Source of the DNA: Okamejei kenojei
Taxonomy: Eukaryota
Length of the DNA: 64,000 bases
Assembly: GCA_035221665.1 (NCBI GenBank)
Contig: CM069145.1
Location: 8,680,001-8,744,000 of the forward strand
Reading direction: 5' to 3'
Positions 1 through 64,000 of the stretch are shown here, in pieces; the first letter of the stretch is position 1, and the number at the start of each line of letters is the position of its first letter. The translations under genes were made by a program, and so were the position numbers. Under the pieces are notes generated by a model. It was not told the origin of the DNA. It searched no databases and saw nothing but the letters and a program-made list of their open reading frames with translations.

Positions 1-274
1 TGTCTGGAAAGTTAAGCTCCCAAGATTTGAGAAGTGAGACTAAAATATTATTTGTGGCGGATGGAGTGATAAAATGCATCAGGTTCCAACCTGTTATAGA
101 ACTGAACTTGATCCTGTTCTAACTATGTGGTCTATTTCATAAAAACATGAATGCATTATCAAAATATCACTGTGATATTTCACATCATTATACTTGTGGA
201 TGGATTCGTAAAATGCATTCAAACTTTTTACATTCTTCGACTGATCTGAAATCCAAAGCTGACACTTGCACACA

Positions 275-811
275 TTTTAGTTTAGTTTAATTTAGAGATA
301 CAGCATGTAAACAGGCCTTTCGGCCCACTGTGTTCGCACAGACCATCGATCCGCGCACACTAACACTACCCTACACACACTAGGGACAGTTTTACATTCA
401 TACCAAGCCAATTAGCCTACAAACCTTTAAAAATCGGTAATTTTTTCGTTGAAGCCGGTTGCGACGCTAGTTGAAGGTGGTTGCCGGAGGTTGCAGGTAG
501 TGGAAGGTAAGACCTTTTTTTCACCCAATTTTATTCCACCAGCGAGGTCTTACCTTCCATTACCTGCAACCTTTTAAAACGGCAACCTATTTTTAGTCGC
601 GGCCGGTTTTGAATTTTTTGAAATAATCGCCGGAACATAGAAGAAGCGGAAACCACTTTCAACCATTAGGGAGACTGACAAAAACCTCCGGGAACCTCCG
701 GGAACCGCATGGAAACCTTGGGTGGGGCGCAAAGTCTCCAGAAGTTTCCGTTCAGGTTTCCTAAGTGGGACAGGGGCATAAGGCAGCAACTCTACCGCTG
801 CTCCACCGTGG
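275..811 (-). mobile_element. tRNA-derived V-SINE (HE1-like), interrupted by a Harbinger-type MITE remnant at ~427-778
   Basis: SINE 3' part with (tttag)n tail at 275-426 and SINE 5' part at 779-811; the intervening piece ends in the TIR AGTGGGACAGGGGCA followed by TAA. Confidence 0.7.
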
Positions 812-894
812 AAGGAAAAATGTATTCAACAGGTTTTATTGGATCAACACATAAATTCAACGTGATCATATTGGTTATAGTAAGCTGCATATAG

Positions 895-1170
<276 letters not shown>

Positions 1171-1367
1171 TGACCCTGCTAGAACAGAGATTGAATATTA
1201 CAAACCTCTTCATGTCAACCACATAATCTTAAGAGGACTGTATCTTCATTTGTCTTCTCTCCATTTGTTAATATTTAATTCTGAAATGCTGAGCATGAAT
1301 ACTGATATCAATATTTTCTCAATTATTTAGTTTGATCATGTCGACGGGGCTGACATTAATATGTTGT

Positions 1368-1502
1368 CAGTTTGAAGAAGGGTCTCAACCCGAAACGTCA
1401 CCTATTCCTTCTCTCCAGAGATGCCGCCTGTCCTGTTGAGTTACTCCAGCATTTTGTGTCTATCTTTGGTGTAAGCCAGCATCCGCAGTTCCATTATACA
1501 CA
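1368..1502 (+). mobile_element. Short Penelope-like 3'-end repeat with hammerhead motif (C3 mutated)
   Basis: TTGAAGAAGGGTCTCAACCCGAAACGTC followed by the family tail CTCTCCAGAGATG...TTACTCCAGCATTTTGTGTC. Confidence 0.75.
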
Positions 1503-2410
1503 ATAATATGTTGTCCTTGCTTATCCTTTCATTCTTGCTCAGTGTGGATATCATCATATTCTATAACTTTTTAATGTATAACTTTCATACTCATCCTTTT
1601 GACATACTAACCCCTTTAACCTTTAACCAAAACAAACTACTGTCAAATTCCTACCCCACATTTCTCCTAACATCAATTACGTCAAATCCTCCACACCTCA
1701 GACTGAAGATACACTGCTTGAAGAAACAGGTACACAGCATTTGAAAAGTAGCTAAGTGAACACTTGAAATGCCATGGCATATGAAGCCATGGATCATGTC
1801 CTGATAAATGGGACTACTATAGATGGATGTTAGATCGTCTGCATGGGGAGGGTGGGCTGAAGAGCCTGTTTCTGAGATCTACAATAAGCCTCTATGATCT
1901 GTGCCACTCTACTTCCTCACACTCCGCTATTTCATTAACTCTCTGCTAGCACTTGGTACCCACTCCTCAATTCTTGGTTTTACCCCCTTTTTCTTGTAAG
2001 ATCATCTGGCTTGCCATACGCACTGGATCACACTTCTGATCCATTTTGTGAAGAATACTGTGGTGCTTGAGTGCATCCAGTTGTCTTTACAATTTGAGAA
2101 AATGAAATTGGTGGTGGCTCATCCTAGTTCTGGGTGACTCAACATGTGGGCTGTCGCTACTGAGCCATGTTCACCACTCAATGGGCACCAGCTTCTTCCT
2201 CCCTTTACTCCTGAATCTTGGGGATTAATGTCCAGTCATCCTTTCCCGAAGAATCGTTAGGCATGAGAGGATGTAAGTGACGATGATGAGATTGAGAAAT
2301 AGTAGGGAAATTAACTCCGTTCAGTTCAGTTTAGTTTATTGTCACGTGTACCGAGGTACAGTGAAAAGCTTTTGTTGCGTGCTAACCAGTCTGCAGAAAG
2401 ACAATACAAG

Positions 2411-2500
2411 ATTATAAACAAGCCATTTACAGTGTAACATAATTACAAATGAGCCATTAACAGTGGAACATAATTACAAACGAGCCATTCACAGTGTACT
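2411..2500. repeat. Three copies of a ~31-bp tandem repeat within a LINE 3' tail remnant
   Basis: attacaaacgagccatt(t)acagtgtaacata repeated three times. Confidence 0.7.
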
Positions 2501-2787
2501 AACTATCACCCATCACATTTGAGCACAGCACAGGAGGAGGTGGAGATTGGCGAATACCTGGATCCGATCACGTGCCATCTTTTTCATTGCCCATTGCCTT
2601 CAGTTGCCCCCTCTGCCCCCCTGCTCCCCTTTCTCATGTCACACTGGGCATTTCTCCAGGGAAACACAACTCGAGGGCAATCTTTCAAATGCAGCAGAAA
2701 ATAAAAATGGTGTTGCAAAGGTTCAAAATTGCCAGCATAATTATATGGCTTGCTATTGATTAAAATTGATTTAATGTGTTCATACAG

Positions 2788-2859
2788 GAACTACTGGAAG
2801 AAGGAGTTTGCTCCAAGGTTGAAAGTTTGATATGCGATGAGAAGTATAAAGCAAGAAAG
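2788..2859 (+). CDS. DNTT: DNTT internal exon (equivalent to exon 5)
   Basis: catacag| ... AAG|gtaaat; 72 nt, phase 0-0; ELLEEGVCSKVESLICDEKYKARK, continuing in frame from the previous exon. Confidence 0.92.
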
Positions 2860-3116
2860 GTAAATACTAGACAATGGGCGACAGCACAAGGTTCAAATTG
2901 TTTACAGTGATTATAGAGAATGTACTGGGAAATATGAACATGTTGCAGGGCAGCAACCCATTGGAGATATCAGTGGAAAGGAATATCATGTTAGGTGGGC
3001 AACTGGAATGTCTAATAGGTGTTGGTAGGCACTGGAGGAATGTGCGTAACAAATGGGTCGTGTGTTATAGAAAGTGTGTTAAGGATTGAAAGTGTAATAA
3101 ATAATGTTCTCCAAAC

Positions 3117-3505
3117 CAAAGATCTTATAGCGGAGCAAGATAGACCACTCCTGCTAAATGCAATGGGCTGACGTGTAGTACGCAATGGAGCGGGCCTTTT
3201 TTTCATCCAGGTGGACCCGACCTGACTCGCAGTGTAATCTACGATGCGGGGGAAGAGTTTGTGTTAATAAATTATAATTCTGAAAATGAGGAGAAGATTT
3301 TTACCAAATAACTTTTATTTTTACAAGGATGTTTCTGTAACCGGCTTCCGTCTCCGCACTAGTATCTTTGCTCCGCTATGGGATCTTTGGTGCAGAGACA
3401 GAAGCCGGTTACGGAAATGGGGCCGAAAATGACCCATGAATCTGCCCACGACCATACTACGTCTTTTTCGTCGAGTGGTCTATCTTGCTTGCTATAGGAT
3501 CTTTG
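3117..3505. mobile_element. Non-autonomous DNA transposon with 8-bp TSD (hAT or P superfamily)
   Basis: ~33-bp TIRs CAAAGATCTTATAGCGGAGCAAGATAGACCACTC / GAGTGGTCTATCTTGCTTGCTATAGGATCTTTG; perfect TSD CTCCAAAC at 3109-3116 and 3506-3513. Confidence 0.88.
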
Positions 3506-3513
3506 CTCCAAAC

Positions 3514-3770
3514 AGTCTGACTGTCCCCCCGCTTACATTTTACCTCTGTTTGCTTTGTTGTCACCTTCTCATAGCTAACAATGATATATTCTGCATTTTC
3601 TTGAGCTGTATCTCTTTTGATGTCTCGTTTTCACACCTTACCCGTCCTTATCTCCCTCCCCTGATTCTCAGTCTGAAGAAGGGTCTCATCCCAAAACATC
3701 ACCCATTCCTTCTATCCAGAGATGCTGCCTGTCCCATAGAGTTACTCCAGCATTTTCAGTCTATCTTCTG
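3514..3770 (+). mobile_element. Penelope-like 3' end with degenerate hammerhead
   Basis: Longer form of the repeat (ttgtcaccttctc..agctaacaatg) leading into CTGAAGAAGGGTCTC at 3673. Confidence 0.7.
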
Positions 3771-4095
3771 AATAATGTTATGTAATGGGTAAAGTAGCAA
3801 CGGAGGGTAAACATTTGCAGCAAAATTAATACTTCTTATGTCTAATTTATTGAAGCTGAGCACATGGTATATAAAACTATAGAACTTCTGAAATTTAATT
3901 TTGTATGACTCAGAGTTAACATGTTAATAACCATTTCTTTTCAGTTAGTATTAGCCTCCCTGAGAAAGTTTGCATATTTATTCTTAAGACTTCATTATTT
4001 TTGATATTTTGAAGCATTTATAAGAATGTATATAATGGAGCTATGAACCTTAACAGAGCAATTACCTCCAGTCAATGTAAATTATTTTACTGCAG

Positions 4096-4219
4096 CTATT
4101 CACCAGTGTCTTTGGTGTTGGTGTGAAGACAGCTGACAAGTGGTATGGACTAGGCTTTCGGACTTTGGAGGAAATAAAAGCAAGAAAGGATATCACGTTT
4201 ACCAAAATGCAGAGGGCAG
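4096..4219 (+). CDS. DNTT: DNTT internal exon, fingers/HhH (equivalent to exon 6)
   Basis: ttttactgcag| ... GCAG|gtaata; 124 nt, phase 0-1; LFTSVFGVGVKTADKWYGLGFRTLEEIKARKDITFTKMQRA(G), containing the X-family HhH motif GVGxKTA. Confidence 0.94.
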
Positions 4220-4499
4220 GTAATATTTGGAACAGTGAATTGTACATATATTGTGCACAGTATTAACACAATGGGCAAAACCATACTCGCCAATGATTAT
4301 GTTTATTTCAATTCTCTCTTTGCTTCTTCCCTGCCTCTATACGGATTGAGATTAATATGTTGACACCAAGGCAAAGGTCAGCTCAAATTTGCAGCAGTAT
4401 GCATCTGTGTGTTGAGAATTGTGGCAGGTTGGTTTTGAATTTCCTTCCTAATCTTGACACAAGAATGTCATAAACTGATGCTATGAGTTTGCCTTTGTT

Positions 4500-5085
4500 T
4501 TCATAGAAACATAGAAAATAGGTGCAGGAGAAGACCATTTGGCCCATCGATTCATTGTGATCAAGGCTGATCATCCGCAATCAGTAACCTGTGCCTGCCT
4601 TCTCCCCATATCCCTTGAGTCCGCTAGCCCCTAGAGCTTTATCTAACTCTCTTTTAAATTCATTCAGTGAATTGGCTTCTACTGCCTTTTGTGGCAGAGA
4701 ATTCCACAAATTCATAACTCTTTTTCACATCTCAGTTTTAAATGGCCTCCCATTTATTCTTAAACTGTGGCCCCTGGTTCTGGACTCCCCCAACATTGGG
4801 AAATTTTTTCCTGCATCTAGCTTGTCCAGTCTTTTTATAATTTTATACATTTTTATAAGATGCCCTCTCATCCTTCTAAATTCCAGTGAATTACAATCTT
4901 TCCTCATATGACAGTCGCGCCATCCTGGGAATTAACCTCGTGAACCCATGCTGCACTGCCTCAAATAGCAAGGTTGTCCTTCCTCAAATTAGGAGACCAT
5001 AACTTCACTCAATACTTCAGATGTGGTCTCACCAGGGCCCTGTACAACTGCAGAAGGACCTATTTACTCCTATATTCAAATTTTC
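4500..5085 (-). mobile_element. CR1-clade LINE 3' fragment
   Basis: SLEFRRMRGHLIKMYKII..RTRGHSLRI on the minus strand; (catagaaa)n microsatellite tail at 4502. Confidence 0.88.
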
Positions 5086-6654
5086 ATAGAACATTGAACA
5101 GTATAGGCGAGAAACAGGGCCTTCGACCCGCAATGTCTGTGCAAACATGGCAGCAGGTTAATATCCTCTGCCTGCTCTCGATCCACATCCCTGCTTTCCC
5201 TGCACATCCATTTCCTTCAATCATCATCTGCCACCCTTCCCTAGTCATGTTAGTGGAGTCTCAAACATTGGCCTATTTTCTTCTCATTTATCTCAATGGC
5301 CTTTCACATTAGCAAAAACAGAAGAGCTGCTCGAGGAACCCAATGGATCTGACAGCATTTCTGGAGGGAAATCAAAGGTGGTTGACATTGCAGTTTGAGA
5401 TGCTTCATCTACACTGAAAAAGTAGAGGGGAGATAGCCAATATAATGGGGTGTGGGAGGGGGAGGGCAAGAGCTAGCACAATCAGGTGCAGGGGGAACGA
5501 AAGGTAAATATGTTTTGTACCTATTCTAGCCAGCATCTGTATCTCTTGTGCCTTATTTCACCAGGACTGGCTTGCGGAAGTTGACATTGAGCTGGGATAT
5601 TGGCAAGGACACATCAGAGTTCTTTACGCACTCTCTGTTTCCCTGCTCTAGAACATCTTCCATGTAGGCATTGGGATTAATAGACTTAGTGAGATCAATA
5701 ATGTGCTGGTGTATAAGTAGCAGTGTTACTGTGGGAGTGGGCTTGCTCTTGGTGTTTGGAATCCTGCTGTTGGCACCATTCTTCTGCGTTGGCCTCAAAC
5801 AATGACGACCTGCTCAGGGTTGAGATCTTTTTTAACTTGTAATGAGCTCACACTAATGAGGTTTAACATCTTGTGCAGGATGACAGCTTTCATTTTAGTT
5901 TATTTTGTATTATCACATGTGCCGTCGATACAGTTTTTATTGCATGTGATTCAGTCACAGAAAAGACCGTATATGATTACAATCAAGCCAACCACAGTGC
6001 ACAGATAAAGGATAAAAGGTGCAAAATAAAGTCCGATCAAAGATAGTTCTAAGGTCTTCAATGAGGTAGATGGGAAGTCAAGACTGCACCAGCTGGTGAG
6101 AGGACAGTTCAGTTGCTGATAACAGTTGTGAAGAAACTTAAAAATGGAATGATATAGGACTATTAAAAATGGAATGATATCAGACTATAACATGTTCCTA
6201 GACCAAGGGACATAATATGATCTAATAGCTCTTCATGTTTCTTTTCTGATATTGGCTTTAATTTGATGTCGAGCCTTCAATTTCACCAAACAAAAGCACA
6301 GTATTCTGATAGTTTAGTTGACTTTATTCATAGAAAGATCTGATAAAAACAAGAAAATATCACGTAACGATTCCTTTGCTCATTAATTAACAATACACTC
6401 AATTTGTCATTCTTTGACCAAATAAAAGCAAATCAATTATTATAAATATTTAATTGGATATTCTGATAGAAAATTATTATAACAAGGCGTAATACTAATA
6501 ATAAAAGAAAAAATAGCTATTGCCAGTAACTTCAAAGATGTCAACTCCAGACATCAGTCAGCACCGTATGATTTGTTACCTTCTCACCGATGTTCATAGT
6601 TCGGTTAAAATGATTCTTCAAACTAAATAATAGCAGACACCTAAAAGAGACTAA

Positions 6655-6971
6655 AAGCCCTGTTCCACTGTATGAGTTCATTCAAGAGCTCTCCCGAGTT
6701 AAAAAAAAAAATCAAACTTGTGGAAGCACGTAGAATGTACGTAGCGGGTACATCGGAGCTCAGGGACATCCCTTAGCGGCTCGTAATGCAACGGCAGGTA
6801 CTCGGGAAACGCGGTAAGCTCGGGAAGACTCGTGAAGATTTTTCAACATGTTGAAAAATGTCCACAAGAGCCCCGAGTACCGACTAGCGGTCATTACCGT
6901 AAATCTCCGAGTTCGAATCAGGGCAAACTTGGGAGAGCTCTTGAATGAACTTGTATAGTGGGACAGGGCTT
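6655..6971. mobile_element. PIF/Harbinger-type MITE
   Basis: Long TIRs AAGCCCTGTTCCACTGTATGAGTTCATTCAAGAGCTCTCCC / GGGAGAGCTCTTGAATGAACTTGTATAGTGGGACAGGGCTT with TAA/TTA flanks. Confidence 0.82.
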
Positions 6972-8789
6972 TTAGTGACTTTGGTCATCGGCAAAGATCA
7001 ACAATAGAAATATGCAGGTATTAGCCCAGGTCTCGCTTGCTGTAGGAAATTATAAGTTTTTTTTAAACAACTGAAGAAAAAGAGATAGCAATAGAAATAA
7101 ACATATTCATATTATAATATAGTGGAATATAACATTTGTTATTTGACTGATTTGGGCAACAAAATTCCAGCAACTGGAGGCGATACTCCTTGACTATCAA
7201 ACTGGGTAGAAATCAGCGGTGACAGGTCCTGGGTCAACCGGGGACTATCCCCTTTCATTTAAATCTCATGTTAAACAAAAGAGTTGAAGGAGAATATTTA
7301 TTGCACACTGAAATAATGTAGCCCACTTTGAAAGAGTTGACTCAATTTCTCCTATTTAAATAAATCATACTGCCATTGAGTGAGGAAATGTTGACCCAAT
7401 CTCCCTCATCACTACAGCACTCATCCATGCCCACCACTCTCATGCCCTTTACCTCACCAAAGAAACCATTTCTGGGTGTGGCCCATAGACCTTAAACACG
7501 GCCAGCCCAGAACACACTGTAGAGTCTGAAGAAGGCTCTTGACCCGATACGTCACCCATTCCTTCTCTCCAGAGATGCTGCCTGTCATGCTGAATTACTC
7601 CGGCATTTTGTGTGTATCTTCGGTGTAAACAGGCATCTACAGTTCCTTCTGTAGATGTAGTTGTAGATGTAGCTCCAATATCTTTATTTATTGCAAGGCA
7701 AAATTTGAATCTAGACTTGAGAGAATGAAAACCAACTGCTGGACAGCTATAATAATGGCTGACAATGTGGAAGTAATAGAGTTGCCATCCAAACTTAGAA
7801 ATCAGACTTCCAGCCCCTTCCTGAAATGGTATTTACTGTTCTTTGTAGCTTAAAGAGGATGGAGGAAAGATTGAAGTCTGCTCCTTGTAGATGTTACTAA
7901 AACTGGCATTTTACCTAGACAAATGAGGTGAGAGTTATATTCCAGCCTTTCCCATTCTGACAAAAAAGTCTTCAAACTGAGTATTTTGTGCATTTTCCTC
8001 TACTTCAGAATTCCAGCAACTGCCATAGTTTGTATCTCACAGCTCTGGCATTGTTTCTCCTGGTCTCTTCTCTATTCTAATTCATCTCCTCGTCTTTACA
8101 TTTCCTCCAGGCAGCCCAGCCACAATGAACAAGCCTTCACCTCCCTCTCTCTAGCGGGTATCATCTTCGCTATCGCTTGTTCTCCAACCTTTCATACCAA
8201 TTCCCTTTGTACTTTCCATTCCCTTTCCTTCATTCCTTTCTCTTCTCCATTCTCTCCTTCCTTCACATGTTTGGTTTCCAATTTCACTCAGTTCTGATGA
8301 AAGATCATTAACCTGTAACAAAGGTCACATGAACTTTTATGACCTCTCAAAGGTCATTACCTCTCAAAGGCCCATTAAATGTTTCTCTTCCTGCTGATAC
8401 TGCCAAAACGTCTGAGTATTTACAGCTTTTCTTTTTCAAGTCCGATTTTTAGTCCCTGCACCATTTTGCTTTTTGAGATTTACATTCCAGCGCATCGTAG
8501 GGATTTTAACATCCCCACATTGTGCAGCTGTAAGCTCTTGGGGAAAGTCCCAGACCATCGATATCAAATCAGGAAGTGAAGAGATGTGGCACAGTTCCAT
8601 ATACTTTGGAAATATTTAACTGATCTTGGCTTTGTGCTGCTGTAACCATAACATGAAACCTCCGTGTTACCTGGTGTATGACCAGCAGACGTACGTGTGG
8701 TTGGCAATGGTGTAATTCTCTGGAGACTGTTGCAACACTATGACCACCTTGAGATCCATCCAGGGATCCAAGCCCAAACCTAAAGGAGA

Positions 8790-9045
8790 TGGGGAGACAT
8801 TTCTTTAGTCAGAGGGTGGTGAATCTGTGGAATTCTTTGCCATAGAAGGCTGTAGATGCCAAGTCAGTGGATATTATTAAGGCAGAGATAGATTGATTTT
8901 TGATTAGTACAGATGTCAGAGATTATGGGGAGAAGGCAGGAGAATGGGGTTAGGAAGGTGAGATAGATCAGTCATGAATGAATGGCGGAGTAGACTTGAA
9001 GGGCCGATTGATCTAATTCTACTCCTATCACTTATGAACTTATGA
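8790..9045 (+). mobile_element. CR1 LINE 3' fragment
   Basis: FFSQRVVNLWNSL-coding sequence plus the CR1 3'UTR shared with other copies. Confidence 0.8.
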
Positions 9046-10206
9046 CCTTATACCCTAAATCCTGCTGCTATATTCACTGAAGTGTGCTGTGGAGAAAGGT
9101 GGCCTGTTGCGGTTCCCACTGATGTATCCCGTGCATTTGTGCATGGCGTTATGGCGTTACGGGAATCTGCAGGAATATAGATTTCACTACTTTTGAAAGA
9201 ACACTTCAATCAGAAGCAAATGGTTAACAGCTGTACCTCGGTACACGCGACAATAAACTAAACTGAAACTGCACATATTCTCATATTGTTTCTCTCAAAA
9301 TAAAAGGAAGCAATTTGCCACATCAAGTCAATGTCGACTCTCCGACCAACCCCATCAAACCCAGTCCCTGCTTATTTTCCAATAACCTATTCTCTCTCTC
9401 CCATGCCAATTAACACCATACTGATTCACTTGCCACCCACTTCCACTCAGGGGTAAATTACAGTACCCAGTTAGTCTACCCACCGGAACATTTTTGATTG
9501 AAGAAGGGTCTCGACCCGAAACATCACCCATTCCTTCTCTGCAGAGATGCTGCCTGTCCCGCTGAGTTACTCCAGCTTTTTGTGTCTATTTTCAGTTTAA
9601 ATCAACATCTACGGTTCCTTCCTACACGGGACATCTCTGGGTAGTGGGAGGACGCTGGAGCACTTGGTGAAAACCCACGCGGTCGCAGGCAGAAGATGCA
9701 AACTCCACACAAACAGCACCAGGATCAGGATTAAAGCCTGGTAGCAGGAGCTGTGAGGCATCTGCAATTCCTGCTGCTCTAATACCTGTCACCCTACTGC
9801 CCTCCCAGCTTCAATCATGTCCTTGCCTGGATCTTCAGCAACAAACCTCATGCAATGCCAGAATATCTAGTGGGGGGGGGGGTCAGATAACCAACTGCGA
9901 CCAAACCGATCAAACCATAATTACCTCATTGTGTGGCTAAATATTTACCACACCTTTGACTGCAGGAGGCATTAGCATTGTTGCTGAAAGTTGATATATG
10001 CTATAGAGACTCTGCAGATAATGCCCTCTCATTTAAACTTAATGGCTTCAGTGTGAACTCATGATATTGCATATCCTTTGGCTTGACTCCATTATCTGAA
10101 GCATGGACCAACACTGCCATATTCATGCAGTTCAGTTTACATTCCCTGCATACTTGCTTCTCTAAAGATGAAAACGTTTCATGCAAAACTGGATAAATTA
10201 AATCAC

Positions 10207-10445
10207 ATGTAGGCAAAAATGCTGGAGAAACTCAGCGGGCGAGGCAGCATCTATGGAGCGAAGGAAATAGGAACCGTTTCGGGTCGAAACATTGGCTACA
10301 TTCCTTCACTGAGTCTGAAGAAGGGTTTCGACCCAAAACATTGCCTATTTCCTTCACTCCATAGATGCTGTCTCACCCGCTGAATTTCTCCAGCATTTTT
10401 TTGTCTACCTTTGATTTTCCAGCATCTGCAGTTCCTTCTTGAAAA
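10207..10445. mobile_element. Inverted pair of short Penelope-like hammerhead repeats
   Basis: Minus-strand copy ~10210-10290 and plus-strand copy ~10312-10445 form an imperfect palindrome. Confidence 0.75.
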
Positions 10446-10671
10446 TTAAATTATATGTATGGTTTACTGAAAAGGTTCCATCTCACTGGAAATCTATTTT
10501 TGGCATAAGACCTGGTACCACTCAGACTAATGTACTATGATGAATTTACTAGAAATTTCTGAATTTGTCGAAGTAAACAAGAATTCTTGAGTCTCTGTCT
10601 GAATCATAAATCAGTACCCATAAAGTTAACCTACCAACCTTATTATTTGTGCTATTTATGTTTAGTGTGGG

Positions 10672-10953
10672 GGGCACGGTGGTGCAGCGGTAGAGTTGCC
10701 GCCTTACAGCGCCAGAGACCTGGCTTGTCCATAGTTTGTACGTTCTCCCAGTGACCTGCGTGCGTTTTTCTCGAGAGCTCTAGTTTTTTCCCACACTCCA
10801 AAGACGTGCAGGTTTGTAGGTTAATTGGCTTGGTAAAAATTGTATATTGTCCCTAGTGTGTGTAGGATAGCATTAATGTGATGGAATCGCCTGCCAGAAT
10901 GGACTCTGGGCCAAAGAGCCTGTTTCCGTGCTGTATGTCTGAACTAAACTAAA
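10672..10953 (+). mobile_element. tRNA-derived V-SINE (HE1-like)
   Basis: GGCACGGTGGTGCAGCGGTAGAG A-box head, V-domain GTTTGTACGTTCTCCCC and (ctaaa)n tail. Confidence 0.82.
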
Positions 10954-11080
10954 GTGTGAGACTCTGGCAGCTGGGATGGAATGATAAGCTATTTTGGATG
11001 CAAAACATAAAGATTTGTACTTTCAGCTTTCTGCCTTAACTGTGGTTTAACTTTGTGTAACAAAGCTATCTACTCCTCAG

Positions 11081-11213
11081 GCTTCTTGTACTATGAAGAT
11101 ATCCTACAAGCTGTAAGAAAAGCAGAAGCTGAAGCAGTGATTCAAATAATCGGAGATATTGTCAGACAATGTACCCCTGATGCCAAGGTGACCTTAACAG
11201 GAGGATTCAGAAG
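11081..11213 (+). CDS. DNTT: DNTT internal exon, start of palm domain (equivalent to exon 7)
   Basis: tactcctcag| ... AGAAG|gtgggt; 133 nt, phase 1-2; (G)FLYYEDILQAVRKAEAEAVIQIIGDIVRQCTPDAKVTLTGGFR(R), with the TdT/Pol mu TGGFRRG motif. Confidence 0.94.
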
Positions 11214-11344
11214 GTGGGTAAAATGGATGAAACTCTATCATGTTCTAACACATTATTTTAATATGTACTGTGGTTAAGAATGCTACTTCCAGCTGTTGAA
11301 AGTCATTTGTATGAAGATGGAACAAGAAAGCTGAGAGTCATTTG

Positions 11345-11643
11345 AAAGGCCTGTGTTTCTCATGTATTTGTGTTATCACCTTCCCCACAGCAACAATGGA
11401 CCATTGTGGGCTCAACATTGCCTTGGTCATCTGGCCGCTTTGATTTGTTCTTTTCATACTTTTCATTCTTTTGTTCTTTGTACCTTTTCTTACCTCTAGT
11501 TTCCCTCTCCCCCGACTCTCAGTCTGAAGAAGGGTCTCGACCCGAAACATCACCTTTTCCTTTTCTCCAGAGTCCCACTGAGTTATTCCAGTATTTTGTA
11601 TCTATCTTTGGTGTAAACCAGCACTTGCAGTTCCTTCCTACAC
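11345..11643 (+). mobile_element. Penelope-like 3' end with hammerhead motif
   Basis: CTGAAGAAGGGTCTCGACCCGAAACATC at 11524. Confidence 0.75.
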
Positions 11644-12412
11644 TGATTGACCGTGTACTTGCCTGTTTGTTGATGTGCATTCTGAAGTAATGATGATTTT
11701 TATTATTTTTCAAGTGTTTTAAGTATTATTTGTTCTGATTTGATTCTTATTTTTGGAATGTATATTTGAATGTCAAATTTTAATTTCAGCAGCTGGCTGT
11801 TTTGCATTCTTAGGCATAATTGGGAACCTCAGTGACACTGAGGACATTTCAGGTCGTGTGTAAAGTCTGAACTAGGCAGAGGAGATCAGCTGCTCTCATG
11901 TCTCTGGATGTTCTGGGTGGTGGACGCTTCCACCTATTGTGACCTGGAATTTGCCCTGATGTTTCTAAGTCTTGGTATCATCCATTAATTACCAGAGATC
12001 CTGGGTCAAATCCAGGAATTTCCCATGTACATCTTTTGGATTGGAGATGTTTGGCAGTAAGATGTGATGCCTTTCATTGGTATCATGCTTGTACACTGTA
12101 TGCAGACACATAATTACATAGCATTGTTGTCTTTCATAAATGGGCTAAATGTTCCTGCCCATATCATTTTAAAAACTACTGTTCATATTGTACACAACTG
12201 GATTATTTCCCAAAAAATGCACAAAGTGCTGGAGTAATTTAGCAGGTCAGTCAGCATCCCCGGAGAACATGGGTAGAAGAAGGGTCCCGACCCGAAACAT
12301 CACCTCTCCATGTTCTCCAGAGATGCTGCCTGACCTGTTGAGTTACTCCAGTACTGCGTCTTTTTTTGTAAACCTGCACCTGCCTACAAGCATATGCTTA
12401 CATCTGTTTATA

Positions 12413-13400
12413 AGAATGATCCCACGAATGAGTAGGTTAACCTATGATGAGTGTTTGTCGGCACTGGGCCTGTACTCACTGGAGTTTAGGAAAGCGAGGG
12501 GGGGACCTCATTGAAACATATAGAAAAGTGAAAGGCTTGGATCGAGTGGATGTGAGAGGATGTTTCCACTAGTGGAAGAGTCTAGGACTAGAGGTCATAG
12601 CTTCAGAATTAAAGGACGTTATTTAAGGAAGAAGATGAAGAGAGATTTATTTAGACAATAGACAATAGACAATAGGTGCAGGAATAGGCCATTCGGCCCT
12701 TTGAGCCAGCACCGCCATTCAATGTGATCATGGCTGATCATCCCCAATCAGTACCCCGTTCCTGCCTTCTCCCCATATCCCCTGACTCTGCTATTTTTAT
12801 GAGCCCTATCTAGCTCTCTCTTGAAAACATCCAGAGAACCTGTCTCCATCACCCTCTGAGGCAGAGAATTCCACAGACTCACCACTCTCTGTGAGAAAAA
12901 GTGTTTCATCGTCTCCATTCTAAATGGCTTGCTCCTTATTCTTAAACTGTGGCCCCTGGTTTTGGTCCCCCCCAACATCGGGAACATGTTTCCTGCCTCT
13001 AGTGTGTCCAAGCCCTTAACAATCTTATATGCTTCTATGAGATCCCCTCTCATCCTTATAAATTCCAGTGTGTACAAGCCCAGCTGCTCTATTCTCTCAG
13101 CATATGACAGTCCCACTATCCCCGGAATTAACCTTGTGTCGTGTGCACGTATCAAGTAACCAAGTACACGATCGACTTTAGTCAGAGGGTGGTGAATTTG
13201 TAGAATTCTTTGCCACAGAAGGTTGTGGAGGCCAAGTCAGTGGATATTTTTAAGGTAGAGATAGATAGATTCTTGATTAGTACAGGTATCAGAGGTTATG
13301 GGGAGAAGGCAGGAGAATGGGGTTAGGTGAGATAGATCAGCCATGATTGTATGGCGGAGTAGACTTGATGGGCCGAATTGCCTAAGTCTACTCCTATCAT
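12413..13400 (+). mobile_element. CR1 fragment (+) with a nested younger CR1 (-) at ~12655-13137
   Basis: Host copy breaks at ..atttatttag| and resumes at tttagtcagagggtggtg; nested copy has an (agacaat)n tail and ORF 12748-13155 (RMRGDLIE..RGHSLRI). Confidence 0.85.
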
Positions 13401-15074
13401 CTGTAGTTCCTTGTTTCTAGTTATTTCATGGTTTAGAACCATTGTTAACATGAATGTTAATTTACAGTTTTATCAGAGTTTTACTTTTACAAATAATCAT
13501 AATCATAATAGTAATTTATTAGCAAGTATGTTTGCAACATTTGCCATACAGTCACAATAAGAGGGTATAAACTCCACACAGCGGAACATCCACCACAAAT
13601 GGTAAAAATATTCAGACTTTCATAGCTTAAACTTTACACTAATTAAAATACTTCAGCATTTAAATTCATCACATTTCAAACATTAAATAATTCCCATTAC
13701 TTTTGAGCATATGATGATTTTTTTTTTGAGGGGAGGTTTCCCATATTTTTAGTGAGCCCAGAATGTCAGGATTGTAGATATAAGCAAAATGCATCAAGGT
13801 AAATAATGCAACACTTGGATATTGGATCATATTTCCAGTTTATAATGGTGTGAATTATATAGTAGATTTATGTCAACACTACCATTTGGAATCCAGCACC
13901 AAGCAGTGATATCATATAAAATGACTGGCATTGTTATTAGTACAGTTTATTGAATGCTTCACTATTAATCATCAATAGTACAACATTTCACCTTCATTTA
14001 CATTATACAATGAAAGGAATTAAAAGGGTCATGCAGCGGTTAGTGTTCCTGTTTCACAGCTCCAGGGATCAAGGTCAGATACAGACTGCAAGGAAATGTC
14101 CCTGTAACTGTGTTTTGCTTCCTCTGGGTGCTCCGGTTTCATCCCATATTCCAAAGAGGTGTCGGTTGATATATTTGCTACTACGGATTATGTTTTGGTA
14201 TAGATCAGTAAAAAGAGGTACTGATGGGGGTGTGAGACGGAATATGTTTCAAGGCTACGGGGAAATAAGGAAGGGAGGGTTTGGGGGTGGGGAGGTGGGG
14301 GGTGGAACAGATTGACTTTCTCTGCTGAAAGCTAGCATGGACACAACGGGCTTTATGGCCTCATTTGTGCCGTAGCGAATACATTGAAACTGTTGAAATA
14401 TTAGCAGGAATCCCAGGTAATTCTGTCTAGACCAATGCTTCAGTGAAAGCAATCGTGAACTGGCAGCACCAAATTAAATGACCTCATCCTTTTGAGAGGT
14501 GAGAAGATCTGTACCATGTACGTAGGCATGAGAACATCCGCACAACACATTTTTAATGCACAAAGACCAACAAAAGAGGAAGATGTCACCTATCCATTCT
14601 CTCCACAGATGTTGTCTGACCCATTGAGTTACTCCAACATGTTGTGTCTATCCAACTAAAACGGCATTGTTTTGGTATGTGATATTGTTTTAAATTCCGA
14701 CCATCCACTTGGCTCACTGACCTGGACCTTTACTTTCTCCTCCTTCTCTTCTTTCACCATCACAAATCCTCCCTCTCCGAAGCACAAAGAGGAAGGATGT
14801 CAATATAAAAGAAATATGAAACTGTATTCCAGAAAGAATCATACCTTGGCTAGAAGAGGTAAATAATTTACAATATCTGGATTTCAGTTCACAGCTTTTT
14901 CAGTCGTTTAGGACTTGTGATTCTATCACTTTATGGCCATGGTTAACTAACATGGGGCAGAGTCTTACATGGTGAATATGATGAAGAATCTGCTGGTTAA
15001 TTTACATCACTATTGCTATCATGAATTGTGTGCATTCTTTAAGAACTGTAACTGAAACAAGTAGATACTTAGAG

Positions 15075-15665
15075 ACATAGAGAGATGCAGCGTGGAAACT
15101 GGCCCTTCGGCTCAACTTGCGCACACCAGTCAACATGTCCCAGCTACACTAGTCCAACCTTCCCACGTTTGCTCCATATCCCTCCAAACCTGTCCTATCC
15201 ATGTACCTCTCTAACTGTTTCTTAAACGTTGGGATAGTCCCAGCCTCAACTACCTCCTCTGGTAGCTTGTTCCACCCATTGTGTGAAAGAATGACCCCTC
15301 AGATTCCTCGTAAATCTTTTCCCCTTCACCTTAAACCTATGTCCTCTGGTCCTCGATTCATCTACTCTGGGCAAGAGACTCTGTGCATCACCCCGATCTA
15401 TTCCTCTCAACATATTATACACCTCCATAAGATCACCCCTCATCCTCCTGTGTTCCAAGAAATAGAGTCCCAGCCTGCTCAACCTCTCCCTGTAGCTCAG
15501 ACCCTTTACTCCTGGCAACATCCTCGTACATTATCTCTGTACCCTTTCCAGCTTGACAATATCTTTCCTAGAACACGGTGCCCAGAAATGAACACTATAC
15601 TCTAAACGCGGCCTCGCCAACGTCTTATACAACTGCAACATGACCTCCCAACCTCTATACTCAAT
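15075..15665 (-). mobile_element. CR1 LINE 3' fragment (second subfamily)
   Basis: ORF 15246-15521 LSYRERLSRLGL..RRMRGDL..RTRGHRFKV. Confidence 0.85.
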
Positions 15666-16049
15666 ATGTGTAGGAAGGAACAGCAGATGCTACATTAAAC
15701 CAAAGATAGACACAAAATGCTGGAGTAACTCAGCGGGTCAGGCAGCATCTCTGGCTTTAAGGAATGGGTGATGTTTCGGGTTGAGACCCTTCTTCAGACC
15801 TTCCTGAACTTTTACCGATTCTCAGCAGTTTATTTTACTCCTCCTTGCAAAGTTTTCAGCTCCAGCTGTTTAAGGCACGGAGCATATAGTAAAATAACTC
15901 CCTAAATTGAATGAAAATATCCTTAAAATATTTATGAGTAAAATTCCCTTTGACAATAAGAGGTTGTTGATGCTGTCTTCAAAATGGTGTGTGTGTGTGT
16001 GCGCGCAGTTTTTCTGCTGACAGTTCAATGCAGAACACCTATAGTGGGT

Positions 16050-16265
16050 CTGAAATAAAGTGGGGCACTGCTGACTAATGAGGCCCGGCAAAGGCTACAG
16101 GCACAGAGCAACAGCATCTATGAAAAGACCCATGGAATTAGCAGGATCATTATTGTTCATGCCAGTGGGCATTTTGGAGCAGTACCTCAGATGGCTGAGC
16201 TCACCAGCAGCCTTCCAGGCTATTCGCTATCTGCTGCGTGCTGCAAAACTTTGTTATCCCAAGAC
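16050..16265 (+). pseudogene. Degenerate PIF/Harbinger (HARBI1-like) DDE transposase C-terminal fossil
   Basis: Across frameshifts: (W)LMRP..TEQQH/YEKTHGISRIII.HA/VGILEQYLRWL...ICCVLQNFVI, resembling the Harbinger pattern WLMTP..YN..H..TR..IE..GILK.RFRCL...CC.LHN. Confidence 0.55.
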
Positions 16266-16821
16266 CTGAACTCAAGGCCAGATCAGAATGGAGGTGCAGA
16301 GCAAGAGGATGCAGCTGCAGTTACACATATGAAGCCAGGAGAATTGATGTACCACCACTCAACCTAATGCATTCAATTTACTGTAAGTTCCCCTTTAAAC
16401 AACAGTGCGCAACTCAGAAAATCGTAGTTCCCTCGGTGCATCCCTGTTTTGTCTCTAATACACAGAAGCGTGCAGACATATGTTACTTAACAGTGCTTCC
16501 CCCTCAGTATTTTGTAACATGTAATTCCCAATCTGTGGGTAGTCAGTGGAAAGAGAATGTGTGTTGTCATGCTTCAAGGTTTAAGTGAGAACTGGCTGTA
16601 ATTCAAGAGGGAAATTAAATACTGAAAACATTGCAGCTGGAACAAAGGAGTGAGTTCGTGTGAGAATTCTTGAAATGGGTTGGAGAATGGAAAGTTACTG
16701 GATTCGGAATATGTGAAACAATGGTATCTTTGGAGAGGAGGAGGAATCAACAGAAAGGTTTCCTACGGCACTGTGGTTATTCCTGGAGCTGAACGCACTA
16801 GGATCCATTAGAAATGCGCAG

Positions 16822-17045
16822 GCAGGGACTGCAGATGCTGGTTTAAACTGAAGATAAACACAAAAAGCTGGAGTAACTCAGCGGGACAGGCAGCATCTCT
16901 GGAGAGAAGGAAGGCATGGGTGACGTTTTGGGTCAAGACCCTTCTTTAGTCCGAGGAAGAGCCTCTACCCGAAACGTCACCCATTCCTTCTCTCCATAGA
17001 TGCTGCCTGTCCCGCTGAGTTACTCCAGCTTTTTCTGTCTATCTT
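16822..17045. mobile_element. Head-to-head inverted pair of Penelope-like hammerhead repeats
   Basis: Arms 16855-16950 and 16950-17045 are reverse complements of each other. Confidence 0.8.
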
Positions 17046-17732
17046 AGAAGCTGGATCAGGAATGTTAGGGATATGTTGCTTTGGCAACCAGTACAAATTC
17101 TAGCACCTCATAGACTGCCACAAAAAGTGTAATGAGGTCAGAATATTGACTAAAGTAAATGGAGACTCGGTTCTGTGTTCACAGCCTGAGTGACTGATCA
17201 GAGCATGATTCAGTCTCTTGCATGTTGTACTAGTAACTGTCTGACTTCATCATTTTGTATGATGTGTGCAACTGATATAAATTCACATCATAAACATTCA
17301 CGTCTTGGCCAGCTAGAAACACCAGTGCAATGCATAGTAATTGCTAACTCGTTTTATTATTCTATGATTTATTCCAGAAAGAGAGAAAAATTGAAATTAT
17401 TTTGAATGTATTATCTGAGACACCATCTTTATTAAAATCTATTAATATGCACAGAAGTCACAGAACAGCTGGGGTGCGTAGATCCAGAAAAGGTTGGAAA
17501 GTATAGTTCTGCTTGAGCATCGCTCACATGCCCAACAACACATGGACACAATCCACAGCAGATGTTCCAGTCATCAGAGACAAGCAACCATTTTAAGCCA
17601 TGACTTACAGAAGAGCAGAATATATAGGGAGCAGTTAGCAGACTTTTCCAACCACAATGAACTAACTTTTATGAGCAGTTTGTGGATGTTTCAGAACACT
17701 GTTGTATCTGAAATTACATCAATAATACTTGG

Positions 17733-18045
17733 GTGGTACAGAGGCACAGCTGGTAGAGATGCCCCCGCGCAGTGCCAAAGACCTGGTTTCCATCCTGACC
17801 TTGGGTGCTGCCTGTGCAGAGTATGCATGTTGTTCCTGTGACTGTGTGGGATTCCAGGCGCTCCAGTTATCTCCCACAAGCCAAGGATGTGTCGGTTTGT
17901 AGGTTAATTGGCCTCTGCATATTGGCCTGACGTGTAGGGAGTGGATGAGAAAGTCTGATAACTGAGAACTGTTAACCCTAACAGGTTGGTCGATGGTGGA
18001 CCTGGTGGGCCAAAGGACCTGTTTCCATGCTGTATCTCTAAAACG
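17733..18045 (+). mobile_element. Diverged tRNA-derived V-SINE
   Basis: Collinear with the copies at 10672 and 56150. Confidence 0.7.
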
Positions 18046-18294
18046 AAAAAAAAAAATTAAAAAATTCTACTGATTAAAAAGAAAAACACTGGATGAACTG
18101 GAAGTCTGAAATAGAAATAGAACATGCTGGAAATACTCAGCATCTGAGGAGAGAAAAACAACACAGTTAACATTTCAAGTTGATGACCTTTTGAGTTGTG
18201 ACAAAAGGTTTTCATTTTAAAATTCAAATTCCATTACTCACAACACAATGTTACCTGACTTGCTGAGTATTTCCAGCACTGTCAACATTTACAG

Positions 18295-19115
18295 AAAACA
18301 CATTGCTGGAGGAACTCAGCAGGTCAAGCAGGAAAATGGACAGACATTTTTTTTGAGAATGAGAGTCAGGGGAAAGGGAAACGAGAGATATTGACGGTGA
18401 TGTAGAGAGATATAGAACAGATGAATGAAAGATATACAAATAAATAACAATGATAAAAGAAACAGGCTATTGTTGTTAGCTGTGTACAAGGTGAGAACGA
18501 GTACTGACAATGTGACTCCCAGTTCGCAAACACATTAATTCCCCTTCCCATTCCCACACTGACCTTTCTGTCCTAGGCCTCCTCCATAGTCCGTTGCCAA
18601 ATGAAAATTGGAGGAACAGCATCTCATATTTTTCGCTTGGGCAGCTTAGAGCCCAGTGGTATGATTCTTGATTTCTCTAACATGAAATCCCCTCTCTCTC
18701 CGTCCCTCCCCCACCCAAGTGTTGCCAGCTTCAAAGTAGTCTTATTGAGTCTCATTGGCAGAAAAGTCAGTGTGGGAATGGGATGGGGAATTAAAGTGTT
18801 TGGCAACAGGTTGTCTGCACTCGTCTTCACCTAGTTACACAGCTAACAATGACCTGTTTCCTTCATCATCCTCACTTTTTTGCATATCTTTCAGACATTT
18901 GTTCTATTTCTCTACAACACCACCTATATCTCTCGTTTCCCTTTCCCTGACTCTCAGTCTGAAGAAGGGTCTCAATCCGAAATGTCACCTTTTCCTTTTG
19001 TTCAGAAATGCTGTCTGACCCGCTGAGTTACTCCAGCTTTTTGTGTCTATCTTCGGTTTAAACCAGCATCTGCAGTTCCTTCCTACAGACAACGTTTTGA
19101 GTCGAACCCTTCTGC
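18295..19115 (+). mobile_element. Penelope-like element 3' fragment with GIY-YIG C-terminus and inverted pLTR
   Basis: 18530-18685 encodes H.NSPSHSHTDLSVLGLLH..KLEEQHLI/FRLGSLEPSGM..DFSN (PLE GIY-YIG tail); hammerhead motif at 18959; inverted copy at 18304-18520. Confidence 0.78.
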
Positions 19116-20253
19116 AGCCTAATAAAATAGAGGAAATAGCTGGTAGGAAGATCTGAGGGGAGGGGTTGGGGGGGGGGGGGGTATCTGTCAAATGATAGGT
19201 GATAGGTGAATCCAGATAAGGAAGGGTAGATTGGTAGATGCATCACATAGGACAGAGAGAGGCAGAGAAGGTAACCAAGGCTGGAGGTGATTGGTAGAGA
19301 AGACAAAAGAGTGCAGATGGTGGAACCTTACAAAAAAAGAACATGATGAGTGACATGTAGAACTAGAGGAGGGACATTTTAATATTTGTATTGTATTTGA
19401 ATCTGAATGTCCAAAATAAGACGATGTATAAAAGAAAAAAATGTCAATTTCACAGTAACTTGATGAATTTGACCAAATGTTTGGTCAATTGTGCCTGTGA
19501 TGTTCTTGATTGCAGATAACACCATGTTATCTCATGAATCCAATGTGAGGTGGTGCATTTGGCAGTACTTTCCAGTGCATACTCAATGCATCTAAAGGAG
19601 TTGAAGGAAGGGCGTTACTCCCTCTCATCTTCTGAGAACGTTCTACAGATGCACGACGGACAAGATCCTGGTTTGGTAACAGTTCTGCCCCACCCTACAA
19701 AAAATAGCTGAGATTTCTGGATGTAGGTTAGAACTTCACATAAACCAGCCTCCACACCGTTAACTCCAGCTCCTTTTCCACCCCGGCTGTTCGCTCTTCT
19801 CCCATTTTCCATTGGGTAGAAGTTACAAAAAGTTGAAAGCGCAAACTTCTTCTTCCCCACTATTATCAGATTCCGGAACAGTCCGCCCACCAGCTGGGGT
19901 GTTGTCCTGATTTCACAACCTACCGCCGTTGCTGACCTTGGACTTTTCCTCTGTAACTGTAATGCTTTAATTGCTGTGACCCCATATTCTGCACTCAGGC
20001 ATTTTCCTCTTTGCATGACCTGTTGTATTTGCGCGTGGCCAACAAACAATGTAGACAAAAAATGCTGGAGAAACTCAGCGGGTGAGGCAGCATCCCCGTC
20101 GAGACCCTTCTTCAGACAGATGTCGGGGGCATGGCTTGATTACTTTGATTTGACTGCATGGCACACAAACAAAGTTTTTCACTGTATTTTGGTACGTACC
20201 AATCATAAACCCATTCCAATAACAGTATTGTACTTCAGTGTTACGTTTTAAAA

Positions 20254-22226
20254 GTTCAGTTCGGTTCAGTTTAGTTTATTGTCAAACAGTGAAAAGCTTT
20301 TGGTGCATGCTGGGAAGAAACTGTCCCTGAATCTGGAGATGGGCGTTTTCACACTTCTATACCTTTTGCCTGATGGGAGAGGGGAGAAGAGGGAGTGACC
20401 AGGGTTCAACTCATCTTTGATTATGCCGTTGGCGTTGCCGAGGCAGCGCGAGGTATACATTGAGTAAATGCAAGGGAGGGTGGTTTGTGTGATGGTCTGG
20501 GCTGCATTCACAATTCACTGTAATTTCTTGCGGTCTTGGATGGAGCTGTTCCCAAACCAAGCTGCGATGCATCCTGATAAAATGCTTTCTGTAGAGGTTG
20601 GTGAGAGTTGTTGGGGACATATCAAACTTCCTAAGCCTTCAAAGAAGTAGAGGCATTGGTGTGCTTTCTTGGTCATTGCTTCAATATGGGTGGTCCAGAA
20701 GTTGCTGGTGATATTGACTCCTAGGAATTTGAAGTTTTCGACCATCTCTATTGGGGCATTCGCAAACTGGGGCATGTGTACCACTTCACTTCCTGAAGTC
20801 GATTACTGTCTCCTTCGTCTTGCTGACATTGGGAGAAAGGTTGTCGTCTTGACACCAGGACACGAGGTTCACAATCTCCTTCCTGTACTCCGTCTCATCA
20901 TTATTTGATACCCGGCCCACAATGGTGGTGCCGTCTGTGAATTTGTAGGTTGCATTAGGTTTGTACATGGCTGCACAGTGGTGGGTGCACAAGGAGTAAC
21001 GAAGAGGGCTGAGAACACATCCTTGTGGTGCACTAGTGGATTATCGTGGAGGATGATTTGTCATCTAACCTCACTGAATGGGGTCTGTTGGTCAGGAAGT
21101 CGAAGTTCCAGTTGCAGAGATGAGAGCTGACACTAAGTCCCGTGAGTTTGCTAATGAGGATGGTATAATGGTTTTAAAAGCAGAGCCGTAGTCTATGAAT
21201 ATAGAGCTGTAGTCTCTGATGTATGTGCCTCTCTTCTTCAGGTGTTCCAGGTATGAGTGTAGGGCCAGGGCGAAGGCATTGTCCATGGACCTGTGGTGGT
21301 GGTAGGTGAACTGCAGTGGGTCAAGGCCGCTGGTTAGGCTGGATTTAATGTGTTCCATAACTAGGCTCTCAAAACATTTCATGATAGTAGATGTCAAGGC
21401 CACTGGATGGTCGTCGTTTAGACACGAGTTCTTGCTTTTCTTTGGCACTGGGATGATGGCGGTCTTCTTGAAGCAGTTGGGTATCTCCAAATGGAGTAGG
21501 GAGAGATTAAAGATGTCCGCGAATATTCCCACTAGCTGGGCCGCGCAGCTACTAAGCACACGGCCAGGAACTGTCTGGGTCAGTTGCTTTCCGTGGGTTT
21601 TCCCTCAGGAAGGCCTTTGCTAACCTTTGCTACAGTCGCCCTGGGGAGAGGCCCACTGGAATCTGAAGGGCCAGGTGTCACCGCCCTGTTGGCCTTCTGC
21701 ACAAAGCGAGCTTAAAAAGCATTCAGTTCATCAGGGAGGGTTGCACTATCACCAATAATGTTGCCTGACCTTGCTTTGCAGCCAGTTATAGTATTCAGAC
21801 CTTGCCACATTCTCCATTGTCCGAGTGATTATACTGGGATTCAAGTCTGACCCGGTATTGTTTCTTGGCATCCTTGATAGCTTTGCGGAGATCATAGCGG
21901 CCCTTCTTGTACCTCTTGGGATCGTTTGACTTGTGTGCAGCGGACCTGGGCCTTGACTTGGGAATGTACCTCGCGGTTCATCCATGGTTGGCTGGGGAAC
22001 ACTCGGATTAACTTCGTCGGCACACAATCTTCCACACATTTGCTGATGAAGACATTCACGGCAGTGGCGTAATCAGTTTGGTTGGCTGCGAAATCCCTGA
22101 ATATGGACCAGTCCATTGGCTCAAAGCAGTCGCGTAAGATGCCATCCGTGTCCGTTGACCAGCATTTCACAACTCCCTGTACCAGATCCTCCTGCTTCAT
22201 TTATTGTTTGTAGGCGGGGAGTCTCG
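20254..22226 (-). mobile_element. Rex1/Babar-clade LINE, 5'-truncated and frameshifted
   Basis: CAAQLVGIFADIFNLSL..FKKTAIIPVPKK..PVALTSTIMKCFE, LDPLQF, KFTDGTTIVG, SKTKETVIDFRK, FKFLGVNI; (ctgaa)n tail at 20254-20275. Confidence 0.88.
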
Positions 22227-22975
22227 TCATTCCAATGTTATGCAGTAACAGGTGAATGGCCACCTATTCTCTACCCAGTATAATATAGTGACAGACCTGT
22301 GCCGACCAGCACTGTACTCCTGTGTTGCACTGTTACAGATAGTTCCCCAGTCTGTAGCTGTCCCACTAGTCCACCAATGCAGTAATCGAGAGGTGTACTG
22401 TGGGCAGACAAAAATGCTGGAGAAACTCAGTGGGTGAAGCAGCATCTGGCGAGATCCTTCGATTTTTCTAGCAAATGCAGTTCTTTCTTAAACAGAGATG
22501 TACTGTGATTATTTTGTGCCCAGTATTTTGGTGCTGTACAATGACAGACCTGTGCCTGTCAGTGAGTTCTGAGGATAGAGATAGACATTCGATGTATCCC
22601 AAGGACATGTCCCAGATTTAGAAACATAGAAACATAGAAAATAGGTGCAGGAGTAGGCCATTCATTCCCTTGTGCCAGCACCACCATTCAATATGATCAT
22701 GGCTGATCATCCAAAATCAGTACCCTGTTCCTGCTTTCTCCCCATATCCACTGATTTCATTAGCCCTAAGAGCTATATCAAGCTCTCTCTTGAAAACATC
22801 CAGTCAATTGGCCTCTACCGCCTTCTGTGGCAGAGAATTCCACAGATTCACAACTCTCTGGGTAAAAAAAGTTTTTCCTCATCTCGGTCCTAATTGGCCT
22901 ACCCCTTATTCTTAAACTGTGACTCCCTGGTTCTGGAATCCCCCAACATGGGGAACATTTTTCCTGCATCTAGCC

Positions 22976-25900
22976 AGACACCTTAAGGTCTTCACTACTT
23001 TATTAATCATACATCATATATAGCCCTAGCTGTACGTGGTCTGTCATGATCACTAGAGAGCGAGCTAGGGGCGTGTGGGTTACAATTATACTAACTGGTG
23101 GGGGGGTGGTTAGCATGGACATCGTCACTATCAATTAAAGGTGTATACACATATCATCTACATCCTTCCTCTACCAAAACAAACAGTGAGTGACAGGGCG
23201 ACCATGTCTCATGCGCTAGGGTAAATGCAAACAGTAAAGCACAGGAATACAGAATCACACGTAATCGCTGTAACGGACCGGCGGCCTGACCAGGCGACCA
23301 GACCGGGTCCGCACCTTGCCATCACCTCCTTCCCCGACGGAAACAAGCGGGGACGCCGGGGCATGGTGGGGGCTACGGACAGGAGAACCCCTTGGCGACG
23401 AAGGCATCGGGGTGGACGGCGAAGAGAAGGACGAGGAAGCCGGAGAAAGCCGCAGCCGGGAGGCGGACAGGAGGAGGACGAGGGGGGGTTGGCCCCAGAG
23501 GATCGGGCAAAGCACTGGGCCGCGACAGTGGCAGCGGGGGGGCATACGGAGCCGCCGGGGGAGGGAGAGGCTCGTTCATGAGCCGGAGATGCTGGTGGGA
23601 CCGGCGGTACACCCTTCCATCATGGTTGACAAGGTACGAACGAGGGGAACCGGCAGAACCGACGACCACGGCCAGCTTGGAATGGCCAGAAGTGGACCTC
23701 ATACGGACGACCTGGCCGGGGAGAAGAGGGCGGAGGACACGGCAGGACCTGTCGTGGGAACGCTTCTGGATACTGTGTTTTTGGGCAATGCGTTTCAGGA
23801 CCAAGGCAGGTTTAAAGACGGAGGGGGACAGGGACTGCTGAGACACCGGGACCATGGGCCTCGTGACTCGGGACATGAGTTGCTGAGCCGGGGAGCCCAG
23901 GGCATGGTCGCGGGAGATGTTGCAGAGGTTCAGCAGGGCCAGGTAGATGTCGGAGCGGGATAGGCGGCAACGTTCCAACAATCCTTTAGCACTGCGGACC
24001 GCGCGCTCGGCCAGTCCATTGCTCTGTGGGTATTCCGGGCTGCTGGTGTAATGACGAAAGTTCCATCGTTCGGCAAAAGCGCGGAATTCGGCACTGGTGA
24101 ACTGGCTGCCGTTGTCCGACTGCAGGCTGGCCGGAGACCCGAAGGTGGCAAAGTGGCGGCGCAACTTCTCGATGACCGCGGAGGAAGAGAGGGAGTGGAG
24201 CTGGTCAACTTCAAACCAGCTGGAGTAAGAGTCGACAAGCATCAGGAAGTGCTTTCCGTGCCATTCGAAGATGTCGGTTGCTAGCGCAGACCATGGCAGG
24301 TCAGCAGCTGGCTGCTGCAGGAGCGGCTGCCGCTGTTGCTGTGGAGCGAGGCTGTTACAGGTAGGGCACGCGGAGACCCTATCCCGGAAGTAGCGAGGCA
24401 TGTCAGGCCAGAAAAACTGGCTCTGAGCGACTGCAAGGGTCGCCTCGGCCCCGGGATGGCCACAATGAGCGGTTTCGAAGTATTGTTCTCGTAGTGCTGC
24501 GGGCACCACCACCTTGTGCCCCTTCACAATCACACCATCACGCAGCACCAACTCGTCACGAACCAAGAAGTAAGGCACCGCTGCGGCCGGCAGGGAAGAA
24601 CGGCGGTCTGGCCAGCCTGCTTGATGATCGCGGCCAGCTGCTGTAGCGAAGCGTCAGCCGCCGTGTGCTTGGCCAGGGACTTCAACTGACTGGAGGGCAC
24701 GAAGTTCACGCCCAGGACTATCAGATCGGACGTCTCGTACGGATGTCGGGTTGTGGATGAGAGAGGCGCCCAAGACAGCGTGTCAGCAACAAACATGTCC
24801 TTGCCCTTGCGATAAACCACTGTGAAAGTGCGGCGTTGTAGCTGGAGCATCATGCGCTGGAGCCGGGAGGAGGCCATGTGTATCGGCTTGTTGAGGATGG
24901 TGACCAGAGGCTGGTGGTCCGTCTCGACAGTGAAGCAGTTGCCCAGGATATAGTCTTTGAATTTGGAGCAGGCAAAGACAACAGCCAGCAGCTCTTCCTC
25001 AATCTGGGCATAGTGTTGTTCAGCGGTCATCATCGTGCGGGATGCGTAGGACACAGACAGTTGCACCCCGTCATGGATCTGCAGGCAGGCGGCCTCGAGG
25101 CCAAACTTAGATGCATCACATGTGAGAACGATGGGGCGCTGGAGGTCAAAGTACTTCAGCGTTGGCATGCTGATCAGCTTAGATTTGAGGGTGTCAAATG
25201 CTTTCTGGTGTTGCGGGAACCAGGCCCAGGCAGTGTCCTTTTTCACCAGATCCCGCAGAGGGGCACTCAGTTCGCTCAGGTCGGGGATGAACTTTCCCGG
25301 GTAGTTGACCATGCCCAAGAAGCGCTGTAGGCCAGGCACGTCAGCAGGTGCAGGCATCTCGGATATTGCGGCCGTCTTCTGCGGGTCGAGCTTCAGCCCC
25401 GATGCAGTGAAGACGTGCCCCACGTAGGTGACCTCAGGGACCCGGAATCGGCACTTCTTCGGGTTGAGCTTCAGGTTGACCTCCCGGGCCCGCTGCAGCA
25501 CCTGGCGAAGGTGGTGGTCGTGCTCAGCGACATTCTTCCCATAAACCAGGATGTCGTCGACAATGATGGCACACGGAAGTCCAGCAAACAGTTGTTCCAT
25601 GGTCCTTTGGAACACCTCACTGGCAGAGTTGATCCCAAACGGCATGCGGAGGAAGCGATACCTGCCGAAGGGCGTGCTGAAGGTCATCAGGTGCGAGGAT
25701 CGCTCGTCTAGAGGTATCTGCCAGAACAAACTCTTGGCATCAAGAACCGAGAACACGGTGGCAGGGCCGACCTGTGCAGCAACATCCTCCACCGTCCGCA
25801 TGGGATCGTGTGGGCGCCTGATGGCCAAGTTCAAGTCCTTAGGGTTGATGCGGATCTGTATTTCGCTCTTGTCTTTCTTCGCAGCGACAACCATAGTAGA

Positions 25901-26470
25901 AGCCCACCGGGTGGAGTCCGTTACTGGCTCCAGGATGCCTGTGGCCACCATCTCGCGAAGAGCAGACTCGACCTTGCCCCTCATGGCAAAGGACACGCGG
26001 TGCGGGGGACGGACGACCGGCGTGATGTCGGGATTGAGGGCAATCCTGTAGCTGCAGGGCAACTTCCCCAGCTTCGAGTCAAACCGGTCCGGGAATTCGG
26101 CCAGCGGGTTCAGGGGTGCCTCTACCAGGTGGACAACACTGTGGAAGCACACCAATCTGAGGTCCTGGCAGGCCTCCATGCCGAGCAGGGGGTCACATTT
26201 ACCGTCTAGCAGGAAGAAAGAGAGGGGCCGAGAGGTCTTCAGCACCTTGCAGTGGAGAGTGGCCCTCCCCACAGGAACAAGTACGCCACCCCCATAGGCA
26301 CGCAAAACAGCACTGTCTGTGGAAACGGGCTCATTATTTCTTATCTTCCTGAACAGGCTTGTTGACATAACATTAGCAGCAGCCCCCGTATCCACCTTAG
26401 CAGAGAAGGCCATGCCATTCACCGTGACTCGGACGGTCGGGTCCGTTATCAGAGCAGCTGCACCTCCCAC
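22976..26470 (-). mobile_element. Ty3/Gypsy LTR retrotransposon fragment: pol, PPT and partial 3' LTR; no gag or 5' LTR
   Basis: PR-RT-RH-IN domain order; PPT GGTAGAGGAAGGA followed by TGT at 23162; AATAAA at 22999-23004 on the minus strand. Confidence 0.93.
23373..24578 (-). CDS. Gypsy integrase (HHCC and D,D35E), frameshifted from pol
   Basis: AHCGHPG..CPTC; LATDIF, QSDNG, SNGLAERAV; C-terminal GQVVRM..PRSYLV..YRR. Confidence 0.85.
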   Translation of the reverse strand: MPYFLVRDELVLRDGVIVKGHKVVVPAALREQYFETAHCGHPGAEATLAVAQSQFFWPDMPRYFRDRVSACPTCNSLAPQQQRQPLLQQPAADLPWSALATDIFEWHGKHFLMLVDSYSSWFEVDQLHSLSSSAVIEKLRRHFATFGSPASLQSDNGSQFTSAEFRAFAERWNFRHYTSSPEYPQSNGLAERAVRSAKGLLERCRLSRSDIYLALLNLCNISRDHALGSPAQQLMSRVTRPMVPVSQQSLSPSVFKPALVLKRIAQKHSIQKRSHDRSCRVLRPLLPGQVVRMRSTSGHSKLAVVVGSAGSPRSYLVNHDGRVYRRSHQHLRLMNEPLPPPAAPYAPPLPLSRPSALPDPLGPTPPRPPPVRLPAAAFSGFLVLLFAVHPDAFVAKGFSCP

Positions 26471-26506
26471 AAGAATTTTAAATGTTTCTATAAGATCCCC
26501 TCTCAT
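24530..26506 (-). CDS. Gypsy pol: protease, reverse transcriptase, RNase H (first 12 aa are CR1-derived)
   Basis: VDTGA protease motif, LDAKS, RMPFG, IIVDDIL, RFLGMVNY, LTCDAS, VETDHQPL; frameshift near 24590-24630 before the integrase. Confidence 0.85.
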   Translation of the reverse strand: MRGDLIETFKILVGGAAALITDPTVRVTVNGMAFSAKVDTGAAANVMSTSLFRKIRNNEPVSTDSAVLRAYGGGVLVPVGRATLHCKVLKTSRPLSFFLLDGKCDPLLGMEACQDLRLVCFHSVVHLVEAPLNPLAEFPDRFDSKLGKLPCSYRIALNPDITPVVRPPHRVSFAMRGKVESALREMVATGILEPVTDSTRWASTMVVAAKKDKSEIQIRINPKDLNLAIRRPHDPMRTVEDVAAQVGPATVFSVLDAKSLFWQIPLDERSSHLMTFSTPFGRYRFLRMPFGINSASEVFQRTMEQLFAGLPCAIIVDDILVYGKNVAEHDHHLRQVLQRAREVNLKLNPKKCRFRVPEVTYVGHVFTASGLKLDPQKTAAISEMPAPADVPGLQRFLGMVNYPGKFIPDLSELSAPLRDLVKKDTAWAWFPQHQKAFDTLKSKLISMPTLKYFDLQRPIVLTCDASKFGLEAACLQIHDGVQLSVSYASRTMMTAEQHYAQIEEELLAVVFACSKFKDYILGNCFTVETDHQPLVTILNKPIHMASSRLQRMMLQLQRRTFTVVYRKGKDMFVADTLSWAPLSSTTRHPYETSDLIVLGVNFVPSSQLKSLAKHTAADASLQQLAAIIKQAGQTAVLPCRPQRCLTSWFVTSWCCVMV

Positions 26507-26611
26507 CTAAATTCCAGTGAATATACTGTAAACCCAGTCGATCCATTCTTTCATCATATGTCAGTCCCGCCATCCCGGGAATTAACCTGGTGAGTACACT
26601 GCACTGCCTCC

Positions 26612-26948
26612 CTGGATTTGGCTGGACCTCAAGGAAATTGGCATTGTGAGGGCCCAAGGGACTCAATCGCAACATTGTGTGGGCCCAGGAAACCCAGACC
26701 TGGCATCAGATGGGCCCTGGAAACCCAGTCTCAATATTGTGTAGGACCTGGGGACCCATTCTCAATATTGGGTGGGCCCAAGGCACATATTCAACATTGG
26801 GTGGGCTTTGGAATCCCAGTATCAGTAATAAATAGGGCCCCGAGGACATAGACCCAACATTGGGTGAGAGCTGGGGAGCCAATATGAACTTTGACTGGGG
26901 TCCAGCAATCCCAGCCTGGCAACCTGTCCAAATATTGGATGAGTCCTA
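26612..26948. repeat. Degenerate ~31-bp minisatellite, about 10 copies
   Basis: Recurring caacattgggtgggccc(t)gggracccagtct-like units. Confidence 0.6.
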
Positions 26949-26981
26949 GGTCTGAAGAGGGTCTTGACCCGAAACGTCACC
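26949..26981 (+). ncRNA. Minimal type I hammerhead ribozyme motif (PLE type), intact core
   Basis: GGT-CTGAAGA-GGGTC-TT-GACCC-GAAA-CG-TC-ACC: 3-bp stem I, 5-bp stem II and palindromic ACGT stem III. Confidence 0.75.
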
Positions 26982-28592
26982 CATTCCTTCTCTCCAGAGA
27001 TGCTGCCTGTCCCACTGAGTTACCCCAGCATTTTGTGTCTACCGATTTAAACCTTTCCTAAACAATGACTCCGAACTGCACCTGCCACAGTGACTCAGGC
27101 TCAGCGTGGGATCGGCAACAGGAACCCAGTCCTGATATCCGCTAGGCACGGGAGTCCAATCTCAGCATAGTGAGGTAGTTGGGGACTGTGCAGTGGGTGA
27201 AGAGGCAAATAATTCCCATGAGCTTTGAGCTGCTGTTCCCATCGCACTCCTCCTATTCACCCCCTGGCAAGGGGCTTTGGGGCGAACTAAATGATCATGG
27301 CACTTGCTGTTCCTTTTAAGGATTTGTGATCGCCATGTGAATTCCAAGTTCTACTTCCATGGCATATTTTGCTTTGATGGGAAAATTGCTTTTCTGTATC
27401 AGTGTACTACAGGATGTCCACCTTTCCTTTGCCTATCTCAGTTACCCATTCTACTGAAAACAGAGACAAAATGCTGGAGTAACTCAACGGGACAGCCAGC
27501 ATCTCTGCAGGGAAGGAATGGGTGAACAAAGGCCTTAACCCAAAATTTTACCCACTCCCTCTCTCCAGAGATGTTGCCTATCCCGCTGGGTTACTCCAGC
27601 ATTTTGTGTCTATTTTTGGTGTAAATCAGCATCTGCTTTTCAAAGTCAGCGTTTACAAGGACAGGAGCACTTGGTGGGTGATGCTATAACACTCATTCGA
27701 TTGTCAAAACTGAAAGGAAATTCCACCCACTATTTGTGTGGCCTGAACTGTTTTGTGGGTTAGTAATCAATAGACAATAGACAATACGTGCAGGAATAGG
27801 CCATTTGGCCCTTTGAGCCAGCACCGCCATTCAATGTGATCATGGCTAATCATTCCCACTCAGTACCCCGTTCCTGCCTTTTCCCCATATCCCCTGAGTC
27901 CGCTATCTTTAAGAGCCCTATCGACCACATACTGTATGAATAGGGTGGTGGTTTGCCATGTACGTTCACCTGCATGCACACATCACCATGTTAAACCAGA
28001 CCATTGATAGTACATTAAGTGCTGGAGCAACTTGGTGGGTCAGGCACCAACTCTGGAGGACATGGATACTGTAGGTGATGTTTTGCACATGTACCTTCTT
28101 CAGTCTAAAAAAAGCTCCCGACCTAAACCTTTACCTATCCATGTTCTCGAGAGATGCTGCCTGACCTTCTGAGTTACTCCAGCACATTGTGTTTTTTTTT
28201 GTGTGCAAACCCGCGACTGCTGTTCCTTCTTTCTCAACATTTCTGATACTTGCTGGGAAAGCACACTAGTAAACTGTGTTCTTCAATAAACCCCCTGTTC
28301 CCAGCTTATGATTTACCATTCCCCGTTACCAAGCAGAAAATGTGTTTAAATGTATGAATAATCAAACAAATTCTATCATTTATTGACTGCTATTCGCACT
28401 CAGTGTGTACCAAAATACAGTAAGAAATTATGCATTTCTGAATCTGATTTTACTTCGGAGTCACGTGAGTGATTACGTGACGACCCCGCCAGCACGCATG
28501 CTTCAGCGCCGCTCCTCCAGCGTAAGTTTAAAAACGGCCCGCAGGTAAGTACTTACCATTCCTGAGGTCGTTGTCAGCTCTGTATTGTTTGC

Positions 28593-29693
28593 ATGACAGA
28601 GCGCACCAACATGGAGTCCAGGACAAAGTCCAAACGAGCCGCTGCCAAGATTGCTGCTGAGGACCGCGAAGGAGGCCGCCAGCAGCGGTCGAGTTCTCCA
28701 GAACTGCTGATACAAACTGTAGCCCCCGACTTCACGCCGCTACAGCCCGCAGGTGCTCCTCGGACTGGCGGCAAAACCACCTGGAAGTCGGACAGGTCCG
28801 TTGACTCGGCTGAGTTCGGGCTGGAGGACACCTCGCCCGCGGGAAGCGACAGTGCTCGACTATCCCGCATGGAGTGGATGGTGGAGCAGTTGCTCCAACG
28901 TGACCTGCTGCAGCAGGGGTATGGTCACAGTGGGTCTCTTAGCAGACCCACGGCAGCACCCTTTACAGGGCTGCCAAATGTCTCACCCTCCTTGCAGGGG
29001 AGCATAAGGAGTCAGAACTGGGCTGACTCTGAAGAGGGGAGTGTGGCTGAAGATACACCTATGCTAGGGGTGTCAGAAGAGGAGCTATTGGGAATGGTCA
29101 CGAAATTTGCAATGCCTACCCAAAAAGGGCTGCCGTTGCATCCAAAGTTGGCAGCCAGTATCAACTACATGGCAACAAACCAACTTCAAGAACAAGCCAT
29201 TAATGACACGGCAGCCAAATACTTAGCTCCGGAGAATTGTGTCTCCCTCAACGTGCCTGCTGTTAACAACCCCATTTGGGGTAACATGAGCCCTGGCATC
29301 AGGAGCCAGGAAGTGAAGCTCCAGAAGATTCTTAAACTACTGGCTGCTGGAATTACGGCCGTTGCCAGGTCAGTGGACGGAGTGGAAATGCCGGAAGAGC
29401 TACAGGATGCTCTAGCTCTCCTATGTAACACTCAGTATGAGATAAATAGATACAGGAAGGGTGTCATCCGGCCTGCACTGAACCCCAAGTTTGCGGGGTT
29501 GTGCAGACCCAGCAGTGCACAGCCGCCAACATTACTATTCGGGGACAACCTGCCTAAACAGGTAAAAGACCTCGATGAAGAGGCAAAGGCAATAGGCATG
29601 ATTAAGGTGCCGCCTGCCACCGTCTTCATACCAGCGGCGGCAGCACCCCTATGCATCCACCAGCAGACAACGCTACAACAGCTGAATTCTTAA
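28593..29693 (+). CDS. DIRS gag-like ORF1
   Basis: 366-aa ORF directly after the left ITR; PENC..L.VP.VN..IW and LLFGDNL are shared with the decayed gag of the second DIRS. Confidence 0.75.
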   Translation: MTERTNMESRTKSKRAAAKIAAEDREGGRQQRSSSPELLIQTVAPDFTPLQPAGAPRTGGKTTWKSDRSVDSAEFGLEDTSPAGSDSARLSRMEWMVEQLLQRDLLQQGYGHSGSLSRPTAAPFTGLPNVSPSLQGSIRSQNWADSEEGSVAEDTPMLGVSEEELLGMVTKFAMPTQKGLPLHPKLAASINYMATNQLQEQAINDTAAKYLAPENCVSLNVPAVNNPIWGNMSPGIRSQEVKLQKILKLLAAGITAVARSVDGVEMPEELQDALALLCNTQYEINRYRKGVIRPALNPKFAGLCRPSSAQPPTLLFGDNLPKQVKDLDEEAKAIGMIKVPPATVFIPAAAAPLCIHQQTTLQQLNS

Positions 29694-29816
29694 GACCACA
29701 TTCAAAAGGGGTAATTGAGAAAACCAAAAGAGAGTCTCATGAGTTTGTATCGAACATTTTCACTAAAAATAACATTTTCAAATCAATAAGACGGCGGATG
29801 CCGCGTCATTATTGAT

Positions 29817-31209
29817 TTGACAGAACTGAATACTTTTGTGCAGTATGCCCACTTCAAAATGGAAACTTTTGTCACTGCCAAACAACTAGTTTCCAAGAGG
29901 TACTTCATGGCTTGCATCGACCTAAAGGATGCATACTATTCAGTACCAATAGACAAGGGTCATCGCAGATATATAGCGCTGCCTAATGGATTATCATCAG
30001 CACCCAGACTGTTTACCAAATTATTAAAACCAGCTTTAGCGTGTCTCAGAAAACAAAAACATATTATTATGGCTTACCTCGATGACATTTTAATCGTGGG
30101 GAAAACCTTGGAGCTGGCCAAATTGGCTGTCTCAGCCACTGAGCACTTATTTCAAAAGCTGGGGTTTATCATCCACCCAGATAAATTAAAATCAATGCCT
30201 TCTAACACTATGCACTATTTGGGATTCACAATTGACTCTGTTCATATGTCTGTCACTTTGCCACGGAACAAAGCGTCAGACTTGATAGAAGCATGCAACA
30301 GCCTTACTGGCATCAGGAAATTGTCGATTCGGCAAGTAGCCAGGGTGATTGGGAAGCTTGTGGCTGCTGTCCCAGCCACACAATTTGGGCCACTGCATTA
30401 CCAAAACCTACAAAGGGCAAAAATAGCAGCGCTCAAGCACCATGTGGGCCATTTTGACAGGCCAATGTAATTACCAGGGAAAGTAAAATTGGAATTACAA
30501 TGCTCGACATTGCTCTAACCCCATCACAATCACAAATCCCTCGGTTATACTACAAACTGATGCCAGCGCACAAGGCTGGGGAGCAACTAATACCACCTCC
30601 AGTTGCGGTGGTAGATGGAATGCACATGAATTAACCCTACTCCCGGCACTGGGAATTAATTATTTAGAAATGCTGGGAGCATTTCATGGACTCGGGGCTT
30701 ACTGTTCGGTCATGCACCATCTGCACGTACGCTTACAAATTGATAATACCACTGTGGTGGCTTATATCAATCATATGGGTGGAATAAAGTCGATATCCTG
30801 TGACGAATTGGTCAATACAATCTGGCACTGGTGCCTAGAAAGGAGCATTTGGATATCAGCCACTTACCTTCCAGGTAGGCTAAATACAGTGGTGGACACC
30901 AGGTCACGCACGTTTAATGACAACACCGAATGGATGTTGGACCGCAAAGTGTTTGTCGATATTATAGATCGGTATGGAACACCAGATATCGACATTTTTG
31001 CATCCAGACTTAATCACCAAATATCAACATATGTTGCATGGGAACCAGACCCTGGGGCAGTAGTGATGGACGCTTTCTCGCTACACTGGGGGGATTTGTT
31101 TTTCTATGCATTTCCCCCTTTCTGCCTCATCAGTCGGGTCTTGCAAAAAATTAAACAAAACACCGCATTGGGTATTCTGGTTGTGCCCGACTGGCCTATT
31201 CAACCATAG
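29817..31209 (+). pseudogene. DIRS RT-RNaseH-adenine methyltransferase-like ORF, disrupted
   Basis: HFKMET, IDLKDAY, LPNGLSSAPRLFTK, AYLDD, IDNTTVVAYINHMGG, DIFASRLN, YAFPPF, VVPDWP. Confidence 0.88.
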
Positions 31210-31331
31210 TTCCCTGTGGAACTAGACATGGTCTCAGAACCGTGCATTCCAATACCTAAACGGCTGAGTTTATTGGTACACCCTGTGACAGGGGAGAGTC
31301 ACCTATGCCATGACCGGATGAACCTATTGGT

Positions 31332-32307
31332 TTGCAGGGTTTGAAAAGGCCACTTCTGGATTTTGGACTCTCGGACCGAACAATCAATATCATCACAGCA
31401 TTGTGCACGGAGTCCACCAGGAGACAGTACCTCACTTACATGAAGAAATGGGAGGTGTTCTGTACCAAAACAAACACCACATATGACACAGCCACCATCA
31501 CGGAAGTGCTGGAGTTCCTGGCGAGACTTCATTTCGATGAAGGTTTGAGCTACAGTGCCATCAACTGTGCCAGAAGTGCCTATCCAATTATCTCGGGCAA
31601 GGTTACAATCACCTTACAGTAGGGTCTCACCCTTTGGTGTCGAAACTAATGAGGGGAATATTTAATTGAAATCCCCCCAGGCCTAGATATTCCCAGACCT
31701 GGGATATCGGCACTAATGATGCTCCGAGGGTGGGCACCAATAACGGCCCTTTAATTGGACAAATAGACCTACAAAATGGTAATGCTGATGGCACGTGTGA
31801 TGGTGCAATGGGTCCAGTCCCTACACAAGCTAAGTATGGACGCCATGGTTATAACCAACAAAAAGGTAACTTTCTTTATACAGGGGTTACTCAAACAAGA
31901 CAGGCCTGGATCATCTGGCCGAAAGTTGGATTTCCTGGCTTACCCCTTAGACAGCTGTTTATGTATAGTGACCCACCTTTTACACTATATGGAGGTCACC
32001 AAGTGTCTCAGGGGCAAGGAGAGGGCTTTGCTTATGTCACAAACGTCCTCATCACAGAATCACAGTGTAAACCATTTCAAGATGGTTAAGGGTGGTATTG
32101 GGTGCAGCGGGGGTGGACACTAACGTGTTTAAATCTCATTCCACCAGGGCTGCATCCACATCGGCGGCAAGGATGATGGAAGTTCCAATGGACCACATCC
32201 TTGCAACAGCGGGTTGGACAAATGAGAAAACCTTTCAGCGGTTTTATAATAAACCTGTGGCCATGCCTGAGACGTTTGCCAACAGAATATTAAGTTCTGT
32301 ATTATAA
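31332..32307 (+). pseudogene. DIRS tyrosine recombinase ORF, disrupted
   Basis: GLSYSAINCARSA, LKQDRPG, FKSHSTRAASTS..GWTNEKTFQRFYNKP across several frames. Confidence 0.88.
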
Positions 32308-35300
32308 TTTCCCCGATGTAGGGGTATTATTATTTGGTATTGTTAAATAAATACTCTTTTGTTTTTCAGCACAGTTTCATGTCTGAAATACGTTAACATA
32401 CTTCCTCCATTTGTCATTATGGCAGTGTGTGAGCATGGACTCGTTCCAGGGCATGAAATCACAGAGCTTTGAAATCTTCACGTAGTCACCCACATGACTC
32501 CGAAGTAAAATTGTAAGATTAAATGAGAACTTACCAGTTTGAAGTTTGATCTTTATTTTATGAGGAGTTACGATGAGGGATTACGTGCCCTCCGCTCCCA
32601 AACCCTCTATTATAAAAGTCAACTGGTATGATAGTTCTCTTATCTTACTATGTTAGTCAACTCTGTTATCTGTGATTTCACACCGCTGCTTTGAAGGATG
32701 TCGCGCATGCATGCTGGCGGGGTCTTCACGTAATCCCTCATCGTAACTCCTCATAAAATAAAGATCAAACATCAAACTGGTAAATTCTCATTTAATCTTA
32801 CTATTTACTGTTGGAATGTAGAAACTCCAGCAGCCAATTTAAAGACTTCAATTGCCCATAATTAACAGCTCATCCAAAAGATGGATGCAAACCCACAGTG
32901 CAGCACCGGAGTGTCAGCTCATATCCTGCACTTGTTGCTGGAGTGGGACGTCAATCAACACCTTTCTTCATTCAGATGGGAAAATGGTACCCCAATGAGC
33001 CATGGCTGATACTATAGCGTTGCCAAAAATGGAAATAAAGTGACTTGGGGACATTATGTTGTGCTGGTGGAGATTTTCCAGTGTCTGCACTCAGACAGGT
33101 GAGAGTGCTGATCAAAATGCCTGAAGCATGTTTGTTTGATTGTTCAGGGATTAGGGAAGAAAGACAATATTCTGAGCAGCATGTTTCGGCAGAATCCGAA
33201 TATCTCCAAGGTGGGACATATGGATAATTATTATTCTGAGGAAATATCATCAACATAATTTAATCTTGCGGTAAAATGAGAAGAAACAGTTCCTCTGGTT
33301 ATTCATGCGATTTTTTTTGCAAAAACAAAACAGATGCTGGAGACAATCATCTACCTGTCTGAAGACAGACACAAAATTGCTGGAGTAACTCCCTGTCTAA
33401 CTCCCTCTAATTATTAACCATTACAAGTAAGTAGATTAGTTTGAATGATATTCCCAGTTGACATTAAGCATTGCAACATTAGACCCATGCCTGATTCACA
33501 GTAAACATCCCAGATATGTACAGTTTAAGGAAAACTAGTTGTCAAAATATTCAAAACATCAGAAAAAGCAGGAATAGACATTCATAGTGGAAGGGAAATA
33601 TAAAAGTCATTATTATTCCAAAAACAATTCTAATTACAAAATTGTTGGTTGTAATGTCTTTTTATGTTATCATGGAAATAAACACAACTTCTATGATTGT
33701 CAACAAACATCACAGACCACGTTTGCATCCCATTAGAATGCAAAAGGATGTCTTCAGTGGGAGACTGAAAATCCATAATAACTGCCAGACTATCTGTTTG
33801 AGGTCCACATGGGATTGCTTTTTAATTAGAAGATACTATGAAATTGTTTGGCTTCAGTCATAATCAAAAAACGATTACAACAGTTTCCACATATATGAGT
33901 ACAGAAATACTACCATAATATGTTTCCACAATGACAACCTTAATGAAAAGATAAACTTCAGTAATTGGCAATTTACGTCTATCTAACATGCAAATGTTAA
34001 CCTAAGTTCTGCAATTAACATTAGAAAACAGTGCTAAAGACTTAGCAGATCAGACAGCATTTGTGGAGAGAGAAGTAATGGTTCAGGTCTTTTGAAAGCT
34101 GATCAGAACTGGGAACTTTTGGAGTATTGCTTTTATTTTGATTTCTATCATCTGTACTATTTTACTTCTGGTTTGAAACAACTCGTAAGACTTAATAATG
34201 GTCATAAAACAGCTTTTTATAATTTTTGAATATCGAGAATTTACAACCGAAAAATGATACCTAACTATAGAAAGGTATTTAAGAACAAACATTGATAAAC
34301 CTGCATACCAAAACACCCTTGCATATGGCATAAATATGTTCTGGATATTTATGCCAACAAATATCTATTGAGCTTGGGTAGATTTTCAACACAAAATGCT
34401 GGAGTAGCTCAGGCAGCATCTCTGGAGAGAAGGAATGGGTGACGTTTTGAGTCGAGACCCTTCTCAGTTCCTTCCTGCATGGGTAGATTTTAAAGGTTAT
34501 TGATCATTAGGTATATTGTGATCAGCATGTTTGTACAGGATACCAAAATAAAATTAATCGATCCACCAAGAGTGAATAATTATGGTGGGAAACTTTTGAC
34601 ACGATTGAAGATAATCTGGACAATTTGTGACAACAGTTACTGATAGAATGTCATATAAAATACAGTGTCATATGTTGACGATGTTCATCTGCTGACATTT
34701 AATATGCAAGGACATCAATCTTAAAGTAAGCCAGACATTTCAGTTCTTCCAGAAAAAATATTCAATATTTATTGAAGAGATGTATGGCAGCAAAAAAACT
34801 GAATTAATGAATGTAACCAGTTATCATAATATGCAAAAGTCATGAGCAGGACCACATAGCCTAGCATCACAGACATCAGGATCAAATAGAATCTCTAGTA
34901 ATTGCTATCTTTCTGGTTTTGTGAAAGAGACAACAGGGAATATGTTATGCTTTGCTGTCAAATCCGCAAGCAGGGCTGTAACTACAATTCCACTTTCGCA
35001 AAAATGTGCGTTTGCTGTGAAAAAAAAATCCTGAATTGCATATTGTGAAAGCACTTAATGAAGTCTAAAAATACCTCATGGCAGTGTGGTGTTACAGAAG
35101 CAAAGTCGGTCGGATTTAAGGTTAAACCCAAGAATCTCTCGTAAGCAGCAGTTATGATCTCAGTGTTGCTGCCGGAGAAAGTGGCAGCAACACAGAGTGC
35201 AGCTTCATAAGAAAGGAGAGGCGGTCGGTCTAGTTTGAGAGCAATTTTATGGAGGTCAAGAGTTTATAATCCTGCTGGGATTTCAGGTGGAGGAAGACTT

Positions 35301-35361
35301 CTAATTAGCAAAGGAGAAAGAAAGAAAAATGCGTTAAAAATATGAATGCTTACAAACTATG

Positions 35362-35655
35362 TTTAGTTTAGAGATACAGTGTGGAAACAGGCCCTTCGGC
35401 CCAACGAGTCCGCACCGACCAGCGATCCCCGCACATTAACACTGCCCTACACGCATTAGGGACAATTTACACTTATACCAGGCCAATTAACCTACAAACC
35501 TGCACGTCTTTAGAGGAAATCGAAGATCCCGGGGAAAACCCACAAAGGTCACGGGGAGAATGTACAAACTCTGTACAGACAGCACCCGTAGTCAGGATCG
35601 AACCGTGTCTCTGGCGCCGCAAGGCAATAGCTCCACCGCGACACCACCAGGCTGC
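35362..35655 (-). mobile_element. tRNA-derived V-SINE (HE1-like)
   Basis: Reverse complement of the 56150 copy, with (tttag)n tail. Confidence 0.82.
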
Positions 35656-38600
35656 CCTCATCACAGTTATGAAAATATTGAAGCCCGATATCTAGTTTTT
35701 CTTGTGCTCAACAGAAATATTACTAATAGGGAAAATTTAGTTTGTAAGGTAATATTTAGTTGAACAAATAATGATACTGTTAAGCAAGCCAAGTGCTTAC
35801 TGAAGGCATTTGGAAAGTAAATGCCAGACAATTATGTAAAGTCTATTTAATTGTTGATAGACTTTTGCATTTTAATTACTTCTGAGAGCAATTTCATCTA
35901 TTCAATTGGATTTCAGTTTGATTCATAAAAAATAAATGATCTACTGACCAGAAATGAATCCATTTGACCTTTAGTTAGTCAAAATTAACTTCCAATGATT
36001 GGAATAGAAAAAAAACATGAAAAGATTCTATTAAGATTGAAAGCCTTTTCAGAGAACATAACATGATGTTATGCGGAAAGAATTTTAAATATTTTAAAGG
36101 CAAGTTGTTGATAAAATATTTACCAAAACTGAACTTTGGAACTGTTGGAAAATAAATTGCTGCAGCCAAGGAAGTAGTTTAATAATGTCAAAGGTTTGAT
36201 AACGATAAGAGTGATTCATAATAAATCTCTGCAAAGCAGGGGCTAAATTGGGACTGCACCTTCAGACTATTTAAAGGCTCCATTAGATTATTTTTTTCTG
36301 ACCACGCTGAGTTGCAACTGTACATTAGTTTGACCCCACCTTCATCCGACAGCCTTTTTCTAAACAGGCTCTAATTTAACATTTAAAATTGCTTTCATCA
36401 CAAGAGTCCTTACTGGGAACCAAACACCAGTGATAGCAACTGAAATTGGCAAACACAGGCCCAACTTGCCCACAACATGTCCCAGCTACACTAGTCCCAC
36501 ATGCCTGCATTTGGTTCCATATCCCTCCAAACCTGTCCTATCCATGTACCTGTCTAACTGTTTCTTAAACATTGGGATAGTCTCAGCCTCAACTATCTTC
36601 CCTGGCAGCTTGTTCCATGTCCCCACCACACTTTTTGCGAAAAAGTTACCCCTCAGATTCCTATTAAATTTTTTCCCCTTCACCTTAAATCCATGTCCCC
36701 TGGTCCTCGATTCAAGTTCATGGAGTTATACCTGCAAAAACCAGCCGCACGCAATGTCTCCGTAGCCTATTATGCCTTGGAAATTCAAATGCTCATTCAG
36801 ATTATCTTAAGTCTTGAAGATAAAAACTAAATGTAGCGTGACTCAGCTGGACAGACGGCATAGAACGATTGGGTGACGATTCTGGTCGAGACACTTCCTC
36901 AGTGTTGGAGTACATAACTTCACCAACCCCTCAGGCACAGCAGCTCAGATTGCAAGCACCCTTTCGATTAATGAAATATCTTCCACAGCTCCCCTCCATG
37001 TTGCTAATTCCTCTGCTTATGCCTTCTGGTTTTAGATACCAAAACCATGGGGAACAGCTTCTCACTATCTTACCTTTGGGCCAATGAGTCCTACCTTAAT
37101 CAGAGGAACATGACATGTCATCTCGGGCTGATTTGGTAGCACTCCAGCTTCTCAATCAGGAGATTGTGTTGAAGTGCCCATTCTGGGCACTAGCCACGAA
37201 AATAGTAAGATTAAACGAGAACTTACCAGTTTGAAGTTTGATCTTTATTTTATGAGGAGTCGAGTTGAGGGACTACGTGAATAGAAGCCCGTACAGCCGT
37301 TGGTGCGTCAATCTTCAAAGCAGCGGAATGAATTCACAGCTAACAATGACCGAAGTATAACGGTAAGATGATAAAACTAGAACTACCAGATGAGATCTAT
37401 GAGGGTGGGAGCGGAGGGCACGTAGTCCCTCAACTCGACTCCTCATAAAATAAAGATCAAACTTCAAACTGGTAAGTTCTCGTTTAATCTTACTATTTTA
37501 CTTCGGAGTCACGTGAGTGACTACGTGAAGACTTCAAAGCACTGAATTCACGCCGCAGACTCAAATCCGACGTTCACACTGCCTGGATTGACTCAAAAGT
37601 CGTTAACAATCAATCATGCATCAGTAATACATTTGTTAAATGAAATAACAGTTTATTTACAAACAAATCATAACAAACCCCTCTAACTCAGGGGAAAAGT
37701 GTAACTGTACTGAACCAGAATCAGCAAACACCCCAAGCCTTAAAATCGGCTTGTGATAAAACCTCTGAAAAGTTAGCTCACTGGACCATCCTGCGGCCAC
37801 GAGGACATGGTCTATTGGCAAGTCCATCGCCCTTGCCGCGGAAGTTGATGCCGCCCTGGTGGAATGAGATTTGAATTTATCAGTATCAATTCCAGCACTT
37901 GCCATGACCTGCTTTAGCCACCTTGAAATCGTTTGCACCGACACCTTACTGTGTGGTTTTTTGTGACTAATAAACAAAGCCAACTCTGTTCCTCTCAGAG
38001 GTTTAGTAATCTCAATGTAACGAGATAAATGTGAGACTACACAGAAGCGATCATCTGCGGGGTATGCTGAAAACACAATCTTACATCCTGTCATGCCTCT
38101 TTTATTATGTTTAAGCAAATCATAGACATAAAATATAATGGCATCAGCCGACACATGCATTCTATCTAGCCGTAGCTTTTGCAACATTTATACACGTTGA
38201 GCTGAAACCAACGCCATAAGCATGACCACCTTCATAGATAATTTGGCTACTGATAGGCTTGTAACCGGAGCCCACTGGCAAAGAACCATAAAAACCTCAC
38301 TCACATTCCAAATACCGGCATACCTGGGTTTAGGAGGATTAAAATTGAAAAACTCCCTTCATGAATCGTGAAACTAACGGATGTGTCCCTACTGTATGCA
38401 ATTCTGCATTCCTAGGTAAATAAGAAGACAGAGCACTTCTGGCTGAATTAATCGCACTGTAACTTAATTTTTTGGTCAAAATAAAGAGTTGACAAACTCT
38501 AATACATCCGTGATCCCTGCAGTGTGATATACAATATTCTGCTGTAGGCAGAATTGCTCCCACTTCCTTATATAGGTGATATATTGCCGCTGTGTACTAT

Positions 38601-39791
38601 CCCTGCAGTCCGACGTGAGAACATCCACAGTCCGATGAGACAGTCCTCTCCCCAGGTATGGCCTCTTTAAAATCTGCAAATTAACAGATCAATACGATCA
38701 TATAAAGGATGTTGATCCCCAGTGACTGGATTTACCAGTAGATTTTTATTCTTGGGCATAAGCATGTAAGGCTCCCTAGCCATTTGTAATACAACGGGAA
38801 ACCATGCTCGTGTAGGCCAATCTGGCACTACCAATACCCCTGAAGCGGAGTCCTCCTTGATCTTTTGCAAACATCTGCTGATGAGACAGAATGGAGGAAA
38901 TACATACACAAACATTCCTCCCCCAATGCAGCGAAAATGCATCCACTGCTACTGCCCCGGGATCTGGTTACCATGAAACATATCTAGGTAACTGATGATT
39001 TAATTGAGATGCAAACAAGTCAATATCTGGCAATGCATACTGATCAATCATTTGGTTAAATACATCCTGATTTAACATCCATTCAATGTTATCATTAAAC
39101 TGACGTGACCTCTTCCTGGCAAATAAAGTGCTGAAATATTTTGGTCAATACACCAGCTCCAAATCTGGTTAGCCAGTCTATCACAAGACTGTGACTTAAC
39201 TCCACCCATGTGGTTTACATATGCCACTGCTGTGGTGTTGTCAATCTGACCTGCACATGCAGATCCCTCCTTGTAGAACAATAAGCTTTGAGCCCATACC
39301 AGGTGCCCAACAACTCTAAATAATTAATCCCTCTTAATTGAGGAAGTGATGTCTCATCCACATTCCATCTGCCTCCACAACTAGAAGACATATCTGTTGC
39401 ACCCCAACCCAGTGCACTTACATCAGTCTGTAATATCAGTGACGGCGATTCCACCAAAACCTTCCTTAAATTTTTTGAAACATGTACTATCCACCATTGT
39501 ATGTCAGCAATCGCCCCAGCTGACAACTGCATAGGCCTATCAAAAATGGCCCCTTTGTATTCTCAGTGCCTGTTCCTTTGATCGTTGTAATTGTTGATAA
39601 TGCAGAGGACCATACTGCACAGCTGGAAAGGCTGCAACAACTTCCCAATAAAACTGGCTACTTGTCTAATCGAAGGCCGTTGTTCTCCAACGAGATTAAC
39701 ACAGTCCTCAATTAACTGATTCAATTTATCCCTGGGCAAAGTTACCAACATGTGATTGGAATTAATGGTAAATCCCAGATCAATCAATAAT

Positions 39792-39893
39792 CCAGTCTGA
39801 AGAAGGGTCTCGACCCGAAACGTCACCTATCTCCTTCGCTCCTTAGATGCTGCTGCACCCGCTGAGTTTCTCCAGCTTTTTGTGTACACCCGT
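39792..39893 (+). mobile_element. Short Penelope-like hammerhead repeat inserted in DIRS pol with 10-bp TSD
   Basis: AATCAATAAT at 39782-39791 and 39894-39903; intact CTGAAGA-A-GGGTC-TC-GACCC-GAAA-CG-TC at 39797-39824. Confidence 0.88.
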
Positions 39894-41790
39894 AATCAAT
39901 AATTTGGACTGGTGATAATTTAGATTTATCCCATTTGTTCAAAAGTGATTTTAACAACTGAAACTGATGATTGAGTTTCAGCATGAGTCTTTCCAACAAT
40001 CAGAATATCATCTAAATAGGCCATTATCACATGCCCCTGAGCTCTAAGTAATGCTAACATAGGTTTTACCAATTTAGTAAATAATCTAGGAGCTGAAGTT
40101 AATCCATTCGGCAATGTCCTGAATTGCCACAGCTCAGTCATCCAAATAAATTTCAAATATCTTCTATCATCACCATGAATAGACACTGCGTAATACGCAT
40201 TCTTTAAATCAATGGTTGCCATATACTACCCTTTGGACACTAGATGTTTGCCCGTGGTAAAGGTCTCCATTTTGAAATGCCTATAACAAACACATTTGTT
40301 CAAATTCGATAAATCCAGAATAATTCTACATCCCCCAGTCTTTTTAGATCTGGGAAATATACTTGACAGAAATTGTTGACTTTGATAGACAGAAGGCTCA
40401 ATTACCCCTTTCTTATGTAACGACTGAATCTCTGCTTGAATAAGCACATTTTCCTCATCTGAAAAATAAGTTTACGACTAGGAAAATGTTGATTAGGTAG
40501 ACTGTCCTTATAGTAAAATCCAATTGTTCACCCCTTCAATACACTAAGTATGAACAAATCTGATGTCAACTGCTGCCATTGTTTGAGAAACAATTTTAAC
40601 CTTCCCCAATTTGAACAGGAACATCAGTTAATTCATCGTCTGTCAATGTTATATTCCTTACCAGCATCTTTCCTTGTGGCCTTGTTGTCCTCGACTTCTT
40701 GTAGAGAACCTTTTTTGCCTTGCTTCCAGCTGGCTTAATGAGGGCCATGGTTATAACAACCTCATGACAGTCTTTGACCCTTTTTGCAAGGTTACCACCA
40801 AACAACAGATTTCGTGGTGGTACACTGGTCGGTTGCACAACTCGCCAAATTCGGGTTAGCACTGGCCTAATAGCGGCCCTCCCGATATTATTAATTTCAA
40901 AATGCATTACAAAGGAGTCCCAGTTCATCCTGGTGTGCTTCAACCATATCGTTTGTATCAATAACTTTCACCACAACTGTAATACCTGCTGACAACAGTT
41001 TAAGCACTTTTTTAAACTTCATCTCCTGGGCCCTAGCAGGCAAACCCATCTATGACCAAATTTGGTGATTAACCACCGATACCTTCAGGAGATCACAATT
41101 AACAGGAGCTTTATAGTTTTTTGCTACTTCATCCATAGCTAGCTCCTGTAACTGGTGGGAGAGCATATACTGAATGGCTTCGGCCAATTCTACATCAATC
41201 GCCTTTCCTGCCTCTCTACACTCAGCAAACATCCCAGCAATGTTCGGAATTACCTACAACCGAACACCTTTACTGCTCTCCCCCAGCATAGAATCAGTGT
41301 CAGCAAACTGCACTGATAGAACATCCTCCTCACAGGCAGGATAGTTCTGCAGCCCTGAAACAGGTGCTGCTAGCACAAGCTCTCCATCAGCCTGGCTTGG
41401 GCACCACTCCTCCCCACGGAGCTGGTCCCTGTCGAGCATTCTTTTGTAATAGAATCTCGACGTGGGAGAGCCGTGAGCAAACGGACTCTCACATGGAGGG
41501 TATAACCTCCAGGCCCGACTCATTTACGGGCCACAGAGACTTGTCAGTAGGGTGGCCTTCCACTGCCCCCCGGCAGTGGGTCTGCAACCACTGGCTGTGT
41601 AGCCAGCACCGGACCAGGTGTACCAGACGGGCCTCCATCCTCAACACTCTCCTGCCACTTTTCCTTTCTACCCCCGGAGCGCCTCGCCGACACCTTCTTC
41701 ACTTTCTGCAACATTCTCTAAGAACCCCAAACCGTCGCAGAAAATGACATGTGGTAAAATTTAAAAAAAAAACCTTACCTCTTTAAACTT

Positions 41791-41930
41791 GTTTAACGAA
41801 GAACTGCAAATGCTGGAGAATCGAGGGTGAAGTATGAAGAAGGGTCTCGACCCGCAACGTCGCCCATCTCCCTCGCTCCTTAGATGCTGCTGCACCCGCT
41901 AAATTCTCCAGCTCTTCGTATAACCCGCGG
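41791..41930 (+). mobile_element. Short Penelope-like repeat inserted in the DIRS 5' leader with 9-bp TSD
   Basis: TTTAAACTT at 41782-41790 and 41931-41939; short inverted 5' arm followed by a degenerate hammerhead. Confidence 0.8.
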
Positions 41931-42544
41931 TTTAAACTTACCGCTCGGAGGAGCGCTGCTGCTCCAACCGCCCGACTGCACCAGCGTCTGACGTCATGAC
42001 GCACCAACGGCTGTACGGGCTTCTATTCACGTAGTCACTCACGTGACTCCGAAGTAAAATCAATGTTGTTTCTCCACTTTGATGTAATTGGAAATTTAGG
42101 TTTGTATTAGGCAGACAAAAATGCTGGAGAAACTCAGTGGGTGAGGCAGCATCTATGGAGCGAAGGAAATAGGCAACGTTCCGGGTTGAAACCCTTCTTC
42201 AGACTCTTATACTGCTCTTTCTTCTGTGCTGCATGTTTGAAATTTGTTTTCTTGCAATGGCGTATAATTGTAGTGATTTCTCTGCCAAATAATAATACCC
42301 TAAAATTCTAAACAGATATTTCTTGCTTGTGTTGATATTGGGCCTATGTCCCCTTGAATTTGAAAGAATGAGAGGGGAGCTCATTGAGTTATACAAAGAT
42401 CTTACAGGACCTGACAAGATATGAAATTCAGATTAGTTTAGAATACAGGTCCATCGGCTCACTGAGTCTGCGTCGACCAGCGTTCACCAATGCAGTATTT
42501 CTATCCTACACAGTAGGGACAAATTTACCAAAGACAATTAACTT

Positions 42545-43805
42545 AGAAACATAGAAAGTAGGTGCAGGAGTAGGCCATTCGGCCCTTTGAGCCTGAACCG
42601 CCATTCAATATGATCGTGGCTGATCATCCAACTCAGTATCCCTTACCTGCTTTCTCTCCATACCCCCTGATCCCTTTAGCCACAAGGGCCACATCTAACT
42701 CCCTCTTAAATATAGCCAATGAACTGGCCTCAATTACCTTCTGTGGCAGAGAATTCCACAGATTCACCACTCTCTGTGTGAAAAATGTTTTTCTCATTTT
42801 GGTCCTAAAAGATTTCCCCCTTATCCTTAAACTGTGACCCCTTATCCTGGACTTCCCCAACATTGGGAACAATCTTCCTGCATCTAGCCTGTCCAACCCC
42901 TTAAGAATTTTGTAAGTTTCTATAAGATCCCCCCTCAATCTTTTAAATTCTAGCGAGTACAAGCCGAGTCTATCCAGTCTTTCTTCATATGAAAGTCCTG
43001 ACATCCCAGGAATCAGTCTGGTGAACCTTCTCTGTACTCCCTCTACGGCAAGAATGTCTTTCCTCAGATTTGGAGACCAAAACTGTACGCAATACTCCAG
43101 GTGTGGTCTCACCAAGACCCTGTACAACTGCAGTAGAACCACCCTGCTCCTATACTCAAATCCTTTTGCTATGAATGCTAACATACCATTCGCTTTCTTC
43201 ATTGCCTGCTGCACCTGCATGCCTACTTTCAATGACTGGTGTACCATGACACCCAGGTCTCGTTGCATCTCCCCTTTTCCTAATCGGCCACCATTCAAAT
43301 AATAGTCTACCTTCCTGTTTTTGCCACCAAAGTGGATAACCTCACATTTATCCACATTATACTGCATCTGCCATGCATTTGCCCACTCACCAAGCCTATC
43401 CAAGTCACCTTGCAGCCTCCTAGCATCCTCCTCACAGCTAACACTGCCCCCAGCTTCGTGTCATCCGCAAACTTGGAGATGTTGCATTCAATTCCCTCGT
43501 CCAAATCATTAATATATATTGTAAATAGCTGGGGTCCCAGCACTGTCACTGCCTGCCATCCTGAAAAGGACCCGTTCACTCCTACTCTTTGCTTCCTGTC
43601 TGCCAGCCAGTTCTCTATCCACATCAATACTGAACCGCCAATACCGTGTGCTTTAAGTCTGTATACTAATGTCTTGTGTGGGACCTTGTCGAAAGCCTTC
43701 TGAAAGTCCGGATATAGCACATCCACTGGTTCTCCCTAGTTACATCCTCAAAAAATTCTATAAGATTCGTCAGACATGATTTATCTTTCGTAAATCCATG
43801 CTGAC
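42545..43805 (-). mobile_element. CR1-clade LINE (HER1-like), ~1.26 kb 3' portion
   Basis: ORFs 43307-43726 ([32 protein letters not shown]) and 42633-43403 (RPHLEYCVQFWSP, RLRGDLIE). Confidence 0.95.
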
Positions 43806-43968
43806 CTACAAAACTGCACATCTTTGGAAACCGGATCACCCAGAGAAAACCCACACGGTCACAAAGAGAACGTACAAACTCTGCACAGACAGCACCCGTA
43901 GTCAGGATCGAATCCTGGTCCCTGGTGCTGTAAAGCAGCAACTCTACCACTGCACCACCGTGCTGCCC
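43805..43968 (-). mobile_element. V-SINE 5' portion
   Basis: tRNA-like head GGCAGCACGGTGGTGCAGTGGTAGAG and B-box-like GGATTCGATCC on the minus strand. Confidence 0.78.
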
Positions 43969-44392
43969 CTAAATGTTGATGTTTCTCCTGGCTGGGGTAT
44001 CATGAACCACATGCACAAATCACTCTATTCCAGAAAAGGACAGCAGTAACCCAACGGGTCAGGCAGCATCTCTGCAGAACATGAAGAGGTGATGTTTTTG
44101 GGTTGGGAACTTCCTTTGTGTCCTTTTGTGTAAACCAGTATCTGCAGTTCCTTGTTCCTACTTCCCCTCTATTCCAGGTTGAGCTCACAATCCTCTCCCA
44201 AACGCAGATCTGATGTCCCAGGCACTCGGTTGCTCTCCCGTTGTAATCCCTGCATCGAGACTCAATCCCTGTGATGTTTCGCTCCATTCACATAAAAGAT
44301 CTATGGAACCTTGACAAATAAGAGCAGAGACATTATTCCAGTCAGTATTGATTAAACAAACTTACTGGTCATTATCACTTTGCTGTGTGTGT

Positions 44393-44750
44393 ACAGTGAA
44401 AGGCCTGGATAGAGTGGATGTGAAGAGGATGTTTCCACTGGTGCAAGAGTCCAGGACAAGAGGTCATTGCCTCACAATTAAAGGACGTTCCTTTAGGAAG
44501 AAAATGAGGAGTTTTGTTAGTCTGAGGATGGTGAATCTGTGGAATTCTTTGCCACAGAAGGATGTTGAGGCCAAGTCAATTAATATTTTTAAGGCAGTGA
44601 TGGGTAGATTCTTGATTACTTCAGGTGTCAGGTGTTATGGGGAGAAGGCAGGAGAATGGGGTTAGGAGGGAGAGATAGATCAGCCATGATTGAATGCCAG
44701 AGTAGGCTTGATGGGCTGAATGGCCTAATTCTACTCCTATCACTTATGAA
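44393..44750 (+). mobile_element. CR1 LINE 3' fragment
   Basis: KGLDRVDVKRMFPLV.ESRTRGH plus 3'UTR. Confidence 0.85.
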
Positions 44751-45094
44751 CTGGTTCTACATTACAATGAATACACAACAGAAGTACTCCACTGCTTGTT
44801 GAGTGCTCTGGGATCTCCTAAGGTCTTGAAGAGTAATGTAGAAACAAAAGTCTTAGTTTATATTATTTCTTCATTTGATTTAGATGAGTTTATTGTCAAA
44901 TACGCTAGGCTGCCGTAACATTTCTTGTTCACACGAAGCCTGTGGAGTAAACTGTATGCATAGAAAAATGCCAAATACAATAATATGTACAATAATGGGC
45001 AAAATAGCAGAAAGGTACAAGATTGTAGTGCAATCCAAATTAGTAGAAAAAAAATTAAAGTACAATAATGAAATAACCAAATGAAATAGAGTTA

Positions 45095-45332
45095 AGGGCC
45101 TGTCCGACATGGTGATTTTTTTGGCGACTGTCGGCATCATTGACTGAAGTATCAGGTCACCGAAAAGGTTGCGGTGAAAAACACGACGTATTGGCGTGCG
45201 GTGTCTCCTCAAGTGTGGCAACATTTTTTTGTCGCCGCTGGATTTTGAAATGTTCAAAATCTCTCGGCGACCTGATACGTCAGTCAATGACGCTGGCAGT
45301 CGCCGAAAAAATCGCCATGTGGGACAGGCCCT
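45095..45332. mobile_element. PIF/Harbinger-type MITE
   Basis: AGGGCCTGTCC / GGACAGGCCCT TIRs extending ~70 bp; TSD TTA on both sides. Confidence 0.88.
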
Positions 45333-45574
45333 TTAAGTGTATTTGCCAGCACCTTTTAGGAATTGTTTTAGGAATCTAACAACAGTGGGGAATGTTGGAA
45401 AACTATGATTTCAAGTTCCTATATCTACTTCCTCTTCTAGCTTCTCCCAGAAGTGTAGGAAGGAACTGCAGACCCTGAAGAAGGGTCTCGACCCGAAACT
45501 TCACCTATTCCTTTTCCCCAGAGATTCTGTCTGACCAAGCTTTTTGTGTCTATCTTCAGGATAGAATGAAGTAT

Positions 45575-45930
45575 CGAGCCTTTGATGGACGAGGCTGTGT
45601 TCACCACTCACTGCAAGAGCAGAGCAGTTGCTGTATCAGGCTGAGATGCATTGCATCAAACTACTTTCCGTAGGGCATCGGTAGTGGTGCCAGAGAATCT
45701 TTATGGATGTGCCAAATCTATTCAGATGCCCAAGAAAGTAAATACGCTGATGGGCTTTCTTAATCATTGTGTTAATGTGAAGGGACCAGGTTAGGTTGCT
45801 GTTAATATGGATACATATGAACTTGAAATGGCCAACTACCTCTACTGCAGCTCCAGTGTAGAGGATAGGGTTGTGTTCACTATCTCGCTTCCTTAAGTCA
45901 ACAACCAACTTTTTTGTCTTGCTGATGTTA
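45575..45930 (-). mobile_element. Rex1/Babar LINE fragment adjoining a CR1 tail
   Basis: NISKTKKLVVDLRK..FKFICIHINSNLTWS..KKAHQRIYFL. Confidence 0.75.
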
Positions 45931-46659
45931 ACATAGAAATGTAGAAACATAGAAAATAGGTGCAGGAGTAGGCCATTCGGCCCTTCGAGCCAGCACTGCA
46001 ATTCGATATGATCATGGCTGATCATCTGGAATCAGCACCCTGTTCCTACTTTCTCCCCATATCCTTTGATTCCGTTAAAGGCTAGGCTGTTGTACTGGCA
46101 CCATGGCACAAACATTTGAAATGTATGTGAGATTAGGTAAAGGAGCACTAGATTCCTTTTACACATTATGCAATTAATTTTTATCACAAACACTGAGCTC
46201 ATTCCTTGTATTCTGGTCACAGAATCAGTTCTAGATCCTCTGTGCAATGAAGATGCTTATTCACAAAAGCCCCCAGATATTGGAGGAACCACCTAATGCA
46301 GACAATGTGTTAACCTCCTCATTCCTGGGATCATTCTTGTAAACTTCCTCTGGGCCCTCTCCAGAGCCAGCACATCTAGTGAAAAGTCACCTCTCAGGAA
46401 GTGATGGCTGAGCATAGAACATAGAATATAAAACAGTCCAGCACAGCACAGGAATGGGCCCTTCGGCCCACAATGTTCATGCCTAACCTACCTGAACTGA
46501 TTAAATCTGCCTGCACATAATCCATATCCCTCTATTGCCTACGGAAGGATATAATAAACGAGGAAACAATGGACCACCCTCATCTCAACTGTGTTGGTAT
46601 TCAGCTTCCAATATTCCAAAAAATCTTTCCTACTCTATAATTCCTACTCTGCAGCTCAC

Positions 46660-46809
46660 TTCTTCTTCCTCTTCTTCTTCCTTCATGTGGCATGCACAGT
46701 CTAAAGTTGTTGGACAACTTGTTCTATTTGATCTTCCGTTTGTGCACGTCGAGTTGATTGCATTAGTCGAAGCAGGGCGGACCACGTGAAGGTTGCAATC
46801 GTCCACCCT
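46660..46809 (-). mobile_element. ~150-bp retroposed SINE-like element with HDV-like ribozyme head and (GAA)n tail
   Basis: TSD AGCTCAC at 46653-46659 and 46810-46816; (TTC)n tail at 46660-46684 on +; no tRNA A/B boxes. Confidence 0.8.
46756..46809 (-). ncRNA. Minimal HDV-like self-cleaving ribozyme (54 nt)
   Basis: Minus strand AGGGTGG-AC-GATTGCA-ACC-TTCACGT-GGT-CCGCCCT-G-CTTCGA-CTAA-TGCAATC = P1 (7 bp), J1/2, P2 (7 bp), P3 (3 bp), L3 (7 nt), P3', P1', P1.1 G, minimal P4, J4/2 with catalytic C, P2'. Confidence 0.82.
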
Positions 46810-46907
46810 AGCTCACCTCTCATTGCTTCTGAAAGCCATAACCACTGTCTACACTCAAACTGCCACAGGATTTGCACCAAGTAGGCCAGCTGCTACTGAG
46901 GGACACA

Positions 46908-47115
46908 ATGTGTAGGAAGGAACTGCAGATGCTGGTTTAAACCGAAGGTAGACACAAAATGCTGGAGTAACTCAGCGGGGCAGGCAGCATCTCTGGATAG
47001 AAGGAATGGGTGTCGAGACCCATCTTCAGTCTGAACCCGAAACGTCACCCATTCCTTCTATCCAGAGATGCTGCCTGTCCCACTGAGTTCCTCCAGCAAT
47101 TTGCGCCTATCTTCA
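46908..47115. mobile_element. Inverted pair of Penelope-like repeats with TSD-like flanks
   Basis: Palindromic arms; ACTGAGGGACA occurs on both flanks (~46895 and ~47116). Confidence 0.8.
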
Positions 47116-47734
47116 CTGAGGGACAGAATATTGTGCAGGTGCTATTCCAGCCTGACTAAGTTATGAGAGGGAATGAATTTCTTGATTTTTAAATGATTTC
47201 CTGCCTGTAATGCACCCACTACAATGCTCCAAAGTTAAGAAATGTATAACGGAGGAAGCTTCATCAGTGGCAGCGACATCATCACAATGATTTCTCAGCA
47301 TTCCCTGAAGTATCATTCACCGCAATCAAATGGTTCCATTATTACAGAAAAGTGCACTGATTAAAGCTTCCATTACTGATCTGGGAACATTATCCATACA
47401 ATTGCCTATCTCTGCAATGCCCAAACCCAGAACTCTAAGTGTGTGACACTTTTGGCGACATCACCACGGCACTGGTCCACCTACTGAGGAGTAGTCCTGA
47501 ATAATCCTTTATCGGTTAGACCAGCGAGAAAGGGAAATGTGTGTTAATCCTTGATCTCGACAAATCAATATTACCACATTGAGCACCATGATATAAATAA
47601 TAATTTGTACAATCATATGGACATAGAATGATGATGAACACTTAAAAATATCGAACGTTCTCTGCTGTCATGCCGTCCATCGTCCAAATGTAAGGCATTG
47701 TGTAGAATTAGACCATGTCGGCCCAATCATAGCA

Positions 47735-48340
47735 CATCAAACATAGAACAGTACAGCACAGGAACAGGCCCTTCAGCCTCCACTGTCTGTGCTGTACATA
47801 ATGCTAAGCTACCTGATCTCCACAGCTTCTATCTGGTCCACATTCATCCATTCCCTGCATATTCATTTGCCTATCTAAAAGCATCTTAAACACCACTATC
47901 ATATCTGCTCTTACCAGCAAACCCAACTTCCCATGCCAGGATCACCACTTTCTAAGCAAAAACAAATTGTCCCAAACATCTATTTTAAACTTTAGCCACT
48001 GGTAAAAGGTTCTGACTGTTTACTCGATCTATGCCTCTTATAATGTTATCAACTTCTATCAGGTCTTTTAGCCTTCGATATTCCATAGGGAAACAATTCA
48101 TGTTTGTCCATCTTCTCCTTATTGCTAATACCCTCCACTCCAGGCAATGTTCCGGTAAACTTCTTCTGCACTTTTTCCAAAGCCGCTGCCTCCACATCCT
48201 TCTTGTAATGGGGGTGATCTGAACTGCACGCTGTACTCCAAACCAAACCCAACTTTGACCTAACCAAAGTTTAATAAAGCTGCAGCATGACTTCCTGACT
48301 CTCATATTCAATGCCGCAATTGATGAAGGCAAACATATAC
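47735..48340 (-). mobile_element. Old CR1 LINE 3' fragment
   Basis: PHYKKDVEA.LEKVQKKFTGTLPG; RRLKDLIEV. Confidence 0.75.
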
Positions 48341-49077
48341 CTTGTGTAGGAGAGAACTGCAGATGTTGGTTTAAATCGAAGGTAGACACAAAATGCTGGA
48401 GTAACTCAGCGGGACAGGCAACATCTCTGGAGAGAAGGAATGGGTGACGTCTCGACCCGATACCTCACCCATTCCTTCTCTCCAGAGATGTTGCCAGTCC
48501 CACTGAGTTACTCCAGCATTTTGTGTTTACATGCCATATACCTTCTTCACCACTCTATCTACTTGCGTTGCCAGTCTGGAAGTGGAACAAATGAAGGTGG
48601 CTGCCCATTCTACGGAAACATTTTACCTTCTGTGGAGAAATCACCTACAATATTTTCTTATATTTTCAAGGAAGACATTTGAACTTTGACTGTGTAGAAA
48701 ATCTTGATGCCTCTGCTCAGAATACTGGCAGCGTGTACACTGTCTTACACATCCAGTTGGCGTGACTCTGTGGTGATTAACTTACTTAGCTTCAAGCCTA
48801 GATCTGCGTGCCATTATTGTCCAATCTGGCTTTCCAAAAATGACTGACTGAATGTCAGGTCCAGGGGAAGACTCTGCTTCCCCCTGGTGGTGTGGAGAAT
48901 TCCACATCTGAAAGAATAAAAGGCACCGACTCATAAAAGCTGATGGAAGAGATCACCCTTTCAGCTGGACCAGAGGAGGTCCAGGGAGGGCCTGGATGGG
49001 CTCGGTGGCTGGATGAAGGGCAGAGTGTGGGGTACTTGGGCTGTAGAATGCTTGTGAGCACTTCCACCAAGAGGAGA

Positions 49078-49895
49078 GATGCACAGCACCTCATATTTCA
49101 CTTGGGCAGCTTACACCCCAGCGGTATGAATATTGACTTCTCTAACTTCAAGTAACCCTTGCTTTCCCTCTCTCTCTAGCCCTCCCCCATCCTAGCTCTG
49201 CAACCAGTCTGGCTGTCCCCCAGACCAATGTTAGCTCTGTATGCTTTGTTGTCACCTTCTCCGAGCTAACAATAATTGATTTTACATTTTCCTTGACCGT
49301 CATCTCCTTTGATGTTTCGTTTTCACACCTCAAGGGCCTGTCCCACTTAGGTAATTGTTTAGGTTAGGCCAGCGACTAGGCTGTTGCCATATGGTCACCG
49401 GGGTGTTGCCTGTATGGTCGTGAGCAGTCTCCTCAATCGCCCAAAGAGTCGTAGCGTCTTTCTGGTCGTCGCTGGATTTTGAAATGTTCAAACCTTTTCG
49501 GCGACAGTCGGCGACCGTGGTCTTGTCATAGCTTGTCTTCTCCTGATAGAGGTGCTGTCGTAGGTTGTCGCCAGGATGACGTAGGTGTTGCCGGTGCTGA
49601 CTTCTGCGAATTCCATAGTCGTAGTCGCCAGCAGTCGTCTACAAAATCGCCTGAGTGGGACAGGCCCAGTAGTCCAGTCGCCGGTTTTTCAGCAACCTGC
49701 TACGACTATGACAGTCGCTGGCAATCGCCTCAAAAATTGCCTAATGGGACAGGCTCTTTACTCTCCCTTATCTCGGTGTTGCTCTCTCCCCTAACTTTTA
49801 GTCTGAAGAAGGGTCTTGACCCGAAACGCTACCCATTCCTTCTATCCAGAGATGCTGCCTGTCCCGCTGAGTTACTCCAGCATTTTGTTTCCATC
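49078..49895 (+). mobile_element. Penelope-like 3' end (GIY-YIG tail plus hammerhead) interrupted by a Harbinger MITE at 49333-49757
   Basis: QHLIFHLGSLHPSGMNIDFSNFK*; MITE with AGGGCCTGTCCCACT TIR; PLE resumes and reaches CTGAAGAAGGGTCTTGACCCGAAAC at 49803. Confidence 0.82.
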
Positions 49896-51532
49896 TGCTG
49901 ATGTTCTGAGATTGGAGTGCCCTTATGAGCTCTGTAATGCAAGTGGAACTCTATTAGGGTCCAGACATATTACAGGTTGTGTCCCCACTGTGAGCCAGAT
50001 TGTTCACCTGCCATTATAGCTTCTGTACTAACAAGATGGTCTCCTCCAACATCTTTGCGGCCTTCTCCCTGATGCATGTGGTGTGATCCTAGGTGTCAGC
50101 TGGCAGAACAGGAATAGGTTCCCAAAGAACAAGCTAACAGAGTACTGACTGAAGCAGCCACTGAGGCATGAAGAATTCGGATGGCCTATGCCCTTGCCTC
50201 GAAAGAAGCTGAACCCTGCTCCATCACCTACAGTCTTGGGGGATGTCAACACCCCTGGCTTCAAGATTATTGTACTCCAAGTGCTGCATGAAATTAGAGT
50301 CATGTAGTCAGAGGGCTTCAGATGAACTCATCCATGCCGACCAAGTTCTGAACAAGGTAGACAAAAATGCTGGAGAAACTGAGCGGGTGAGGCAGCTTAT
50401 ATGGAGCGAAGGAAATAGGCACCGTTTTTTCTTCAGGGTTTTGGCCCGAAACATTGCCTATTTCCTTTGCTCCAAAAATGCTGCCTCACCCGCTGAGTTT
50501 CTCCAGCATTTTTGTCTACCTTCGATTGTCCAGAATCTGCAGTTCCTTTTTAAATAAAAAAGTTCTGAATAAGTCCCATTTGCCTATATTTGGTGCATAT
50601 TGGAGTGAGACCAGGCTGGTTGAGCGAAATGGTTTTTGTTAACAAAACACAAACAAATGCTTGAAAAAACGCATACTTAGTCTAGCTAACGGATACAGCT
50701 CCTGTCGACGCGAGGAGCGCTAATTACTAACTAAAAGCCCACGAACGAACACCCGCCCCATGAGCCTAGGGGCCCCATGCTAATCTATGTATTGTAGAAC
50801 ATGAAAACGGAGAAGAACATCGCAAGTGCATGACGGCATATTTGATTCGGCATAAAGAAACTGGATGTGTAGGGGTCCCAGTGCACTGCTTTGCCCGGGG
50901 GCCTCTAATGCTGTTAATACGGCCCTGATCTGCAGTTCTTTCCTACACAATAGTTCAAGCATATACATTTTACACCCCTCACACCTTTCGCTTCTAAGAC
51001 CAAACCCTTGTGTATCTCTTCTTCCAGAGAGCTGGGACTTTGCCAGGAGTGATGGCTGCACTGGAGCATGTGCTGGTAATGATGCTCTGACTGATGCAGT
51101 GAGCAAAAGCTCATTCTTTCTCTAAGTGGCAACTACAGTTTGGGCAACAGAGTCGGACATTTGGTAACGTTTGGGGATGAATTTTCAAGTAACTCTGTCA
51201 GTGGAAAGTGCTGACTTTAAGTGGCTGAAGAGATATCCTGCTGCTTACTCTGCTCAATTTGGATCATGTCATCACTGGAATTCAGTTCCGTTTAAGTTAA
51301 CGTAAGTAAAGCATCATATAGGCTCCTATCTGCAAGGATATCTCTTCACTTTACTGGGACAGGTGTTGTAATTTTGTCCTGTTTTTTCCCTGTTTTTTCC
51401 CCTACTGTCCCTACTACAATCAGTCTGAAGAAGGGTCTTGACCCCAAATGTCACCTATCCATTTTCTCCAGAGATGCGATCTGACCAGCTGAGTTACTCC
51501 AGCATATCGCACCTATTTTTGCTGTACTTACA

Positions 51533-51882
51533 CATAGAAATATAGAAACTAGGTGCAGGAGTAGGCCATTCGGCCCTTTGAGCCAGCACCGCCATTCAAT
51601 ATGATCATGGCTGATCATCCAAAATCAGTACCCTGTTCCTGCTTTTTACCCAAATCCCTTGATTCCTTTAGCCCTAAGAGCTAAATCCAACTCTCTCGAA
51701 AACATCCAGTGAATTGGCCTCCACTGCCTTCTGTGGCCGAGAATTCCACAGATTCACAACTCACTGGGTGAAAAAATCTTTCCTCATTCTAGTCCTAAAT
51801 GGCCGACCTCTTATTCTTACACTGTGACCCCTGGTTCTGGACTCCCCCAACATCGGGAACATTTTTCCTGTATCTAGCATCC
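51533..51882 (-). mobile_element. CR1 LINE 3' fragment
   Basis: Near-identical to 22618-22975, with the (catagaaa)n tail. Confidence 0.88.
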
Positions 51883-52234
51883 AACACAACTGCCAATATC
51901 GAATAGTTACAATCTGTCTGGTTGGCTTTGAGTTGTATGGGTGGATGTGCCGACTTGTATGGTGTGTGCAAGAGGAGGAGCGTCTGTGGGTTTTTTAGCG
52001 TTGCTGCTTGCATTAGCAAATAAACAGAGATGGTGCTGTGAACAGATCGTAGTTTATTGACGGCAATAACACTCAGCTAAACAACAGTGTCTGGTACAAC
52101 GAGAAATCAAAGACATACCATATGGCATGTTCAATTCTTAAAGAGGCATTCAGAATTACAGTATATATGTTGCACTGTAAAATTGAATAAATCCCTGGGA
52201 ACCCAAGAATTTACATACATAAAATTATATTATC

Positions 52235-53525
52235 AGCTATCTGACATTGGTTGTAGAGCAGTGAGATGTCTAAGGGCAGTAGCTCAGGTTAAGCAGGGAC
52301 AGCGGATGAATTGGGAAGGTGCAGAAAAGAGGTATAGCTGGAGGGACCTGTGGTGTATGGAGGCGGGTCATGTAAGTTTCCTTATAAGGGCTATTCATGA
52401 TGTGTTGCCATCACCGCAGAACCTCAAATAGTGGGTAGGAGTCCCTTGTGTTCAGGGGTGGCAACGTTGAGGCATATTTTGTGAGGATGTAGGACTAGTC
52501 TTTCTCAGGGTCAGTATACCTGGTGGCTAACCAGGTATTGAAGTGCATAGCTGCAGCAATTGAGAGGAGGAGAGTACAGATGGATTCAGTAGCATCAGGA
52601 CTGGGAGTGTAGCAATTTATTTTGTCCGTGAGTGGGAGAAAGGTAGAGGAGGGAAGTTTTCAGACAGGTATGAGTCAGGCCAGTTACGGGGAACCTGTGA
52701 TTGGGAGATGCGGGTAGATTTAGGAGGAAAGCTTGCTGTTCTGCAGGGAATAATTAGTACTAGTTTGAGGCCTGATATAGTGTTATGGTCAGTTAGTCAG
52801 CAGATAGTGTATTTTATAGAACTGACGGTGCCTTGGGAGAACTTAGTGGCTAAAGCTTATGAAAGGAAAAGGCTTAGATATGTAGAGTTTGCAGCAGAAG
52901 TTGAGCAGCGAGGATGGGGAGCATGAAAAGTGCGGTAGAGGTGGGTTGTAGACGTTTCATAGCGAGATCGACCATGTCGCTATTTGGAAAGCTAGGAACC
53001 CGCGGACAGAGCTTGCGTCAGGCTGTAAAGCAAATGAGGCAACAGAGCAAGGCAGTAGGTGGATCTGGTGCAGAAGAAATAGTGTCTGTTCGGGGCAGAA
53101 AGGAAATGTATGATATGCAGTTTGTGTATTTCTTTGTAATTGTAGTCTGTGTAAGTGTATCCTGGTCTTATGCAAGGATGATATTTGTGGTGTTACAAGT
53201 TTAATGATGGGCTTGGATTGGTGGAAGATAAGATGCAGGTATTTAGCATTTGTTAGAGTGAGGTAATTGGCTGCAGCTTCCTTTATTTAATAGATACCGN
53301 NNNNNNNNNNNNNNNNNNNNNNNNNNNNNNNNNNNNNNNNNNNNNNNNNNNNNNNNNNNNNNNNNNNNNNNNNNNNNNNNNNNNNNNNNNNNNNNNNNNN
53401 NNNNNNNNNNNNNNNNNNNNNNNNNNNNNNNNNACAACCAACTGTTGAGCCTTCCTGAGGTGTTGTAGGCCTAACTCAATTAAACACCAATGAAGGGAGG
53501 TGCCCACTTGATAACCCCAATGATA
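52235..53525 (+). mobile_element. HERO/NeSL-type non-LTR retrotransposon 3' fragment with restriction-like endonuclease
   Basis: FLIRAIHDVLPSPQNL, decayed CCHC knuckle and QG.YTW..NQVL, LRPDIVLWS..IELTVPWE..AYERKRLRY..GW..VEVGCR.F; the probable 3'UTR lies beyond the gap. Confidence 0.8.
53300..53433. other. Assembly gap (134 N)
   Basis: Run of N. Confidence 1.
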
Positions 53526-53998
53526 TACTTGCATCCATAGGATTAATATTTTTTAAAAGAGAGTTAATATGCAGGTAGCTGGGTTTTTTTTTGCATATGG
53601 AGTAATTTATTGTAAATTGGTGTATTTAGTTAGATAATACTTTGGCTTTGGGCTTGGTTTTCTTAGTAGAGCGCTTATCCTGGAGCTATAGCACGTACTT
53701 TGTGTTTTATTTGTAATTAGCCTGCTCATGCATTTCTTCTGAACCTTATTTTCACACTCCAAATTTGAGACACTCGTAAATCTCTGACAGTGCTGGACCA
53801 GAATATTCCTTCAAAGTTTATGCTATGTCCTCATGTGAAACGTGGACTGCCTCTTCTGTTTCCAGCCGACTACCAGCAACAGTATCATCTCTTTCTTCTT
53901 GTATATGACTGCATTTCTCTGTTCTACAATCTACACGCAGAGCCTGACAATATAATTTGACTTGTGTATCATGTGTAAGCAGGATGGATGAATCTGCT

Positions 53999-54250
53999 GC
54001 GTAGGAAGGAACTGCAGATGCTGGTTTGCGCCAGTAAGCTCCAAAGGTATGAGCAGATTCATCCAAAGATAGACACAAAATGCTGGAGTACTTCAGTGGG
54101 GCAGTCAGCATCTCTGGAGAGAAGGAATAGGTGATGTTTCAGGTCAAAACCAGGGTCTGAAGAAGAGTCTCGACCAGAAACGTCACCCATTTCTTCTCTC
54201 CAGAGATGCTGCCTGACCCGCTGAGGTGCTCCAGCATTTTGTGTCCATCT
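53999..54250. mobile_element. Inverted Penelope-like repeat pair with 14-bp TSD
   Basis: TGGATGAATCTGCT at 53985-53998 and 54251-54264. Confidence 0.82.
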
Positions 54251-54829
54251 TGGATGAATCTGCTCATACCTTTGGAGCTTACTGACGTAACCAACGATTC
54301 TACTGCTGGCCAATGTTGCTGCTTTATGTGAAGAACCTTGTTCTCTATTTTCTTCATGCTATAACATTGCTTTGCTACTCTTGAGGCATCAAATCCCAAT
54401 CTTGATAAGAATGTATTATCAATAGATTCCTTTGTGATATAGTTGCATAAGCAAACCAAGTGAAGTAGCTATAAAACATATGCCTTTAACTGAAGGCAAT
54501 AACTCACAACTAGACTGCAATGTCTGGTGCAGTGATGCATCAAAGTCTTATCACACAACACACTCATTCCTTAAAGGTAGACTGGAGGGAATACGAGGAG
54601 GTGCCGGCCAGGAAGCGTCATGGCTCTTTGTCTGCATGTCCTTTGTTCAATGTGTGTGAGTGTATGATATGTGAGTTAATGAGAAGGTTGAAAGTTGTGA
54701 GGAGTATAGGAGAGTTGAGGAGATAGCTGCAGAGGTGGGGTATGTGTCAGTGTGTGAGGTGGCGTCTCAGAGATATGATCAATGTGACTGCCTGTGCTTC
54801 AAGGCAATAAAGGTGAGATACACTTCTAA

Positions 54830-55170
54830 TGGGCCTGTCCCACCTACACAACATTTTCGGCGACTTCCAGCACCCGTCATAGGTCGTTGCACGTCGGCGA
54901 AAATTTTCAACATGTTAAATATTCAGCGGCGACCAGAAAGACGCTACGACTCTTTCGGCAACTGAGGAGACTACTCACGACCATACAGGCGACACCCTGG
55001 TGACATGTCGCGGGGTGAAGCCTGTATGGTCGTGAGTAGTTGCCCAAAGAGGTGTACCTTGTTCTGGTCGCCGCTGGAATTTCAACATGTTGAACATTTT
55101 CGGCGACCTGTAACGACCTATGACAGGTGCCGGCTGTCGCCGAAAAAGTTTCATAAATGGGACAGGTCCA
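54830..55170. mobile_element. PIF/Harbinger-type MITE
   Basis: TGGGCCTGTCCCA / TGGGACAGGTCCA TIRs; TSD TAA on both sides. Confidence 0.87.
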
Positions 55171-55262
55171 TAACTGACAAAAGCACTAACTTTGACTTAG
55201 ATTGTAAAATGGAGGAAATTCTTCCTGCACTATTGTCTTGGACAGTGAACTGAAGTACGTAA

Positions 55263-55819
55263 AGGCCCTGTCCCACTTACGAGTAATTTGGCATGCAAAT
55301 TACGCGACCTCGTCATCGCGTTGAGGCACACGGGCATAGTGTGGCCGCGCTGGGCCGATCCCACTGAGAAGCGTGGAGGGGTATGGAGTTGCGCGTGGTA
55401 TCGCGCGGCGCTCTAAAATGTTGCTGCGAATTAAATCTTTGCGCGCCACCGGCCTGTCGCATAACTGACGGCCAAAGTGGGACAGGCCCAAGACCCTGAT
55501 ACAATGAAATGTCTCACCTCCAACAGCAGCAGAAGCAGGCAAACGATCGCGAATGGAAGATGTTTCGGGTCAAGACCCTTCTTTCAGATTGAAGAAGGGT
55601 CTCGACCCGAAACATCACCCATTCCTTCTCTCCAGAGATGCTGCCGGTCCCTCTGAGTTACTCCGGCATTTTGTGTCCATTTTCAAATGACGTCACGCGC
55701 TCCAAACGGCTGTGCAGACGCATGAAGTCACGCGTGACCTTCGCGGGACTGTCGTGCCTCAACGTGACCACGAGGTCACGTAATTAGCGTGCCAAGGACA
55801 CGTAAGTGTGTCAGGGGCT
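55263..55819. mobile_element. PIF/Harbinger-type MITE with internal TIR copy and nested PLE repeat (~55553-55685)
   Basis: AGGCCCTGTCCCACTTACG / CGTAAGTGTGTCAGGGGCT with ~65-bp inverted arms; internal AGTGGGACAGGCCC near 55476. Confidence 0.8.
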
Positions 55820-56147
55820 TTACACCTCGGCCACTTCCTCCTAGTCCAGCAAAAAGTCTTGCATGCTGGAGTGATCTGTTTTAGTGATCTTGATTGGAAC
55901 CTAAATATTGGTCATGGCATGAGGTAACTCCCCTGTCCTCTCTCACATCTCGTGTGAAAATGTCTGGGCATGCTTTGAATCTTGAAGGGTGATGATCATT
56001 AGCTCGCCATACCAAATAGCTGACAACTGTTTCTGCATTAAATGCCCTGCTTATTATGACACAAGGGTAGGTGGTTCAACCTATCCAGTTGATGTCAGCT
56101 ACAAGCAGAGTTCCCATCAGTCCATTTTATTTTTAGTCCAACACCTT

Positions 56148-56460
56148 GGGCGGCCTTGGTGGGGTAACGGTAGAGTTGCTGCCTTGCAGTGCTAGAGACC
56201 CGGGTTCGATCCTGACAACGGGGGTTGTCTGTACGGAGTTTGTACGTTCTCCCAGTGATCTGCGTGGGTTTTTTCCGAGATCTTCAATTTTCTCCCACAC
56301 TCCAATGACGTGCAGGTTTGTACGTTAATTGGCTTGCTATAAATGTAAACTGTCCCTAATACGTGTAGGATTGTGTTTATGTGTGAGGATCGCTGGTCCG
56401 TGTGGACTTGGTGGGCCGAAGGGCCTACTTCCGCGCTGTATCTCTAAACTAAACAAAATT
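56148..56460 (+). mobile_element. tRNA-derived V-SINE (HE1-like), full length
   Basis: B box GGGTTCGATCC, V-domain, and 3' tail GGGCCGAAGGGCCT..CTGTATCTCTAAACTAAA. Confidence 0.85.
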
Positions 56461-57760
56461 AAACATATTCCTTCTCAGGTGCTTTTTGATCATTTTATCA
56501 CTTATCTTCATTAAGGGGTAATTTACAATAGCAAATGAACATCCCAGCCTGTTTTTTCACTGTGGGTGGCATTCGAGAAACCAGAATACAGTAAAGGTTG
56601 TCACAGAAAGAGTTGTGGCAAGGACCAGGATATCAGTTTGCAAGTGCTCGGTGCTCAGCCCATGGTTACAGATCAGTTGCAGAGGGAGGAAGCGTTTGTC
56701 AATGATAAATTATGTGGAGCACGCAGATAATGAGCCAGTAGCCAATGAGCAGAAACAAGTGGTGATGGGGAGAAAGGACAAGCTTCACTCAGACAGCGGC
56801 AGAGGTAAGTATTGAACCTGTGACTCTGGTCAGACTACTGGGCCAGCCAGCTGCTTTGTGAAATAGTGCAATGTCATCACATGTGACAGCAAACCATCCT
56901 TGCAATATCAGTTGAAACATTCTGGAACAACCACTGCTCGATTTCCCAAGAGTCAGTTTCTTTCTGCTGGTTGGCCCTGAGTTTGTAGTCTTTATTTTCG
57001 TTCTCTTCTTTGTGTTCTGTGCCTGCCTTGCGCTCTCTCCCACTCCACGAGCCTCACCTCAATTTAAAATTTAGACTTCCTTCTGGCATTGTTTTAACAA
57101 ATCATGAATTTTAAACGAGTGCGAGCCGTTTCTCTGCTACATGTCTCCTGGGAGAGTGGGCATTGCTCGGATTTTCTGGAGCCTTGATTTCAACTTAATT
57201 ATTTTTGAGTAGTTTTGTTAGGGCACTTATTTCTCGTGTCATTGGCAGTAACTAATGCCCTTGGGATTCAAACCATCGATCTGTTCTTAGATATTGCACA
57301 AACAGAACACAGGGCTGCCTGCTTGGTGACAGGCACTTCTAGTGAGTCACTGAAAATAATTCTTCAACGCAGGATGCTTTGAATAGGAAGTGGAGACGTG
57401 ATTAATTGGAGCAAAACAGTGTGTCGCCGGTGGGTTTTGTTATACACTGGCCCAGCATGAATACATGGTGAAAATGGAATGGGTTGGATGCTTACTGACA
57501 CACATAGTTGAAGTGATCCATTTCCACCAACTTGCTACAAGGTGGATAAGGGAGGAGGGTCCTGAGGAAAATACCATGGTTGAATCAAAAATCAAACTTT
57601 TTGTGGGTCAGACAGTCGCTGTGGTAGCAAAGAGATGGATGTTCGGGTCAACACCCTGCATCTACAGCATCTTGTTTCTCCCAAGTTAAATAAAAGAAGG
57701 AAGACCAAAAATGCTGGAGAAACTCAACGGGTGAGGCAGCATCTATGGAGTGAAGGAATG

Positions 57761-57794
57761 GGTGACGTTTCGGGTCGAGACCCTTCTTCAGACC
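57761..57794 (-). ncRNA. Minimal hammerhead ribozyme motif, intact core, within PLE repeat 57697-57794
   Basis: Minus strand GGT-CTGAAGA-A-GGGTC-TC-GACCC-GAAA-CG-TC-ACC. Confidence 0.75.
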
Positions 57795-57825
57795 TCCCAA
57801 ATTAAATAGCTGGGTGTCGCGTGGA

Positions 57826-58108
57826 ACGTGGAAACAGGCCCTTCGGCCCACTGAGTCCGACCAGAGATCCCCACACACTGACAACTACCATACGCTAGGG
57901 ACAATTTACATTTATACCAAGCCAATTAGCCTACAAACCTGTACGTCTTTGGTGTGTGGGAGGAAACCGAAGATCTCGAAGGAAACCCATGCGGTCATGG
58001 GGAGAACGTCCAAACTCCGTACAGACAGCACCCGCAGTCGGGATTGAACCCGGGTCTCTGGTGCTGTAAGCACTGTAAGGCCGCAAGTCTACCGCTGCGC
58101 TGCCATGC
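57826..58108 (-). mobile_element. tRNA-derived V-SINE (HE1-like)
   Basis: Reverse complement of the 56148 type. Confidence 0.82.
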
Positions 58109-58311
58109 CACTCCTTGTTATGGTTCAATAGGAAGTGTTTGAGAGTTTAATAGTGCTGGTGAATGGTTGAGGGTAATCAAGGTCCTCTAATTTAATTCAG
58201 GTGACTAAAGCCTTGTTTGTTTAATGATGTTCTTCGTGGCAGTCTGCGGATTCCTGTGGTGCTGTGCGCAGATTCTTTATTGGTTTCATGAGCAATGCCA
58301 GTTGGACAATA

Positions 58312-60065
58312 TGTATATTACTAAAAGTAAGACCTTGACCACTTCCTGTTTTCCTGTTTCATGATTTTTGAAAAAACGGCTATGATTGTTGGCCATCTTA
58401 CTCAGTCCCCATCCGCTGCGCAGGACAATAAGAATGTTCCTATCGATGAAAAATAAAAGAGTTATTAATGTTTAAAAAATGTTGACATTCTCGCTGTTGC
58501 CCCTGCTGGTGGGAGGGGAAAGGAACTATAAAACCCGGAAGTGTTGTGCCGCACTCAGTCTGTGCAAGATGGAGGAAGCGAGAGTCTTGATGGAGGAAGC
58601 GAGAGTCAAGATGGAGGAAGCGAGACCCTTGCTCACGTCTCTCGGAGCATAACACTGAATACATGTCTACTCAACTGTGAGTGCCCTTAATGTGGTTTGA
58701 AAATGAAAATGTGGTTGCATTGAAAATGGTTGTTGGTGGTAGTAACTACTTTGAAATGCTGCACTGCAAACGGTTGTTGGTGGTGGCAACGGCTTTGAAA
58801 TGCTGCACTGCAAACGGTTGTTGGTGGTGGTAACTTGACAACATCCTGTTTGCACTGTATATTGATTTTAGATAAAACGCTACCACTTACGGCTGTGATT
58901 TTTGGCCATCTTACTCAGCCCCCCTCCGCTCATCAGGTGCAGAGGATTCTTCCCATCAATGAAAAATAAAAGTGTTATTAGTGTTAAATGTTGAGAATCT
59001 CTCTCCTGTCAATCACGCCATGAAAGCTACGCCCCTTCCGGTGGGAGGGGGTAGTGATTATAAAACCCAGAAGTGTGGGTGTGGCTCAGTCTCTGCAAGA
59101 TGGGGGAGGGAGAGGTCACGACTCTGTCTGAGCTGTGAATCAACTGAAATCACTGAATGTCTACTGAACTGTGAGTGTGGTGTTTATGCGTGTTTTGTGT
59201 GGTTTTATGGTGGTTTATGGTAGTTTCACCCTGCTTGAAATGGTATGAAACTGCATTTGAATTTGGTGATCTTGCACCCTACATGAAATGGTATGAAACT
59301 GCACTTGAATTTGGTGGTCTTGCACCCTGCTTGAAGTGGTCGGAAAATACACTTGGATTTGGTGGCCTTGCACCCTGCTTGAAGTGGCATGAAACTGCAC
59401 TTGAGTGGTGGCCCTGCACCCTGCTTGAAGTGGTAGGAAAGTGCACTTGAGTTCGCTCGCCCTGCACCCTGCTTGAAGTGGTAGGAAACTGCACATGAAT
59501 TTGGTGGCCTTGCACCCTGCTTGAAGTGGTATGAAACTGCACTTGAATTCGGTGACCTTGCACCCTGCTTGATGTGGTAGGAAACTGCAACTGAATTTGG
59601 TGGCCTTGCATTCTGCTTGAAGTGGTATGAAACTGCAATTTAATTTGGTGGCCTTGCACCCTGCTTGAAGTGGTAAGAAACTGCACTTGAATTTGGTGGC
59701 CTTGCACCCTGCTTGAAATGGTAGGAAACTGCATTTGAATTTGGTGGCCTTGCACCCTGCTTGAAATGGAATTTCAAGGAATAGCCGTGAGTCAACTGCT
59801 CGCCCACCAGCCGTGAGTGAGCTGCCAGCACATCAGGCTTGAGTGACTGAGCTGTCACCCAAAGAATCCATTTGGCCCACAATGTCCATACTAGCTCTCT
59901 GGAAACCAGTCCCTTCAGCCCTCAATACCCATACTAGCGCTCCAGAAAGCCCCCCCCCCCCCCAACTGGCCATCAATATTAGAATTGGTAGAGAGGTGGA
60001 ATATTGCGTTGGGGGACCAGCCCTCCGATGTTAACATGGGACCCAACGGGTCCCACTTAGTCTAG
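58312..60065 (+). mobile_element. Non-autonomous Helitron 1
   Basis: 5' A|TGTATATTACTAAAAG (TC mutated to TG); 3' hairpin TGGGACCC-AAC-GGGTCCCA then CTTAGTCTAG|T; no TSD. Confidence 0.82.
59227..59769. repeat. 48-bp minisatellite, about 11 copies, inside Helitron 1
   Basis: CACCCTGCTTGAAGTGGTA(G/T)GAAACTGCACTTGAATTTGGTGGCCTTG units; 16-aa periodicity in the ORF track. Confidence 0.95.
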
Positions 60066-60067
60066 TA

Positions 60068-61958
60068 TCTATATACTTTTGAAACTCTGTGTGTGTGTGG
60101 GTGTATGTCATTTTTCATTTTGCCTTTGATTTTGCCTTTGATTTGTTACTCCGCAAAAACCAGACGCAAAAGCGCCGAGATTTTTACCTTTTACATTCGC
60201 AAATCCACTCCTTATTAAATTTAGTCATTTTTCTGTACACATTTTTAATAAAATCCTTCACAAAACCTACTAAATTCTTTGAATCAGCGGGTGCCGACGT
60301 CACAATGCCCTTATGCTTGTGGCACCGCCACCCGCTCTCTATTCACGAAGACGCTGTGATCGCACTTTCAATCACCCCCCCCACCCCATTCAGTCATTTT
60401 TTCGCCTCCCGCTGGCCACATTCTTATTGCGTGCCCCGCATGACGATAACGGCTACTGCCGCCCGGCTCTCCACCACTATCCCTCTCCCCCCCCCCGGCC
60501 TGGCTCTGTAACGCTGGCGGAAGCCACAGATTGGCTGGTACCCCCTGCTGCTTTTCGCCGTCCCATCTGGTGGACTCGGGATCATGCCCGCCCACTCCGC
60601 CTGCCCACTCTGCCCGCTCCAACCACCCCCCCTCCCCGTACTCGGGGTCTGAAGCGCCGAGGATGCGAGGCCATGGAGCTGAGGCTCATTCTGAGGCCGA
60701 CGGCTGCTGGGCGGCCCCATCCTTCTACTCCCTCCCTTCTTCCCCCTCCCTTCTCCCCTCCCCTCTCTCCCCTCCACCCTTTCTCCCCCTCCCCTCTCTC
60801 CCCCCTCGCTCTCTCCCCCCCTCTCTCTCTCTCTCCCCCCTCTCTCTCGATCGGCCGGCCATCTGCTGCTTTTGATCAACCGCCCTGCTCGCACCAGCAG
60901 GGTCGCCCGCTCAAAAAAATGCCGCAAATCGGAAACCCCAGCTCCAAAAGGCAGGAAGTTCCCCTGCCTCTGTGTCCCTCTCTGTGTGTCCCTCTCTGTG
61001 TGTCCCTCTCTGTGTGCCTCCATTACCCTCTCTGTGTGTGCCTCCATGTCCCTCCGTGACCCTCTCTGTGTGGCTTTGTGCTCCTCTCTGTGTGGCTCCG
61101 TGCCCCTCTCTGTGTGCCTCTGTGTGCCTCTGTGTCCTTCTCTGTGCCTCCGTGTCCTTCTCTGTGCCTCCGTGCCCCTCTCTGTGTGCCTCCATGCCCC
61201 TCTCTGTGCCCCTCTCTGTGCCTCTGTGTCCTTCTCTGTGCCTCCGTGTCCTTCTCTGTGCCTCCGTGTCCTTCTCTGTGCCTCCGTGCCCCTCTCTGTG
61301 TGCCTCCGTGACCCTCTCTGTGTGCCTCCGTGACCCTCTCTGTGTGCCTCCGTGACCCTCTCTGTGTGCCTCTGTGTCCCTCTCTGTGCCTCCGTGTCTC
61401 CCCCTCTGTGCCTCCGTGTCTCCCCCTCTGTGCCTCCGTGTCTCCCCCTCTGTGCCTCCGTGTCTCTCTCTGTGCCTCTGTGTCTCTCTCTGTGCCTCTG
61501 TGTCTCTCTCTGTGCCTCTGTGTGTCTCTCTCTGTGCCTCCGTGTCTCTCTCTGTGTGCCTCCGTGTCTCTCTCTGTGTGCCTCTGTGTCCCTCTCTGTG
61601 CCTCCGTGTCTCTCTCTGTGCCTCCGTGTCTCTCTCTGTGCCTCTGTGTCTCCCTCTCTGTGCCTCTGTCTCCCTCTCTGTGCCTTCGTCTCCCTCTCTG
61701 TGCCTCCGTCTCCCCCTCCGTGCCTGCGAATTGGGGGCTATATGTGAGTGGATAGGGCAGGGCATGGGGTAAAAGGAGTGAATTAATAATATTAATATAA
61801 TATCAATGGGGGTGGTTAGTGTGTGTGTGTGAGGGGTGGTTAGCTTGTATGTGTGTGTGAAAGGTTGGTTATTGTGTGTGTGTGATGCCTCAGGCCACCC
61901 CCTCCCCTCGCAACTGTGCGTTGAAGGAACAGACCCAACGGGTCTGCACTTGGTCTAG
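60068..61958 (+). mobile_element. Non-autonomous Helitron 2
   Basis: 5' A|TCTATATACT; 3' hairpin CAGACCC-AAC-GGGTCTG (61930-61946) then CACTTGGTCTAG|T; inserted between A and T. Confidence 0.87.
60965..61722. repeat. Complex CT/GT-rich micro/minisatellite inside Helitron 2
   Basis: Variants of CTCTGTGCCTCCGTGTC(TC)n. Confidence 0.95.
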
Positions 61959-62354
61959 TTCTTTTCTAAAAATGAAGAGTCCTTGGTCAAATAAAGCTAG
62001 TGCAGTGAGTTATGACTGGTGCCAAGATATCAGTTCACAAGTTCTCGATGCATTGCCTGTGGTTACAAAGCAGTTGTACATAATGCAGATGTTTATCAGT
62101 TATAAATAGTGTGGAGCACACAAGGCAATGTGCAAGTTGCAGCTCAGGAGAACACAGATAGGTGGCATTTTGGGTTGGGACCCTTCTTTAGGCTGATTGT
62201 GGGAGCTGGTGGAGGGGGGGGGTTGAAAGGGAAAGCTGGAGGAGAGGCGGGACATGAAAAAATGTGGCTGAACCTAGACCAACACAGGTGTGGAGAGTTC
62301 ATTGATAGGCAGATGGTTGGATAAAGGCCAGAGATGAAAGATAAGTGGGGAGTC

Positions 62355-64000
62355 ATACAGTGTGGAAACAAGCCCTTCAGCCCGACTTGCTCACGCCGAC
62401 CAACATGCTCCATCTACATTTTTCCCATCTACCTGTGTTTGACCCATATCCCTCCAGACCTGTCCTATTATTCAGGTAACAAAAGCCTTGTCCTTATCCA
62501 AATGTTTTTTAAACATTGTGGTTTTATGGTGCCCCAATTACCTCCTCTGGCAGTTCGTTCCATATACCTACTACAATTTGTATAAAAATATTTGCCCCTT
62601 TGGTTCCTATTAATTCTTTCCCTCCTCACCTTGTGCCTACGTCCTCTGGTTCTTGATTGCCCTACTCTAGGTAAAAGGCTCTATTTATTACATGATCTTA
62701 AACACCTCTATAATATCACCCCTGATCCTCCTGTGCCCCAAGGAATAATGTTCTAGCCTACCCAGCCTCTCCCTATAGCTCAGGCGCTCGAGTCCTGGAA
62801 ACATCCTTGTAAATCTTTTCTGCACCCATTCCAGTTTATCAACAGTGACACTGATCAAAACTGCACACAATGCACCAAATATGGCCTCACCAATGTCTCA
62901 TGCACACTTTTGTACCATGACCTCCCAATTTCTATACTCATTACTCTGACTGATGAAGGCCAATTTGCCAAAAGCTATCTTTACCTGTGACGCCACTTTC
63001 AAGAAATTATATACCTGCACTCCTAGATCCCTCTGCTCTACAACACTAGATCCCTCTGCTCTACAACACTCTCCACAGCCCTGCCGTTCACTGTGTGGGT
63101 CCTTCCCTTGTTAAACTTCCCAAAATGCAACACCTCGCACTTCTCCATAAAACTCCATCAACCATTCCTCAGCCCACCTGCCCAACTGATCAAGATCATG
63201 CTGCAATTTTTGACATCCATGTTCACTATCCACAATATTACCACTTTAGTAAGCAAATGTACTAATCATGTCTTGCCTCAATCATGCCTTGTACGATCTC
63301 ATACACATCATTGGTATAGATGATAAACAGCAATGTCCCAGCACTGAACCCTGAGGTACACCACTGGTCACAGGCCTTGAGTCTGAAAATAAAACCTTCC
63401 ACCATGATCCTCTGCTTCCTTCAATGAAGCCAATTTTTCTATCCTGTCAGCAAGGTCTCCTTGGATCCCAGGTGATCTAACCTTCCACAGCAGTGCACCA
63501 TGCAGAAACATCAAATGCCTTGCTGAAATCTATATACATGTCTACAGCTCTGCCCTCATCACCCTTTTTGGCCACATCTTCAAATAACTCAATCAGACTC
63601 GCGAGGCACGATCTCCCCGTACAAAACCGTGCTGACTATCCCTTATCAACCTTGTCCATCTAAATTCATGTTTATCAAATCGCTCAGAATGTTCTCTAGT
63701 ATATTTCTGACCACAGATGTTGGACTCTCTGCCTTATAGTTCCCAGGCTTCTCCATGCAGCCCTTCTTAATTAGGGGCTTCCCACAAATGTCCTTGGATA
63801 TATCTGATCATGGCTGGGAGATTTGTCTACCTTCATACATGTTAAGACGTTCAGCACCTCCTTAACCATAACACCAACTGACCTCAAATGCTCCCATTGA
63901 CTGTCCCAATCAAGATCCCCAGTCTTCAAGTCTTTCTCCATGATAAAAACAGAAGAAACATACTCATTGTGGACCTTGCCCATCTGAAACTCTGCACAGC
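62355..64000 (-). mobile_element. Old CR1 LINE, running off the window end
   Basis: VQKRFTRMFPGLERLSYRERLGRL..RRIRGDIIEVFKIM; KVDKSPSHDQIYPR near 63800. Confidence 0.85.

Follow-up and report, generated by a model that had tools for sequence, protein, structure and literature searches.

What are the short, hammerhead-bearing repeats that recur throughout a 64,000-nucleotide stretch of the Okamejei kenojei genome (contig CM069145.1, positions 8,680,001 to 8,744,000; hereafter, the window), and does their ribozyme still act? The 100- to 130-bp repeats are best explained as pieces of the pseudo-LTR (pLTR) of a Penelope-like element (PLE) with an endonuclease (EN), each likely inserted by the reverse transcriptase (RT) plus GIY-YIG protein of a full-length element. 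The minimal hammerhead would come down from master elements, with most copies carrying a broken version and the others a probably idle one. We give this reading a probability of about 0.8.

The initial annotation counted about 30 short repeats, roughly one per 2 kb. A profile search with a 121-column model, built from genomic copies, detected 39 copies of at least 30 bits in the window, which represent about 31 insertion events and one copy per 1.6 kb; head-to-head pairs take up 16 of the 39. At E ≤ 0.01, this search returned 45 matches in the window and none in the reversed window plus sample, a strict secondary-structure descriptor gave 7 matches in the window and 0 in the reversed control, and a relaxed pattern gave 400 matches versus 6 in the control. 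The motif is present at all 16 positions listed for short copies, and both copies described as longer (18530 and 49080) carry a GIY-YIG C-terminus. The window is denser than the genome sample, where 100 copies reach 30 bits over 400 kb. As had been anticipated, copies are very numerous, with 10,108 exact 33-base cores genome-wide and, by extrapolation, a total of roughly 0.5 to 0.9 million.

Compared with the published consensus (PMC4209133), the motif appears to have the minimal type I hammerhead architecture originally assigned to it, including an extra base between positions 9 and 10.1, a G10.1-C11.1 pair, and a palindromic 15.2/16.2. The stem II first given as 5 bp is better parsed as a helix II of 4 bp with a 4-nt loop (tetraloop), because 5 bp would leave a 2-nt loop. 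Helix I has 2 bp, or 3 bp where the copy has a preceding G. In the youngest subfamily it consists of one U-G and one G-C pair, and in the old family it has about 4 bp by majority, with a 3' strand that is partly fixed by the search pattern.

Several copies in the window are solo pLTR modules (hammerhead motif plus tail). On the plus strand, the module at 1368..1489 has a full tail, an 11-bp target-site duplication, and a mutated C3, and is located inside an intron of a TdT-like gene; that at 7523..7643 has a broken A13-A14 box; that at 9499..9613 starts within the core; and that at 45475..45558 starts at C3 and has a deletion in the tail. The module at 26950..27047 retains all core positions, both helices, and the palindrome, without the extra A between 9 and 10.1. 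A young module at 39793..39891 matches the full-length element at 96% identity across 100 bp and has a complete motif, a 10-bp target-site duplication, and a short 3' end. The solo modules on the minus strand are at 15681..15799 (full tail, decayed palindrome), 42112..42205 (U17 subfamily, A13 mutated), and 57697..57793 (complete motif, 3-bp helix I, flanking duplication of 7 bp). An older-subfamily module without G12 lies at 51421..51525 (plus), and the last copy of the series is a decayed partial module at 62134..62194 (minus).

Other plus-strand copies extend into the element. At 3506..3768, part of the PLE 3' untranslated region precedes a module (3669-3768) with decayed G12 and palindrome, and at 11491..11631, a pyrimidine-rich untranslated region precedes a module with a decayed palindrome. 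The longest PLE remnant (18350..19082) contains an inverted untranslated-region arm (18350-18570), a frameshifted GIY-YIG C-terminus (18516-18684), the untranslated region, and a module (18955-19076). At 49069..49897, the GIY-YIG C-terminus (49069-49155) is followed by the untranslated region and a module (49800-49897); an unrelated insertion of, by eye, roughly 430 bp with inverted ends parts the endonuclease end from the motif at 49800. Head-to-head pairs are found at 10200..10432 (10200-10290 minus, 10312-10432 plus), 12206..12383 (minus arm without a hammerhead), 16828..17050 (junction at the motif 5' edge), 27453..27636 (decayed), 28002..28222 (older subfamily), 46922..47119 (a long hairpin), 48356..48531 (fold-back inside helix II), 50354..50543 (both arms starting within the core), and 54054..54259 (core present and helix II broken in the plus arm). 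At 41789..41934 (plus), a young module with a mutated A13 follows an inverted tail fragment, and at 55551..55686 a module is combined with a short inverted arm.

The proposed Penelope origin and the link to a full-length PLE are supported: the motif closes 19 of 20 long RT copies, and 8 of 11 loci with full-length candidates have the module at both ends, 3.8 to 4.0 kb apart. In full-length 4-kb elements, the module lies 163 nt upstream of the ATG, counted from C3. The full-length copy L163 has a single open frame of 1,178 aa with an RT plus a GIY-YIG at the C-terminus; its pLTRs are identical at 179/179 positions, and a 12-bp target duplication flanks it. Tandem units are 99.5% identical. Pfam matches to the protein were weak and under the curated cut-offs (RVT_1, E = 4.5e-4; GIY-YIG, E = 0.0027), and a PDB sequence search gave no match; 1,198 relatives with RT and GIY-YIG domains were found at E ≤ 1e-50, the named ones coming from bamboo shark, turtle, corals, and snails. 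This sole open full-length frame has CIDD, and the other copies have YIDD. The linker C-X4-C-X2-C, read in P0003, fits the CX2-5CxxC between RT and EN that is common to Neptune and Nematis (PMC8557442). The element is a young 4-kb RT plus GIY-YIG PLE, probably of the Neptune clade. It resembles EN+ PLEs of the Neptune or Nematis clade (PMC8557442, PMC3846280) in its single ORF, RT, Cys-rich linker, and C-terminal GIY-YIG, in partial tandems forming pLTRs and inverted 5'-truncated copies, and in an optional 30- to 40-bp tail and target duplications of 7 to 14 bp. Unlike them, it has a long Pro/His/Ser-rich N-terminal insert (1,178 aa versus about 800 to 950 aa in most relatives), no microsatellite targeting was seen, and module-only copies are in extreme excess.

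Six subfamilies of different age, the youngest with a median divergence of 1.2%, were separated among 437 copies by a coarse clustering, not a tree, that used just 12 tail columns. The core boxes C3-A9, G12-A14, A15.1-U16.1, and H17 are invariant in the six subfamily majorities. Between these majorities, 0 of 25 constrained and 4 of 7 permissive hammerhead columns differ (Fisher p = 0.001, with column sets picked by the analyst from hammerhead theory); the four are two loop II bases, C/U at 17, and A/G at 1.1. The constraint is not specific to the ribozyme, because downstream non-diagnostic columns are also mostly invariant (5 of 44 differ). In an older family, 16 of 24 copies have U at N7, loop II is longer, and helix I is altered. 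The initial annotation would have taken a core no better conserved than its flanks among young copies as a refutation, and the genomic copies agree with that in part. At non-CpG positions, the genomic copies are 93.5% conserved in the core, which exceeds the whole tail (85.6%) and equals the best tail blocks (93.5%, selected after the data were seen); such a comparison is uninformative on function, since copies decay neutrally once they are inserted.

Intact core boxes remain in 9 of 26 copies from the window and in 22 of 73 from the sample, and 3 of the 26 keep the whole motif. Most copies are decayed, as had been stated, but decay of the ACGU palindrome, the cause then named, accounts for just 10 of the 26. 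The catalytic G12, also hit by CpG decay, is lost in 9 of 26 and has decayed more than any other core position. In three young cases, the active double-hammerhead fold has -6 to -13 kcal/mol versus -22 to -29 for alternative dimers, in a model that ignores tertiary contacts and protein.

The ends of the copies were collected from 90 exact-core young copies in the first 13 Mb of one contig and from 124 copies in the window plus 40 sampled stretches. They show traits typical of PLEs: some lie head to head or between target duplications, and two 3' ends are preferred (model columns 93-106, or the end of the model at column 121). Plausible target duplications flank 11 of 74 solo copies (two internal duplications dropped) and 6 of 37 in a second set, versus about 2% in the control. 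Homology to the untranslated region is absent from 52 of the 90 exact-core copies, and 41 of the 90 have a 5' end within 8 nt; a null of uniform truncation gives 31 of 150. On the assumption that the 52 ends lie within 8 nt, truncation is about 7% per nt at the motif edge versus 0.9% per nt further upstream. Over half of the young copies stop 2 to 8 nt upstream of C3, spread from -2 to -8 and not at one base; only 2 of 124 copies start at the cleavage site. The templates of the short copies were likely uncut RNAs, because the copies span that site, and these RNAs perhaps start 2 to 8 nt upstream of C3. An extra 5' G was frequent in the first set (17/22 and 14/23; solo copies, 9/12 and 8/15) and not in the second (5/14 and 3/8, p about 0.36), and it was dropped as a cap signature because the signal failed to replicate. 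In almost all of 113 junctions, the motif follows a pyrimidine tract plus YAG, which resembles a 3' splice site in all subfamilies; donor-like sites at the stop codon occur in some of them. No spliced genomic copy joining the endonuclease end to the motif was found among the loci examined, where one near match is an internal deletion, and no GT-AG joint occurs among the 15 listed of about 115 joints in RNA-contig alignments. All 20 public RNA runs found are contigs, so RNA ends and strand are not readable; depth peaks over the module, and two of four runs were flagged as probably DNA.

By the simplest reading, these young copies stop at -2 to -8 because the template RNA begins there. Reverse transcription would start inside the RNA at two tail sites, as for the Poseidon element of Anolis carolinensis (PAc) in vitro (PMC11167929), and copying would usually give very short cDNA. 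In a bolder version, the several hundred thousand short copies would be integrated "strong-stop"-like cDNAs, for which the Neptune RT attaches to a capped, uncut RNA at its 5' pLTR, starts at one of the two internal tail sites, and runs off the RNA 5' end about 100 or 130 nt later. We hold this version tentatively and regard it as rather less probable than its negation. Drosophila Penelope does not start transcription at the hammerhead: its start site is 46 bp upstream of a 75-bp intron, and the intron's end is at the hammerhead (PMC2377424, PMC4209133), which counts against a transcript start at the hammerhead edge. The pile-up of 5' ends might instead be a truncation hotspot: when a long RNA is copied from its 3' pLTR, the RT would stall or jump where the folded motif borders on the pyrimidine tract, or the endonuclease would resolve an intermediate at this point; this is a serious contender, somewhat short of an even chance. 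The spread of the ends over about 7 nt, the unreplicated extra G, the steep general truncation, and the many head-to-head junctions in or at the edge of the motif are consistent with it, and the splice-site-like tract could bind proteins. On the other hand, the stop lies upstream of helix II, when the hairpin has already been passed, and its position is the same although the upstream regions vary in length (about 90 to 240 nt) and sequence between subfamilies. The motif edge also matches a putative initiator-like YCAGT. Counted from the A of that sequence, the palindrome falls at +28 to +32 and might be read as a downstream-promoter-like element; this serves as a lead only, and in the old family the spacing between this A and the palindrome shifts by 2 nt.

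Could the short copies instead form a non-autonomous element of their own (SINE-like or retrozyme), as originally proposed, with its own short transcript that cleaves itself and is mobilised in trans? Such an element would suit the target duplications, the ends fixed on both the 5' and the 3' side, and the great excess of short over long copies, and pLTR-derived retrozymes are reported, including in the one chondrichthyan sampled (bioRxiv 10.64898/2026.07.22.740005). However, endonuclease-linked members occur in all six subfamilies (between 1 and 49 per cluster), a tandem predecessor exists for only 1 of 90 young copies, no 100- to 130-bp tandem array exists in the window, and the ends lie off the cleavage site. 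A same-strand second motif within 500 bp accompanies 10 of 103 motif-bearing copies and none in the window. A separate self-propagating family is not supported by these comparisons, and we consider it improbable. Under the preferred pLTR reading, the ribozyme would be kept by selection on master elements and would cleave only as a protein-assisted dimer (for the dimer result of Lunse et al., see the review PMC6765202). It may instead be vestigial even in active masters, its sequence kept as an internal promoter or protein-binding site. Helix I, at about 4 bp in the old family, has shrunk in the youngest to 2 bp, one of them a wobble; this, and a tail as conserved as the core, point that way. 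So do the PAc hammerhead mutants that still insert in vitro (PMC11167929) and the absence of cleavage in 8 of 9 Xenopus dimers tested. We think this unlikely, though worth serious thought, since differences between subfamilies sit exactly at hammerhead-tolerated positions (17 stays C/U, 1.1 stays pairable), 2-bp helices I are found among published PLE hammerheads, and PAc cleaves once its protein is added (PMC11167929). That an unrelated repeat looks like a hammerhead by chance is largely refuted and hardly credible. Rfam gave no hammerhead match at E ≤ 5, just chance miRNA-hairpin matches on head-to-head pairs, and single-strand folding of the monomer was no better than shuffles (z = 0.18 to 0.89), but the motif lies in a PLE pLTR, fits the published consensus including the extra base and the palindrome, and far exceeds its control in the relaxed pattern.

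The motif itself is ordinary, because the PLE-hammerhead link has been known since 2014. The minimal hammerheads of metazoan PLE pLTRs described by Cervera and De la Pena (PMC4209133) share its CUGANGA box, single extra base before G10.1, G10.1-C11.1 pair, GAAA box, palindromic C-G at 15.2/16.2, lack of helix III, and short helix I, and they also occur at both ends of full-length elements and mostly as dispersed single or opposite-strand copies. The nearest listed row is the Acropora digitifera Neptune element, the host is absent from the table and alignment, and supplement file 2 has no cartilaginous fish. Unlike those cases, with 2,000 to 9,000 descriptor hits, the skate family has hundreds of thousands of copies, a weaker helix I (U-G plus G-C in the youngest subfamily), and few motif variants in the genome. 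PAc (Frangieh et al. 2024, PMC11167929) likewise has a hammerhead in its pLTR, two preferred 3' ends (tail), and evidence for uncut RNA as a template; it belongs to a different clade, its ORF starts inside helix II rather than 163 nt downstream of C3, and the portions consulted report no clustering of 5' ends at the edge of the motif. Non-LTR retrozymes (PMC7229834, bioRxiv 10.64898/2026.07.22.740005) are similarly pLTR-derived, non-coding, and type I, with dispersed monomers, but they are defined by tandem units each with a hammerhead, whereas the skate copies are solo or head-to-head.

The value of the skate family lies in its scale and anatomy, i.e., a young, near-intact vertebrate PLE with hundreds of thousands of copies and fixed ends. 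From these ends one can read, as from a natural record, the start of PLE RNA, the start of copying, and the use or not of cut RNA, and the element offers a ready in vitro system beside PAc of the anole. If the "strong-stop"-like version is true, the genome would be a huge fossil map of PLE transcription start (the hammerhead 5' edge) and RT initiation sites, and mobilisation in vivo would bypass ribozyme cleavage.

The repeat is a module of approximately 100 to 130 bp, a pLTR piece of a Penelope-like element (PLE) that consists of a hammerhead motif and a downstream tail. The motif was seen at all 16 of the short positions listed in the initial annotation. A profile built from fetched copies matched 45 sites in the window and 130 in a sample of 40 10-kb stretches, and it matched none when run on the reversed window and sample DNA. 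Among the window copies, 39 score at least 30 bits, and 16 of these are in head-to-head pairs (two inverted modules), which gives approximately 31 insertion events. The very large size attributed to the family is borne out genome-wide: one 33-base core has 10,108 exact matches in the 2.76-Gb assembly from which the window is taken (C15:8680001-8744000) and 0 in the reversed control. The sample, with stretches at round coordinates on larger contigs (10 of the 40 without any copy), extrapolates to approximately 690,000 copies (bootstrap, 490,000 to 900,000).

Modules at 1368 and 3669 lie on the sense strand between exons of a terminal deoxynucleotidyl transferase (TdT)-like gene (895-1170 and 4081-4263, plus strand). 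The window also contains a Gypsy-type LTR retrotransposon pol remnant in two frames (23373-26506, minus strand), with protease, RT, RNase H, and integrase domains. Two remnants are DIRS-like in our reading, i.e., one with a gag-like ORF, an RT, and an RNase H-like ORF (28566-31209, plus strand) and a separate tyrosine recombinase fragment (37657-38187, minus strand). Three minus-strand LINE RT fragments (12748-13236, 42633-43460, and 21092-21604) appear CR1/L2-like by eye, and a Pfam scan of two of them gave no match. Minisatellites of 48 bp and 20 to 22 bp are located at 59227-59769 and 61047-61725, respectively. Only two endonuclease C-terminus remnants are present (18516-18684 and 49069-49155), and the untranslated region of the PLE copy at 49069 holds a MITE-like insertion of approximately 430 bp with inverted ends (approximately 49331-49757).

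Around the exact cores, one locus carries an RT, a Cys-rich linker, and a GIY-YIG endonuclease immediately 5' of the module. From the 37,643 first-look candidates of an RT search, 150 were scored and 20 with long open frames were retrieved; in 19 of these 20 loci, the module is a few hundred bases past the endonuclease. Walking 5', the module was found ahead of the ORF in 11 of 30 loci, and 8 of these 11 have modules at both ends, spaced 3.8 to 4.0 kb, so that the expected link to a full-length PLE with RT and GIY-YIG domains was found. In L163, a locus outside the window, the open frame is 1,178 amino acids long, the 179-bp terminal repeats are identical, the target duplication is 12 bp, and the YIDD motif is CIDD. 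L162 is a tandem with a unit identity of 99.5%. Position C3 of the hammerhead lies upstream of the ATG, at a distance of 163 nt. This anatomy is standard for endonuclease-bearing PLEs as described in the available text of PMC8557442 and PMC3846280. The closest named protein relative is from a bamboo shark (69% identity), which suggests that the host is a cartilaginous fish, and the linker motif points to a putative place in clade Neptune or Nematis.

The L163 protein (P0003) has a long Pro/His/Ser-rich low-complexity insert at residues ~160 to 450, from the N-terminal region to the RT, that is missing in most relatives (800 to 950 amino acids). Single-base indels within C runs disrupt most of the young full-length copies (L071-L090 and L161-L171); rather than real frameshifts, these indels may be artifacts of long-read assembly. 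A near-full-length young PLE (L085; G000:C17:26236000-26245900) lies just past the stop codon of a gene called IL-17-like by eye from its translation.

The first 35 bases of the module comprise, in order, the helix I 5' strand, CUGANGA, one extra A, a helix II of 4 bp with a tetraloop, GAAA, the palindromic C-G, U16.1, H17, and the helix I 3' strand. This parse agrees with the metazoan PLE hammerhead consensus, and the build is nearly identical to that of the Acropora Neptune row, in the part of PMC4209133 available. The association of PLEs with hammerheads is already published, as stated there and in the accessible text of a review (PMC6765202). Clustering of 437 copies on 12 tail columns gave six subfamilies with median divergences of 1.2% to 22%. 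Within the motif, the subfamily majorities differ only at two loop II bases, 17 (C/U), and 1.1 (A/G, either of which pairs with U2.1), i.e., at 4 of 7 permissive and 0 of 25 constrained columns (p = 0.001). Relaxed patterns gave 400 matches against 6 in the control and revealed an older family, in which N7 is U in 16 of 24 copies and helix I is by majority approximately 4 bp with a second pair of U-A instead of G-C, its 3' strand being partly set by the search pattern.

Several observations speak against a working ribozyme. An Rfam search of the window gave no hammerhead match, and monomers fold no better than shuffled sequences. Helix I is short, at 2 bp, and includes a wobble pair in the youngest subfamily; in three young cases, the energy model places the active double-hammerhead fold 15 to 20 kcal/mol above alternative dimers. 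Moreover, the columns downstream of the motif, where 5 of 44 differ between subfamilies, come close to the core in invariance.

Motif state was scored in 26 window copies spanning the motif and in 73 sample copies. The 11 core bases and H17 are kept in 9 of the 26 window copies, 8 of which also keep helix II; the whole motif is kept in 3 (26950, 39793, and 57793) and in 9 of the 73 sample copies. CpG decay of the palindrome (ACGU in place of stem III), to which the disabling of most copies had been ascribed, accounts for 10 of 26; it is not the only such site, since G12, itself within a CpG and the lowest-conserved core base (62%), is lost in 9 of 26. The non-CpG core (93.5%) exceeds the whole tail (85.6%) and equals the best tail blocks, so the proposed excess of core over flank conservation holds in part; such a pattern is what neutral decay of inserted copies would produce. 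None of the window copies has a same-strand motif partner within 500 bp, and cutting of host RNA by window or sample copies is very unlikely.

The 3' ends fall into two classes, at approximately model columns 93 to 106 and at column 119 or beyond, and correspond to the optional tail of PLEs; in Poseidon of Anolis carolinensis (PAc), the tail marks two internal RT start sites (available text of PMC11167929). The 5' ends cluster at the motif edge. Among 90 consecutive exact-core copies, 38 run into a pyrimidine-rich region, 37 are solo, 14 are inverted, and 1 is tandem; 52 lack upstream homology. Of the 90, 41 have their end within 8 nt; this count agrees with a null model that places ends at -2 to -4 (upstream of C3) and disagrees with uniform truncation. 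The same pile-up is seen in 91 window and sample copies. Starts at the cleavage site are rare (2 of 124 copies), so the templates were likely uncut RNA, as the same portion of PMC11167929 also reports for PAc in vitro.

The region upstream of the module is approximately 90 to 240 nt, depending on the subfamily, and nearly always ends in YCAGT, which may serve as an initiator or mark a 3' splice site. A transcription start site at the motif edge is our tentative reading of the pile-up (probability, roughly 0.35 to 0.45). An extra G ahead of the first templated base is enriched in a first set of copies and not enriched in a second, and no spliced genomic copies were found among the retrieved loci. 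In Drosophila Penelope, transcription starts upstream of an intron ending at the hammerhead (available text of PMC2377424), a layout that calls for caution in reading a start site. A truncation hotspot at this edge is also a real possibility, short of an even chance. Public RNA runs were contigs in 20 of 20 cases; four contig runs on the tandem junction, in which ends, strand, and level are unreadable, have approximately thousandfold higher depth over the module than over the 5' part of the ORF.

A 54-bp minisatellite of up to 6 units, derived from the module part downstream of the hammerhead (seed-model columns 45 to 97), occurs in 4 of 10 C1 loci located within the first 3 Mb (L004, 1158-1319; L005, 2005-2263; L006, 1822-2151; L008, 377-795) and could stem from repeated RT re-priming or slippage.

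Retrozymes derived from pLTRs have been reported for vertebrates, one chondrichthyan included (available part of bioRxiv 10.64898/2026.07.22.740005). The literature searched, which left aside most subscription journals, Repbase, and Dfam, yielded nothing on this PLE family from cartilaginous fish and nothing that treats solo pLTRs as strong-stop products. A retrozyme or SINE identity, and with it the non-autonomous family proposed in the initial annotation, is disfavored because endonuclease-linked members occur in each of the six subfamilies, tandem units are rare, and the ends are unlike cleavage products. On these same grounds, the favored reading of the short copies is that they arose as by-products of a succession of PLE masters.

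What the first reader, a model, noticed from the sequence alone, without database searches (positions are those of the whole stretch)
46653..46816. Candidate ribozyme-headed SINE: minimal HDV-like ribozyme exactly at the 5' end of a 150-bp TSD-flanked retroposon
Seen: the minus strand 46809-46756 folds into a nested double pseudoknot with P1 AGGGTGG/CCGCCCT (7 bp), P2 GATTGCA/TGCAATC (7 bp), P3 ACC/GGT, L3 TTCACGT, a near-absent P4 (CTTCGA) and J4/2 CTAA (putative catalytic C at 46766). It is followed by ~70 nt and a (GAA)n tail, with TSD AGCTCAC on both sides. The first P1 base, which is the HDV cleavage position, is the first base inside the TSD. Known: HDV-like ribozymes process the 5' ends of R2, RTE and L1Tc non-LTR retrotransposons, and short internally deleted R2 derivatives keep them. 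Inference: this is a promoterless non-autonomous family that cuts itself out of read-through transcripts and is retroposed by a LINE with a GAA tail (RTE-like). I do not know of a described elasmobranch family of this type. Position +1 is A rather than the usual G and may be a mutation in this copy.
Basis: partly seen in the sequence, partly recalled or inferred. Interest (0 to 1): 0.9.

Follow-up and report, generated by a model that had tools for sequence, protein, structure and literature searches.

The report
Ribozyme-headed mini-retroposon, high-copy family
This 150-bp insert is one recent copy of a very abundant short mobile element whose first 54 bases fold like a minimal hepatitis-delta-type self-cutting RNA; this probably gives the element its exact 5' end without a promoter, a trick known from insect and trypanosome elements, and the papers I could search describe none in sharks or rays.

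Summary
On the minus strand, 46809-46756 fits the HDV-like nested double pseudoknot: P1 7 bp, P2 7 bp, P3 3 bp, L3 UUCACGU, J4/2 CUAA, and almost no P4. My descriptor found it once in the window and never in 2,539 shuffled windows.

- **Rfam:** the top two hits on the 76-nt stretch are HDV-family models (CPEB3 27.3 bits, below the threshold of 35).
- **Independent relatives:** two metagenome contigs carry the same core with a canonical G1·U wobble and two compensatory pair changes in P2.
- **Family:** public reads from four organisms show a huge family. Summed depth is about 10^6, against 10-50 in the flanks.
- **Fixed 5' end:** similarity stops at 46807-46810, the predicted cleavage site.
- **Insertion:** contigs from three related organisms carry the precise empty site, joining 46652 to 46810 with one copy of the 7-bp target duplication.

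So this is a recent retroposition of a ribozyme-headed, non-autonomous non-LTR element. Other first-stage notes report the same element elsewhere in this genome.

Self-cleavage, the partner LINE (RTE is only a guess) and the lack of a promoter remain untested. This copy deviates at +1 (A) and at J1/4 (C38). Mechanistically it is a known kind (R2 SIDEs, NARTc); the minimal ribozyme, the vertebrate host and the copy number are new.

The parts
46810..46816 (-). Target-site duplication, copy upstream of the element (AGCTCAC on +, GTGAGCT on -)
   Evidence: The empty-site contigs keep only one copy.
46803..46809 (-). P1 5' strand AGGGUGG. Position +1 (46809) is the predicted cleavage site and the first base of the insert.
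   Evidence: the CPEB3 model aligns its G1 to 46809. Family similarity ends at 46807-46810.
46794..46800 (-). P2 5' strand GAUUGCA (J1/2 AC at 46802-46801)
   Evidence: Two compensatory pair changes relative to L001/L002.
46781..46793 (-). P3 (ACC/GGU) enclosing L3 UUCACGU. L3 C at 46788 pairs with G 46773 as a one-pair P1.1.
   Evidence: (L3 identical to the Rfam CPEB3 consensus).
46774..46780 (-). P1 3' strand CCGCCCU
   Evidence: 46778 C>T (+ strand) in about 14% of family copies turns U5.G32 into U5-A32; it is also a CpG site.
46767..46773 (-). J1/4 G plus a 6-nt linker CUUCGA in place of P4. 46772 is C in this copy but U in about 99.5% of family copies.
   Evidence: (table 3).
46763..46766 (-). 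J4/2 CUAA; putative catalytic C at 46766
   Evidence: invariant in all three sequences.
46756..46762 (-). P2 3' strand UGCAAUC
46683..46755 (-). 73-nt body / 3' domain of the family, presumed to be recognised by the partner reverse transcriptase. The predicted hairpins are no better than chance.
   Evidence: same high depth as the ribozyme part; z -0.54.
46660..46682 (-). (GAA)n-type microsatellite tail; it is part of the insert
   Evidence: Absent from the empty-site contigs.
46653..46659 (-). Target-site duplication, copy downstream of the tail

Best explanation
This is one recent copy of a very abundant, roughly 140-150-nt non-autonomous non-LTR retroposon. It fits the types called 'bipartite non-autonomous LINE' or SIDE rather than a pol III SINE. 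Its first 54 nt are a minimal, P4-less HDV-like (delta-like) self-cleaving ribozyme. The likely cycle is as follows. A copy lying in any transcribed region is read through as part of a longer RNA. The ribozyme cleaves just 5' of its own first nucleotide, so the released RNA starts exactly at +1 and keeps the whole ribozyme. The 3' domain and (GAA)n tail are used in trans by a LINE reverse transcriptase for target-primed reverse transcription. The cDNA runs to the cleaved 5' end, producing full-length copies flanked by short target duplications. Each daughter copy again carries the 5'-processing signal and needs no promoter. Shown here: the fold, its conservation, the family, the fixed 5' end, the TSD and the empty site. 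Inferred: catalysis, read-through transcription and the identity of the LINE.
For: - Fold and chance: (0 hits in 2,539 shuffles against 1 observed).
- Of 4,227 Rfam families, the two best hits on the 76-nt stretch are both HDV-family ribozymes. CPEB3 scores 27.3 bits (E 5.6e-6 for that stretch) with its G1 aligned to 46809; HDV-F-prausnitzii scores 14.1 bits.
- L001 and L002 were found with a 21-nt pattern covering only P3, L3, the P1 3' strand and the following G. Outside the pattern they also carry a matching P1 5' strand with a G1.U wobble, CUAA, and a different but fully complementary P2.
- In the three-sequence alignment 54 of 54 pair cells are standard pairs, with 2 pairs changed on both sides and 3 on one side. 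Slid controls pair at 28-48%.
- Family and 5' end: depth is 0.5-1.5 million over 46688-46817, against 14-25 in 46818-46895 and 0-8 in 46558-46661 (run X1). Depth is roughly even along the element, so most copies are full length. Long contigs stop matching at 46807-46810.
- Insertion: records 9, 16 and 23 (organisms D, B, C) are collinear across 46652|46810 with 2-3% flank divergence. X1 record 4 spans the filled junction with 0 mismatches.
- No tRNA-like head and no small-RNA family hit.
- Precedent: R2 SIDEs (PMC3414825), NARTc/SIDER (PMC3383444, PMC4035085), ribozyme-bearing bipartite non-autonomous LINEs (PMC5786205) and the review PMC6765202.
Against: - No cleavage data.
- The Rfam score is below the gathering threshold.
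- This copy has A1-U instead of the G1.U wobble and a private U38>C change, so this particular copy may be a poor ribozyme.
- P1.1 is a single pair and P4 is essentially missing.
- Within-family covariation could not be measured. Only three sites vary at 10% or more, and the one inside a helix (46778) is a CpG transition.
- With three sequences the covariation statistics are weak (54 of 500 shuffles reach the observed values).
- No partner LINE was found.
- In L001/L002 similarity continues about 283 nt upstream of the ribozyme, so there it is not at a repeat's 5' end.
Confidence: 0.8

Rival explanations
1. It is an ordinary promoter-driven SINE (pol III or pol II). The fixed 5' end is then a transcription start, and the HDV-like drawing of the head is incidental and non-catalytic.
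For: SINE families also have sharp 5' ends, TSDs and LINE-type tails, so alone does not discriminate. A TTCGA motif at 46771-46767 loosely resembles a B box (read from the sequence). The Rfam score is below threshold.
Against: ARAGORN finds no tRNA-like structure. Rfam gives no tRNA, 5S, 7SL or snRNA hit at E<=10, and there is no A-box match. The full HDV descriptor is expected in fewer than about 1 in 1,000 windows yet starts exactly at base 1 of the insert. The same fold recurs with compensatory P2 changes in an unrelated sequence context.
Confidence: 0.08
2. The head has two roles, as Pr77/L1TcRz does in trypanosomatid L1Tc and NARTc. The same roughly 55 bp would be an internal promoter at the DNA level and a ribozyme at the RNA level, so the element would not be promoterless.
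For: There is precedent (PMC3383444, PMC8190864). The very high copy number would be easier to reach with an internal promoter than by depending on read-through alone.
Against: Nothing in the sequence was identified as a promoter, and no expression data were obtained. Other ribozyme-headed elements (R2, RTE, Baggins) are described as promoterless (PMC6765202).
Confidence: 0.1
3. It is a retro-copy of a host transcript fragment released by a cellular HDV-like ribozyme (a processed-pseudogene-like event), not a dedicated mobile element.
For: A ribozyme-cleaved host RNA would also yield a copy starting at +1.
Against: Copy number is on the order of 10^4-10^5 with uniform boundaries. The tail is a microsatellite rather than poly(A). 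The element is present at similar abundance in four organisms.
Confidence: 0.02
4. The motif is a chance match in unique sequence.
For: Helices alone occur about 18 times per window.
Confidence: 0.01

Closest known systems
R2 SIDEs (short internally deleted R2 elements, Drosophila; PMC3414825)
   Same: They are non-autonomous and keep the 5' HDV-like ribozyme that sets the exact 5' end, plus the 3' end needed for TPRT by the parent's protein.
   Different: R2 SIDEs are rDNA-site-specific, low-copy, several hundred nt long, and clearly derived from a known parent with a full-size ribozyme. The element here is dispersed, has 7-bp TSDs, is about 140 nt, is very high copy and P4-less, and its parent is unknown.
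NARTc / SIDER with L1TcRz-Pr77 (trypanosomatids; PMC3383444, PMC4035085)
   Same: They are dispersed, abundant non-autonomous partners of a LINE, with an HDV-like ribozyme in the first ~77 nt.
   Different: Their head is also a proven promoter. The host uses polycistronic transcription. The ribozyme sequence is unrelated, and the tails are poly(A).
RTE/Baggins drz and 'bipartite non-autonomous LINEs' (Ruminski 2011 as cited in PMC6765202; Kojima 2018, PMC5786205)
   Same: The architecture is a LINE 5' end (with a predicted ribozyme) fused to a LINE 3' end. The elements are promoterless and co-transcribed.
   Different: No RTE (or other LINE) sharing either end was found here. Assigning the (GAA)n tail to RTE is unverified.
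Mammalian CPEB3 ribozyme (Rfam RF00622)
   Same: It is the best Rfam hit. L3 UUCACGU is identical. The family consensus has GU after P1, as in the model's flanking consensus. P1.1 is a weak one-pair helix, and J4/2 follows C-N-A-A.
   Different: CPEB3 is single-copy, intronic and reported only in mammals (PMC2950038), and it has a real P4. The score here is 27.3, below the threshold of 35. P1 and P2 sequences are unrelated.
Minimal P4-less delta-like ribozymes (drz-Mtgn, theta ribozymes; PMC10879173)
   Same: They have the same reduced architecture, with P4 replaced by a few nucleotides.
   Different: They are reported almost only in bacteriophages and metagenomes (about 99%), in tRNA-linked contexts. 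Here the host is a vertebrate retroposon.
Hammerhead-bearing Sm-alpha SINEs of Schistosoma and twister-variant LINEs (PMC6765202, PMC8501958)
   Same: A short retroposon family carries a self-cleaving ribozyme used for processing.
   Different: The ribozyme class is different, the elements are pol III transcribed, and the cleavage geometry differs.

Membership tests
HDV-like (delta-like) self-cleaving ribozymes | Nested double pseudoknot: P1 (6-7 bp) starting at the cleavage site, with P2 crossing P1 and P3 nested inside | tested here: met
   7+7+3 bp, all standard pairs, in the window copy and in L001/L002.
HDV-like (delta-like) self-cleaving ribozymes | Catalytic C in J4/2 followed by purines that dock on P3 | tested here: met
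   CUAA at 46766-46763 is invariant in the three sequences and aligned to the model's J4/2. Catalytic role not assayed.
HDV-like (delta-like) self-cleaving ribozymes | Conserved 7-nt L3 and P1.1 between L3 and J1/4 | tested here: met
   L3 UUCACGU equals the Rfam CPEB3 consensus. One C-G P1.1 pair is kept in 3 of 3 sequences. The second P1.1 pair is absent, as I recall for CPEB3.
HDV-like (delta-like) self-cleaving ribozymes | G1.U wobble at the cleavage site | tested here: not met
   This copy has A1-U36. L001 and L002 have G1.U. The family consensus at +1 could not be read.
HDV-like (delta-like) self-cleaving ribozymes | P4 helix | tested here: not met
   Only 6-7 nt lie between P1 and J4/2. 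This matches the 'minimal drz' subtype (PMC10879173).
HDV-like (delta-like) self-cleaving ribozymes | Score above a curated Rfam family threshold | tested here: not met
   CPEB3 27.3 bits against 35; HDV-F-prausnitzii 14.1 against 44. Nothing appears in the wider 1.5-kb scan. The models are not pseudoknot-aware and expect a P4.
HDV-like (delta-like) self-cleaving ribozymes | Site-specific, divalent-metal-dependent self-scission giving 5'-OH and 2',3'-cyclic phosphate | not testable with these tools
   Needs in vitro transcription and cleavage assays.
Ribozyme-terminated non-autonomous non-LTR retroposon (SIDE / NARTc / bipartite non-autonomous LINE type) | The family's 5' boundary coincides with the ribozyme cleavage site | tested here: met
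   depth falls from about 5x10^5 to about 25 between the bins ending at 46817 and 46843. Pieces inside long contigs end at 46807-46810.
Ribozyme-terminated non-autonomous non-LTR retroposon (SIDE / NARTc / bipartite non-autonomous LINE type) | Insertion by TPRT: TSD, 3' tail, and an orthologous empty site | tested here: met
   7-bp TSD and (GAA)n tail. Empty-site contigs in three organisms (records 9, 16, 23).
Ribozyme-terminated non-autonomous non-LTR retroposon (SIDE / NARTc / bipartite non-autonomous LINE type) | No coding capacity of its own | tested here: met
   The element is 150 nt. One frame is open by chance, but nothing is homologous to it.
Ribozyme-terminated non-autonomous non-LTR retroposon (SIDE / NARTc / bipartite non-autonomous LINE type) | An autonomous LINE in the same genome shares the 3' end (and possibly the 5' ribozyme) | not tested
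   No such LINE lies in the 64-kb window. The genome itself could not be searched.
SINE in the strict sense (pol III head from tRNA, 5S, 7SL or snRNA) | Head derived from a small RNA with an internal pol III promoter | tested here: not met
   ARAGORN finds none. There are no Rfam small-RNA hits.
Mammalian CPEB3 ribozyme family (RF00622) | Score at or above the gathering threshold, a P4, and a single-copy location in the CPEB3 intron | tested here: not met
   27.3 bits is below 35. There is no P4, and the element is a dispersed high-copy repeat.

The most novel reading that the evidence does not exclude
The minimal ribozyme may be a portable, sequence-frozen 5' module shared by very distant animals. 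The family subtype with A at position 32 differs from the core in an unidentified contig source of 31-32% GC (L001/L002) by a single extra U, while P2 has been rebuilt by compensatory changes. That would imply either horizontal transfer of a ribozyme-headed retroposon lineage or an ancient LINE-borne module. The mammalian CPEB3 ribozyme shares the same L3, a GU after P1 and a one-pair P1.1, so it could be an exapted, P4-bearing relative of such a vertebrate retroposon head.
Probability: 0.15. Interest if true: 0.8.

Novelty: new variant of a known kind. Interest (0 to 1): 0.6.

Why it matters
**Minimal delta-like ribozymes.** P4-less delta-like ribozymes have so far been reported almost only in phages and metagenomes, and their function in eukaryotes is undetermined (PMC10879173). 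This element would give them a clear eukaryotic role.

**Vertebrate context.** In the papers I could reach, the vertebrate cases named are the mammalian CPEB3 ribozyme and lamprey hits. I found no paper linking HDV-like ribozymes to shark or ray repeats.

**A natural mutational data set.** A family of 10^4-10^5 copies is a large natural mutational series for the HDV fold.

**Persistence without a promoter.** It shows how a roughly 140-nt element can thrive with only a 5' self-processing signal and a 3' recognition tail.

**Cost to the host.** If the consensus is active, every sense-oriented copy inside an intron or UTR is a potential self-cleavage site in a host transcript. This predicts a strong antisense bias of copies within genes and possible effects on host gene expression. 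Both predictions can be tested directly from the assembly and from RNA-seq.

**Annotation.** Repeat libraries should label this family as ribozyme-headed rather than as a SINE of unknown head.

Tried and rejected
- **Rfam over 1.5 kb and over L001/L002:** no HDV-family hit. Only the 76-nt scan with laxer filters showed the CPEB3 and HDV hits.
- **Other copies in the window:** blastn and a covariance model with filters off found only this copy. That is compatible with the estimated density.
- **Fetching family copies through spurious ORFs:** one frame of the element is open, but the search for homologous proteins returned nothing. I could therefore build no multi-copy alignment from this genome and measure no within-family covariation. 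The consensus base at +1 also remains unknown.
- **Genome-contig scan:** the single hit, in Brevibacterium (L003), has no P1/P2 context and about 4 such hits are expected by chance, so I rejected it.
- **Viral-contig scan:** no hit.
- **3' domain hairpins:** no better than shuffled sequence, so I make no structural claim there.
- **Partner LINE:** the window has only one (CTT)n tract. The LINE-like RT at 28.6-31.2 kb and the Gypsy at 23.3-26.5 kb share nothing with the element.
- **46778 variant:** it changes U.G to U-A in 14% of copies, but I do not count it as evidence for selection because it is a CpG transition.
- **Joint 46808>46909:** the table gives no information on what lies between, so I do not interpret it.
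- **Papers not held:** Ruminski 2011 (JBC) and Webb & Luptak 2011 could not be read. What I say about them comes from papers that cite them.
- **Copy number:** derived from summed contig depth, which is crude by the tool's own warning.

Full report
**1. What is in the sequence**

Read on the minus strand, the 150 bp from 46809 down to 46660 have four parts: a 54-nt head, a 73-nt body, a (GAA)n-type tail (46682-46660), and a 7-bp direct repeat on both sides. The repeat is AGCTCAC on the + strand, at 46653-46659 and 46810-46816.

| Element | Sequence (minus strand) | Coordinates |
|---|---|---|
| P1 | AGGGUGG / CCGCCCU | 46809-46803 / 46780-46774 |
| J1/2 | AC | 46802-46801 |
| P2 | GAUUGCA / UGCAAUC | 46800-46794 / 46762-46756 |
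| P3 | ACC / GGU | 46793-46791 / 46783-46781 |
| L3 | UUCACGU | 46790-46784 |
| Linker in place of P4 | G + CUUCGA | 46773-46767 |
| J4/2 | CUAA (C at 46766) | 46766-46763 |

The coordinates and base pairs are correct.

**2. Is the fold more than chance?**

I wrote a descriptor and ran it on both strands of the window and on first-order Markov shuffles.

- Helices alone are common: 22 observed, about 18 expected.
- Requiring C-N-R-A just before the P2 3' strand leaves 1 observed against 0.4 expected.
- Also requiring the L3 motif Y-Y-C-N-C-G leaves 1 observed against 0 in 2,539 shuffled windows.

This motif starts at the very first base inside the target duplication, a coincidence with a per-position probability far below 10^-6.

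Rfam gives an independent view. Over 1.5 kb nothing HDV-like passes the filters. On the 76-nt stretch, however, the two best of 4,227 families are both HDV-family ribozymes:

- CPEB3_ribozyme scores 27.3 bits (threshold 35, E 5.6e-6 for that stretch). The model's G1 aligns to 46809 and its L3 is identical.
- HDV-F-prausnitzii scores 14.1 bits.

These models are not pseudoknot-aware and expect a P4, which is missing here. Nested-only folding cannot see the pseudoknot and gives no signal.

**3. Independent relatives and covariation**

I scanned the metagenome collection with a 21-nt pattern covering only P3, L3, the P1 3' strand and the G that follows it. It returned two contigs, L001 and L002 (31-32% GC, so not this genome).

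Outside the pattern both contigs have:

- a matching P1 5' strand with the canonical G1.U wobble;
- the same CUAA;
- a linker one U longer;
- a P2 of different sequence that is again fully complementary.

Counting the pseudoknotted structure on the three-sequence alignment gives 54 of 54 cells as standard pairs. Two P2 pairs are changed on both sides and three pairs on one side, while slid controls pair at 28-48%.

With three sequences the shuffle statistics are weak (54 of 500 shuffles reach the observed values). The pattern is still what a real helix predicts.

In L001/L002 similarity continues about 283 nt upstream of the ribozyme. There the ribozyme is internal to a repeat of roughly 450 bp.

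**4. Family, fixed 5' end and empty site**

I laid contigs from four public runs, labelled as four different organisms, on 46350-47100 at 80% likeness. Three results follow.

*(a) A very large family.* Positions 46688-46817 carry summed depths of 0.5-1.5 million in X1. The unique flanks carry 0-25. The profile is similar in all four runs. Depth is roughly even along the element, so most copies are full length. The tail was masked by the tool.

From the depth ratio, and from one copy per 64 kb, I estimate 10^4-10^5 copies. This is crude, because the tool warns that summed depth is not a copy number.

*(b) A fixed 5' end.* In contigs that continue for 300-1,000 nt, the match stops at 46807, 46808, 46809 or 46810. 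That is the predicted cleavage site.

*(c) An insertion with an empty site.* Records 16 (X3), 23 (X5) and 9 (X10) run collinearly from 46543-46652 straight into 46810-46930/46950. They skip exactly 157 bp, which is the element plus one TSD copy. Their flanks differ from the window by 2-3%. X1 record 4 covers the filled junction 46779-46921 without a mismatch.

So this is a true insertion, younger than the split of organism A from B, C and D.

*Variants in the family.*

- 46772 is A on the + strand in about 99.5% of copies. The family therefore has U38, giving GU after P1, and this copy carries a rare C.
- 46778 C>T, in about 14% of copies, converts U5.G32 into U5-A32. It is a CpG site, so I do not count it as evidence for selection.
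- The base at +1 in the family could not be read. Five of the seven listed pieces stop at 46807 or 46808. That fits most copies having another base there (G, as in L001/L002), but it is only a hint.

At least ten other first-stage notes describe the same 131-143-nt HDV/CPEB3-headed element on other pieces of this genome. They are unchecked, but they agree with the read evidence.

**5. What it is not**

- ARAGORN finds no tRNA-like head.
- Rfam finds no 5S, 7SL, snRNA or tRNA similarity.
- No second copy and no diverged ribozyme lie in the window.
- The single bacterial hit of the core pattern is a chance match.
- The element encodes nothing.

**6. Mechanism**

The best-supported reading is the one established for R2, RTE/Baggins and L1Tc, and for their non-autonomous derivatives (PMC3414825, PMC3383444, PMC6765202, PMC5786205):

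1. A copy is transcribed as part of a longer RNA.
2. The HDV-like ribozyme cuts immediately 5' of its own first nucleotide.
3. The RNA therefore begins at +1 and retains the ribozyme.
4. A LINE reverse transcriptase recognises the 3' domain and tail and copies the RNA into a staggered nick.
5. The cDNA ends at the cleaved 5' end.

This explains the full-length copies, the sharp boundary at +1, the TSD and the tail.

Catalysis, read-through transcription and the partner LINE are inferences. 'RTE-like' rests only on a recalled tail type, and nothing here tests it. A dual promoter-ribozyme head, as in Pr77, is not excluded.

This particular copy (A1, C38) may itself be a weak ribozyme.

**7. Comparison and novelty**

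The kind is known. The new features are these:

- The ribozyme is a minimal, P4-less delta-like ribozyme. That subtype has been reported almost only from phages and metagenomes, with an undetermined eukaryotic role (PMC10879173).
- The host is a jawed vertebrate. The papers I could reach mention vertebrate HDV-like ribozymes only for CPEB3 in mammals and for lamprey (PMC2950038, PMC8256844). No paper in the library links HDV-like ribozymes with shark or ray repeats.
- The whole element is only about 140 nt, yet it reaches a very high copy number.

I could not consult Repbase or Dfam. The repeat itself may therefore already have a library entry without the ribozyme having been noticed. Ruminski 2011 and Webb & Luptak 2011 were not available to me.

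**8. Verdict**

This is a new variant of a known kind. Interest is moderate to high, mainly for three reasons: it is a natural minimal HDV-like ribozyme system in vertebrates, it implies thousands of potential self-cleavage sites in host transcripts, and it shares a nearly identical ribozyme core with a distant AT-rich organism, which remains unexplained.

Noticed in passing
window 46896-47100 (hairpin about 46966-47091): A palindromic, MITE-like repeat lies 100 bp from the element. It is 10-20 times more abundant than the ribozyme family in all four runs (summed depth up to 2x10^7 in X1 and 5x10^7 in X3), with many strand-switch joints. It gives spurious sub-threshold hits to plant and viral miRNA precursor models in Rfam. 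A related arm occurs near 55554-55640.
   Followed up: partly
window 46413-46557: A medium-copy repeat (depth 10^4-10^5) ends in a (CATAGAA)n tract at 46413-46435. The tract resembles, from memory, the octamer-repeat tails of CR1-type LINEs; similar tracts lie at 4502, 22619 and 45930.
   Followed up: no
L001 (about 744-1191) and L002 (316-752): Two metagenome contigs of 31-32% GC (JACSEG01...) carry almost the same ribozyme core with a canonical G1.U wobble. There it is embedded in a ~450-bp repeat that is 77% identical between the contigs and extends ~283 nt upstream of the cleavage site. The ~60 nt after the ribozyme recur ~355 nt upstream in L002 without a ribozyme. The source organism is unknown, and horizontal transfer or an ancient module are both possible.
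   Followed up: partly
window 23373-26506 (-), 28593-31209 (+), 37657-38187 (-): There is a Gypsy-type pol (protease, RT, RNase H, integrase), a LINE-like RT fragment, and an ORF with a weak tyrosine-recombinase (Phage_integrase) match that would fit a DIRS- or Crypton-like element. None shares sequence with the ribozyme element.
   Followed up: no
window 59227-59769 and 61047-61725: Two tandem arrays: a 48-bp unit repeated about 11 times, and a 20-22-bp CT-rich unit repeated about 30 times.
   Followed up: no
window 46808 joined to 46909 in other loci (table 5): In 9-19 contigs per run, the 5' end of a ribozyme-element copy and the start of the palindromic repeat are reported as one joint, with unknown letters between. 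This could be chance proximity of two very abundant repeats or an insertion preference.
   Followed up: no
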